Shown here piece by piece: positions 1 to 64,000 of a stretch of 64,000 bases of DNA. Positions within the stretch are counted from its first letter, which is position 1; the number at the start of each line of letters is the position of its first letter. The stretch is from Stegostoma tigrinum. Lineage: Eukaryota. The translations under genes and the position numbers were made by a program. The stretch is taken from contig NC_081370.1 in assembly GCF_030684315.1 (NCBI RefSeq), positions 28,213,078 through 28,277,077 on the forward strand, in the 5' to 3' direction. The notes beneath the pieces are model-generated. The model ran no database searches. It saw nothing but the letters and a program-made list of their open reading frames with translations, and had not been told where the DNA came from.

Positions 1-595
1 CGGGAAATCATGATTAAGTAATTACAACTGGGAATCGTTGAGACATCAGAATGAGTGGAGCACAAATACATTGGAGGGATGTGATGCTGGAGGAGAAGTA
101 TTTTAACATAATGGAGTTAAACCTTGGGCTTTTTATCATTTGTTTCTGATGTAGACTCGTTTTCTAATTTTAGAACACTTAGAAAAGTAAATTATTATGA
201 AGACAGAAGCAGAATTGGAGGATTGAAAACATATACAGTATGTAGCATCATGACAATTTAACCAGTGTCTTTCTCAGCCAGAGGCACTAAGCTGATTTGA
301 AGTGGGATAAGATCACAATTAGATAAAGTACATCCTACAAGCTTTTCATGGGAGGGTAGTGGAGATTTCCCTTTTCTGATATCATCGACCAAAAGTGTTG
401 GCTAATCAACTGAAGAGCAATAGGGGGTCAAAATATTTCCATTAAACAGCAATGGACTAGTTGGATCTGATTAACATCCACAGCAGTTCATCACTTATAT
501 AAATAGTCCTGAATTGTTTTGAAAAAGTTGTCACAGCCATTTCGAAGAAAAGCTTTTTTGATGATGTCAGTGATAATGATTAGACGGTGGCTTTC

Positions 596-785
596 ATGGA
601 GTGAATTGCTAGAGGAAGTGATAGATGCGGGTATCATTACAAAATTTAAAAAACATTTGGATAAGTACTCGAATAGGAAAGGTTTAGAAGGACTTGGGCC
701 AAACACAAGCAAATGGGATTAGTTTATGTTGGGAAACTTGGTCAACATGAATAAGTTGGACTGAAGGGTCTGCTTATGACTCTAC
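596..785 (+). mobile_element. CR1-type LINE 3' end
   Basis: ELLEEVIDAGIITKFKKHLDKY..KGLEGLGPN. Confidence 0.75.
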
Positions 786-1745
786 AAACTTTGAAACAGA
801 GAATCTTCAGAGAACTGACAGAAGCTTTGTTCAGGGGATTAATTCTATGGTCATGAAACTAAAGAGGATTGTTAAATATGAGATTATTACCTAAAGGATC
901 AAGAGAAAGGTCTGCATTTTCCTTCAATGTAGAACATTGTCAGGATATGGAATACCATAGCAGCAATAGTGTTCAAACAAAGCTTCTAGCATTTTAGAAA
1001 AAGATGTGGATAAATAATTGAATCGTTTTTTTAAAATCATATGGGAATAGGGCATGGGAATATACATAGGTATATAAGGCCCAGTGACATCCTTTTAGAT
1101 ATTTGTAAATCAACCTGTTCAGAAATGTTATGACACACCTCTAGAACAGATGGGACTTGAACCCAGGACTCTGATTCAGAGGTTGGGACACTGTTCCACT
1201 GAAGTCCTTCAATCTCATCCTTTTGTGCTGTAAAACTCTACTATTCTATCAAACTGTCACTGTGATGTTTATCGTTATGAGCATACAATCTGATGTTGCA
1301 TACTCAATTGAAGAAATAATCAGTTGTTTAAAGGAAAAAACCTCAGAGTGTTATTTTTTACGCTAAGATTGCACTGGTGACCACCAAACTAATTCAAAAA
1401 ATTGAGTGCATCTAATTTGTACCTGCTGGCTGGAGCTTAACATCATAGAAAATAGGAGGAGGTTATACACCCACTCTCTGAAACCATTCATGGCACATTC
1501 TTAAGCTTAATGCTACTTTGCTGCCAACTTCTTTGATTCCCTGAGTCCAAAAATCTATTGGTCTTAGCCTTTAATGTACTCAATAACTTTGCAACCACAC
1601 CCTCTAGAGAATTAGGACAAATCTCATGCTCTGATTGTCTCTAAACAGCTGAATCCTTATCCTTAAACCATATTCCCTATTTCTGGAGTCTCCAACTAGA
1701 GGGGATAGTGTCTGAACATCTTTGTCAAGTTACCTCAGAATCTTA

Positions 1746-2168
1746 GATAATAAAATGTGAGGCTGGATGAACACAGCAGGCCAAGCAGCATCTCAGGAGC
1801 ACAAAAGCTGACGTTTCGGGCCTAGACCCTTCATCAGAGAGGGGGATGGGGGGAGGGAACTGGAATAAATAGGGAGAGATCCCACCTCCTTGACCTGTCC
1901 GTCTTCCCTGGACTGACCTATCCCCTCCCTACCTCCCCACCTACACCCTCTCCACCTATCTTCTTTACTCTCCATCTTCGGTCCGCCTCCCCCTCTCTCC
2001 CTATTTATTCCAGTTCCCTCCCCCCATCCCCCTCTCTGATGAAGGGTCTAGGCCCGAAACGTCAGCTTTTGTGCTCCTGAGATGCTGCTTGGCCTGCTGT
2101 GTTCATCCAGCCTCACATTTTATTATCTTGGAATCTCCAGCATCTGCAGTTCCCATTATCTCTGATAC
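1746..2168. mobile_element. Non-coding fold-back copy of the Penelope family
   Basis: Inverted 3' ends (1746-1879 on -, 1879-2168 on + with tail); TSD TACCTCAGAATCTTA at 1731-1745 and 2169-2183. Confidence 0.92.
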
Positions 2169-4138
2169 TACCTCAGAATCTTATTTGCTTCAATCAAAAC
2201 ATGCACCTTCTCGTTGAAGGAAAAAAAAATTCCAGATGTCACTGATAAATTTGAAGTGTTTTCCAAGTGATGCATTTGCTTTGTTAAATTCTTTTAGGAA
2301 GCTTTCTCTTGGTTGTGAAGTATGCTACAAATCCAATGCCACCATTAACATTTTTTAAAAAATCTGAAGCTACACTTAATGCAATGTCAAACCATAGGTT
2401 TGAGACAGCTCCCATAAATGACTGTTTATTTCACTGACTTTTCAGAACATAATACTGATTACATTGTCCACCAAGACTTAGAAAATAATTGAGGTGAGCT
2501 CATTATCGTTTCAAATGATAATATTTTAAAAGTATTCATTTTAAATCATCTCAACTTTATTCAGCAGTTTGTAATGTGTAAAGAGCTTTCATTAGACTGA
2601 AAGTTAAAATTCTGGTTCCATATACATTGCAGAATTACATGATCAAGAAGTCAGACTTTTAGAGAAAACAAACAAGTGGGCATCTGGAGCTGAAGAGATT
2701 TCTCAGTGCCTGGCATTATATAATCAAGATTTCTGTCCACCCACTATTTCATGATGAATTGAAACTGTGCAAATAAATTTGAATGGAAAGTAAGTTCTTT
2801 GGGAAATGTTTGAAACCTGGGTTATAAAAAAGTCTATCAAATATTTCACTGGATGTAAGAGCTTGATTAAACAGAAGCATTTGCTAGCTGCCAAAATGCA
2901 GTAAGCTGAAACCAAAATGAATTCATGCATCCTGACTCATCCTTCTCAAATCTGCTATTATGTGTCGTATGAGAATGCATCTAAAGCTGTCGTTCCTTAA
3001 CTGTGTGTTAATCAGCAACAATGAATAGGGCTACGACTTCCCCTCCTCTAATAATGTCCAAGTAACGTACGGCCTTGCCCTTGTTCTGCGTCTCTCGGTT
3101 TCTATTTCTGGGCCATGGGTTTCTACCGACTGCTGCATCAAAGACTGACCCTGACTGGGAACTTGGCAGCAACGTTCCTACTGTGTAACTGTAACCTACC
3201 TGAGGCTAACCCTGTTGCCTTGGCACTGTAGAATGGTCTGGGCTTTATTGTTAACCAGTGCAAGACCTTCAACCTTCTTTCTACTCTTTCCTCGCTAAGC
3301 ATGTAACTGATAAGGCACTGCGAAAATAAGTTTTAGTTATTTCGTGTGTGCAGCATTATATGTAGAGTACTTTGGTGCCATCTAGTGCTTTTTGTCAATT
3401 CTGCACCTTAAAGTGTTCGAGTTCAGAGATTTCTGTAGAGGCTGAGATGGCCAAATTAACTTTTTTTAAAAAATTGTTCATGGGATGTGGGCATTGCTGC
3501 CGTAGCCAGAGTTTATCACCTATTCCTAATTGCCAGGGGGGCAGTTCTGAATCAATCACGTTGCTGTGATGTAGGCAGATGAGTTAAGGATGACAGATTC
3601 TCTTCCCGAAAGGGCAGTAATGAAACAGACATGGAAAAAGAAGAGGAAAAAGATTACAACTGAGATTAACTCGTAAATCAATGATATGGACAATATTCCA
3701 TGTGTTTTTACTTTGAGTCCATAAAGTGTCCAGTGTCCAGTGAAGGTCCTTAGCTGAACTTGAAGAATTTTTTTTACTTGTGGTTGAAGTTGTAGCAACA
3801 TGAAGTTGGTTCAGTTTTCAGAAGAATACAGGCTTTCGTCTACAAGCCAACATTTTGAAGAGACTGAGACTTGAGGCAGGTTTAATTCAGGCTATAGTCT
3901 AGCTATGGAGTTAGCAAACCCTAGGTTCTTAGCAGATTGAGATTAACAGGAACCAGACCCTTACCAGATTGAGGCAGTGATGTCCAGAGATGACAGTTAA
4001 CATTTCCAAATTCTTGTTGTGGTGATGGTGTGTTGGAGTTGTTTCTGACGTGACTGTCCTTGAATGAGTCATGGTTTGACTTAATGAAGAGTTTCTACAC
4101 CTAATTGTTCATTTGTATGAAATCAAAGTTGAGCTGTT

Positions 4139-4223
4139 AGATAACAAAGTGTGGGGCTGGATGAACACGGCAGGCCAAGCAACATCTTAGGAGCACAAAA
4201 GCTGACGTTTCGGGCCTAGACCC
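4139..4223 (-). mobile_element. Solo 3'-end fragment of the Penelope family
   Basis: GATAACAAAGTGTGGGGCTGGATGAACAC..CGGGCCTAGACCC; stops inside the hammerhead motif. Confidence 0.85.
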
Positions 4224-5085
4224 TGCTTCAGGCATAATGAGTTTCAGAACTATCTGGGTGGAAGCATCTCGTCTGCTGGACGTTTGGTGTTTGTTGACTG
4301 CAAAGTGCATGCAATGCATTTTGCATAACATTTTCTGAGGCTGATGTAAACTCTATATTGCTTACTACTGATAACTTTCCAGTAGTGCAGTCCAATTTTA
4401 ACATGTGGCATGAAAATGTCATAGTTTAGACCATTAAGTTCATTTAAAAATTTAAACAGAAAGTATAACTTTTTTTTTTAAAAAGATCTCTTTTTATGTT
4501 TTGTGACCACTATATGAATCTGAAGTTTTTCTTACTGATGCAGCAGCCTGTTAGCCATCTGTCAATTGAGTGCTATGAGCTTTGGTATATTGTTAGTAAT
4601 CCTATTCTTTTAGTTTCAGCTTCTATAAGCATGTTTCTAGGTCAGACTTCTTGCCCTTGTGATCCAATGCCATATTTAGTGGCCAGTTCATGAGGAATTG
4701 TGAAATTGCTATGATATTTGAGGATGAGAAAAAGAAGACTTTGGAACAAAATGGCAGTGTTGACAATATTTTTGTTTTAACGCAAAGCTTTTAAAATGTC
4801 TCAGCAAATAATGTAAAGAAAATGCTTTCAGTCACAGCACTCCAAGCTGTTGTAGCGATGCGTTTAACAAATATATAGATAGGCCTCTGAAGTGAGCAGT
4901 GATGTCATTCTGAGCCCAGTGGTCTTGTGTTAGTGTTGTAGTTAGTAGGTGGGCCCTGTGCAGCTCCTTAGTCTTACTGTCGTGGGCACGAACCAATAAA
5001 CATAAATTAAACATTAAAGAAGTCAGGCCTGAGTTTGTATCAAGACCTGATGAATCCGTACAAAAACACAGAGTCTTTGCTTTAT

Positions 5086-6820
5086 GTGTGATAATGGGAT
5101 GCTGGAGAATCCAAGATAATAAAGTGTGAAGCTGGATGAACACAGCAGGCCAAGCAACATCTCAGGAGCACAAAAGCTGATGTTTCGGGCCTAGGCCCTT
5201 CATCAGAGAGGGGGATGGGGTGAGGGTTCTGGAATAAATAGGGAGAGAGGGGGAGGCGGACCGAAGATGGAAAGAAAAGAAGATAGGTGGAGAGGAGAGT
5301 ATAGGTGGGGAGGTAGGGAGGGGATAGGTCAGTCCAGGGAAGACAGACAGGTCAAGGAGGTGGGATGAGGTTAGTAGGTAGGAAATGTAGGTGCAGCTTG
5401 GGGTGGAAGGAAGGGATGGGTGAGAGGAAGAACAGGTTAGGGAGGCAGAGACAGGCTGGGCTGATTTTGGGATGCAGTGGGGGGAGGGGAAGAGCTGGGC
5501 TGGTTGTGTGATGCGGTGGGGGAAGGGGAGATTTTGAAGCTGGTGAAGTCCACATTGATACCATTGGGCTGCAGGGTTCCCAAGCGGAATATGAGTTGCT
5601 GTTCCTGCAACTTTCGGGTGGCATCATTGTGGCACTGCAGGAGGCCCATGATGGACATGTCATCTAAAGAATGGGAGGGGGAGTTGAAATGGTTCGCGAC
5701 TGGGAGGTGCAGTTGTTTATTGCGAACCGAGCGGAGGTGTTCTGCAAAGCGGTCCCCTAGCCTCCGCTTGGTTTCTCCAATGTAGAGGAAGCCACACTGG
5801 GTACAATGGATACAGTATACCACATTGGCAGATGTGCAGGTGAACCTCTGCTTAATATAGAAAGTCATCTTGGGGCCTGGGAGGGCAACTGCCCTCCAAC
5901 CCCACCACACAGGGCACCTTCCCCTGCAACCGCAGGAAATGCTACACTTGAGGGAGGAGGTGTGGGGGCAAGTGTAGCATTTCCTGCGGTTGCAGGGGAA
6001 GGTGGGTTGGAGGGCAGTTGCCCTCCCAGGCCCCAAGATGACTTTCCATATTAAGCAGAGGTTCACCTGCACATCTGCCAATGTGGTATACTGTATCCAT
6101 TGTAGCATTGTAACATTGGGGAAACCAAGCGGAGGCTAGGGGACCGCTTTGCAGAACACCTCCGCTCGGTTCGCAATAAACAACTGCACCTCCCAGTCGC
6201 GAACCATTTCAACTCCCCCTCCCATTCTTTAGATGACATGTCCATCATGGGCCTCCTGAAGTGCCACAATGATGCCACCCGAAGGTTGCAGGAACAGCAA
6301 CTCATATTCCGCCTGGGAACCCTGCAGCCCAATGGTATCAATGTGGACTTCACCAGCTTCAAAATCTCCCCTTCCCCCACCGCATCCCAAAACCCCAGTT
6401 CGTCCCCTACCCCCACTGAACCACACAACCAGCCCAGCTCTTCCCCTCCCCCCACTGCATCCCAAAACCAGTCCAGCCTGTCTCTGCCTGCCTAACCTGT
6501 TCTTCCTCTCACCCATCCCTTCCTCCCACACCAAGCCACACCTCCATCTCCTACCTACTAACCTCATCCCACCTCCTTGGCCTGTCCATCTTCCCTGGAC
6601 TGACCTATCCCCTCCCTACCTCCCCACCTATACTCTCCTCTCCACCTATCTTCTTTTCTCTCCATCTTCAGTCCGCCTCCCCCTCTCTCCCTATTTATTC
6701 CAGAACCCTCACCCCATCCCCCTCTCTGATGAAGGGTCAAGGCCCAAAACGTCAGCTTTTGTGCTCCTGAGGTGCTGCTTGGCCTGCTGTGTTCATTCAG
6801 CTTCACACTCTATTATCTTG
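5086..6820. mobile_element. 1.7-kb fold-back Penelope copy with GIY-YIG sequence in both arms
   Basis: Inverted arms of about 0.8 kb, rearranged centre 5880-6026; TSD GAGTCTTTGCTTTAT at 5071-5085 and 6821-6835. Confidence 0.93.
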
Positions 6821-7239
6821 GAGTCTTTGCTTTATACCCCGATTACTGTACCTCTAGGGCAAAGATACTGAATGTACCATATCTCAAATAAAGGTAGCAG
6901 TTGTGAATCCTAGGTCAGAACTTGGAATTTAGTTACGACTGAAGATAACAAGGGATAGAAAGAACTCGCCAATTAGTACTCCATATAAATGCAGCTATGA
7001 CTAATTCTGCACAAACGACACAGAGGTGTGTGCATGTCAGTATGTAAAAAGACATTTGAGAATCCCCTCGGGCAGTCCAACTGGATGAAGATGAATTGTT
7101 TCCACGCCAATTTCATAGTAAGTCCGACGGTAAACACTACATCCTATTTTCTTACTGTTAGTAATTGGGATTTATTGGTGGAAGGCATGGTTTACACAGT
7201 GGTTTGCGGTGCTGAGCAGCAAGTTCTGGAAGCACTAAT

Positions 7240-7446
7240 GCGACAGAACAACTTCTACATATACAAAACGAACGCTCAGTGCGGACCGCGTCATAACAAG
7301 ACGATGTAGGGTACCTAGCAACCCAGTCTGGAGCCGAGCAACCCTTGTCAAGGAACCTAGCAACTGGCAAAAGAATACAAACAATCCGGTTTGGAAGCCG
7401 GGGGCGTGCGGCACTTGTAGCAGCGAGCCAGCTGTTCCCGGTGAGT
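7240..7446 (+). promoter_or_regulatory. Probable promoter and non-coding first exon of the C11orf16-like gene
   Basis: Local CpG enrichment, two RFX X-box-like motifs (7310-7322, 7352-7364), GGGGCG element, donor CCG|GTGAGT at 7441. Confidence 0.6.
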
Positions 7447-7852
7447 ATACCACTGGATGTAGACCTAGCCACAGCCAGGCCTCTCGCCTGGAAAACACAA
7501 CCCCGCGCAGGCTATGAATTTCCCAATTAAAAAGAAAGTTTAACCGAGCACAGCTTTCAATCAGTAAGTTACCACTTGTGTTTTACATCATCACGCTACT
7601 CTAATAATCTTGGTTAAGTCTATCTTAACAAATACGCCGCATTCTCGCGGGCTCCAGGTTATTCAAGCGAACACTAAACAAAGTTAAAGGCAGCTTCTTT
7701 GAAAATTTAAATGTCCCCCACGGACACATTCCAAGCTCCAATATGCTTCCGTGAAGTTGATGCAGTCTTTCGCGGAAACCTCCAGTTGTTCGTGCTGATT
7801 CGAATTTGCTTGTATTTTTGGGGAAGGTACACGATCCCTGGGAACTGCGAGC

Positions 7853-8062
7853 ATGCCTGTGGTTTACCCCTTTCTACAGTTCCGGGGATTTCCCACGTTG
7901 TTCGGAGAAGTGAGGGATACGAATGTTACCTTTGTTATTGACACTTCGGAAAGTATGCAAGCTCATCTCAGTACAGTCAAATGTCACCTTGTGGAAACGC
8001 TTCTGGCTATGGCTTATAGTACAAACTGCGGGCTCTTTAACATTGTGGAATTCTCAAATAAG
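7853..8062 (+). CDS. C11orf16: C11orf16-like coding exon 1 (start of vWA domain)
   Basis: ATG at 7853; VTFVIDTSESM (DxSxS) and FNIVEFS; donor AAG|GTATAA, phase 0. Confidence 0.8.
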
Positions 8063-11000
8063 GTATAATCTGCTTGTACAGTTAAGAACAATACTTGACT
8101 TTAAATTATATTTTGTATTTCGTGTGGTAAGAAAGGGAAAACATAAGTTTCATTTGGGAGATTAAGGGTTGCCTGGAAGCAGCATAGAATGACACAGAGA
8201 AAGGTGGTACAATCTAGAAAGTCAGTGAGTCCATGTTTGATAACCCAGAGAGTGAGTGAAGTACTACAGGACACTGAATTTTGGGAACTCGTAGTTACTC
8301 TGACTTTTATGTAAAATGAATTTAGTTTGCAGTTGCTCTAAGTGTCTCAGGCAGATACAAAGGGGAAAGAAACATCAACTGCACAGAAATTTGCTCAAGT
8401 ACTGCAACTGTACTAGCCTGAATCTCAGCACAGAGCTTCAATGTGGAGATAGTAGGAACTATTCACTGAGGTTTGGGTGACTAAAGATATTGGATGGATA
8501 AAATGGGTAGTGTGAGTTTGAGTCCTTTTCTGAAGTGGATAATTTTTTTTTCGAACCTAATGTTTGTCTTGAGTAAAATAGTTCATCATTTACTTGATTA
8601 ATAGACAATTTATCATTTGTATTGAAAGGACACAAACAGCCACTTATAAATATGTTCCAATACTGACCTCCACAGGTAAAAAAAAATATAGATGTGCATT
8701 ATCAGGTTTCTCCCTAAGGTCTGACTTGCCTAGAATTAACATCAGCTGGAAATAGAGCAGTACTAAGAGGTATAGAGCTATACTTTGTTGATGTCAGCAA
8801 AAAGAAACCTTATAAGTTAATAAATATAATTTAGTTATGTAATTGCCACTGGGTGGAACATTAAAGAAGAAATTATTGGAGCCTATAACAAAGACAATGA
8901 AATTATTATGGGAGACTTTAGTCTTCATCAAGACTGAGGCAATCTTATTGGTGAGGATGATCTAGAAGTTAATGTTATATAATGTTTTCATATTATGTCC
9001 CTTTGTGATACTTTGTGCAAATGACTAGGCACAGAAGTTTCTTAGTTTAGCATTGTGTAATGAGGCAGGATTATTTGGGAACGCCATAATCCATTACAAA
9101 ATGGTGGTTATAAAACCATTGAATTTCATATTAAGATGTTAAATATATACTCCAATCGGAAACAAAATCTTAAAAAATGGTGCAGGCTTAAGAGGAGAAC
9201 AGGCTAAGGCTGATTGAATAAGTATACTAAAAGTTATGCAGTAAAATAAACACTGACAAACATTTAAAGAAACACTTTAAAATATTCAACCATAATACAT
9301 CCAAAACAGAAAGACTCATCCATGGCTCAGGAAGTTATGATTAATATTAAAATTTTAAAAATGCTTACATTGCAAAGAAAAACAGTAGTGATACAGAGAA
9401 TTGTATATATTTTAGTAATCAGAAAATGACCACCAAAGTAGATTTTTAAAAATCAAAAAAGAAGAAATATGCACACACGTAGTCAGAAATTTTAAAATTA
9501 GCTTTAAGAGCTTCTTTAAGTATATAAAAAGGAAGAATCTGGATAAAATAAACAAGGGGAGAACACAGTGAGTCTTCAGAAAGGAATTGACAGTTTAAAT
9601 GAATGGGTAACAGGATGGCATAAGTTATTTATTTTGTTTGCAAGAATAGAGAAACAGATTTCTAAAAAGAGGTGTTAAAATTGTAAATTCCTAGGTTCAG
9701 AGTGACATGGATGTAAGGAAAATATAAGATTAGCAAGTAGGAAGGCATGTTGTACATTTGCCCTTATTATAAGCTGACTGGAGTACCAGAATAAAAATAA
9801 CTTTGCTACAGTATGTAAGGTTTTGGTATGACCTCATCTGGAATTTTTTGTGCTGTTTTTGATCTTTATCTTTAAAGAAGGATATGCTCACATTGGGGGT
9901 GGTACAGTGAATATTCATTAAATAGGTTCCTGAGATGAAAGAGTTGTCCTATGATGACACATTACATAATTAGAACTTTTTCTGTGGAGTTTAGAAGAAT
10001 GATTAGGAATCTGACTGAGTTGTACAAGATCCTGAAGAGGCTTGACAGAGTAAGTGTCATGATATTGTTTTGGTTTGTCAGTGAATATAAAATGTAGCAG
10101 CAGAGTCTCAGAATAAGGTGACAATCATTTAAGATTGAAATGAGGAGAAATTACTTCACTCAAAGTGTCATGAATCTTTGGAATTCTGCACCTTAGAGGA
10201 TTGTTCATGTTGCATTTTTGAATGCAGTAAAGACTTGTAAAGACAGATTTTTGTTCTGTTAGTGAAGCACAAGGAATGGGGTGGAGGTGGGAAAGTGGAG
10301 CAAAAGCCTGAGATCAATTGCAATTGCATTGAATGGCAGGCGTCTGGTCTGCTCCTGTTTCTACTTTGTGTTTTAGTACAGTGTAGCCTTACTTAAATCT
10401 GTTGTTAATACAGCCATATTATGAACAATTGTTACAGCAGTGTAATTACTATGTATGGTGTAAATGACCCCACCCGAAAAATTGACTACACATTATTTTT
10501 GGTAAATTAGCATAATTATAGCAGTTTGAATAAAATATCAATCAGTCATTTTCTAATTGTTGTTTTGAAATATATTGTCACTGTTAAACATCTCCTGTTT
10601 TTACACAGGTTACCAAATGGTGTGACCGCCTAGTAGCATGCTCTTCTCAGACAATCTACAATGCAATACAATGGGTTCAATCCCTCTACTGCACACAGGG
10701 AAGGAATCTCCTTGGCGCATTGACTGCTGCATTTCATGATCCAACATGTGAGGCCATTTACCTGGTGACAAATGGCTTACCTGACAATCCATTAAAGGAT
10801 GTTTTTCATGTGGTACCTTATATTTCACATGGTCGTCCAGTGCACATTTTCTATTTATCAGATAAATGGGTAGACAGTGAATGCCAAGACTTTCTGCAGA
10901 GAATTGGTGGACTTACCCAAGGCAGTGCTCACCTCATTAGACTCAACACCTCTGGAGATATCAAACAGGTAACTTATGGAGATCAAATATGCAACACTCT

Positions 11001-14000
11001 TACAGAAAATGATGTAAGAACACTGTAAATCATTTGTCTTCAGAAAGGCAAAAAACTTATCACAGAGGCATCATGATGCAATAGTTAATCTATTCTTTCT
11101 TGTAGAAGTCTGTAATGAAAAGTAGATATTAGAAACATAGTTTGTCTATATTAAAATGCCTACCAAAAATTACCCACAGTGGAATGGCTTGAAACAGCCA
11201 AAAACCAGGTACGGCTGTAGAAACTCAGTAGGTCTGGCAGCATCTGTGCTCAGAAAATAGAGTTAATGTGTCAAGACCAGTGACCCTTTATGGAAGGGTA
11301 CTAAACAGTATTCAATTTTGGTGCTTTAAGTAATGATTTTTCTTCTTTCACCTGGAGCGTATGTGTGCCTGTATGAGGAAAAGCAAAGAAGCCACTTTAT
11401 TCAACCACAAACCAAACAAGTTGCTTTGACTTTGTTCACTTTCTGGGAAAGTGTGTTAAATTTCAACATTAAAATGCCTTGTATTTTTGAATAATCTAAA
11501 CATTTGTTTACTGTTACCTAGGTGATTTGTATTTATGCAACAGGCCTCACAACCTCTGGGCCCTTGTATCCTGATCTAAAGTACTGCACTGTAAAAAGAA
11601 TGCCGGATAACAACGCGTACACTGGCTCATGGGTAACAGGTTGTGACCTAAAAGCCTTTGAAACTCATCCAGTCTGTGTTTGCGACCCTCAGGTGACTAC
11701 TTGGTTAGTCTTGCTTCTTCTCCAGTTATTTTCTTGAAGAAATAGTGTTGCCTCCAGTTTTCTTTAGACCTGACTAGAATATTAATTTCCTTCATTCAGC
11801 TTTGTACATATATTGTAATGCTGCAGATCAAATTCAATACACAAACTACTTAACTATTTGTGGCTCAAAAATTCTAAAATATACCCCAAACTGAATAAGT
11901 GATATAATCAAATAATTGGCTAGTTTCTAAAATGATAATGTGATTTTGTGTCTATATTCTGTTATGTTTATCTACATCTATTATAATCTATTATAGATAT
12001 CTACGTATAATCTATTTTGTGAACTGTCTTGCAGGTAATGCAATTAGTTAGAGAGTTCAGTCCAATATCAATATTGAAACAGTTCATTTACAAGGCAGCA
12101 AAGCCTCAAGAGAAAAGATTTTGAGCTAAAATGTAACTTTCAAGTGTGAGTTTTAATCTTAAGACTCAGCTGTTAAATCATGCTTTGTTAGCTTGAGAGA
12201 TTACTTGGGGGAATTGTTTGCAGGTTGAACAGACTTAACCAAATAACCAAAGTACTGTGGATGCTGGAGATCTGAAGCAACAACAGCAAGTGCTGGAGAA
12301 GTTTATCAGTCCTGGCAGCATCTATGGGAAGAGAAATATTTTGAGTCTCATATAACATCTCCTGAATTCAGACTTGCATAGTTCATACTTTTATTCATCA
12401 TAGACTACTAAGACTTATTTAATCTTTAGAAGCACATTGTTTTCTATTTCACTGAAATTTTAAATAAGCCTGCAATTACATTGCTTTGGATGATGTCACA
12501 TGATCCCGTGATAAATCCTTTTATTAAATAATTAGGTTTATTGGAGAGTTGCCCCATTGTGTCCAGGGTTGTGCAGGCTAGGTGGGTTAACTATGGTAAA
12601 TATGGGGTTATGGGGATAGGATGCGCTTCAGAAAGGTTGTGCAGACTCGATGGGCAGAAAGGCCTCTATCTACACGGTGGAGATTCTATGCATTCTATGA
12701 TTCTATGTATTATTATCTTGAAAAAAGCTGTTTACATAACTCAATTAATTATTCTGTTTCCAGCTTTCCTCGAAACAAAATTTAAACACTGTTTGCGTTT
12801 CTCAAAATTAATTTAGGGTAGTGCACTAACAATTTTCTCAATAGTATCTGCAAATGTATTGATCCATGGGCCAGACCTCTTGCATCAAGTCAATTAATTC
12901 TTGGAGCCTCTGTCCTAGCAAGGCGAGAGTCTGATGGATTCTATTACCGCGGCACAATCAAGCAAGAAGCAGAGGTAAATTGTATTGTTTATTGAAATAG
13001 GAGTAAGGTTTATTTCAATCTGTCACATTCCTTGCAAAGTTATTTGTTCAATCACATATTTTAAATGATACCAACTTAGTCATCACCATCCCAATTTCAT
13101 TGGTATCAACATTTACTCACTCAGGGGATGACGGCATTGCTGACTAGGCCAGCATTTATTACCCATCCCTATTTGCCCAGAGAGCAGTTCAGAGTCAGCC
13201 ACATTATTGTGGGTTTGGAGTCACATGTAGGCCAGACCAGGTAAGGACAGCAGATTTCCCGCTCTAACGGGCATTAGTGTACCAAATGGATTTTTCTTTT
13301 CATGACAATCTATCTGGTTGTCATTAGATCAGGTCTTTATTCCAGATTTCATTGAATTTAAATCTCATCATCTGAATGGTGGGATTCATGGGATTGTTAG
13401 TCCTATGACATTGCCACTAATACACCACCTCCAAACTGATATTGATTTCAACATTTGTGTGTGATTGCTGGAAAATCTGGCACTGTGTTTTTGGTGAAGC
13501 ACATGGCAGTAATCAGTTGTGGTTTTTGGTGAAAATGATTGAGCTGTAGAATGCTGTGTGCACTTGTAGGAAAGATGGTTGTTCTGTGGAGGAGAGTGAA
13601 AAGGGTATCATTGGCTCTCATTTTCACTTTCATGTGCTATTCTGACTCAAGCGGGGCAGTATTAAACACTACATCACTACTTGTATACTATAGTTAGGCA
13701 AGACAGATTTTGTAAATGAATACTTTTCAATAAAGTGGAATAATAAAAGTGAAAAGTGTTACACCAACATTGATGTAAGTACAATAAATGAAACTTCTCT
13801 CATGGGAAATGTATACAATATGTGCAGCTTAAAGTGTTGTTTATTTGTTGGTTGTACATTTCATCATTCAAATAAATTGTTGAGTTGGCTTTTCTTAGCC
13901 ATTGAATTCTGTACAATGAGGCCATGAGACATTGATCTATACTGTTATTAACTCTAGGAGCCCTGATCAAAGAGAATCAGAAAGCAAATGCTCCTCATTG

Positions 14001-17000
14001 CTTTCCAATGATTCTTGCAGAGAAGGTTTGTATAAATAATGATTGAGAAGAGGAATGGGTTGAAGTGTAACTTCTTCCATGTCAGAATTCCCTACTCAGG
14101 TGATACTTACAGATACAGAAGCATAGCTTCACTGAAGCTGTTAGCACTGATAGTCTTAAGTGAACAGTATAATAACTGAAGGAAGGATGGCTTTTCTGGG
14201 GAGCATAGTTTGGATATGTTTTACTCTTTTACTGGCTAAAGTAGCTAGCATTGTCACTTATTTGTGCCTTTCTGACCCAAGTTAACATAGCACTAAACCT
14301 TCATACATGAGTAGTTTTGTGAGAGAAGGAAGCAAAATTTGTAGAAATCTTGGACTTATCCATATTACTTCATGGTGGAGGAAATTAATGTACTCATCTA
14401 CAGTAAACCTGTTTTACCCATTATTCCTCAGTCCTCTAAGCTACATTAATTTGTGATTAAGCAAGGCCTTACATTTAAAACTGTCATTTTTTCAAATCCC
14501 TTCATAATGTAACTCCTTCTTACCTCTATAATCTCCCCCAGCTCTATTTCCATTGAGATATTTGCAGTCTACAATACTGACCTCTTATTTACCTCCTACC
14601 ATTGGCGGCCATGTCTTCAGCTGTCAAATCCCTAAGCTCTGAAATACCTGGTCTACATCTCTTCACCTCTTTGCCTCTCTCCTCCTTTACGGCCCTACTT
14701 AAATCCTGACTCTATGACCAAGCTTTTGATCATCTACCCCCCACAATGACTGCTGATGTGGGTCGTGGTCAAATTTTGTTCCATAATGCCCCTGAAGTGC
14801 TTTGAGATATTTTGCTATATTAAATATAAGTATACTATACATACACATTACAGTTGTTCTTATAGACTGTTTACATATCTATACTTTACATCACATACAC
14901 AGCAGGCGCACTACAACAAAGGACAAGGTTTTAGCCCATTCAAGACCATCCACTTTCATGGAGTAAACATTAGACCCAAGATGTAAGTTATATACATGAA
15001 AAGAAAAAGAGATTTTGCAAAATATTTTCTCCTTTTGTTGCCAGGTAAGGAAAGGGTTGTTCCTGGTTGAGTTTGACAAATCTGCTAAAGATCCTAGTGA
15101 GAAGTGGCAAGTCTCTGTGCAGAAGACTGCACTGCATGATATAATTCTGTACAATGAGGCCATGAGGCATTCTGTGCTCTCAGGTGATAAGGTACTAGCA
15201 CCTTGGGAACCAGATGAAGCCAGATATGGCCCTGGAACAGTGGCATTTGGCATTGAGACCAGAGATCCACTACAAGGTATGAACTTCAATTTAAATATAC
15301 ATTTGAATATTTATGTAGTTTCTTTTTGGTTGGAGCTCATTGGATTATTTTTGACTTGAATTCAAAAGTTACAAACTGGAAACCCATTTAGACTCCTAAA
15401 AGATGCAACCGGCTAATGGGCTGATAGCAGATTGACAAGATAACAAAGTGTGGAGCTGGATGAACACAGCAGGCCAAGCAGCATCTCAGGAGCACAAAAG
15501 CTGACGTTTCGGGCCTAGACCCTTCATCCCAACCTGTTTTCTATGACATTCTCAGTGCCATTGTGATCAGAAGATCTGGAAGAGTATTGCTTAAGCCACT
15601 GCTAAGTCAGCTGTTCTGTCATAAATAAGTAAATATGTAATATTTGATAATACAAAATGTTCTATTTTGTACATTATACATTCATTTATTCTTTTCCTAT
15701 GTCAAAATAACACATGTAGCTGCCTTGCAGTGGGCAATGATTTGGCAGTAATACACTTTAACCTCTCCCATCTGGAATGCTTAGAACCAAGCATTCTTTT
15801 GGATTTTGAAAATTTGTAGATTAGAAAATGATATTAGAATGTCGAACAATGAATATACAGAGTGTCATGTTGGCTCAGTGGTTAACACTGCTGCCTCACA
15901 GTGCCAGAGACTCGGGTTTGATTCCATCTTTGATTAACTGTCTGTGTGTAGTTTGCACATTTTCCCGTGTCCGTGTAAGTTTCTGCTGGGTGTTCCGGTT
16001 TCCTCCCACAGTCTGAAGATATGCATGTTAGGTGGATTGGCCATGCTAAATTGCACATATTGTTCAGGGATGTACAGTTTAGGTGTTAGCCGTGGGGTAG
16101 GGGGAGGGGTCTGGGTGGGATACTCTTCAGAGGGTTGGTATGGACTTGTTGGGCTGAATGGCCTGTTTCTACACAGTAGGGATTCTGTGATTTGGAAACA
16201 CTTACCTGAAACTGTAACAGTGATGAAACATTAGAAAGCAGTAATAAATATTTATTCACTCAACCAAACACTATCTCCCAAATATTCATGCCATTTCTTG
16301 ATTTCGTAGAGGTGTTAGGATACACACACAATCTGATTCACAAAGTTTTTTCAAAAGAAGAACGCATATATATTCTTTATGATTTCCAACTTAACCAACA
16401 TTGTATGTATGATATCTTACATTTTGCTGCACATCTCTCAGATTCTATGATAAAGATTTTAAAAGCAAACTCTACCTTGCAATTGCTTTGGTCTGTTAAG
16501 AAACTCACTGCAAAAGAGGAGGTTGGACGTTTGTAAAGAATTTGCAAGAGAGAAAGAACGAGAGGCACAGATAGAGAGAGAGAAAGATATTGAGAGAGAA
16601 ATCAAAAAAGAAAGAGAAATTGTGAAATAAACCTTCAGAGAGGAAAAGAGAAAGAAAGGATGAGTCAGTTGACAGAGATAAAGAAAGGGATTGTGAAAGA
16701 AATTGAAAAACAGGGGCAGAGGGAGATGTAGAAATAGACTGTCAACAAGACAAAGAGGGAACATAGAGAGGGAAATTGGGTGGCATTGTAACCTTGCCTT
16801 AAGTTTCCCTCACTGCACAGTAACCATGCCCCCCATCAGCCACCATTTTCTATCCTCAGTCCAAAGATCAGGTGACCCCATGCTTTGTAGATTTGTTGCA
16901 GTGCCTGAACAGTTGAGTTGTTGGATCAGCCCAAAACAATTGTGGACAAGCGGTGTTTTCAGACTTTGGACTCCTGGACTGGAGAGGCTATGATGCAGTA

Positions 17001-20000
17001 CAAAGTGATTTGATGATGCTGGGCATATATGGGTAACTTCTTGAAAGACTGACTTTAAAAAGAATTTGAAACTGACTTGTTGATATGAGCAGAAAACATT
17101 GCTCCCAACCTTCAGATAGCTTCATGGCTTTTCAGCGAACTTTAAAAAATATCAGACTTTGTTTAAAATGAATATTAACTGTCAGTGAAATTGACAGTTT
17201 CCGGGAGTCGGAACTGACTGGAGAGCAGCAAAGACATGAAAGACAGAGCTGCTCCTCCAATCGCATTGTCTCTATAATGCTGACTGTTCGAGCTCATCTA
17301 ATCACAGGTTTCCTCTCTCCCCATCTATCTGCTGTTGTATTTCTTGTTAAGATATCCCTTATTAAATACTTTGGGTCTGGTTCAAAAGAAGTTCACTGAT
17401 TTAATCCATTTAATCGATTTATCAACAATGGTTAAACAGGTTAGGCCTTTATTTGTTAGAATTTAGAAGAATGAAGAATGATCTTATTGAAACATGCAAG
17501 ATTCTGAGGGGATTTGACAGGGTAGAATTTGAGATGTTTCCACACATGGGGAAATCACAAACAAAGGGAAGTAGTTACAGAATAAGGAACACTTGTTTAA
17601 GGCTGAGAAGCAAAGGAATTTCTTCCCTCAGAGGGTAGTGAATGTCTGGAATTCCCTACTTCAGAGATTTGTGGGAGTCAGGTCACAGCAAGTATTTAAA
17701 GAGGAGGTAGATGGGTTTTTGAAATATCAAGGAATTGAGGGCTATGAAGAGTGGCATGAAAGAGGAGTTGAGACCTGGGGATGATCGACCATGGTCTTAT
17801 ATAATGGCAGGGCAAGTTTGAAAGGCTGAATGACCTATTCCTGCTCCTATTTCTTATGTTTTAAAGTTCTTTCAAGGACAGAATCTATGATTGGAGGAAC
17901 AATTAGGGTGACAGGGAGGGAACCTCTGATTGGAGGTTGATGAGCAGTCATTCTGGCTGCTCCCAGAGTTAATGTACAGCAGACTTTTGACTCCACTGTC
18001 ACCCAACACTTTGACTAGTTGGACCCATTCAACATTATCCAAAAAGGCCAAAGACAAGAGGCCAATTAAGAAAAAGGAGGAGGCAAGAGCCGGGGTAAAA
18101 TCCAGAGTAAGGTGAAGTTAAGAGTTGGAGTGTGTGTCTGGCTCTAGACGTGCAGGGGTGTCTGTTTTAACAGTGGAAATCCAACGAGAATTGGGACCCT
18201 TCACTCAGTATAAAAGGATTCGCTGCACAGCCTTTATGTGTGAATGCATCTGCGTGCACCTGACAAACATTATTTGAAGGAATAAACCAGACATTCCCAT
18301 TGACTTTTATTTTTCTGATTGTCCGTTGGATCATGTTGCATATCAATGGCATTGCTGATTGTTTTGAATTATTCAATCACAGAAGGACCTGATAATTATG
18401 AACACTGCAGTGAATCAATTTTAAGATAACTCTTTTCAACTTCCCATTGGTTTCTGTAGTGTTGCTTTAGTCTAGAGCTTGTTATTCAGTACTGTATCAT
18501 TTTGTTTAATCTATTTACTTGATACGATACTTACTTTATCCAAAAGCATTTTTCACTGGAATAAAACTTTTCAATTATTTTACTGTGTAAGTTTTAGATT
18601 TTGGTCTATTTCAGAGTTATAGAAAATCTTTAGTTTCAATGTAACCACAACTCTAAAACTGTTCTATATATCTGAAGTTTTGGACTATATTAAATTAATT
18701 AATTATTGATAAACAGACTGACAGATAAAACTTGATGAATTATATTATTTTTCTTGTAGTGCAATAAGTGAAATATTTTAATGTTAAAAGTATACTTTCA
18801 GAATAAAAACTTTTGTCCTTTTAATTGAACAGTAATGGAAGATGATGATCTCTCTATTAAATTCTGGAATGGAAAAACAGTCAAAGTTTCCAAAAATGTG
18901 GCAATGTGGATCCCATCTGCTTTGTACGAAAGAGTGCAGCAAGAGCTGCTTACTCCTGTATCAGCCAGACGGCTTCATTGTGAAGAATTGAATTCCTGCA
19001 ATGACGTTTGTCCACGCCAGCCTCAGACTGTGCTGGTTCACCCAAGCCACTTTCAACCAACATACATCAAGTCTGGGTATTCAGTTCTCCCTGACCTGGA
19101 CCCGTATAATAATTTCTGCCATGGGTTTTATTGTGGCTTCCATGGTTTGCCATCTCATTCTGTGTGTTACTGTTTTCCACAAATGATTTCTCCAATTGGA
19201 TGGTGGCCTGTAATTCCAAGATCCACTGAATCAACAGCAATTGACATCGAGGAGTTGGACAAGAAAATTACTTCGCAGCTTCAGGAATTAGATGTTCCTA
19301 AATCTCAAAATCTCGATGAAAACATACTTTCTTCGTCATCTTCTTCATCATCTGAAGGTTCTGATAACAGCCCAGCGTTAATTGTCAGCAAGCCTACTTT
19401 GGAAGACAGGACAGTGAATACAGATTTTAAACTGTTGGAAAAACCAAGGACCCAAGTAGAGGACAGGCCAAAATGGAAATATTGGAGTCAGACCCACCAA
19501 GAGCCACATCGAAAGAAACCAGGTAAACTACTTTGCCTTCTGTTATAAATGGAGATTCTGCCAAATTTCTACTGAAGATACAGCAGTGAAATAAATAAAG
19601 TCCAATTATTATAAATCCAGCTGATTGAACTAGTGGACAAATCAGATCACAAAGTGGTGGGCTTGACAAATTATAAGTTTTATAATGGTTATCATGGTGA
19701 ATAATTAAACAAAGCCTCACACAAAACTGCAGAAGTACTTTTAACAAAAGAATACAGGTTTATTACACAAAATAAACACATGCTCCGCAGTGTAAGCAAA
19801 TATCTTTCTTTAACAAGTTTGTAAAGGGGGCCACTACAGTGCTGAAACTCACAACGAACTTTGAATAAAATCTACTAGTGCCAATATATCACAGAATTTA
19901 ACATTTTGCCTTGTGTATTGGAAAATCTAAAATAACCATTATCTTTACTTCTATCAGTGCAATGCAGACTTGCTCCCAGTGTACCCAAGTAAGTTATTCT

Positions 20001-23000
20001 TCTTTTGGCAATTTCATAAATAGGCCAAATTTATGACCAAATTGGTTATTTGTAACTGATCAAAAATTTTGTTCTAGTAGTGTAAATGTTCTACCTAGAT
20101 TTAACTTAACACAACCCAATGGTCAATCTAAGCAACGCTGTTGCAAATTCCTTGTGTCACTCAAATAGTTAATCATTGAAAAATTGCTGGTGTACTTCTC
20201 ATTACAATTGGTGTGACTGTACATTGATAAAGTCCACCCAGACAAAAACTGATATTTATTTGGTTGTATCAGTAACTGGAACTTGATAACATCCATTTTA
20301 GAAGTTTTTTTTGTTTCAAGTCGCAGTTGTCTAATTTCCTCAACACAATCTTGCAATCATGGAATCAGATATCAATTTGCCTTTGGTACCATGTTGACTT
20401 TGTGATAATTAATACACAAGTTTTGTGATCCATCTGGTTTGTTCCAGCTACAATGACTCAGTTTTATAATGTAATTATCCATCATAAACTTAATTTCTCC
20501 CCTCATTTGAGATACCTTCAGAGTTGAATCTGTACGGGTGTTGTTTTAGGTGGGTAATCCATCTCCTATATTAACTTAATGTATAGTCCGTTATTTTCCT
20601 TGGTTTCAATAGTTTTGGTGGGAGACGGCATAATATTCTGTATAACTTTTATGCATCTCTGCATTATCCTATCTGATCGCTGGAAGGTCGATTTTTTGAG
20701 TTTTCAATTTCTGGTTTATTCTTGATCTATTCTGCTCTTTTTAGTTCACATCCTATTTCTTTTGCCACTGTTAACACATCTCTGTTCTGACTGTCCACTC
20801 TGTAATAGTATTGCTCTAACACAGTAACATGAAACACTCACTGGTTTTCTCTCCTGTCCAGAGTGCTAATGACATTATTCATTTAAGTTTCTTTTTAATT
20901 TCAAAGGGTCTAGTGAATCTTGCTTTAAATTGTTCTCTGGAATAGTTAGCTGTAAAGACATGATATGGAGATTTGGCCTTATTAACTGTTGTAGTTTTCA
21001 CATTTTGTTGAGCATACACAGGTGGGACTACCACTTGACGAACTACTGCCCATTCGTTGTTTGGGTGGTATTTGAGATGGTCTAATATCTTCACTAACAC
21101 ATGTCTTTTAAATAATGACTCCCTGGTATTTGTTCTGACTCAATTTCTGAATAGGTTGCTTGGTACGACTCTCTCAGGATACATTTGTTACATTTCTTTT
21201 AATATGTAGAGGCTAAATATGTCAGCCTTAAACTCTCTACTTTTATCCTTTACATTTATATTTTCAAAGATCACAATTTTTGGTCATCTTCCCAGCTTTA
21301 AATTCAAATGTGATGAAATATCTTTCTAGTCTATCCTTTGTAAAGTTAGCCACTAAACACAGACTTCTAGTTAAATGGAATCCCTCATTGGAACTGGAAT
21401 CATCCTCCAAGGTATTAGTTCTGATTCTTCTTTTATTCTAAGCTTTTCTCTCTCCAACCTATGCTGCCCTCCACTTTCAAATCCAAGTTCCCAAACAATA
21501 ATAGTATGTTACAAACTTTCATCACACAAGGGAAAAGAACTTCGGCCTTGATTGATGGCCAGTTAGCTGCTGTGTATATGGGTTTTTAAATTCTTGAAGC
21601 CATGTTCACTATGATTCAATTTGTGGTTTTATTTCTGAAAGTGTTGGACTGAACAAAAAAACATATTATCTGGTCAGCAGTATTTTAAATACACTTGTTG
21701 CCTGCAAAATAAAACTTTTAGGCCACTAAAGGATAAGACTAGCACTTATACAGCATACTAAAATAGCACAAAGTGGTGGCAGAGTATTAAAGCATACAAG
21801 GTCACTCCTTTACATTCATTTATATTTTGTACTGTTACTGGATCATCCTTCATTTAGTACACTATGACCGTTTAATAACTGTTTAAAATGGCAAAGAAAC
21901 TGTGTGAAATATACCCTGGTCCAAATTAATTGAAATAAAACTTTAGTGTATCAACCTAATATTCAGCCATGAATAAGCACACTGCATTGTTCAAATGACA
22001 TCCCTTGGGTCCCTATAGCACTACAGTCATCATACACCCTGTGGTAATTTATCATGCTCTTGTACTTACTGCCAACATCTTTGATACATTCTACAATTAA
22101 AACCAAACTATATGTATATAGAAGTATATAGAGTTAATCTGTTTTTGTTAGAGCTTCATATGTTATGATATTTCGTGAAACATTTGTTCTAATCTAGGCC
22201 TTTCAGCTGAGAGCAGCATTGCTTAGTATATGCCTTGATAATGATGGTGGGAGCTCACAAGATAATAGAGTGAGTCACAATAACATTGTCAAAGAACCTG
22301 ATCTGAAAATTTAAGATATTGTGCCTGGTACTGTGTAGTGTCAGCGTTTGTTACCACAAAAAGACACAGAACATACAATAAAAACAATCCACACAATGTA
22401 ATGTATGTTTATGTATAAACAGCTATAATGATACATTACTGAGTGCATGTATTGTAAATTTTGATATTTAGTTTGCTATGTGAAATCTGGTGCTTTTCTT
22501 TTAAAAAAAAAGAAACATTTGAGTTCATAGCATAACCACTCCATAGGAATATTGGGGAAATTATTGCAAGTCTTGGCTCTGAATGATACTTTGAACCTGG
22601 TTACCAGTTCTTGTATGGGTGAATATTAATAGTACCATTGTAACACATGAAAAGCAAAGCATTCCACAAAGTTATAACTAGTGCTTTACCTTGCGACAAA
22701 TAGCACCAAATAGCAAAATGTGCAGGTTATGTATTTGATAACTGTTGGAAGAATTAGTTTGTTTGATTAAATTGTAATAATTACTAATTACTGTATACAA
22801 AAATTTTAGACAGTGCATTGACATGCAAAGTAAATTCAAGTGTTGTATGAAAATTACTTTAAATCCTTAGGTGTATGCATTTTGAGTTTTATCATCCATC
22901 TTAAAATTTTAAAATATCTCTGCAAACGCCTCCTACTGCAAAGAATGTGTTTGCAATCTCAGCTGAAACATCAGAGATGCCCAAGTGAAGTAGTTGTTGA

Positions 23001-26000
23001 TGATTGGTAGTGCCAGGGAAGGGAGAAATGGGCTCTCTTTGCAATGCCAACAGAACAATGACATTAGCCTGTCTTGGATCCTTCACTACCATGCTGAATA
23101 AAACATTCCCTCTTGCAGGAACATCTTCTTCAAGTCTATTAAAGAGCTTTTCTAACTCCAGTCAGCTGAATTCTTCCGTGGAGCTGCAGAACTTCGGACC
23201 AACAAATTGCACAGCTGTGTTTGAAAATGTTGATTGTACGCATCCTCTGAACAGAATCACAATGAAACAGGTTCTAACATATCAAGATCATGAAATCACG
23301 TCAGCAACCAGGGTAAACCTTAAATGATTGATCTACAAAATTGTGAGCAATTTCACACCATTGTTGTGTTTTGTTATAAATTCTTCATGATTTCCCTTAA
23401 TAGTTCACAGCTTCTACCTGACACATGACTTGTATTTTGTTTTCTCAAATTTGCTGTATACATTCGGAATATCTTACATTTATATTGCCTTTGTTTGCAG
23501 CTGTCCCATCCCATAAACCTCCCTCCCTCCTTATCTTTCTCTGCTGAAAAGATGGAAAGTCATTTCCTGTCAAGTACAGCATAACTGAATACATAACAAT
23601 GCCTTGCACACTTCTACAACTATGGGGTAATCCAGAACAAAAAAACTGCAGACGCTGGAAATCTGAAATGAAAACAGAAATTGATGGAAAATCTCAGCAG
23701 GTCTGGCAGCGTCTGTGGAGAGAAAACAGAGTTAATGTTTCAAGTAGAGTGCCCTTCTTCAGAATTGGTGGTGGCTAAGAAATGATTGTGTTTTTTTTAA
23801 ATACAGAAGTTGGGCTTGGGAGAGGTTAAACAAAAAATGGAGATAGAGCCCAAAGAGAAAGAAAAACAAGTGCATAGACAAAGGGAATAAAATGTGAGGC
23901 TGGATGAACACAGCAGGCCAAGCAGCATCTCAGGAGCACAAAAGCTGACGTTTCGGGCCTAGACCCTTCATCATCTGTCTGAAGGGTCTAGGCCCGAAAC
24001 GTCAGCTTTTGTGCTCCTGAGATGCTGCTTGGCCTGCTGTGTTCATTCAGCCTCACATTTTATTATCTTGGATTCTCCAGCATCTGCAGTTCCCATTATC
24101 TCCTCATAGACAAAGGAGTTGTTATATGTCAGTTTGGGGGATTGAATAGTTGCTGATGGGTAACCATTAGTGGCTAACAATGGGTAGTGTGTGGAAGCAG
24201 CCCATGTGATGCCATGGGTAAAGGGGCTCAAGTCCTAAAACTGTTAAACTTGATATTAAGTCCAGAAGGCTACAAGGTTCACAAGTGGAAAATGAGGTGC
24301 TTGCACTGATCTTTGCTGGAGCACTACAGCAAGCCTGAGACAGAGATGTTGGCCAGAGAATATGGTGGAGTGTTGAAGTGGCAACTGGAAGCTCAGGGTC
24401 ATTTTTGCAGACAGAACAGAAGCGTTCTGCGAAGTAGTCATCCAATCTACGTTTTGTTTCCCTGACTGGGGTAAACCATTTTAAGGAGAGAACATCCTAA
24501 TGAGCAACTATAATATTTTCATCTACCACATCATTTTCTTTGGTCATCACCTACTTCTAATTGTTATGATGTACATTGGTGTCCATTGAACACTAGATTA
24601 ACTACTCAAACATAATTCTTAGAATCAATCAACTTTAATAATCCATAAATCTCCAGCAATCCAATCGTAATGAAGTATAACAAACTATCTGGTTTTAATT
24701 TCTTGCAAATATATTGAAGTCACTGGACAGAAAGCTATGTACTAACTATATAACCAGGTATCGGCAATTTCTCCCTGAATAATCTGACTGGCAAAAGTAT
24801 TCATGCTGATGAAAATGTCATTTTTAATATCAACAACTAGGCCCAGCCTCCACCAATTCAGGAGCGCCTAGGAGAGAAACAGTTGTCACAAGACTGCCAA
24901 CATGAGAAAGCAGTTCAAAGATCAAGAAAGAAAAAGCTACAAATGCGTCAATGGGAAAGAGAGAGAGAACAGCAAAATGAAGACAATCATCAACATATTC
25001 AAGAACAACGCAGGTAAGCTGGGAATAATTGACCGGTTAAGGTCCTGAACTCACCACCTCCTGATTACTTGCCTTTCCATCATGTGAGAAAGGTGACTAT
25101 TGTCCTGACCAGGTAACCAGTACAATAGAAGAGCTTGTAAGTGATGATGTTGCCATGCTTCCCCTGGTGTCATCCATCTACGCAGTAGAGGTTAGAGATT
25201 TAGAAGGTGCTGTTGAAGGAGCCTTGGTGATTTGCTGCAATGCATCTTGTAAATCAAATACACTGCTGCTCTTGGATGATGATTAATGTAATAGATGAGG
25301 TGACGAATCAAGTAACTCAAACCCTCCAGTCCTGGTAACATCCTGGTAAATCTTTTCTGAACCTTCTCCAATTTTATAATGTCTTTCAGTATCAATGGAA
25401 ATCACTGTCAATCTTACCTCTGGGATTCAACAACTCTTTCCATGTTTGAGCCAAGGCTGTAATGAGACTTAGATGTGGGTCATTCTAATTTCCTATTGAC
25501 TGCCATCTGGGGCTATCTCAACAGCGATGGATAAGCTTAGAATCACTGACAACAACTTCAAGACATCAATGTTCAACTCTAGAAATCATCAGTTTCAGAA
25601 GAGGGCTGAAGCTGCATACTGGCGGTTTCAACAACATGGCAATTGCCAAACCTGAGCCAATATTGAACATCTCTAACAGGCCTAGATGGACATCAAGTGT
25701 AGACATTTAAAGGAGTGGGCAAAACACTTAGAATTGCACCCACCTGCCTCTTTAAACACCACCTGAGGCAGGGTTTGTGAATCCAGTATTAAACTATTTA
25801 ATAACATTGGGATCCACAATACTGCAGACGAAGAAAGTCATCCTGAGGGATGGTCCTGAGGGACAGCCTAAGAAGAAGAAATTTGTAATTGTGTCCCAGT
25901 TTCAGAACTCTGGGTGCATCAGTGTGAATATTTCTATTTTCCAAACCAGATGGTCAGAATAATTATCTCAGAATAATTGTGATGTATTATCTAATATGAA

Positions 26001-29000
26001 TTAGTACTTATTGGGGGCTCATTTGCTTGTTGTATGTGAAGTCCTAACAATCAACAGAGTAAAACTTTCATCTCATTACTCTGAATTGAATTGAAATCCA
26101 GCTCTATGAATCTGTCACCCAATACCTAACATACTACATAGCTGATTATTAGTCAATAGAAAGGGACATACATTGCAAATCTCTAACTCACGCTATGGTA
26201 CATATATTGAGAGTAGCAAACTGTTGTCATTAGTCCACACTATACAGACAATTCAATGATAAAACAAGACTTTCTTTTCTTTTCAGCTGTTACACTTGTT
26301 TTCACAACCTTTCAGCATGATACTGACCTGCTTCCCTTTTTAGGAAGAAAGTAATTCAGCGTTTGGAGAATAATTTCAAAATGGTAGCAGAATGTGAGCA
26401 CAAGCTGGAAGAAACAAACAGAGCAAAGCAACATTTACAGCAGAAGATCCAAACCAGGATCCAGTCAATAGCCTCAGAGGACAAGGAGAGAGAAGCTCGC
26501 CGATTGGCATACCACCAGCAAGTGACAGCGAGGAAGAATTTGTCAGAGGCAGAAAAAGTGAAAGCAGAAGAGATGAAAGAAATCCAGCAGCAGGTGAATT
26601 ACTGAAGAGGTTATTTCTTGGAAAGTGAAACACTTAGAATGAAAGAACATCTTTGTAAAGCTTCAAGGCAGTTCATATACTTACTGAAATATGGTCAATG
26701 GACAGTCAATATGATAGTGGTCAACCACTGCAGCCCTAGGACACTACTGCTGTAGAGCAGTATCCTAGGTCTAACCATTTTCATGTGCTTGATCAAAGAC
26801 TTCCCCTCATCATAAACTCAGATTAGATAGTTTTTGTTTGAGTTGCAACTGTTTCACTCTTATAGAACATAAATCTGTACAGCACAGGAATGAGCCTTCC
26901 AGCCCATGATGTTATGCTGAACATAATGCCAAAATCCCTTTCTGTCTATCTTTGGTCCATATCCCTCCATTCCTTGCATGTTCATGTGCTTATCTAAAAG
27001 TCCCTTAAATGTCCCTATCGTTTCTGCCTCAACCAGCATTCCTTGCAGCGTGATCCAGACTCCTGCCAGTCTCTATACAGGAAACCTGCCCCTCACCTCC
27101 TTGGATCCCCATTCCCTCTCCATGCCAATACATGGTCCTATCTATGCCTCCTCCACACCATCTCATTCCCCATGCTACTTCCAAAGTCACTTACCAGTCC
27201 CCATCATATGCAGACCTCAAGAATATTACAAATAAACTTCCAACAATTTCTAATACAGTTCTCACTTCCAAACACTTGATGCTGAAGAAACTCCTATTCA
27301 TTAAACCTGTTCAAAGGTAAGAAGTTCCTTCAAGTGTTCAATCTGTTGTAAACACAGTTCTATTCAGTGACCTAACAAAGGCAGTTACTCCTTTAATAGC
27401 TTTTGCAAACTGATCAGAAAATTGTGAATGTAGCTCCCTTTGCTGTAACAATTGTGTAGTTATAATAATAGACCCTAACAAAATAATACCAAAATCAGAT
27501 TCTTACGACTTTTCCTAACTCACACTTTAAGGTCTGCCAATCAAAACAATCCAGCTGACAGCATTCTTTTAAATCTAAATGACAGATTCCACCTTTTTCT
27601 CATGTTTAAATGGCTATGGATTTAAAAATACCTGTGATCATAACAGTTAAGTAGACTTTATCCACCCTCCTGGAACACTTACATCTGCTGCATAAATTTG
27701 TGACTTGCACATTAAGACAGCATTATTTCAAATGATACTGCTGAGTTCGTGTTTCTTGCTCCACCAGCAAAACTGGGTCATTGGGAACCTAGGAGACAAT
27801 GGGAACTGCAGATGCTGGAGAATCCAAGATAACAAAGTGTGAAGCTGGATGAACACAGCAGGCCAAGCAGCATCTCAGGAGCACAAAAGCTGACGTTTCA
27901 AGCCTAGACCCAGTCTCTGATGAAGGGTCTAGGCCCAAAACGTCAGCTTTTGTGCTCCTGAGACGCTCATTTGGAACCTATGGCAGCCTTGGGACTCACC
28001 AATCCCTTTGGCCACCTATAATCTGCTACTGGGGTTGCTGTGCCCAACTCTCCTGCCCTCACGTATCTGGAGCAAAGAGAGGGTGCCCTTTAAGCTAAGG
28101 CAGTGTCTGCCAACCATCCACAAAGGAAGCTGCAACCAGCTTTAAGTATCTCCATTCCTGCACAAACCTGATCCGATTGTGATTAACAAATAGGACAGAT
28201 AAAATATTCAGGAAGAACACTCAGGCTTTAAAATGTTCATACAGTATTGAAAATCATTGGTGTAATTCTTTTGCGTGTTCTTTTATTCATTCTGTCTCAA
28301 GAATATTATGAACCTCTGTCATTTATTGTGGTTTGTCCCAGTGGTGTGCATGAGCCACTCAATAAAGCAAAATACTGTGAATGCTGGAAATCTGAAAAAT
28401 AAAGGAAACTCTAGCAAAATCCGCATGTCAGGCAGCATGCTTTGAGAGAAACAATTAATATTTCAATGACCTTTTATTACTTATGTATTTTCATCAAGTG
28501 AAAGGGAGGAAAATGAGAAAAAGAACAAAAGGAAAAGTCTGTAAAGATGGAAGATAAAAAAATTAAGTAATAGATTTTGTTACCAAAGTACAGTACATGT
28601 CTCAAGGAGATGTGAATAGCAGGTTGACAAACAGCGGTCAGTAGAATGCAGAAATAAGAGAAAATGAGAAACAAAAACAATTGGGACCAAAATCGTGGTT
28701 TGATACTGTTGGACTCAACACAAGAGTTCAGAAGACTGCAGGATGACCAATTGAGAGATGAGATACCGTTCCTCAAGCTCACATTGACCTTCATTTGAAC
28801 ATCGTCAGAAGTCACATGACACCAGGTTACAGTCCAACGGGTTTATTCAAAATCACAAGTTTTCAAAACGCTGCTCCTTCAAGTGAAGTCATTGACCTTC
28901 ATTTGAACATGAGCAGGAGACAAAGGACAGAAAGGTCAGCAATTACAGCCAGGTGGAAAATTAAAACATTATGCAACATTGATGCTGATTGAGCATTTTC

Positions 29001-29264
29001 ACATTCTATTACACATAACCAACCTTTATATTGGATCATCAAACTACGTTCTCCTGTTGCTTAGATTACCTTTTCAAAAAGAAATAAAAAAGTACCTGAA
29101 TTAATGATTTTCTCATGTATATTCTTCATATTTTGTAGGAGGCTAGAAGGAAGCGAGTGGAAGATCGCAATAGAATTGCAGCAGAAAGATTTCATGAAGC
29201 AGAGAAACTGACTGAAGAACGAGAGACAGGAAGAAGAAAGAATCAGTGTGTTTCATCATTTTAG
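7853..29264 (+). CDS. C11orf16: C11orf16 homolog (vWA + DUF4537 + coiled-coil protein), spliced CDS of about 848 aa
   Basis: Exons 7853-8062, 10609-10968, 11522-11703, 12845-12974, 15045-15276, 18833-19522, 23119-23312, 24841-25013, 26344-26593, 29139-29264 have GT-AG borders with matching phases (2547 nt, open). Peptides VLARRESDGFYYRG, GDKVLAPWEPDEARYGPGTV..ETRDP and FWNGKTVKV match the C11orf16 DUF4537 region as I recall it. The gene is tail-to-tail with AKIP1, as in human. The last exon is uncertain. Confidence 0.85.
8870..10370 (+). mobile_element. Old CR1-type LINE fragments
   Basis: Degenerate endonuclease (GDF) and C-terminal sequence (GAGGAGAAATTACTTCACTCAAAG..GAATCTTTGGAATTCT). Confidence 0.65.
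10609..10968 (+). CDS. C11orf16: C11orf16-like coding exon 2 (vWA domain)
   Basis: ttttacacag acceptor; VTKWCDRLV..AIQWVQSL..AIYLVTNGLPD..RPVHIF; CAG|GTAACT; 360 nt. Confidence 0.85.
11522..11703 (+). CDS. C11orf16: C11orf16-like coding exon 3
   Basis: cctag acceptor; open frame VICIYATG..CDPQVTT; TG|GTTAGT phase-2 donor matches the next exon. Confidence 0.7.
12845..12974 (+). CDS. C11orf16: C11orf16-like coding exon 4 (start of DUF4537)
   Basis: LILGASVLARRESDGFYYRGTIKQEAE; aatag acceptor, GAG|GTAAAT donor. Confidence 0.88.
13125..13432 (+). repeat. Dispersed repeat (GGATGTGGGC..GCCAGCATTTATTGCCCATCCCTAATTGCCC family)
   Basis: Related copies at about 3480-3640, 35975-36045 plus 36745-36945 (split by a CR1 insertion) and about 37005. 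Confidence 0.7.
14470..14832 (+). mobile_element. L2-type LINE 3' end (similar remnant at about 30690-31050)
   Basis: CCATTGGCGGCCATGTCTTCAGCTG..CTTAAA..CTCTATGACCAAGCTTTTG..GAAGTGCTTTGAGATATTTTGCTATATTAAA. Confidence 0.55.
15045..15276 (+). CDS. C11orf16: C11orf16-like coding exon 5 (DUF4537)
   Basis: FLVEFD..GDKVLAPWEPDEARYGPGTVAFGIETRDPLQ; AAG|GTATGA phase 1. Confidence 0.9.
15436..15528 (-). mobile_element. Solo 3'-end fragment of the Penelope family
   Basis: Same terminal sequence, ending at ..GACCCTTCATC (hammerhead core). Confidence 0.85.
15862..16192 (+). mobile_element. HE1-type tRNA-derived SINE
   Basis: A box TGGCTCAGTGGTT, B box GGTTTGATTCCA, core GTTTGCAC..CCGGTTTCCTCCCACAGTC, LINE-like tail. 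Confidence 0.85.
17385..17862 (+). mobile_element. CR1-type LINE 3' end
   Basis: LEFRRMKNDLIETCKILRGFDRV; RNFFPQRVVNVWNSL. Confidence 0.85.
18833..19522 (+). CDS. C11orf16: C11orf16-like coding exon 6
   Basis: Largely coincides with the 237-aa ORF: SIKFWNGKTVKV..WWP..DRTVNTD..RPKWKYW; CAG|GTAAAC phase 1. Confidence 0.9.
19560..21560 (-). mobile_element. Probable decayed Gypsy LTR-retrotransposon remnants
   Basis: EWAVVRQVVVPPVY at about 21010-21055 resembles pol sequence just before the integrase zinc finger; boundaries are guesses. Confidence 0.4.
23119..23312 (+). CDS. C11orf16: C11orf16-like coding exon 7
   Basis: tcttgcag acceptor, phase-compatible open frame, AGG|GTAAAC donor. Confidence 0.7.
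23636..24470 (-). mobile_element. Older Penelope-like family 2 remnant (GIY-YIG end + 3' region)
   Basis: Degenerate peptide DDYFAERFCSVCKNDPELPVA resembles GDRFAEHLRSVRNKQLHLPVA. Terminal ..CTGCAGACGCTGGAAATCTGAAA..CTCAGCAGGTCTGGCAGC; related ends near 11197, 12245, 28364, 39052 and 49816. Confidence 0.7.
23885..24104. mobile_element. 220-bp hairpin copy of the Penelope family, nested in an older Penelope-like remnant
   Basis: Arms of about 85 bp plus tail; TSD CATAGACAAAGG at 23873-23884 and 24105-24116. Confidence 0.9.
24841..25013 (+). CDS. C11orf16: C11orf16-like coding exon 8
   Basis: AQPPPIQERLG..QWEREREQQ; CAG|GTAAGC phase 2. Confidence 0.8.
26344..26593 (+). CDS. C11orf16: C11orf16-like coding exon 9 (coiled coil)
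   Basis: ccctttttag acceptor; E/K/Q/R-rich helical peptide; CAG|GTGAAT. Confidence 0.8.
27792..27966. mobile_element. Short fold-back copy of the Penelope family
   Basis: Tailed - arm and short + arm; TSD TCATTGGGAACCTA / TCATTTGGAACCTA at 27778-27791 and 27967-27980. Confidence 0.88.
28803..28889 (-). mobile_element. Short insertion, probable third Penelope-like family end
   Basis: Perfect 21-bp TSD CATTGACCTTCATTTGAACAT (28782-28802, 28890-28910); decayed hammerhead-like TGAAGGAGCAGCGTTTTGAAAAC on - strand. Confidence 0.65.
29139..29264 (+). CDS. C11orf16: C11orf16-like coding exon 10 (probable last exon, or spliced on to 31153)
   Basis: ttttgtag acceptor; EARRKRVEDRNRIAAERF..; in-frame TAG at 29262-29264. 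Confidence 0.7.
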   Translation, partial: EARRKRVEDRNRIAAERFHEAEKLTEERETGRRKNQCVSSF

Positions 29265-30326
29265 ACATATTTAACCAGGTTCAGTCTTTGTTACCACCAC
29301 TGTAGCTCAGCTCCTTTTGAGCATTCCAGAGCCTAAATGCATTTGCAATTCCAAGAACCCATAAGTATCTGGGACAAGGCATAATGCTTTTTTGTTTCCC
29401 ATTTTTAATTTGGTTTTTTAAAATTTCTCTATTCTTCTTTACTCGTCACTTTTTAAATCTTGTTCCCAAGTTAACCTAACTATTGTCGCTATGCACCTTG
29501 GTCAGTCCAAACTGCAGAGAGCTAGCAGGGTATTGCCATTCTGCTTTGGATTACATAATTAGGAATATACTGGAATCAGAACATCAAGGGAATACACCTA
29601 CAATTCTTTTAATTTTAACTGCAACCCCCACACCACCCCACTATTCAACCCTTAAAAGTTCAGTATGGATAATAGCTACTAGCTTTGTTTTCCTCTTTGG
29701 ATTCATGGCATGTAGGCTTTGCTGGCTGGTCGGCATTTTTCCCAAATTTGGCAGGGCTGGAAGAGGGAGAAGTTGGAGGAACTGAACACTTACAGATGTG
29801 ATGCCAATCAAGTGGCTTTGTCCTGGACGGGGACACTTTTTCCTTTATCTACTCTGCCCTCACACTGTTTATAAATGGTTCCAAAAATCTCCCATCAACC
29901 TTCCCTTCTGTCAGAATAGCAACACAGCTTTGTCTATTTAACCACGTAATCAAACTTTCTCTTCTGGGGTCCGTTCTCATTAAACTGGTGGTTTCAGAAT
30001 GAGATTAAGCTGTACATCTTTCCTAAAGCAGTTTGCAGATTTAGACTAAATTGGCCAGCTGAAGCTGAGTCAGCATTTTATGAAGGCTCACCATAATTTC
30101 CTTGCTTTATAAACAGAGGCACACAGTTCTAAAGGCCAGAAGCCTGTACACCACCTCAAAACATTTTCACCCTCTGTCCTTTCATCTTAACAATCTGTAC
30201 ACATATACCCTAAGTTAAGTTACTCCTTGCCCTTTAGAATGGTATCTTACCAAAGTGCATAACTTCATATTTCTGTACGTTAATTTCATCTGACTCATGT
30301 CTACCCCTGTCACCTATCTGTACATC

Positions 30327-30519
30327 TGTTTTGAGGAAAGAATTTGGCAAGGACTCAGGATAAACAAAATTGTTTTACCAGCAATATCTTTTATAGACAC
30401 TCAATCCCAGTGAAGCATTGTTCCTAAATTCCTTTTAAAAATTGCTTACACAACTGATGAATTCATAAGCATTTCTTTCTTTTTGCCATTCACTAGCTGT
30501 GATCCTCTCTTGCCAACTC
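30327..30519 (+). repeat. 190-bp local direct duplication, copy 1 (copy 2 at 31896-32085)
   Basis: Copies differ by 2 substitutions and 2 small indels by eye. Confidence 0.95.
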
Positions 30520-31559
30520 CTCCTGAAGTCCATCACTACCCCCATCATTCTGTTAGTCATCTCCAAACTCAATGCTCCCCTGGTCAACCTTTATCCACCA
30601 TAAACCTAAGCCCAACTAAGAATCTGTACTTGTCTCTTGATTGCACATCAATTTTTGCTCATCTATAATCTATCCCTGCTCACCTACACCAATCCTAATA
30701 CCTCAAATTTAAAATGTGGATCCTCAAGTCAAAATCACTCCATGGGCTTGATTCTTCAGAACTAGTACCTCTTCCAGACCTGTAAATAGTCTTGACCTCA
30801 CCCTTCTTCTATTATGCCTTCTCCAAAGTTCTATCATTGACAACCTTTAGGTATGTGGATATGACTCTCTGCTTTATTTCTGCATATATGTCCAACTCCA
30901 TGTCCTTTAAAAATACTTTAAATGTTAGTCACAAAATTTTTGGTCTTAAGTCCTAATATATGTCTTTGATTCAACATTCATTTTTAATCTTTACCTTTTC
31001 TGAAGCATCCTGGGACATTTTATTTTGCATTAAACACACTATACAAGTAGTTTGGTCTTGTAAAGTAGAGTTAAAAGGTATGAAATGGCACTGATACAAT
31101 GATAAACGTAAATCAAATTTTTAACAAAAATATTCCTTTTATCTGTTAACAGAGCTTTTCATCTGAAACTTTATAAAACAGACTGCCATAAATCATGTAA
31201 AGACAACATGCAATAATACTGGCATGCCCAGTTCAAGCCAGTCATATAATGTACACAGACTATTACAATAGCTATCTCAGATCAAGCGCTTAGAATAAAA
31301 TTGGTATCAAGTCTCTGGCAAATACATTAGAAAATGGAACCAGTTACCTCACACCCATACTTGAAATTCGTAGAAAGGCAGTGCAATTCCCATATTGTGT
31401 TAAGATTCCAAATGGTAATGCTGGACAAGTTCTTTTCCAGAGTAAACTCTCACGGTGTACAACGATGAGATTTAAATTTTGCAGTTTGGTTACAATAGTG
31501 ATCAGTGTTCATTTTCACAAGAGGTTGCTAATGTACTTTTGAAAAAGGAAACAAATGGT

Positions 31560-31900
31560 ATAAGGGCTAAACAGACTAAATGCAAGGAGAATACTTCCCT
31601 GGTTGTGGAGTCTAGAACCAAGACACAGTCTCAGGATACAAGGTGGACCATTTAAAACAGATTTTTAGAAAAACAAACTTTTCATTTAAAAGATAATGAA
31701 CCTGTAGAATTCTCTACCACAGCAGGCTAGGGAGGCCAAATCACAGAATACATTCAAGAAAAAGAATGAGTTTAGATTTTAAAGGCATCATGAGTTTTAG
31801 GAAGAAAGCACAAACATTATATGGAGACTGAATCTCTCCCATGATCTTGCTGAGTGTCAGAGCAGGCCAAACTGCCCATTCCTGCTCCTATTTCATGTTT
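31560..31900 (+). mobile_element. CR1-type LINE 3' end, degenerate
   Basis: GAGTCTAGAACCAAGA..CAGTCTCAGGATACAAGG..CCTGCTCCTATTTC. Confidence 0.65.
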
Positions 31901-33684
31901 TGTGGAAAGAATTTAGCAAGGACTCAGGATAAACAAAATTGTTTTACCAGCAATATCTTTTATAGACACTCAATCCCAGTGAAGCATTGTTCCTAAATTC
32001 CTTTTAAAATTGCTTACACAACTGATGAATTCATAAGCATTTCTTTCTTTTTGCCATTCACTAGCTGTGATCCTCTTGCCAACTCTCTGGCTTTTCCCCA
32101 CCTAAACCCTGAGAAAAGCCAAGGACAAACAGCTTAACCCTTCTTTCTAGTTCTGATGGCCTGAAAATAGCCAAAGCTACACTACCATCTGCTAGGCTAA
32201 CACTACTGTTCTGAAACCAGCCTACTTTTGGCCTCCCTTTTTCTGGGCATGAAAGCTCTCAATTCAACAACGACCAACAGTTATCAAGTATTCATGTACT
32301 TATCCAAATGTCTTTTAAATGTTGTAACTGTACCTGCATCCACGACTTCCTCTGGCAGTTCATTCCACATATGAAACACGCTGTGAGGAAAAGTTGCTCC
32401 TCAGTGCCCTTTTAAATCTCTCTTCTTACCTTAAAATTATGCCCTCTAGTTTTGATCTCCCTAACCATAGGCAAAAGACCATTGCTAGTCACCTTATCTT
32501 TGCTCCTCACGATTTTATAAACCACTTAGTCCAAGGTCACAAACAACAGCATATTATAAACTTGCAACACAATTACCTGTCTCTATGTTTCTCACTAGAC
32601 AAAAAAGGAATATCAAAATTCAGCAGCCACTGTCACCATTCCATTGTATCACAACAGGCCTTCCTATCCAAAATAGAGGTGGTAGGTCTCAGATATGTTA
32701 ACCAACAATGCAAGATATGGAATCAGAATGACACACCACCTTATTTTGAAAAATACCCTGAACTTGTAAAAAGCTACAAGGTGAGTCAGCAATGTTTTCT
32801 TTGTTTACAAGATCAACTAGAAGCTGTTGACAGGCCCAGTGGCCAGTCTGGGAACTAGATTCCAACTAGCTGCACGTCATCAAGCAGCCAAAGTACTTAA
32901 CCAGTCCATGTTGCAAAATTCAGCTAAAAACCAACCTCCTGGATATTTGACTACAAAGGAACTTCACAACCTGCTGTGAACCTTTCATTTCAACTTATAA
33001 CTTTTGATTCCCTCCAAGAAACCTTAAGCTATTTTGTAGGAAAATACACATCATAAATCAGAGACTAAACTAACTGTATGCTGTAAAGTACATTATCTTT
33101 ATTTGCATTCAATCTGTGTGCTTATGAGACTAAGTGGATGAGGCTGAATTAATTCCAGGTGTAATAGGAGAATAAATAACCTTTATTTAAAATTCATGAA
33201 AGTTGGCTGCTGATATTTAATTGGAATACACATTCAAAGAACAGGAAAATAAGCATTTTCTCCCCCCATACAAAACACAGATTGTGGCAGTAAGAAAAGC
33301 ACATTCAATCCACCTCCGTCACATTGTGAAAATGGTTACTAAAACAAAATATTGGCCAAGTTTATTGAAAATTAATCACTTAGCTTTTTAAAAGTATAAC
33401 AGCTATATTAAAACTCAAAAGTTGTCACGTATGAAGACCATTATATAAAATACATTATATAATTCAAATACATTCAGTTTTAAAATTATTACATTCAAAT
33501 GAATTAAGCAACATCACTTCAAAATGAATTGCTTCACTCAGTCTTCAAGTGCTAGGACAAAATATTTTAATTGTAAAAGATGACCATTGCATAGATATTC
33601 AAAATTCCAAACCCCCCTTAATGAAAATAAGTGCAGGGCCATTGGTGATTGCCACAAGCCATCCAACTTTTTATTGCACATACT

Positions 33685-33828
33685 TCAAACATTAAAGGCA
33701 AGATTGATCGTCTGATCTGGACCCAAATGTATGACGCGAGTCTGCTGTCTCTCTGACATTTTGGATTTTGCTGTCACTGCATAAGAACCTGGTGCCACTT
33801 GAATATGAACTTTGTCACTGCATCTAAC
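33685..33828 (-). CDS. AKIP1: AKIP1 last coding exon
   Basis: [50 protein letters not shown]; AATAAA signals downstream on - strand (e.g. 33366-33361). Confidence 0.9.
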
Positions 33829-36800
33829 CTATTCGTTTTAAAAAAAAAAGGGAAATGTTAGCAACAGCAAGTCATATTACCACATTAGTTTGTATTGTTT
33901 TAAAAAACATCTAATATAGCAACTGTCAGCCTTATTGCTCATCCTAATTGATATTTGACAAATTAGCTGTTGTGTAAGGACTACTTGTTAGCCATTTGTA
34001 ACCTTGGATTTCTTGAATGCAGTTGGCAACATCAACATGCAGCGAGAACATCAAAAAGTTATAGGCCATTTTATGCAACAGAGACTCCAGACACTGATCA
34101 AAAACAAAGCTCCTGCTGCTCAGAGGGTCTGTGCATAGAGTGGTGTGCAGACGTATTGACTTCTGGTTCCAGAAGCTGCTGCAAAGTCTGAGAGTGTATG
34201 TAAAGAAAGTGGTCATGCCATCAAAAGCAGTGTCAAGAATTAGAAAGAGATCATGGGAACTGCAGATGCTGGAGAATTCAAGATAATAAAGTGTGAAGCT
34301 GGATGAACACAGCAGGCCAAGCAGCATCTCAGGAGCACGTCCGTCACAGGCCTCCTGCAGTGCCACAATGATGCCACCCCAAGGTTGCAGGAACAGCAAC
34401 TCATATTCCGCTTGGGAATCCTGCAGCCCAATGGTATCAATGTGGACTTCACCAGCTGAAAAAATCTCCCCTTCCCCCACCGCATCCCAAAACCAGCCCA
34501 GTTCGTCCCCTCCCCCACTGCATCCCAAAACTAGCCCAGCCTGTCTCTGCCTCCCTAACCCGTTCTTCCTCTCACCCATCCCTTCCTCCCACCTCAAGCT
34601 GCACCTCCATTTTGTACCTACTAACCTCATCCCACCCCCTTGACCTGTCCGTCTTCCCTGGACTGACCTACTCCTCCCTACCTCCCCACCTATACTCCTC
34701 TCCACCTATCTTCTTTTCTCTCCATCTTCAGTCCGCCTCCCCCTCTCTCCCTATTTATTCCAGAACCCTCTCCCCATCCCCCTCTCTGATGAAGGGTCCA
34801 GGCCCGAAACGTCAGCTTTTGTGCTCCCGAGATGCTGCTTGGCCTGTTGTGTTCATCCAGCTTCACACTTTATCAAGAATTAGAAACTTCCTTTTGCTAA
34901 CGCCAGCTATCAAACTATTTGTGCATAGGTACAGTGGCATGCAGTTAATGACTCACTTAAAAGAACAAACTACCAGAGAATCGCTGGTAGCAAAACGCAC
35001 CAAGGGAGAGATTCACTTTGGACCTAAGCACTTTTAGAATATTAGCTCCCCACCCCACCCCCTGATCAATATTACATCTTTTTACCACCAGCTAAGTGTA
35101 CAAAATGATTAATTATGAATTTACTTAGACTGCCCCTATCATATGTTCCCTTGCCTATTCTACATCAAGACCTATCACTCACAGGAGCTTTGGTGATTGA
35201 TGGTCCCATGTGATATCGACGAATATGGTTTTCTTCCAATCTGTCTCTTTCATTCAGTGGTACATCCTTATAGTAGTGCTACAAGATAAAAGCCACAGTG
35301 ATATGATTACCAAATGTTAATCATACTCAGACTTCATTCATACCTTTATAACTTGAAATGAGCTATTTCACCACAGTTTGAGTGATACATCAAGTTGCAA
35401 AACATTACCTCTTGGGATTGTGCACCATGTATTTTCTGCCAGTAGTTCAATGTTATTTCACAGTGCTGTTATACTCAAGACAACAATTTCAGGTTATATA
35501 AGCAAGTATTAAAAAGTTGGCAGAGCTGCATTTTACTGAAGATTTGTCACTGACCAGTTAAAGTTTTGACAGTTTTTATCAAATTCATCTCATGTCTACT
35601 AAAATGCTGGTTAAATGCCATTACTACTGAAGATAGCTACAAAGCAGCAAATCTTTTGTTCAGATTAAAAGTATTGTTAAGTAATCAATTCAAAAGAGAA
35701 TTTCACCTCTGACATAAATCTAATACAAAATTGGCCGAGTTGGGCTTGGGGTACTTGTCAATATCAGATTTGACCAAGTTGATTTCCAAATAATAACCAT
35801 GGCTAATATAAAATGAATTAAGTGTGTGCAAAATACATTGTGTAACTGGTCTAAAAACTGCAGTACACCATCTCACCAGAAAGGGAGTATACTTAAGTTT
35901 GTAGAAAGAAATAAAGTAAAATCAAAAGTCAGTTTTTAGCCTTAGCTTCTGTTTTTTTTTGGATTTTTTCCATAGGATGTGAGCGCCTTGTTAGCCAGGT
36001 CAGCATTTATTGCCAATTCCTAATTGCCTAGAGGGCAGTTAAGAATAAAGAACAATGAAAATTACAGCATAGGAACAGGCCCTTCAGCCAGCCAAGCCTG
36101 CGCCAATCTGGATCTTCTATCTAAACCTGTTGCCTATTTTCCAAGGATCTGTATCGCTCTGCTCCCTACTATTCACATATCCGTCTAGACACATCTTAAA
36201 TGACTATTATGTCTGCCTCTACCACCTCTGCTGGCAACACGTTCCAGGCACCCACCACCCTCTACATAAAGAAATTTCCACACATCTCCCTTAAACTTTT
36301 CTCCCGTCATCCTAGCAATTGAGTCCCCCACTCTGGGGGGAAAAGCTTTTTGCTATCCACCGTCTATAACGCTCATGATTTTGTAGACCTCAATCAGGTC
36401 CCCCCTCAACCTCAGTCTTTCTAAAGTAAATTACCCTAATCTACTCAACCTCTCTTCATAGCTAGTGCCCTCCATACCAGGCAACATCCTGGTGAATCCC
36501 CTATGCACCCTCTCCAAAGTCATCCACATTCTTTGGGCAATGTGGCAACCAGAACTGTACGCGGTATTCCAAGTGTGGTTGAACCAAAGTCTTCTACAAC
36601 TGTAACATGACCTGTGAACTCTTGTACTCAATACCCCGTCCGATGATTGAAAGCATGCCATATGCCTTCTTGACCACTATTAACCTGCATGGCCATTCAG
36701 GGCGCAACAGACCTGAACACCCAGATCTCTCTGTGCATCAGAGTCTGCCATATTGCTGTGGGTCTGGAGTCAAGTGTAGGCCAGACCAGGGAAGGGCAGC

Positions 36801-39800
36801 GGTTTCCTTCATAAGAAGGATATTAATGAACAAGGTGGGTTTTCTTGCCCAAAATTGACTAAGAATTCATGATCATTGTTCTTAATTCCAGATCCCCAGA
36901 ACATTAATAGACTAGTGAAAACACCACTAGGCCAACTACTCCCCTTAATACAGTCACATGTTGATCACATGATACTCAAGAAAATTTTACTCCTTCCACT
37001 GTGTGTGGGGGTCAATAGCAAGGTCAGTATTGTTGCCAAGCCCAACTGATCTTGAATTGCTGATGAGCCACCTTCTTGAAATGCTGCAATCCATGTGGTA
37101 TAGGTACAACCACAACAAAATTAGGGATACTGTAATATTTACACAATGTAATACAGCTAGGACTTAACCCTCGAGAACTTCTGCAGTGATGCCCTGGTAT
37201 GAGATACTGGCCTCAAAACAACAACCATCTTCCCAGCATCAGGTACATTAGTGACCCAAAACAGCGCACCCCAAAGTGATACCACTGTTTGTTTAAAGCA
37301 TCAAAAACAAAACCCAGGGAATATCATTTAAATAACAGTGTGGGAAAAAAAATTGATTTTAGATTATCTGAATTGCTGAGAAAACAAGAGATAGTTGAGC
37401 AACTCCTGACACAAGTGATCTTTCAACAGTAATTATTAACTTTAAATTTACACCAGGACCTAATTAGCACTCGACTTAGAGCACCTACCCAAAAGGCAGA
37501 CTTGAAGACTATCCTTATAGAAACAGTGCAGGTCAACATTTAAAACCGTGCTCAGGCCCAGACTACAACCATCACCAGCAATGGCGACTCATTTAAAATA
37601 TCAGCGGGACTGAGAAATGTAGGAGATTAAAGAGACGTAAAGGATTGGGGCCACAGTAAGATCAGAAACTTAGAATCAATGTATTGTTTTAAAGTTAGCC
37701 AATGTAGATCTCAAAATATAGGGGCAATAGGGAAAGGGCCTTCTGCAAGATAAGACATGGACAGTATAGTTTCAGATTACCTCAGGTTTAAAGAGGGTAG
37801 AGGGTGGGAGACTAGTCAGAAATGCGTAAATGTATAAACTAGAGGTAAGAAAGAAATGAAGGAGGGGTTCACCAGCAGATAAGTCAAGGCAATGTGAAAT
37901 TGGGTAATATTCATTATGTGGAAACAGTGCTTAGTAATGGCACGTTAACATGGTTGGCAGCTCATCACAGGATCAAATCTGATACAAAGCTTGTAAAGGT
38001 ACCAGCTTAATCTCAGAATGTTGTCAGAGAAGGGTTTAAGGATTGACAAGTTATTCTTAACATTTGTCCAGTAATTCTTGATTCTTTCTCAGCTTCTTGT
38101 TCCATGTATCGCAGTCTCTAGCGCAAAACACCCAAAGCACTGCACTTATCTATCTTGGATCTCCGTACAAACAATAATAGTCATCATGACCATGCTCGTA
38201 TTATATAAAAGTTCTTGACTTTTGTGTATCCTGGATACATTCCTAACATTCATTTCAATCAATTTAACTATACTTAATTACATAAACTCTTCCTATTTTC
38301 CATAACTAGCCCTCAATAAATACAAGGGATAGCTATTGTGTCAAACCCCAACTTTTGGTTTTTTTTTAAAAACATAAAGTAATTACAAGTCCTTTTTTGT
38401 TTATTCTTTAAAAGTCCTGCCTTTACAAAACTGTTAGTCTGCCAAGGTGTACAATTTTTTGCCAACTGCTTAACTACATTTCTTCCCATTATAATTTTGT
38501 AATCTGATATTTTAAAAATGGTGGGACCTCGGTGTTAATTGTATAATCGAGTATTCAATTGTGTTCAGATGGTGGGCAATATCTAGGGTTTTACTTGTAA
38601 AAAGCACATTGGATGGTTGGTTTTGAGGTGCATGTTTGTAAAGCTTTAAATAAATCTTACGAAAAGTTTGTAAAGGTTGGGCATCAGTTTTCTGTACTAT
38701 CACCTGCCTTTCTGGAACAAAACACTTGCACAGAATCTTGTAGTCACATTAAAACAGACGCGCTGGTTTTACATCTGATGAATAATAGTAACCCTCTCAA
38801 GTGAAGATTATGCTCAGTCAGTATAGCCTGCAATATTGGATCCACTTTGCTGGCATCCTTAAAAAAAAGTTTGGTAATTTGTGACAAAAAAGTTGTACAG
38901 ATTATAATATCTGCATTTCTTACCTTACACTGCCTGCTAGCATGAGCCAAACATTGTAGAACTGAAGCAAAAGCTTCATCAATATCAGTCCACTCTGATT
39001 TAGCCTGAAAAAGAGACAAAATCATAGTCACGCAAGTAAAAGTGAAACAAAAAAAAGTAAAATATGCAGATACTGGAAATCTAAAATGAAAAAAGTGTTG
39101 CAGGCCTGGTAGCATCTATAGAGAGAGAAACAACATTATTATTTCAATATGACTCAAACAGTTCTGAATTGTCAAATTGAACTTTAAATATTAACTGCTT
39201 CTCTCCCCATAGATTCTAGCCAACATGTTCAATTTCTCCAGCACTTTGTTTCTAATAATCAGAGCAACATTGGGTTTTTAAGATGCCACCAGTCAGTCTA
39301 CCGTGATGCTGACATGGCTATAAGCATATACTTACTGCCTAACAGGCATAAGATACAATACATTTTTAAACTTGCCATCACTGCTAAGTAAGTGGTGCTG
39401 TAACTGGTAGGAGAGAAAATTAAGAATAAAATGACAGTAAGACAGGAGTCATAATTAGTAATTTTGAGAACCAAAGATAGAAAAGGATATTGATATATGA
39501 TAGAATGGACAAAGAAAAAACTATCACATGGAATTTAATGAGTGAAAGAGACACAGAAAGCAAATTAAAAAAACACTACAGGTGAATTATGTTAACTTCC
39601 GACATTGAAGATATAAGAAGCTGTAACTAAGTTAAAACAGGGCATTTAGATAAGTCCAAAATAATCAGAAGGGTCAACATTTCCTTTGTGAAAAGGAACT
39701 CATGTTTAATCAATGTATTGACATCACTGATCAACTAATGTGCTGTGGATAAAGAGGATACAAGGTGTAATAACATAAATAACAACAGTATAAGTGAAAC

Positions 39801-42592
39801 AAGGGCAAATGATGTATTGTACTTTAACTTCCAGAACACATTTGATAGAGGGCCATGTCAAAGGTTACTGCAGAAATTAAAAGCTTGCAGTGTAGGAGGT
39901 AGCATACTGGCATGAACAGAATAAATACGTCTCTCAAGTTGGCAACAATGTAGTGAATGGTGTGCCACAGGGGTCAGCATGGGATCTCAGATGCTCACAA
40001 CTTTTATAAATGAAGTATCTCCTGACACCCACGCTACCGTGATATATTCTGATTGCGCATGCTCACTTCTTTTTGGAAATGTTTGCTCATGTACAATATA
40101 AGGCTAACTTTAAAGAATTAAATAAAAATCTACCGTTTAGAAGTTTATCTATTTAATTTTGTTTTACATTTGAGTATGTTAGGTTTTTAACATTCTTGAT
40201 TTAAAGTTAATTTCGCAATTACAGCAGAAAGGTGCATGCTCCAGGGTTTTGACAGACAGTCATATATAAACGCCTCGAATGTAGGAACTGAAAGTATAGT
40301 TTCTAACTTTGTTGATGACAAAAGTAGTTAGGAATATACACTGTAAAGAGGACAAAGAAAGTACAGAGGGATGCAAAATATCTTAAGCAAATGGGCAAAG
40401 ATTCTGACAATGGTACAACATAGGAAAACGTGAAATTGTCCATTTTGGTAGGAAGAATAAAAAAAGAACGTAAACAATTGTTAAACTCGGAGATACAGAG
40501 ACATCTGGGTGTCCTAGTGAATGAGTTACAAAAGATTAGTATGCAGGTACAAACAATTAGGGAAGCTAATAAAGTGTTCTTGGGAAGCAAGTACAAAAGA
40601 AAGGAGGTTATGCTTCATTTATACAGGACACTGGTGGGATTGTGTCAGGACTACTCAGCACACTACTGGTCAACATATTTAATGATGCATGTAACTGTGT
40701 TGGAAACATCTGAAAGTTACCTCCAATTATTTCATTATCTTCTGAGGAAAGGGCGGACAGGCTAGGCTTATATCTGCTGGAGTTTACAACAGTGAGGCAT
40801 GACATGATAAAAGTACTCAAGATCCTAACAGTCTTGTCAGAGTAGATGAGGAGTAGACGTTTCCTCTTATTGGAGAGTGAAGAACTAGGAGTCATTGTTT
40901 AAAATTCAGGGGTGGCCCATTTGAAAAAAAAAAGAGATGAGGTGAATTTTTCTCCCCCTCTCAAAGTGTTGTGTGTCTTTGGAACTCTTGTTAACATGAT
41001 AGAAGAGGGGCCTTGAATATTTTTAAGGCAGATGAAATTAAATTCTTACTAAGTAAGAGCATAGAAGATCATCAGGGGTTGTTGAAATGCAGATGAGATT
41101 ACAACCATACCGATAATGGAGGTGGGAATCAGAAGTGAAGGTAAAGATTGTGAAATAGCATTGTTAAGAGATGAAATGAGAACAATTGAGAGATGATCTC
41201 GGCTCAGATGATGTACAATCTATTGCGTGGAGGTAACTAACAGCAAGGGAAAGACAACATTCTTAGGAGTAGTGTACCGACCACAACCCCTCCCCAACAA
41301 AAGCCAAAATGTAGGAAAGGGCAAAATGCAACAAATTAAAGGAGCACGTCAAAAGAATATAGAGAAACAGTTATGGATGACTTTAATCTTTATGTTGATT
41401 AAATCATGTTGGAAAAGGTTTGCCATGGCAACAAGTTCATCAAGTGCATTAGAAATAGGCTTCTGAGAGCAATACATTATGTAGACAATCAGGTAGTGGA
41501 TTATCCCAGATCTGGTAATCATTAAATGAACCAGATTTAATTAAGCCAAGTAAAAGATCCCCTTGGAAGTCAGACCATAACACCATAAGAATTAGGAACA
41601 GGAGTAGGCTGTTTGGCACAGTAGGCTTGAGGAGCCATTCAGTAGGATCATGGTCGATCCAGCACAACTCGTATCCATTTGCCTGCCCTTTTCCCTTAAT
41701 CCTTGACTGCCCTACTGCTGCCTTAAGAACAAGAACTCTGCCCTCAGTATAAGGAATTGGGACTACTGTTCACCAAAAATATATTAATTGACCATTTTGG
41801 ACCAAGTGACTCACTCCCATGTTCTTGTTATTTTACGGTTAACTTTTAAAAATGTTATTTTTGGTAGTTTTGCTGTTATATTAATCCAAATATTTACCAA
41901 CTTGTATTAATACAATAGGTCTTTTGTGAACATAAATCATTACTGCTTTGAATCATCTCTAGGAAACAAATTGAATTTGCCACAACCTTTTTTCTCACCG
42001 AATGTGCTGTGGATCCACATAGTCCATTCCATGTTATCACTTCATTCTTTGCTGTTGAAGGTTCTGTTATTCTAAACACATTATCTTGTCCTATCACCTC
42101 ATCATGTACTACTGAAGGACCTATGTAAGATGCTCTATTTTGTGCCTTGTGATCTCTTGATGTTGAAGATACTGAAGTCCTGCCTACTGTATTTTGTGTT
42201 AACTTTTCATCTCCTGCAATTGAACATAACGTTCCTACAAATTTCTTATCTTGGACCTTCATCTCATCACTTGCTGTTGAAGATGGCACTTCACATATTT
42301 TCTCCTGTGCTGTAATTTCAGCCTTCCCTATTGGGAATGTAACTTCACATACTTCTTCGTGTGTTAATATCGCACCACTTGGCACTGAAGACTTTGTTAC
42401 ATGGCATGCTTCAACTTGCACTTTTACCTCATCTTTCTGAATTGAAGATTCTGCTGATTCTCTTTCGCCACTGCATAACTGATTATCTGGTAACCAATGT
42501 ACTCTTCTATTCTGAGCACGCTTCAGAACTTCACACCCAAGCTCTGACGAGCGCCTCAAAGCACTGTGAAGCTGGCAGCTACTAGGTTCCAT
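33685..42592 (-). CDS. AKIP1: A-kinase-interacting protein 1, spliced CDS of about 161 aa
   Basis: Exons 42592-42428, 39004-38924, 35278-35183, 33828-33685, all phase 0 with GT-AG. Peptides [36 protein letters not shown] and [31 protein letters not shown] match AKIP1 conserved blocks. The donor of the first coding exon is uncertain. Confidence 0.88.
34247..34872. mobile_element. Asymmetric fold-back Penelope copy in the last intron of AKIP1
   Basis: 92-bp tailed - arm, 10-bp linker, about 525-bp + arm; TSD TCAAGAATTAGAAA at 34233-34246 and 34873-34886. Confidence 0.92.
35183..35278 (-). CDS. AKIP1: AKIP1 96-nt exon
   Basis: cttgtag|[32 protein letters not shown]|gtgagt. Confidence 0.88.
36045..36740 (-). 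mobile_element. CR1-type LINE 3' fragment
   Basis: [28 protein letters not shown] and a CR1-like 3' UTR. Confidence 0.8.
38924..39004 (-). CDS. AKIP1: AKIP1 81-nt exon
   Basis: tttttcag|[27 protein letters not shown]|gtaaga. Confidence 0.88.
39052..39253. mobile_element. Degenerate family-2 fold-back copy
   Basis: AGCATCTATAGAGAGAGAAACA.. mirrored by ..TGCTTCTCTCCCCATAGATTCT. Confidence 0.55.
39640..41120 (+). mobile_element. Degenerate CR1-type LINE, interrupted at about 40020-40280
   Basis: Remnants of [30 protein letters not shown]. Confidence 0.75.
42428..42592 (-). CDS. AKIP1: AKIP1 first coding exon (frame stays open to 41894)
   Basis: atcATGg start at 42592 (in-frame upstream ATG at 42634); [22 protein letters not shown]; phase-0 donor GAG|GTAAAA. 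Confidence 0.75.
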
Positions 42593-43437
42593 GATGATGC
42601 AATTCTGGTGAAATATGAAATTGCTTGTCAACATTTTCTGCCCAACAAAAAAAAAATAAAAAAGTGCATGAAATAATACTTTCCACTTTAACTCTACTTT
42701 GGTAATTCATTCTGCACATCTTTTAAGATGATAATCTTTATCTTTCTTTATTGTACTATCTTACATCAAGAATACGCAATGAAATACCAAAACTGAATCA
42801 ATGTTCATTGTAAACTTTGGCTTCATGTATAACCACAAGTTTTATTCTACCTGGGCTTTAGTATACATGCAAATTAATATGACAAGTATAGAGGTGCATT
42901 TAGCTCCCAAGGTTTGAATTTATGCAATGTCAGCTGAGCCATTATATCAAAACTATTCACTGTCCACATGGGCTATAAAGCAATTGCTTGCCCAAAATCC
43001 ACACTAAGGTATCAGAATTTTTAAAATGCAATGAAAGCTTGTGGGGAAAAAAAGACAGGAAAGAGGAGTTGGGGTGATATCAGATCATGATCTCATTGAA
43101 TGGTGAGGCAAACTTGATGGGTTGAATGGCTTACTTCTGCTCCCATGTCATGTGATGTTTTCCTGAAATCCCTAATGAAAATGATAGCATGGGAAAGCAT
43201 TGGGTGAAGACAAGACCCAATGCTGTTACTTCAATGGTTGTAACTTTCAGGATTCAGTTATTAAATTACTTGGTGTTCATTCCTGTAGCCTTGCCAGCTG
43301 ATTCTTTAAATGCTGGAGTGTTGTATTCACATTACATTTGTCCATCTGCTCTCACTTCAATGCAGTCCTGTCCAAGGTATGGCCTCCTTGCTCATTAATA
43401 TGCCTATTTATTTGAATTCACAGCAACATAAAACATT

Positions 43438-43493
43438 TCTTCTCTCTCTCTCTCTCTCTCTCCCAGAAATCAGTCTTCCCCCCCCCCCCCCCC
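43438..43493 (+). repeat. (CT)n microsatellite followed by a poly-C run
   Basis: About 12 CT units and a run of about 17 C. Confidence 0.9.
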
Positions 43494-43494
43494 T

Positions 43495-43838
43495 TTTCCT
43501 GGACACTAGGAAGTTGTTTCCAATAGGCGGGGAGACTAGGACCCATGAGCACAGCCTTGAAATTAGAGGGGGTAAATTTAAAACTGAAGTGAGGCAACGT
43601 TTCTTCAGCCAGAAAGTGGCAGGCTTGTGGAATTCATTGCCATGGAGTGCAGTGGAGGCTGGGACGTTGGATGCCTTCAAGGCAGAGATTGACAAATTCT
43701 TGATCTCACAAGGAATCAAGGGGCTACGGGGAGAGTGCAGGGAAGTGGAGTTGAAATGCCCATCAGCCACGATTTAAATGGCAGAGTGGACTTGATGGGC
43801 CGAATGGCCTTACATCCACTCCGATGTCTTACAGTCTA
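43495..43838 (+). mobile_element. CR1/HER1-type LINE 3' end
   Basis: KLFPIGGETRTHEHSLEIRG..RFFSQKVAGLWNSLP..FKAEIDKFL. Confidence 0.85.
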
Positions 43839-44139
43839 AAAAAGTTGAGCCCAATTTGCTTTTCTCTTTGAATTTATTCCACACTTTTGCCAGTTTATTT
43901 CATAAACCAACAACACAGCATGCTCTATGCTGGCTTAGTGTTTTTAACTTCAGTTTGCAAGCTTGCTTTGAAACTTCATTTATTTCACAAGAGTTTTCTA
44001 TATCCATCTTATTTTGGGCGCCCTACTCCCTCCACTGGTTAACCATTGTCAATTCAACAGTTACGTTTTACTACAAGAGCAGCTGTCTGAATTAGTACCA
44101 GATTATTTGCATCCCCCTTCACGCACTTTTTTTTAAACT

Positions 44140-45030
44140 GTGATTATTTACCTTGCAGCAAAACGGTGCAGGTTAAGTCCGGAAGCACAGCAGTGGCGTG
44201 ATCTCCAGGTGAGGCGAGGTGAAGTCTGCTTTCAAAATTGCGCGCTCTAAAAGCAGGCCTTTCGCAACAAATTTCAGTGTGGGTGCTCGTCTTAAACGTT
44301 CAACTTCCAACTGCTGGAACTGACACTTTCTCTACGCACCTTAACCCGACAAAACTCGCCAAGGCCAGCGCAGCTACATTACAGCATGGCATAACACTGG
44401 TCCGAACAACTCCAGCCTGTCCTCTCACCAACTGTACTATCTAACGCCAGATTTCCGCTTGAGATGAAAAAAAAGCAAAATGCTAACATGTTTAATAAAC
44501 TTCGCTGGTAAAACCTAACCTCTGGATTGCATTAATAGCACACTAAACAGCTGATTAACACCCCTACGCTGTTACTTTCTTAATCACCGCCTTTTTAAAA
44601 AAAAAATTATAGGAACGCTATACCAAAAGCTCTTCCTTTAGAATCAACCAGCGCCTGGTTCCTCCCCCAGGAAATACTCGAAAACACGTGCAAAAGCGGA
44701 GCAGGGTTAAACGGCTCCTCCAATAGGAACGGTTCCAAGTAACAACTGCACGTTGCTTGGCCTGCTGTGTTCATCCAGCTCCACACTTTGTTATCTGGGA
44801 TTCTCCAGCATCTGCAGTTCCCATTATCTCTGAAACAATTGCCTCTTATTCACAAATGAGCAAACCACCCCACGGAAACGCACTAACCTTCTCACTGACC
44901 GAGGGTCGCGGCTGCTTGTTATAAACTGGAGCGATATTCCGTCACAAGAAGACCCTCCTCTTCCTCCTCACGTCAATCAAAAAGACCTCCCAAACCACAG
45001 CAGAAGTCAGTTTGTGAGGCGCGGATTTGT
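44140..45030. promoter_or_regulatory. CpG-richer promoter region of AKIP1, possibly bidirectional
   Basis: Donors on - at 44151 (AAG|GTAAAT) and 44887 (AAG|GTTAGT), donor on + at 44209 (CAG|GTGAGG); CCGGAAG, CACGTG, CCAAT and TCACGTCA motifs. Confidence 0.6.
44753..44833 (+). mobile_element. Solo tailed 3' end of the Penelope family
   Basis: TGCTTGGCCTGCTGTGTTCATCCAGC..CCCATTATCTCTGA; possible imperfect TSD AACAACTGC / AACAATTGC. Confidence 0.85.
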
Positions 45031-46609
45031 CTGGCTGTAGGATTCAGGGGAGATGCTTTCTCACCATTTTCCAATAGATGTACTTCGGGCTGTCAACCCT
45101 ATAGGATTGTCCTGGAGTCATTAATCTCTTGCACACGTTGCTGCAAACGAAGTCATAATTTTAAAAATCTTGTGTTTATTTGTGTTGAATACTTGTCTAT
45201 TATAAATATTGTAATTAACCTTAAGATTTGTCTTTCATTTGACTGTTAAGATTCATCCCATCTGATCAGAAAGGACCTGTTGGATTGATTGTGTCCAGTG
45301 ACCAATGTTGGGTAGGGATCAGGGCAAAAGGAGGCAACAGGAAGTGAGATGGAATCCTCAAGAGTGTGTCCAACTGCACTAAGAAAAATCTGAAACGACC
45401 AATTGGATGAGTTCCAATGAAGGATTACACTTGACATGTTAACCTCTTTAAGATTCAAATTATCTACTGAGTAGTTACAAATGTTTCTAAATACTTATAA
45501 TTGTATGGATCATGGAACAAGCAGCCTTTAAAAAAGCCACTTTTCAAAAGTTAATCAGAATGCACTGTCTGAAGAGCAACTAATACAATTAGTTAAATGC
45601 TAAGAGTAATGAAACAGGACTGTAACCAAAATTGAACTTCAACATTTTAAGGTAGTCCAATGCTCTGAGCAAAACCGCACACCGTTCTCTAAAGAAGAGT
45701 CATATTGATCTTAAAATATTAACTCTTTAGGAGGGTTAGGGTAGGTGTTAGTAGAGAACCCCCTGGCATGTTTCTAAACTTTTCCCTTTTTTTGTCTTAA
45801 CAAACTCCACTGTTTGTGCAAATTCACCTCAAAAATGGATCAGTTGAATGAGCTCCCTTTCCTCAATGTATTAGTTCAAAAATCCACTGGAGTGCTAGTA
45901 CAGTATGAAAAATGTTGTTCCCCTTTAGATCAGGATTGTCATAATATGTCTTGATGAATGCAAGTCAAAAATCTAAAGGATATTAAAAAATAAATGTTGG
46001 TAGTTCCTGACAAATACAACGTTAGCAGAAGTTTAATAAAAGTGAAACGTGTAATTGGCCTCAATGGGTTTGATCAGTCGAGGCTCAGAACTGCACAACA
46101 GTCTTTAATAGTCTGCTTGCATTTCTAGAGCTGCACGTTATGGATTCTTGGTCTTGATGTCATTAATGTGTCATGGTAATCTGTAATTCTTTTTAAACTT
46201 TCATTTATATAACAATTCATAACATACTCTGGAGATCTCAATGTGCTTTACTTCTCTTTGTTGGCAAATACAATAGCCAGCAGCAAATGAATACATTGTG
46301 ACAACAAAAAATAGAAGAATGAAATATATTTTTTAAATTATATAGTAATTGAGAAAAATAAAAATAAAGATAGTTGAGCTTCATCTTGAAGTCGAAGATG
46401 GATCATGTCTGCAGGGACACCACGTAAAAGGCCATGAATAAGGGAGGGAAGAATATACATAATGCAGCCCTCATCCTGATGGCCACCTTTGTGTGTGGCT
46501 GCATCAAGCTATGCGTAGATCCTTGATACACAGACACTAAGTATCACATTATACTAAGGTTCTGCCTGTCCCTGGTGTTGGAAAGGATGGCACTAGCCTC
46601 AGTGCCACA

Positions 46610-46890
46610 GAACACTGCAAGTAGTTGGAGAAATTTGCAAAGAAAAACACCTTTGACCACATGTGGTCAGCATGTAGTGTCCTCATGACCTTCTGGGAAA
46701 AAGAGAGGGCAGATACTGTTGGGTTGTTTCCTGAGGAGACTGTCAAAGTCATTTGGCAGAATGCCTCATCACCAGAACTTTCCAACAAGCACCAATACAT
46801 TGCTTGGCTGGTGGAGAGAAAGACTATGCAGAACTGAACTGCTTTAACAACTATGTATGTATGTATAGTTCTTTTTGTGAATAAGGTATA
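46610..46890 (+). mobile_element. Tx1/L1-like LINE ORF2 fragment
   Basis: EKFAKKNTFDH..WSA..FPEETVKVIWQNASSPELSNKHQYIAWLV resembles the Tx1 ORF2 C-terminal region. Confidence 0.6.
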
Positions 46891-46999
46891 TTCTTGAAAT
46901 TGAAAAGCAGTAACTGGTCAGCTTTGACCTGCTTTTTGTGGACAGGGTCTAGTGGCAATTTTCTATATCTCTGGAAAGACACTATAATGATACAAAAGC

Positions 47000-47584
47000 T
47001 GTAAGAGATATATTTTGTCGAAAGTTATTTTTGAAGACGATTTGACCATAGGTGCCAACCTGCGTCCTCCAAGCTAATAAAGTAAATGGCTTGTAAGGCC
47101 TTGGTTTTATTCTAAAGTTGGAACAATTGATGCAGCATGAATGGGTGGAGTCAGGCTCCCACAAAACCAGGATTTTAGTTTAGCTTTCAGTGGATGCTGC
47201 ATTTAGAAGCTGGTTATCAAAGCTACTGCATTTTTCTCTTTGTTACAGCGATAAACTTGGGTTCTCTTCCTACTGCCAGAATTACATGTGAGACAATCTG
47301 TTTTACTAAATTAGCCTTGGCCAAGAGTGTGTTTATGGGATGTTACTATATTGGAACAGTTACTGTAATTTAGTAGTTAAATAACCTATTATTCAGTTAA
47401 GTTATTCCAATTCTTCCTTCTTTTGTTTGTATTTCAACCATAGCATAGGAATAAAGTGCATTTTTCTTAAAACTATGTAGTGTAAATAATTGAATTACCG
47501 CTGCAACACAGAACCTTACACTTACCTTTAAATAAGAAAAAGTTAAGGTCTAGGCTATCTCTTTGATATATTTGAAGGGGTTTT
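47000..47584 (+). mobile_element. Possible solo LTR
   Basis: TGTAAG start, internal AATAAA motifs, LTR-like composition; 3' end interrupted by a SINE. Confidence 0.35.
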
Positions 47585-47938
47585 GGCACGTTGGCTCAAT
47601 GGTCAGCAGTGCTACCTCACAGTGCCAGGGGCCCAGGTTTGATTCCACCCTCTGTGGGGAGGGAACCATCTATGAGGAATTTGTATGCTCTCCCTGTGTC
47701 TGTGTGGTTTCCCCCTGGGTGCTCCAGTTTTCTCCCACGGTCTAAAGATGTACAAGATGGGTGAATTGGCCATGAGAAATTACCCATAGTGTTCAGGAAT
47801 GTATAGGTTAGGCGCATTAGCCATGGGATATACAAGATTACAGGGATGGGATGGGTCTGGGTGGAATGCTCTTTGGAGGGTCAATGTGAACTTATTAGCC
47901 TGAATGGCCTGTTTCCACACTGTAGGGGTTCTATTCTG
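47585..47938 (+). mobile_element. HE1-type tRNA-derived SINE
   Basis: Same A/B boxes and body as the 15862 copy; a 3' half-copy lies at about 12545-12705. Confidence 0.85.
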
Positions 47939-47954
47939 TTCATAACAATATCAG

Positions 47955-48770
47955 TGTCCCAGATACCTGGAAGCAGTATGGCTAGTTCTGGAACATGACT
48001 ATTCAGTACTATTGGTGGACTATCGTCAGGTCCCAAAGCCTTTGCAGTTAATGTTTTCTGTAAGCTGGACAACCATGCAGCTGCTCAGACGGTCCACACA
48101 CACTGATCAGCTGGCACACTGGCAGACACATTGCCTTCTGATTCCGGAAGCTGCTGCCAAACACAGACCTCAGAGGTCTGCACAACGGCTGGGGAAAAGC
48201 AGCAGGAACATAGTTAGCAGTGTCCAGTGCCTTCAGGCATTTCTTGATATCACTTGGAGTGAAAGAGATGGAAGTCTCCATTATCTCAGAAGTCCATAGA
48301 CTGCTCTTTCACTTGAGGGAGATGACTACTGGTAAGTTTAGGGTCACCATGCCTAAATGAAATTGGTTGAAGACTGGTATCAGTGATGTTGGAAACCTGA
48401 GGAGGAGGCTGAGACTGATCATCCATTTGGCACTTATTGCTGAAGATGAATGTAAATGCTTCAGAGTTTTGCAGTGACATCCAGGGATCCCCCCATCACT
48501 GAGGATGACATTTTTGTGGATTTTCTTCCTCTTGTTAGTTGTTTAATTGTGCACCACTATCCACAGCTGGATTTGGTAGGACTATGGAGTTAGGCCTGAT
48601 CTGTAAATTGTGTGATAGCTTAGCTCTGTGTATCTCGTACTGTACCTGCTGTTTCTCGTACAAGCAATCCTATGTTGTCGCCTCATCATTTTGACACCTC
48701 ATAGCGCTGCTCTTGGCATGCCGTCCTGTATTCTTCATTGAACCAGAGTTAATCCCCTGGCTTGAGTGAA
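47955..48770 (-). mobile_element. Degenerate LINE fragment (pre-RT region)
   Basis: FTPSDIKKCLKALDTA..KALGPD..VPELA peptide remnants. Confidence 0.6.
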
Positions 48771-49262
48771 GAATATGCAAGGCCATATTACTGTGTGTGT
48801 AAAATTGCCTCCTTTCTTTCCCTGAGCTAATGCAAGTGGCCTTACTTAATAATCTCCTTGAATATCATCCTTCTTTACAGCTGCCATTGTTTCTTTGAAC
48901 AAAATTGCCACACTTTTTTGTTTATTTCTAACCACTGCTTTCTTTGCCTCAAAGCCTTATCTAGTATCTACTCATCTTCAACCTATTTGCCAACATGCAT
49001 ATCAGGTTCAGCCAGAACTATATACATCATCACAGGGTGCAGAAACTGAATACTGGAGAAAAGATCAAGTAGTATCTTTGGCATTTAGTTTGTCTGAGAG
49101 GACACCAAGAGGCCTGCTTAAGTCTAAGGTCAATAGAAGTCAACTAAACTAGTTGACGGTGGTCATACCTCACATATATGAAGAATGTCATGGTTGCTGG
49201 TAGACAATTATCACTGTCCCAGATCATAACCACAGAAGTTCTTAAGGAAGTAATTTAGCCCA

Positions 49263-49458
49263 GAGATAATGGGAACTGCAGATGCTGGAGAATCCGAGAT
49301 AACAAAGTGTGAGGCTGGATGAACACAGCAGGCCAAGCAGCATCTCAGGAGCACAAAAGCTGACGTTTCGGAAAATTTTTCTGATGAAGGATTTAGGCCC
49401 GAACAGCTTTTGTGCTCCTAAGATGCTGGTTGTTCATCCAGCTCCACACTTTGTTATG
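49263..49458. mobile_element. Short fold-back copy of the Penelope family
   Basis: TSD AGTAATTTAGCCCA at 49249-49262 and 49459-49472; turns around at the hammerhead motif. Confidence 0.9.
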
Positions 49459-49815
49459 AGTAATTTAGCCCAAGCATCTTTAGTTGTTTTATCAGTAACC
49501 TTTCTGCTGTAATTAGGTCAAGAATATGGCTGTTCACTGATGATGTCAGGTTAACTACATTCACAAATGCACTAATACTAGAGCAGCCTTTGTCAGCCCA
49601 CAGAAGAACTTTGATATTATTCATCCTTGGGCTGGTAGATGCCAGGTAATACATCTGGTAAGTGTTAGGTAATGATGATCCCCAACAAACAAATAGGCCG
49701 CAAGAAAATACGCCAAGCACACCCTTTTACTCTTAAGTCATAGTCCAACATCCACAATCACTCCATTCTGAGGATTGCATTAACCAGAACTTTAATAGGA
49801 TCAGCTCTATCAATA

Positions 49816-49939
49816 AAACAAAGAACTGTGGATGGTGGAAGTCTGAAGAAAGCTCACTGAATCTGAAATGTTAGCTCTACTTTCGGCCCACAGATGCTGC
49901 CAGACCTGCTGAATTTCTCCAGCAACATCTGTTTTGGTT
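49816..49939. mobile_element. Family-2 Penelope-like mini element (inverted tail + 3' arm)
   Basis: CTGAAGA..GAAATGTT core at 49843-49872; imperfect 15-bp TSD TCAGCTCTATCAATA / TCAGCCATATCAATA. Confidence 0.65.
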
Positions 49940-50405
49940 TCAGCCATATCAATACTGTGACTACAACACCAGGACAGATTACTAGCTGCTCTGTCTACCA
50001 TCCACAAGGTTTGGGTCAGGAATAAAGTGGAATATTCAGTACTTACCTGGATTTGGCATTGCAGCACTCAAGAAGCTGGGCACTATTCATGGCAGATCAT
50101 GTTTCTTTATATGATCTTCTGTCACTACACCCATTATGCACCTCATCCATCACCAGTTCTTTGTTTACTTTAAAAACTCAACAATATTATGTGAAGTAAC
50201 CTTCCCCTTGTGCAACCAAAACTATTAAGAGATGTGTGACCAATAATACAATTTTTATGTTCCCCTCCCAAATGCATGCAGGATGCTGATCCATCATTGT
50301 CTCTGGGAGAATAGCCTAGAATTCCCTACCTCACACTATCCCCCTATACTGTGAATCCAATTACAGAATGTGGCTCCTATAACACATTATTATATGAAAT
50401 ACACA

Positions 50406-50602
50406 TATAGTTGTTTCTGCTATAACATGTGTTTCTTTAACATGAATTGACTGTAACGCAATTGATGAATAGTGGACACTGTTCAGGTTACATAAAGTTG
50501 CTGCTGTACAGTATAGCGGCTTTCTGTTGTGATTTCCCTACAATGGTGATTTTCTATAGCGCAAGGTAGCACAACTGCCATGGTATAGGAGAACTACCTG
50601 CA
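50406..50602. mobile_element. Possible Tc1/mariner-type MITE
   Basis: Degenerate terminal inverted repeats TATAGTTGTTTCTGCTATAAC / GTATAGGAGAACTACCTGCA. Confidence 0.45.
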
Positions 50603-50729
50603 TACGAGCAACTTGATGATAATTCAATAACTGAAATAGCACATGAGCTGTATTCAAATATTCCAAGTTATAATTACAACTGAACAAAATAGCAAATTGA
50701 ACATTGCTTCACAGAATTCAGAGAATAGA

Positions 50730-51630
50730 TCTATTATACCCATTGAAGGAGATAGCTGAAGAGATAGTGGAAGCGTTAGTGGTAACATTTCAAGAATCAC
50801 TGGAGTCAGGGAGCATCACAGAGGACTTGAAAATTGCTAATGTAATCCCTACTGTTTAAGAAGGGAGTAAGGTGGGAAATTCCAGGTTGATTAGCCTGCC
50901 CTTACTTGTGGTAAGACTTTGGAGTCTATTGTGAAGGATAAAATTTCTGAACATGTGGAAGTGCATGGTAAAACTCAGCAAAGTCAGCATTGTTTCATCA
51001 AGGGGAGATCATGCCTGACCAATCCATTAGAATTCTTTAAGGAGGTAACAAGCAGGTTAGACCAAAGAGAGCCAATGGCTGTTATCTATCTGGACTTCCA
51101 GAAGGCCTTTGACAAAGTGCCTCAAAGGAAGCTGCTGAGTAAGACAAGGGCCCATGGTGTCAGAGACAAGGTACTAGCATGGATCCAAGATTGGCTGTCT
51201 GGCAGAAAGCAGAGAGTGGGGATAAAATGGTCATTCTCAGGATGGAAGCCAGTGACTAGTGATGTTCCACAAGGGTCAGTGTTGGGACCACAACTTTTCA
51301 CTTCATGCAATAATGATCTAGACAAAGGAACTGAGGGACTTCTGGCTAAATTTGCAGATGATATGAAGATAGGTGGAGGGACAGGTAGTGTTGATGAGGT
51401 GGGAGGCTGCAGAAAGGTTTAGACAGTTGAGGAGAGTGGGCAAAGAAGTGGCAGATGGAATACAATGTGGGCAAGTGTGAGGTTATGCACTTTGGTGGGA
51501 AGAATAGAGGCATAGACTATTTTCTAAATAGGGAGAAAATTCAGAAATCTGAAGTACAAAGGAACTTGGGAGTCCTAGTCCAGGTTTCATTTAAGGTAAA
51601 CTTGCAGGTTGAGTCGTAGCTAGGAAGGCT
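50730..51630 (+). mobile_element. CR1/HER1-type LINE fragment (RT domain)
   Basis: YLDFQKAFDKVP, VPQGSVLGPQLF, KFADD; frameshifted flanks. Confidence 0.9.
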
Positions 51631-51699
51631 CTGAGTTATGGAGTTTTGAGTCAGTTTTGTCGTTCTGTGTGGATTTACATAAGTCCAGGTTCTTCAGCT

Positions 51700-53500
51700 G
51701 CCTGATGTAACCACGGCGTGGCGCCCTGAGCACACCTCTAGCAGGGATTCAGCTTGGGGATCGTACCTGAGAGTCCCAGGCAGCCACGGGACATGACATT
51801 CTTGCAGTTTCTGGATTTTACAGGAACGGACGAATAACGATGGCGAGTCCCAGCACGACAATGCTTACAATAAAGATATTACTCGAATAGTGAAACAAGC
51901 CCGCGCCATATGCCTTTCCCAGCAAAAAGGTTTCTTGTTTTTGTTTTCAAAAGAGAATTCGTTGATAGTTGATACTTAAAGTACAACTTAACCCTTTTTC
52001 AACTTGCACGGAGAGTTGGACAGATATCAATAATCAGGTCAGTTTCTGTAACCATTCATCACATCGGCTACATTTTTGATGTGTTGGTTGGTTTTAACAT
52101 CTTATTGTCAACATTGGCCGCTGGAAAGCTTCTTTTTGAGCTCAAAACATTCCATCATATTAACCTCCCCTTCCCCTCCCCTCCAAAAAAGTTATGGAAA
52201 TTATTAAAGGACTCCGTGATTTCCGACTGAGCTCCAGGAATCGCTGTTCTCGGTTAATTGGCTGTTCCTTAAATTGAGATGAGAGCTCAGCCCTCCTGGT
52301 CATTGCGCTTTAGGCTTTATCCCGTTTGAAATGTAATAGGAGCTCCGTCACTGTTTCCGGAGTCTTTTCTCATTCTCTCCCTAAAAATCCCCCTCACAGA
52401 CAGAATTGGAGCGGAGGAATTCTACCTCTTTTAAAAAAAAGCACTTCGTCTTTCTGTAACAATTTCAAGCTTTTGTTACAATGCACGGTAAGGAGCAAAC
52501 TGCACTTCTCTATCTGTGAGAATTCAACACGAGTTATAATTGCTGCTTTGTTAAAATAGAATACTTTTTGGAAGTTTTTTTTAATCTGTGATTCATGGGA
52601 CGTGTCGTGTCAGTGAGAATGATGTTAGCAAACTGCGAGCCTCTCTGTATAATACATCCACAGAATGCTTTTGCATCTGCTTTTCTTTTAGAAACGATAT
52701 TGTTTTCTTCTGATGTATGAGACTGTGGTATGTTTCGTTAATCAGATCAACTGGGTCGGTTTTAATTCCACAAATAGAACTCGAGTTAATGCTGCAGTCG
52801 CCGAATTCAATAAATTTGAAGGGAGTGATCAGGACTGGGAGGCAGGTTTGAGTTCTGAGTTAATGGGCAGAGCTGTTTTGAGCCAGATTTGTGATGTGTG
52901 TGAAATTATGTCTGAGTCCAGTGTATTTTTTTTTAGTCATGTGTGAGCGTATTATGTATGAAAGCGCATCTCTGTGTGTCGTCCTCTACAACGGTGTCCG
53001 GGCAATTTACATTTTTGTAGGATTTTTTTAACGGGCTCGGCGGTCTAACTTTGCATTATAATTCGAAGGAAGGCGAATGCCGACCTCAGTAGTAGTTAAA
53101 TATCCATCCTTATAAAGGGTCCGTGACAGCCGGATGAACTGGGAAATACCTCGTTAATACCCTTCATTGGAAGGGTAGGTAACTCGCTGCCGGGACTCTC
53201 GGCGCCGATGTGGCGAGATGGTTTGAAGGGCTGGTTTTGCACAGATTGTGATTACAACGGACCCTCTTGAGGAAAGAGCAAGTGATGACAATATTTTCAT
53301 GCCAGGAGAGTTATGCCCCGGTATTATCAGGAGAGAGTCATCATTATGGAATTGAAGTGAAAGAAGGGGCAACATTGCAGACAGAGGAAGGGAACCATGA
53401 CAATCCTTTTCGGGAAGGATGTTATTACAGGAATGTTATGAAATCGCCATGTGGCCTCTCATTTCAAAATATTATGAAAAAAATGACGCCGCATCTGATA
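51700..53500 (+). promoter_or_regulatory. Second CpG-richer, repeat-free promoter-like region (candidate DENND2B/ST5 5' exons)
   Basis: CpG enrichment, donor ACG|GTAAGG at 52488, TATAAA at 53111 with a donor-like site near 53175; gene identity from synteny only. Confidence 0.4.
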
Positions 53501-54846
53501 ATGGAGCATAGTTGATGAAATTCTTGAGATTTTAGAGGGGAAAAATCAATTCACATTGTACTTTCATTGTTTCAAGCTATTCTAAAGTGCTTTACAACGC
53601 TGTCATCGGTCCTTCTGATCTTGTGATATCAAGATACGGATTAGAAAAATATTCCATAAAAGTTAGTTAGCAGTGCTAATTCAGCATTAATTATATTATA
53701 TTTTCGATGTAAACAAAACCCCAATCATGGTGCTGGGCTTCACAAAATGTAACCCAATATATTGCTAACTGCACTTCATGGCGATTAGATGTAGGTTAGA
53801 ACTCATTGAACTAAATTTATTATAAATGGCTGGACATCCAAATTTGGCTTCAATATCCAACAGCCATTACCCTGAAAAATAAAGTGCAACTAGAAAACTT
53901 GCAAACATTTTGTGGTACCTAGAATTTAAAATGGGATGAATTTGTGGGAAAGAATACCACATTTACTGGAGGGAAGGTGTTCTGATGGGAGTTAGTTATC
54001 AGTGCTAATTGAGCAGTGATTATCTTATATACTTTGGATACAAACAAAACTGCATTCTTTAGGTGAACAGTGGGATGAAATTACTCTGAGTAGAGAGTGA
54101 GGGTGTTTTTAGAATCACTTGCAGTTTAGAAGCAGGCCATCGCATAATAGTTACTCTTGGAATCACTAGACAGTAATTATTGATGTGTTGTTGCAAATGT
54201 TGCTGTGTTTATTTCCTCTTGCTAAAATTTGAATGTAACTTTATGTTCACATCAATTATGTTGTCAATGTCCACACCAAAAATCAGCTGGCATTTGAAAA
54301 AAAAACCAAGAACAAAATTTTCCATCCTGCTTATGGGGTATGACATAAAGATTAACATTTTGCATTTATCTGAATTAAATGCCATCTGCCATTGCTTGGC
54401 CTACTGGCCCAGTTGATTAACATCCCAATAAGCTAGATAACCTTCTTCACTGTCCATGAAACCACCAATTTTGGTGTCATCTGTAAACTTACTAACCATG
54501 TCTCTTATATTCGACCTATTCCTTTATATGAATGACAAGTATATAAATTAAACTGAAATTGTTTCAAGACAACGATTTATCTTAGATTTGAACCAAAGAT
54601 GAAAAATGATCTTACATAAGTAATCATGTGATCTTAATCACTCAACTAGTTTACAACTTTATAATTGCTCAGTTTTCTCTTATTTTTGATAAAAGCCATG
54701 TCAACTCTTGGATTATATTTTCCACTGTGTCAAACATCCAAATCCTTTACTCTCAATACAAACATCTGAACTCATCAATTAGATGACCACCTCTATAAGT
54801 AGAGTTCATGCTTGCAATACAAACCAACCAAACTCCTGAATTAGAC

Positions 54847-54975
54847 CCTTTCTGATGAAAGGTCTAGGCCCGAAACGTCAGCTTTCTTGCTCCTAAGATG
54901 CTGTTTGGCCTGCTGTGTTCATCCAGCTCTGCGTTTTGTTATCTCGGATTCTCCAGCATCTGCAATTCCTATTAT
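54847..54975 (+). mobile_element. Solo tailed 3' end of the Penelope family
   Basis: Starts 5 nt before CTGATGA; TSD CTCCTGAATTAGAC at 54833-54846 and 54976-54989. Confidence 0.9.
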
Positions 54976-55879
54976 CTCCTGAATTAGACTATTGTCTTAA
55001 TACTCTTTAAGGTCCCTTATTCTCCATTTAAACCTCTGAGCTATTCAGTTAAATTACTGCCTTACAAATGTTCTCACATCTTCCTTGTTCACAGAATAGA
55101 CATTGTAAATTTGTGGTTTAATTGAAGAAGTTAAGTCATTCTCTAAGATCCTTTTCTTCAGGGAATAACTGTTGAAATCAATCCGAATAAGACCTTGTAG
55201 ATATTCTCAGAAGATTCTTATTTCATTTATAAATATTCTAAACTCTTTAAATTCTAGATACAGACTAGAAGACCAGGGGTGAAGTTCGGATTTGGATGCA
55301 AAATTACTTTGCCCCAGAATAGAAAGTTGCAGGAAGGCATAAGACATGAACTAATTGCAAGAGATTATATCCTCCATGTTCTTGTGGCAATGGAAGACAA
55401 ATAGAGCTTTGAATTTCCCATCTGCCATCCATTTCCTTGTGAATGCTTGACTGTATCAAAGATAAAATATCCCCTACCTTGTCCCACCTTCATACTCGGG
55501 TGTAAATCCTTATCTGTAAATATTTATATTGCATGCCTAGTATATCGTTTGCAATAAATTTTAAGTGTTTTGTGACATCATGTGTGGAGGTGTAAGCACA
55601 TAGCTGGGATGAACCTGTGATATGAAAATGATCTTCACATAGTTAGGTTGACTGAATAAAACACAAAGTAAGACATTTATTGTTATAGCATGGCTGAATG
55701 TGGTAAATGGAGACATTTGTCCAAGAATGAATGATTGTGACACATTCCATCCATAACTTGAATTAGAAAATGGTTTAGTTCTATTGAATATTTCTGTAGT
55801 TTTCAAACTTAACGAATCACTTGTAGTTTGTAATTTAGTCACCATGTCAGCATAAGCTATGTAAATGATTTTTCAGCAA

Positions 55880-56270
55880 TATTCTTGATTAGATTTGTAG
55901 CTCGGGTCATGGATACTGTGGTTGGTTCGCTCGCTGAACTGCTTCATTAGTTTACTGACGGTTCATTACCCTGCTGGGTAACATCATCACTGCGGCCTCC
56001 AATGAAGCGCCGTTATATTTTCCCACTTGCTATTTAAACTGTGGGGTCCATTGGAGTTGATTACTTCATTTCCAGTGTTTCTTTGCAGGGGTGTGTATAT
56101 AGGGTCTAATTCTGTGTTTATTGATGGCCTTCTTGATGGAGAACCAGGCCTCTAGGAATTTCCCTGCTTGTCCTAGTATCCTGACATTGTACCAATCAAA
56201 TCAAAAAGACACGACCAATACTCACTTCATACATACAGACAAAGAGGACCACCAGTTTGATTGGGATATG
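55880..56270. mobile_element. Poseidon-type Penelope-like remnant with an inverted segment
   Basis: The - strand encodes KFLEAWFSIKKAINKH..ELDPIYTPL; the + strand encodes KRHDQYSL..HTDKEDHQFDWD; hammerhead-like motif at 55955-55992 on -. Confidence 0.65.
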
Positions 56271-57219
56271 TAATTGAGATGAATCTGCATGAACACTAAG
56301 AATGTTGTGCTATCATCACTGGGAAATAGCATGGTAACCCAGTATGCAGGAATGTATTATATAGAAGAAAATACAGACCCTGGAATCTGTTATGTTTAAT
56401 ATTATCAATATTAGTTTATTGGAACATGAAGAACACATAGATTAATATGGTCAGAATATGGTGCACAAGCTGAAGCCTTCAGAAAAATAGGATAACAGGA
56501 GGCTAGAGTAGGTTGCAGAGACATGATTAAAAAAAACAGCCAAACATACAACAGAAAGACAATAAGGCATAGGTTGTAGTGAGTGACTGAGGGGCTGTAA
56601 TGTATTATAGACAGCCTAACATACAATGAAGTGTGTCACAAAAACAGCATAACAGACTGGGTGCATTATACCTTTGTGACAATGAAGGTTTCTAACATAT
56701 TTTAATAACTTGGAAATTTGCATTCTGAAGGACAGGTAAATTGGTTTTAGGTCTTCATTCTGTGAAGGGATCAGAAAATTGTTTGGATCAGTGAACTAAA
56801 GCCAACTTTTTGAAGAAATCACGTGAGTTAATGATGGTTGAGTCAAACTACATGTTGAGATAATTTCAGAGATAATGGGAACTGCAGATGCTGGAGATTC
56901 CAAGATAATAAAATGTGAGGCTGGATGAACACAGCAGGCCAAGCAGCATCTCAGGAGCACAAAAGCTGACGTTTCGGGCCTAGACCCTTCATCAGAGAGG
57001 GGGATGGGGGGAGGGAACTGGAATAAATAGGGAGAGAGGGGGAGGCGGACCGAAGATGGAGAGTAAAGAAGATAGGTGGAGAAGGTGTGGGTGGGGAGGT
57101 AGGGAGGGGATAGGTCAGTCCAGGGAAGACGGACAGGTCAAGGAGGTGGGATGAGGTTAGTAGGTAGCTGGGGGTGCGGCTTGGGGTGGGAGGAAGGGAT
57201 GGGTGAGAGGAAGAACCGG

Positions 57220-59424
57220 TTAGGGAGGCAGAGACAGGTTGGACTGGTTTTGGGATGCAGTGGGTGGGGGGGAAGAGCTGGGCTGGTTGTGTGGTGCAGT
57301 GGGGGGAGGGGATGAACTGGGCTGGTTTAGGGATGCAGTGGGGGAAGGGGAGATTTTGAAACTGGTGAAGTCCACATTGATACCATATGGCTGCAGGGTT
57401 CCCAGGCGGAATATGAGTTGCTGTTCCTGCAACCTTCGGGTGGCATCATTGTGGCAGTGCAGGAGGCCCATGATGGACATGTCATCAAGAGAATGGGAGG
57501 GGGAGTGGAAATGGTTTGCGACTGGGAGGTGCAGTTGTTTGTTGCGAACTGAGCGGAGGTGTTCTGCAAAGCGGTCCCCAAGCCTCCGCTTGGTTTCCCC
57601 AATGTAGAGAAAGCCGCACCGGGTACAGTGGATGCAGTATACCACATTGGCAGATGTGCAGGTGAACCTCTGCTTAATGTGGAATGTCATCTTGGGGCCT
57701 GGGATGGGGGTGAGGGAGGAGGTGTGGGGACAAGTGTAGCATTTCCTGCGGTTGCAGGGGAAGGTGCCGGGTGTGGTGGGGTTGGAGGGCAGTGTGGAGC
57801 GAACAAGGGAGTCACGGAGAGAGTGGTCTCTCCGGAAAGCAGACAGGGGTGGGGATGGAAAAATGTCTTGGGTGGTGGGGTCGGATTGTAAATGGCGGAA
57901 GTGTCGGAGGATAATGCGTTGTATCCGGAGGTTGGTAGGGTGGTGTGTGAGAACGAGGGGGATCCTCTTGGGGCGGTTGTGGCGGGGGCGGGGTGTGAGG
58001 GATGTGTCGCGGGAAATGCGGGAGACGCGGTCAAGGGCGTTCTCAATCACCGTGGGGGGGAAGTTGCGGTCCTTAAAGAACTTGGACATCTGGGATGTGC
58101 GGGAGTGGAATGTCTTATTGTGGGAGCAGATGCGGCGGAGGCGGAGGAATTGGGAATAGGGGATGGAATTTTTGCAGGAGGGTGGGTGGGAGGAGGTGTA
58201 TTCTAGGTAGCTGTGGGAGTCGGTGGGCTTGAAATGGACATCAGTTACAAGCTGGTTGCCTGAGATGGAGACTGAGAGGTCCAGGAAGGTGAGGGATGTG
58301 CTGGAGATGGCCCAGGTGAACTGAAGGTTGGGGTGGAAGGTGTTGGTGAAGTGGATGAACTGTTCGAGCTCCTCTGGGGAGCAAGAGGCGGCGCCGATAC
58401 AGTCATCAATGTACCGGAGGAAGAGGTGGGGTTTGGGGCCTGTGTAGGTGCGGAAGATGGACTGTTCCACGTAACCTACAAAGAGGCAGGCATAGCTGGG
58501 GCCCATGCGGGTGCCCATGGCCACCCCCTTAGTCTGTAGGAAGTGGGAGGAGTCAAAAGAGAAGTTGTTGAGTGTGAGGACGAGTTCCGCTAGGCGGATG
58601 AGAGTGTCGGTGGAGGGGGCCTGGTCGGGCCTGCGGGACAGGAAGAAGCGGAGGGCCTTGAGGCCATCTCCATGCGGAATGCAGGTGTACAGGGACTGGA
58701 CGTCCATGGTGAATATGAGGTGTTGGGGGCCAGGGAATTGGAAGTCCTGGAGGAGGTGGAGGGCGTGGGTGGTGTCACGGACATAGGTGGGGAGTTCCTG
58801 GACCAAAGGGGAGAAAATGGAGTCCAGATAGGTGGAGATGAGTTCGGTGGGGCAGGAGCAGGCTGAGACGATGGGTCGACCAGGGCAGGCAGGTTTGTGG
58901 ATTTTGGGAAGGAGATAGAAACGGGCCGTGCGGGGTTGGGGAACAATGAGGTTGGAGGCTGTGGGTGGGAGGTCCCCTGAGGTGATGAGGTCGTGAATGG
59001 TGTTGGAGATGATGGTTTGGTGCTCGGGTGTGGGGTCATGATCGAGGAGGCGGTAGGAGGTGGTGTCGGAGAGTTGGCGTCTGGCCTCGGCGATGTAGAG
59101 GTCAGTACGCCATACTACCACTGCGCCACCCTTGTCTGCGGGTTTGATGGTGAGGTTGGGGTTGGAGCGGAGGGAGCGGAGGGCTGCCCGTTCTGCGGGG
59201 GAGAGGTTGGAGTGGGTGAGAGGGGTGGAGAGGTTGAGGCGGTTAATGTCTCGACGGCAGTTGGAGATGAAGAGGTCGAGGGAGGGTAGGAGGCCTGGGG
59301 GTGGTGTCCAGGAGGAGGACTTGTGTTGGAAGCGGGTGAAGGGGTCAGTGGAAGGAGGGTTGGGTTCCCGGTTGAAGAAGTAGGCATGCAGGCGAAGACG
59401 GCGAAAAAACTGCTCTGTGTCCGA
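57220..59424 (-). CDS. Penelope-like reverse transcriptase / GIY-YIG endonuclease (N-terminally truncated, no internal stops)
   Basis: Motifs IKPADKGGAVVV, FYLLPKIHK, GRPIVS, MDVQSLYT, QTKGVAMGT, RYIDD, FLD. The linker CNRRKCYTC is a Neptune-type Cys cluster; VVYCIHCTRCGFLYIGETKRRLGDRFAEH..PYGIN is the GIY-YIG domain. The first 20 or so residues of the tracked 754-aa ORF come from the inverted arm. Confidence 0.93.
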   Translation of the reverse strand, partial: SDTEQFFRRLRLHAYFFNREPNPPSTDPFTRFQHKSSSWTPPPGLLPSLDLFISNCRRDINRLNLSTPLTHSNLSPAERAALRSLRSNPNLTIKPADKGGAVVVWRTDLYIAEARRQLSDTTSYRLLDHDPTPEHQTIISNTIHDLITSGDLPPTASNLIVPQPRTARFYLLPKIHKPACPGRPIVSACSCPTELISTYLDSIFSPLVQELPTYVRDTTHALHLLQDFQFPGPQHLIFTMDVQSLYTCIPHGDGLKALRFFLSRRPDQAPSTDTLIRLAELVLTLNNFSFDSSHFLQTKGVAMGTRMGPSYACLFVGYVEQSIFRTYTGPKPHLFLRYIDDCIGAASCSPEELEQFIHFTNTFHPNLQFTWAISSTSLTFLDLSVSISGNQLVTDVHFKPTDSHSYLEYTSSHPPSCKNSIPYSQFLRLRRICSHNKTFHSRTSQMSKFFKDRNFPPTVIENALDRVSRISRDTSLTPRPRHNRPKRIPLVLTHHPTNLRIQRIILRHFRHLQSDPTTQDIFPSPPLSAFRRDHSLRDSLVRSTLPSNPTTPGTFPCNRRKCYTCPHTSSLTPIPGPKMTFHIKQRFTCTSANVVYCIHCTRCGFLYIGETKRRLGDRFAEHLRSVRNKQLHLPVANHFHSPSHSLDDMSIMGLLHCHNDATRRLQEQQLIFRLGTLQPYGINVDFTSFKISPSPTASLNQPSSSPPPTAPHNQPSSSPPPTASQNQSNLSLPP

Positions 59425-59900
59425 CCCATCATGGGCCTCCTGCACTGCCACAATGATGCCACCCGAAGGTTGCAGGAACAGCAACTCATATTCCGCCTGG
59501 GAACCCTGCAGCCATATGGTATCAATGTGGACTTCACCAGTTTCAAAATCTCCCCTTCCCCCACTGCATCCCTAAACCAGCCCAGTTCATCCCCTCCCCC
59601 CACTGCACCACACAACCAGCCCAGCTCTTCCCCCCCACCCACTGCATCCCAGTCCAACCTGTCTCTGCCTCCCTAACCGGTTCTTCCTCTCACCCATCCC
59701 TTCCTCCCACCCCAAGCCGCACCCCCAGCTACCTACTAACCTCATCCCACCTCCTTGACCTGTCCGTCTTCCCTGGACTGACCTATCCCCTCCCTACCTC
59801 CCCACCCACACCTTCTCCACCTATCTTCTTTACTCTCCATCTTCGGTCCGCCTCCCCCTCTCTCCCTATTTATTCCAGTTCCCTCCCCCCATCCCCCTCT

Positions 59901-59928
59901 CTGATGAAGGGTCTAGGCCCGAAACGTC
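59901..59928 (+). ncRNA. Minimal hammerhead-ribozyme-like motif in the Penelope 3' region (representative copy)
   Basis: CTGATGA-A-GGGT(CTAG)GCCC-GAAA-CG-TC: both catalytic-core boxes, 4-bp helix II, palindromic rudimentary helix III, GUC triplet. Helix I is weak. The motif recurs, sometimes mutated, near 2036, 6726, 27917, 34786 and 54852 on + and in the - arms. Confidence 0.7.
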
Positions 59929-62609
59929 AGCTTTTGTGCTCCTGAGATGCTGCTTGGCCTGCTGTGTTCATCCAGCCTCACATTTTATTATGTTGAGATA
60001 ATTGATACTTTTTGTTGACCAAGCTTTCATGGTCTATAGAAGAGGCTAGGTACCAGATAGAGGTTGTGATTCAGAAGAACAGTTCCATACCAACAGTTGT
60101 GATGTTAAGCCAAATAAAGCAAGTCAACGTCTTGTATTTTTTCTTGGGGTTCTGTGAGAAAAATCAGTGTACTAGTCTGTGCAGTTGTCTCTCCTGGGGA
60201 TTCAGTAATGGAGAGAATCATGTAAAATTGCAATACTTGTGACCTTCTTAGTTCAGAAAGAAATTGTAAGATGAAAGTAGGAGTGATACCTCACCAAGAT
60301 TGAGTATCTGTAAAGAATATTGCTAAGAAATGGAGTTGGATCTTTTTGCTGCTTATGATAAGGTTTTTCCAAATCTTTTTTATAAATATAACTTTGCTAT
60401 TATTCTTTTTTCTTTTTGTTGTAAACTTGTGTTCTTTTGTTAGAAGCACATTGGCAGCCTCATTTAGACATTTTAAGTAATTGACTACCACTGTAATCAA
60501 ATTGCAACAATAAAATCTGTTTTATCAAGCTGGGTTTCGCTTTGGACTCTGACTTTTCTAATACTACCCTCAGGTGGGATCAGAGGTTAACACCCAGTTT
60601 GCATTATGTTGCAGACACAGAATAAGAGATTGGTTAAATTAACGTTTAGAATAGAAAAATGCAGATGAGTTGTGTTACAGAGACAGGATAAAACATGGAT
60701 TAGTATGTTATAGACAACAGTCTTGAAATGCAATACATTGAAGAATAACACATTGTAGCAAAGTGTTACAAGATGTCCTGAACCATGAGGTTGCCTTCAT
60801 AATATTTTTGACAGACATATTTAACATCAAATATTTTTTATTTCTGATTAAAAATCCTTTTAGAAATCAGTCCCTATGTTCACATTTAGAATGGAAACAA
60901 CCTTTATAACTGTATGTCATAATTACATCTGCATGCCAAAGGGATGTAATGTATTGCCATATATTTTTGATAGTTCCCTTAATATTTACTAGTGCACATT
61001 ATACATCAAACTATCCAAAAACTTGTGCTTTTGTTGTTGGGAGTTAATCAGTAAGACAAAGCTGTCAAGCTGAAAAGACTTTTTCTCTAATTATGTACTT
61101 GTCTCTGAGTACGCTAGTCGAAGATGAGGAGCTTTGAATGGTTTAATTGTTAAATTGCACGTGCTGAATCACAGAGCTGATTCTTACATTCTTTTGGCTC
61201 AATGAATTGCATTGGGTTTTTGGAGGAATTATCACTGATGCCTAGCAAGATTCCTCAGTGTATCTTACCAAATGCATCTCATTTATTATGTACCCTGCCT
61301 GTATGGTGCTCCTCTGTTCCGATTTTATCCCCATCTTACTACATGCAATTCCCAAAAAACGTTGGCTTCTTGCTGGATGTCTGCCAAACATTGGCACCCT
61401 TGATCCTATGCCATTGTTATAAAAGTCCATTGTGCACCCAGGTGAGCACTCAGTCCAGAGCTGCCCAGCACGATTGCTGACATTTGCCCTGGACATGGCA
61501 GACGAGGGGAAATTGACACCCTGCTCTGTGGGCAGGATCCTGTAGGCCTTGCACATACTTGACATCCTTCTGTCCCAAGAACCAACAGAGGAGACCATGA
61601 CACCAGACCATGCTAGTTTTGTCTGAAGTTGCTACCTAGCGCAGTGTAGTCTCAGTTGTCTGTCAGCAATGTTAAAGTCAGTGTCCTTCTCTCTTATGCC
61701 AACATAGGCCACCACCTTCTCTCCAATACCTTGCGCCCACTCTATCTCTGGTACTGTTACCCACATTACAGAAGCTTAAGCTCTACCTCGCTCTCTGTTG
61801 CCTTCAACTCCTTCTCTCACATGCTCTTATCCTTCTCCAAACCTTGACACTGCTAACCCTATGTGCCCCCAGCACTGCCTACTCCCTTACTCAGGAATCC
61901 TCCCCATCTGACCCAAGACTAACAGGTGGGCCACTCTTTCATCTCCGTTAAAACATACCCTGTCTTCTCCAGAAGGAGAGCAGACCTCAACAGGGCAGAA
62001 AGGGTCAAGACAGTTGGTGAGCGTCCTGTCTGTTGGCTGCTTATCCCTTATGCAGACAACATCTTGACCCAACCACCCTAAGTAGCTGACTGGTCGTGCC
62101 CAAGCCACTGACTAATGTTGGAGGCTGCCCTTGATATACTGTGTCTGGCCCCCATCTGAAGTTTATTTCTCTTGACATGACTGAGGACTGCTGACAACCA
62201 TGACACATGCCTGGCTTTATATCCATGTGAAACAGGAAGGCAATATAGAGATAAGATGAGCCTAATGACTCTGGAGGCAAAGTGCATTGCTTTGCCTTGA
62301 CTTTTTACAATAATGAGTTGCTATGCAAAGCCAGGCAGGATCAGGGAGAGTGATTGCTAACATAGCAAGGGAACAGCCCAGAGATACAGCCTGGTCTAGT
62401 CTATAAGTTGGGTGTGTGTCCCTGAACACAAGAGATCTTGCAGCAGCATTACAATGAGCATTACCAGTGTAGCCCAAGGTGCAGCATGGAGGTACAGAAG
62501 CATCCTATTAGTGGATTAGATTATCATGAGGATTCCTGGAGGCTGACATATGTTCATTGACATTGGCATCCAACATGGATGTGAGTGGACATGTGGCCAG
62601 TGAGCTGAA

Positions 62610-63690
62610 GTCACCAGGTAAATAAGGTGCCCATGATATTAGGGGCAAGAAACTGACAATCAACAATGCATTGGCTGACTGCCAGGAGGTGGCGAGTAGG
62701 GATAAAGCAGTCCGTTTTATGACGGTAGTCAGTGACTAGTAAAGTTCTGCAGGAGATGGTGTTGGGACCATAACTATTCATATCCTGCATTAAACATCTG
62801 GATGAGGAACGGAGGGCAATTATTGCCAAGTTTTCAGGTATCACAAAGATGGGTAGGTGGATATGTAGTGTTGAGCAAGTGGAGAAGATGCAGAGGACTT
62901 GGACAGACTAGGAGAGCGGGCAAAGAAGTGGCAAATGGAATAAAATATGGGAAAAGTGTGATGTTTGCACTTTGGTAGGAAGAATAGAGGCATAGACTAT
63001 ATTCTAAATGGACGAAAGCTTCAGAAATCTGAAGCACAAAGGGATTTGGGAATCCTAGTTCAGGATTCTCTGAAGGTTAACATGCAGGTCCAGTTGGCAG
63101 TTACGAAGGCAAATGCAATGTCATCTTGAGAGGGTTAGAATACAAGAGCACAGATGTACTGCTGAAAAATTTGGGCCTGAATCTAGGAAGGATGTGCTGG
63201 CCTTGGAGGGGATCCAATTGAGGTTTACAAGAATGATCCCAGCACTTGTCAAATGAGGATTGTCATATGTTGAGGATTCTGGGTCTGTACTCATTGGAAT
63301 TTAGAAGGATGAGGGGGATCTCATTGAAAGTTACTGAATACTGAGAGGCCTGGACGTAGTGGATTGGAGAAGATGCTTCCACTAGGAGGAGAGACTCGAA
63401 CCTGAAGGCACAGCCTCTGAATGAAGGGATGACCCTTTAGACCTGAGGTGAGGAGGAATTTCCTCCGCCAAAAAGTGGTGAATCTGTGGATCTTATAACT
63501 GCAGAAGACTGTGGAGGCCAAGTCAGAGTGTATTTAAGGCAAAGATAGTTTTTTTGATTAGTAAGGGGATAAAAGGTTATGGGAAGAAGGCAGAAGAATG
63601 GGGTTGAGAAATGTACTAGCCATGATCAAATGATGGAGCTACTCAATGGGCTGGATGACCTAATTCTGCTCCTACAGCTTATGGTCTCAT
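62610..63690 (+). mobile_element. CR1/HER1-type LINE 3' fragment
   Basis: Degenerate RT end, GAGGAGGAATTTC..GTGGTGAATCTGTGG and 3' UTR ..CCTAATTCTGCTCCTA. Confidence 0.85.
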
Positions 63691-64000
63691 GGTATCTGTT
63701 CTGACTTTCATGTCAAGAATTCTTGACATCTAGCTTGACAAATGCTCTTAACAAGGCTGGGAAATATTAGTGAGTCCTGTGGTGTTGACTTACACTTAAC
63801 AAGCAAGAGTATCCCTTAATTGGCAACTCCCCCCTGACATATTGAGAAACTTTCCTGGTCACTCTACAGATGTATAAAAGATGCAGTGAGATGCTTGCAG
63901 CATTGAAATAGGCCTTCTGGATTGTGCTGAATTTTTCACCACAGCACATTTTATTCAGTCTCCAGTAAAATTCTGCCTGAGGTCTATGAAAATCCCAGGT

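Follow-up and report, generated by a model that had tools for sequence, protein, structure and literature searches.

Head-to-head repeats are the most frequent arrangement of Penelope-like elements (PLEs; PMC3846280), and the origin of the tandem and inverted structures formed by these retroelements has been named an open problem (PMC8557442). The closest described systems are the Neptune PLEs (PMC8557442, PMC3846280), which share with the shark family analysed here an ORF encoding a reverse transcriptase (RT) together with a GIY-YIG endonuclease (EN) at the C terminus, a CX2-5CXXC motif, CCHH residues, 5' truncation, an inverted truncated copy, a 30–40 nt tail at one end and a minimal hammerhead near the end. 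In contrast to Neptune elements, the shark copies do not target microsatellites, and their target site duplications (TSDs) are narrow (12–15 bp) instead of variable. Moreover, the 64-kb window (the whole stretch of DNA that was analysed) carries no full-length, partial-tandem or direct-tandem (pseudo-LTR) copy among its 11 copies, although such copies may be present elsewhere in the genome.

According to the report on Poseidon_Ac (PAc), a PLE of Anolis (PMC11167929), both target strands are nicked and extended in vitro, two RT start sites define the tail, and a dimer is predicted. The shark family resembles PAc in the two apparent RT start sites whose spacing equals the tail, in an ATG within the hammerhead core, and in the probable use of uncleaved RNA as the template (no shark arm begins at the cleavage site). 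However, it belongs to a different clade, the ATT preferred by PAc at the cut is not enriched at the shark nicks (3/16 vs 15% background), and the strict pairing of tailed and untailed ends was not seen in vitro. In Schistosoma, pairs of minimal hammerheads on opposite strands, 100–700 bp apart, have been ascribed to truncated PLEs (PMC4209133); these are probably short fold-backs of the same kind.

LINE families also show family-specific TSD peaks (13–15 bp for L1; PMC4245944). In L1 twin priming and two-template inverted insertions (PMC2912911, PMC4245944, PMC11702581), as in the reading proposed below, two 3' overhangs of ~15 nt prime RT, the cDNAs are united by end-joining, and the TSDs are discrete (12–18 bp). 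In contrast, the inverted segment of L1 insertions lies upstream, with no duplication of the 3' end; L1 employs an APE endonuclease and a poly(A) tail and forms such structures in a minority of insertions, whereas 7/11 shark copies are double-ended, with both arms beginning at the element end. Twin priming of the L1 type was rejected, since the arms overlap in the template in all seven fold-backs of the first family and there is no poly(A).

The novelty of the architecture was overrated in the initial annotation: head-to-head repeats (PMC3846280) and nicking and extension of both strands (PMC11167929) have already been reported. The architecture itself is not new, and the contribution of this window is mechanistic. 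Because the family is dense, with 11 copies in 64 kb, some of them very young, existing shark assemblies allow four signatures to be scored (TSD spread, pairing of tailed with untailed ends, symmetry of arm depth and flank logo) and compared with a PAc-type in vitro assay. If confirmed, they would reveal the geometry with which a retroelement related to telomerase cuts its target, and a retrotransposon path to hairpins resembling MITEs, which annotation pipelines could misfile; arm-to-arm divergence would become usable as an insertion clock.

Copies, coding capacity and hammerhead motif

Self-BLAST and a profile search identified 11 loci of one family in the window (Table 1), the number originally annotated, which occupy 6,895 bp (10.8%). 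Seven are head-to-head fold-backs of 174–3,124 bp, in agreement with the annotated range of 175 bp to 3.1 kb; the copies at 4139, 15434, 44754 and 54847 have a single arm.

Table 1. Coordinates of the copies and sequence motifs within the window.
Feature	Position	Strand	Details
Fold-back 1746-2168 with TSDs	1731..2183	+	TSD 1731-1745/2169-2183, 15 bp; antisense arm 1746-1879 without tail, sense arm 1879-2168 with tail; mismatches 0/134
Single untailed arm	4139..4231	-	Starts at hammerhead core; TSD not found
Fold-back 5086-6820, into GIY-YIG coding region	5071..6835	.	TSD 5071-5085/6821-6835, 15 bp; nested inverted duplication 5888-6018 at centre; arm mismatches 30/758
Single untailed arm	15434..15528	-	TSD not found
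Fold-back 23885-24104, 220 bp	23873..24116	+	TSD 23873-23884/24105-24116, 12 bp; both arms end at hammerhead 5' edge
Fold-back 27794-27967, 174 bp	27779..27982	-	TSD 27779/27968, by eye about 15 bp including 2 mismatches (best by script: 14 bp, 1 mismatch, 27778/27967); untailed arm ends early (+50) and extends 11 nt further 5' than tailed arm
Fold-back 34247-34872	34233..34886	-	TSD 34233-34246/34873-34886, 14 bp; arms of 92 nt (tailed) and 537 nt (untailed, 521 nt deeper)
Single tailed arm, 80 nt	44754..44833	+	Nearby 9-bp repeat with 1 mismatch, not significant
Fold-back 49263-49458	49249..49472	-	TSD 49249-49262/49459-49472, 14 bp; filler AAAATTTT at centre; arms differ at 3/8 subfamily-polymorphic columns
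Tailed arm 54847-54975	54833..54989	+	TSD 54833-54846/54976-54989, 14 bp; starts at hammerhead 5' edge
Longest fold-back, 56866-59989	56852..60003	-	TSD 56852-56865/59990-60003, 14 bp; tailed arm 56866-59425, untailed arm 59426-59989; mismatches 0/564 plus one short gap
ORF, 734 aa, 5'-truncated, uninterrupted	57220..59424	-	RT (YIDD), CX4CXXC linker, GIY-YIG with CCHH residues
Minimal type I hammerhead motif	56968..56995	-	CTGATGA, bulged A, 4-bp stem II, GAAAC, GTC; helix I 2 bp
TATTTAT, candidate TATA-like box	57023..57029	-	34 nt upstream of hammerhead core
Two ATTATCT motifs, 33 nt apart (+86, +119)	56870..56909	-	Untailed and tailed 3' ends cluster there
Fold-back 49816-49939 of second, older related family	49801..49954	.	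15-bp flanking repeat, 2 mismatches

The single ORF, in which the RT precedes a GIY-YIG endonuclease at the C terminus, has the organization of EN+ PLEs. These are recognized by a CCHH motif whose cysteines lie between GIY and YIG (PMC8557442), and VYCIHCTRCGFLYIGET together with conserved downstream histidines supplies the CCHH residues. The RT-EN linker (CNRRKCYTC) fits the CX2-5CXXC pattern of the Neptune clade; this pattern was found in 83 of the 106 YIG-bearing homologs (among the 120 homologs listed) and also occurs in Nematis (PMC8557442). The nearest named proteins come from carpet sharks (94% identity in Stegostoma and 88% in Rhincodon). Pfam RVT_1 matched the 734-aa frame with E=3.3e-5, below the curated cut-off, TIGR01453 matched residues 595–632 weakly (E=0.072), and PF01541 is present in many homologs. 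A PDB sequence search gave 0 matches and hence no solved relative, and a protein atlas search with one host exon yielded nothing usable. The RT, CX4CXXC and GIY-YIG motifs support the proposed GIY-YIG/RT element. The inverted 5'-truncated copy with a 30–40 nt tail at one end was found in 7/7 fold-backs, whereas the microsatellite bias of Neptune elements, a tendency and not a strict criterion, was absent (visual inspection placed 0/8 empty sites in a microsatellite). On these sequence features, the copies are probably 5'-truncated insertions of an endonuclease-bearing, Neptune-type PLE, a judgement made jointly with the whole priming scheme presented below. A non-LTR retrozyme was rejected, as it requires head-to-tail tandems of the hammerhead unit and all paired arms here are inverted.

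Six exact matches to the putative hammerhead motif were detected in 4/11 loci, plus one in the second family (0.28 expected). The motif has the bulged base, the G-C closing pair and the palindromic 15.2-16.2 positions that define minimal type I hammerheads (PMC4209133). Helix I comprises only 2 pairs, as in D. virilis, and the Rfam search gave no hammerhead match at E≤1; the description of the family as hammerhead-bearing is therefore retained only as a predicted minimal motif. An Rfam match to MIR1858, far below the gathering score, was dismissed as caused by the palindrome. Scanning of bacterial and archaeal genomes for the motif revealed one locus without further similarity and no extra copies. 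In 8/18 arms the 5' end lies between −3 and +8 relative to the hammerhead core, for which three null models that we chose ourselves give p≤0.00055, and several short arms start within the core. That 5' truncation results from hammerhead cleavage was rejected, because 0/18 arms begin at the cleavage site.

Fold-back ends and the proposed insertion mechanism

The termini of the fold-backs are derived from the element 3' end, as annotated, but they represent two different 3' ends, about 36–38 nt apart, and not a single one. The untailed ends cluster at +86 to +94 and the tailed ends at +123 to +132, the tail lying between the two ATTATCT motifs and slightly past them. Each of the seven fold-backs has one tailed and one untailed end (0.5^7=0.008 if ends were picked independently). 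The untailed end is at +86 to +94 in 6/7 fold-backs, and the same site terminates the single-arm copies 4139 and 15434.

Judging from the sequences, the fold-backs seem best explained by two-nick, two-overhang priming, which we regard as the probable route. The RT/GIY-YIG protein would nick both target strands about 14 nt apart, leaving two 3' overhangs; the same flank preference, a T-run 6–10 nt 3' of each nick, is observed as a sequence bias on both sides. Close to the element end there would be two fixed start sites, the tailed one and another about 36 nt upstream, where the ends are in fact observed, and each overhang would prime RT at one of them. The two cDNAs would stop independently, often at the hammerhead edge, where the observed clustering may reflect run-off at the RNA 5' end. 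Their free ends would be united by end-joining with 0–8 nt of filler, and fill-in would generate a head-to-head insertion with a TSD of 12–15 bp. Variation in two cDNA lengths, independent of each other, would account for the size series without a separate MITE family. The annotated writing of cDNA from both nicks is supported by the tailed plus untailed ends in 7/7 fold-backs and by three fold-backs in which neither arm is a copy of the other. However, the two strands showed no start-site difference in vitro (PMC11167929), which does not predict strict pairing.

Target site duplications and flanks

Eight of the 11 copies are flanked by a direct repeat of 12–15 bp. Among 110 mismatched flank pairs the longest repeat was 8 bp, and repeats of at least 11 bp occurred in 3/3,000 random pairs, which confirms the eight clear TSDs reported initially. 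No TSD above chance was found out to 400 bp around the single-arm copies 4139, 15434 and 44754. The suggestion that the TSDs are mostly AT-rich was rejected, their GC content (35%, 40/113) being indistinguishable from the 38% background (p=0.56). We make no claim of microhomology between primer and template at the TSD ends (0–3 nt by eye), as a TSD extended by chance looks identical. In the single-arm copy 54847, the left TSD end and 4 further nt match the stem II antisense over 9 nt; abortive second priming is possible there.

The SD of TSD length is 1.0 (95% CI 0.66–2.0; n=8, one of 12 bp), and 7/8 TSDs fit a stagger of 14 nt with chance extension (log-likelihood −6.3 vs −11.4 for 13). The fixed cut of about 14 nt claimed initially is not established by these data: given this spread, the 12-bp TSD and the lack of a TSD in 3/11 copies, the distribution overlaps the peaked ones of L1 (PMC4245944, PMC2912911).

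The empty sites display a two-fold symmetric A-run/T-run 6–10 bp outside both cuts (n=8, found post hoc). T occupies 45/80 positions 6–10 nt outward (22/40 on the tailed and 23/40 on the untailed side), a bias reached in 0/5,000 permutations, in at most 5/2,000 with any site dropped, and with a local-shift maximum of 38 over 720 shifts. It is one-sided in 2/8 sites, and the three copies lacking TSDs have no T-run where a 14-nt stagger would place one. We tentatively propose, with somewhat less than even confidence, that a symmetric dimer of the PLE protein recognizes a pseudo-palindromic site of ~34 bp (A-run, 5–6 bp, 14 bp, 5–6 bp, T-run), making a concerted break with 14-nt 3' overhangs and priming both by default on the tailed and untailed RNA start sites. 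Double-ended target-primed reverse transcription (TPRT) would then be the normal route of PLE insertion, and inverted pseudo-LTRs, solo termini and the many hairpins of 170–220 bp would all follow from 5'-leader priming with run-off where the transcript starts.

Alternatively, both ends may be primed but with a later and looser second nick, as in L1, so that TSD length is peaked and not ruled, its narrowness reflecting the small sample and the counting of clear-TSD copies only. The CI of the SD does reach 2.0 (under a normal model, raising the SD from 1 to 2 costs only ~2.5 log units), L1 TSDs peak at 13–15 bp across hosts but run from 10 to 20 bp (PMC4245944), and twin-primed L1 retains discrete TSDs of 12–18 bp (PMC11702581). 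PLE TSDs have been described as variable (PMC8557442), being 8–10 bp in A. vaga (PMC3846280; the first of two parts of Table S1 has no TSD column), and 3/11 shark copies have none. We nevertheless consider this alternative unlikely: models with SD 3–4 are 5–7 log units worse, both sides show the flank bias at an equal distance, which suggests that a single enzyme makes both nicks, and the older family also has a 15-bp repeat, albeit weakly (56/4,000 random pairs score equally).

Origin of the two arms

In a published hypothesis for head-to-head repeats (PMC3846280), self-priming takes place on an antisense template; one nick and one cDNA, folding back or self-priming in this way and copied into the second arm, could give the fold-backs, with centre deletions creating the asymmetry. 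The youngest arms are nearly identical (mismatches 0/134, 0/564 and 1/85; 0–9% overall, age-graded), and none of the 39 polymorphic columns distinguishes the two arms in 6/7 fold-backs, which arm-to-arm copying also predicts. The tailed arm is the deeper one in 1746, 56866 and 5086, including both zero-mismatch copies. The centre of 5086 carries the same chimeric junction in both arms, which indicates that DNA-templated switching occurred there.

On the other hand, the untailed arm reaches deeper 5' in 34247 (521 nt), 49263 (19 nt) and 27794 (11 nt) and the tail is present only on the other arm, so that in these three fold-backs neither arm was copied from the other, unless later deletions at the palindrome centre mimic the asymmetry. 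The arms of 49263 differ at three of eight polymorphic columns, each allele being found in at least two other loci (p about 0.001, uncorrected; two of the differences are adjacent and possibly one event), and its AAAA/TTTT filler reads as four A appended to each cDNA end. Centre homology is 0–3 nt, with fillers in most copies of the first family, the arms of 49816 in the second family hardly overlap in the template, and self-priming leaves the recurrent untailed site unexplained. We find a self-primed origin distinctly unlikely. The evidence favours priming from both nicks, because of the end pairing, arm asymmetry, allele mosaic, differing centres, flank symmetry and stops at the hammerhead edge.

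Amplification of the short hairpins as a MITE family by a DNA transposase seems very improbable. The shark copies are, like MITEs, short, non-coding, hairpin-like and numerous, and three hairpins of 174–220 bp have similar centres near the hammerhead edge. However, the centre junctions differ in 7/7 fold-backs, the outermost bases, on unequal termini, do not form terminal inverted repeats, longer copies form a continuous size series with arms running into the RT/EN ORF, and short and long copies have subfamily alleles and TSD size in common. The identical internal junctions that were to betray a MITE were not found, which supports the annotated de novo origin; this test calls for caution, since near-identical junctions would also be expected among de novo hairpins if their short arms ended by run-off at one RNA 5' end. 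Sequencing or assembly chimeras are hardly credible: inverted PLE structures are difficult to assemble (PMC8557442) and two copies have identical arms, but every fold-back is TSD-flanked and followed by unique sequence, the arm divergence is graded by age, and the ends are non-random.

The second, older family

The search for TSDs at five loci of the related family was positive in one (49816). No TSD was seen by eye at the true ends of 39046-39263, where the search boundaries had been too narrow. Both second-family fold-backs pair a tailed with an untailed end. In 49816, a short antisense tail arm is joined to a sense arm whose start lies at the hammerhead core, with almost no overlap in the template, a structure resembling twin priming on one RNA.

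Insertions and target-site duplications

Comparison of the window with itself revealed 11 loci of a single family of Neptune-type Penelope-like elements (PLEs), named here by their start positions and covering 6,895 bp. A profile of the family's ends recovered its 18 arms again, the weaker matches representing a second family. Seven loci, of 174 to 3,124 bp, are fold-backs, i.e. head-to-head inverted pairs of arms. Direct repeats flank eight loci (15, 15, 12, approximately 15 with 2 mismatches, 14, 14, 14 and 14 bp), while 110 mismatched flank pairs gave repeats of at most 8 bp and only 3 of 3,000 random pairs reached 11 bp. These controls and the self-comparison bear out the initial annotation as regards 11 copies, seven fold-backs and eight target-site duplications (TSDs); the TSDs, called "mostly AT-rich" there, are no richer in AT than background (GC 40/113, p=0.56).

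TSDs border all seven fold-backs but only one of the four single-arm copies, the flank search detecting none at 4139, 15434 and 44754. This parallels L1 (PMC11702581), where TSDs of twin-primed insertions stay within 12-18 bp and those of truncated insertions scatter.

At least three allele classes were distinguished (1746, 23885 and 56866; 5086 and 34247; 4139, 15434, 44754 and 54847). Sequences of the first class are near-identical across its loci, suggesting recent activity.

The longest copy contains an open reading frame (Table) encoding RT, a CX4CXXC linker and GIY-YIG with CCHH residues, as expected of the GIY-YIG/RT element proposed initially. On the linker criterion of PMC8557442, the family is classified as Neptune-type. 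Of the named homologs among the 120 of 1,919 matches listed, those ranking highest are predicted proteins from Stegostoma (94%, covering 57% of the query), from Rhincodon (88%) and from Chiloscyllium (78%), which makes a carpet shark the probable host.

Positions of features identified in the window
Feature	Position	Strand	Remarks
Open reading frame, 734 aa	57220-59424	minus	uninterrupted; inside longest copy; 5' end cut off by fold-back junction
Nested inverted duplication	5888-6018		centre of 5086 fold-back
Older PLE-like family	11175-11294, 12254-12347, 23637-23766, 28387-28475	minus
Older PLE-like family	39046-39263, 49816-49939
Long open frame resembling host exons	10588-11028	plus	weak similarity to a vWA domain (Pfam VWA_3, E=0.00047)
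Long open frame resembling host exons	18829-19548	plus
Long open frame resembling host exons	41894-42706	minus
Fragments of another LINE-like, RT-bearing family	50895-51629, 62670-63110		RVT_1 E=1.7e-18; mutual identity 76%
Direct repeat, 193 bp	30327-30519, 31896-32085		97% identical; spacing 1.57 kb
Other dispersed repeat families	13146-13259, 35997-36044, 36738-36807; 15863-16186, 47584-47932		72-85% identical

Origin of the two arms

When positions are counted from the initial C of the hammerhead core, arm ends form two clusters, one without a terminal tail (+86 to +95) and one with it (+123 to +132), each adjoining an ATTATCT motif (+86 and +119). The exception is the untailed arm of 27792, which stops early, at +50. 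Every first-family fold-back (7/7) pairs one tailed with one untailed end. The same pairing was observed in both fold-backs of the second, older family, one of them flanked by a 15-bp repeat (2 mismatches); over the terminal region this family shares approximately 66% identity with the first, and its hammerhead is decayed. According to the literature, the PLE tail is often present at a single end (PMC8557442) and constitutes the interval separating two RT start sites (PMC11167929).

The fold-back architecture is as expected for PLEs, and the insertion set is real and well preserved. Inverted 5'-truncated copies, mostly head-to-head and with a one-sided tail, are already known in this group, as are hammerhead pairs on opposite strands 100-700 bp apart, and nicking and extension of both strands.

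The initial annotation proposed cDNA synthesis from both nicks, while PMC3846280 proposes self-priming. If one cDNA folds back to make the second arm, the tailed arm must hold all of the other arm's sequence. This was observed for 1746, 56866 and 5086, and the arms of 23885 are equally deep to within 3 nt; however, the untailed arm is the deeper one in 34247 (by 521 nt), 49263 (19 nt) and 27792 (11 nt). In 49263 the two arms also carry different alleles at 3 of 8 subfamily-polymorphic columns, two of the three being adjacent, and every one of these alleles recurs in two or more further loci (p about 0.001, uncorrected for the 7 tests); the centre of this copy, AAAATTTT, is readable as four A per cDNA end. 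In the older-family fold-back at 49816 the arms derive from almost non-overlapping template. Self-priming is nevertheless consistent with the agreement of the arms at 39/39 polymorphic columns in the other six fold-backs, with the tailed arm being deeper in the two youngest copies, and with a single chimeric junction present in both arms at the centre of 5086, most readily explained by a template switch within the palindrome; moreover, in older copies central deletions arising later may account for arm asymmetry. On balance, arm depth, alleles and fillers favour two cDNAs, mostly from the same or identical RNA. The nested duplication within 5086 would reflect either a template switch inside the palindrome or a remobilised earlier fold-back copy.

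Stagger and flank preference

The apparent TSDs have a mean of 14.1 bp and an SD of 0.99 (95% CI 0.66-2.0; n=8, with 27792 counted as 15). A 14-nt stagger with chance extension at either end fits seven of the eight but not the 12-bp TSD. The stagger, proposed initially as fixed at about 14 nt, is narrow here but not proven fixed, given this outlier, the CI reaching 2.0 and the similar peak of L1. Published accounts give L1 TSDs a peak at 13-15 bp, with each LINE clade having its own (PMC4245944; PMC2912911), call PLE TSDs variable (PMC8557442) and give examples of 8, 9 and 10 bp in A. vaga (PMC3846280). Published cut-site maps of PAc (Poseidon_Ac of Anolis, a PLE studied in vitro) may bear on the stagger.

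Rebuilt empty sites revealed a feature unreported initially: an A-run 6-10 bp to the left of the TSD and a T-run 6-10 bp to the right. Reading outward, T occupies 45/80 positions (tailed side 22/40, untailed side 23/40), a bias equalled in 0 of 5,000 permutations (maximum taken over positions and bases), although it was spotted in the data before the test and rests on n=8 sites. It was robust to window width (weakest at width 1, 30/2,000), to removal of any one site (at most 5/2,000) and to a local-shift control. At 1746 and 49263 the bias is on one side only, and it is absent from all three copies without a TSD (4139, 15434 and 44754). Since it is equal on both sides, it suggests that both nicks are made by the same enzyme; from this symmetry and the PAc model (PMC11167929) we infer a PLE protein dimer. 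A fuller reading, somewhat short of an even chance in our judgement, is that a symmetric dimer would recognise a pseudo-palindromic site of about 34 bp and make a concerted break with 14-nt 3' overhangs, both primed by default on the tailed and untailed starts.

A full-text search, largely of papers available without subscription, returned no TSD length distribution for any Neptune family, symmetric flank preference or arm-depth test of self-priming. It also returned no description of the present shark family. Older PLE reviews, Repbase and Dfam may cover some of these points. With these junction and target signatures, PLE integration, a named open question, can be tested on existing genomes.

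Size series and hammerhead

The 5' ends of 8 of the 18 arms lie between -3 and +8 of the hammerhead core (p ≤0.00055 in each of three assumed length models), and older-family copies likewise tend to start there; none of the 18 starts at the hammerhead cleavage site. The simplest reading is run-off: short arms would end at an RNA 5' end near the core, after priming 90-130 nt downstream at the start sites. Alternatively, RT may stall at the hammerhead structure. TATTTAT occurs at -34, the spacing of a TATA box being about 30 nt. The internal promoter of D. virilis Penelope is TATA-less (PMC2377424).

Shared internal junctions were sought, and the centres differ in 7/7 fold-backs. A MITE family is therefore rejected as the explanation of the hairpins, in line with the initial proposal. 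The untailed arms at 34336 and 59426 start at most 5 nt apart (-486 and -481), near a small inverted repeat, possibly a second truncation hot spot or a pseudo-LTR boundary.

The hammerhead is a candidate ribozyme by motif: it agrees with the minimal-HHR description in PMC4209133, and its helix I has 2 bp, like that of D. virilis. The exact motif occurs in 4 of the 11 loci and was not detected by the Rfam search. A lone match in a Treponema MAG record (L001, 2143-2170), otherwise dissimilar to the window, was taken as chance.

Judging from the exon-like open frames, insertions from 15434 onward may lie in introns.
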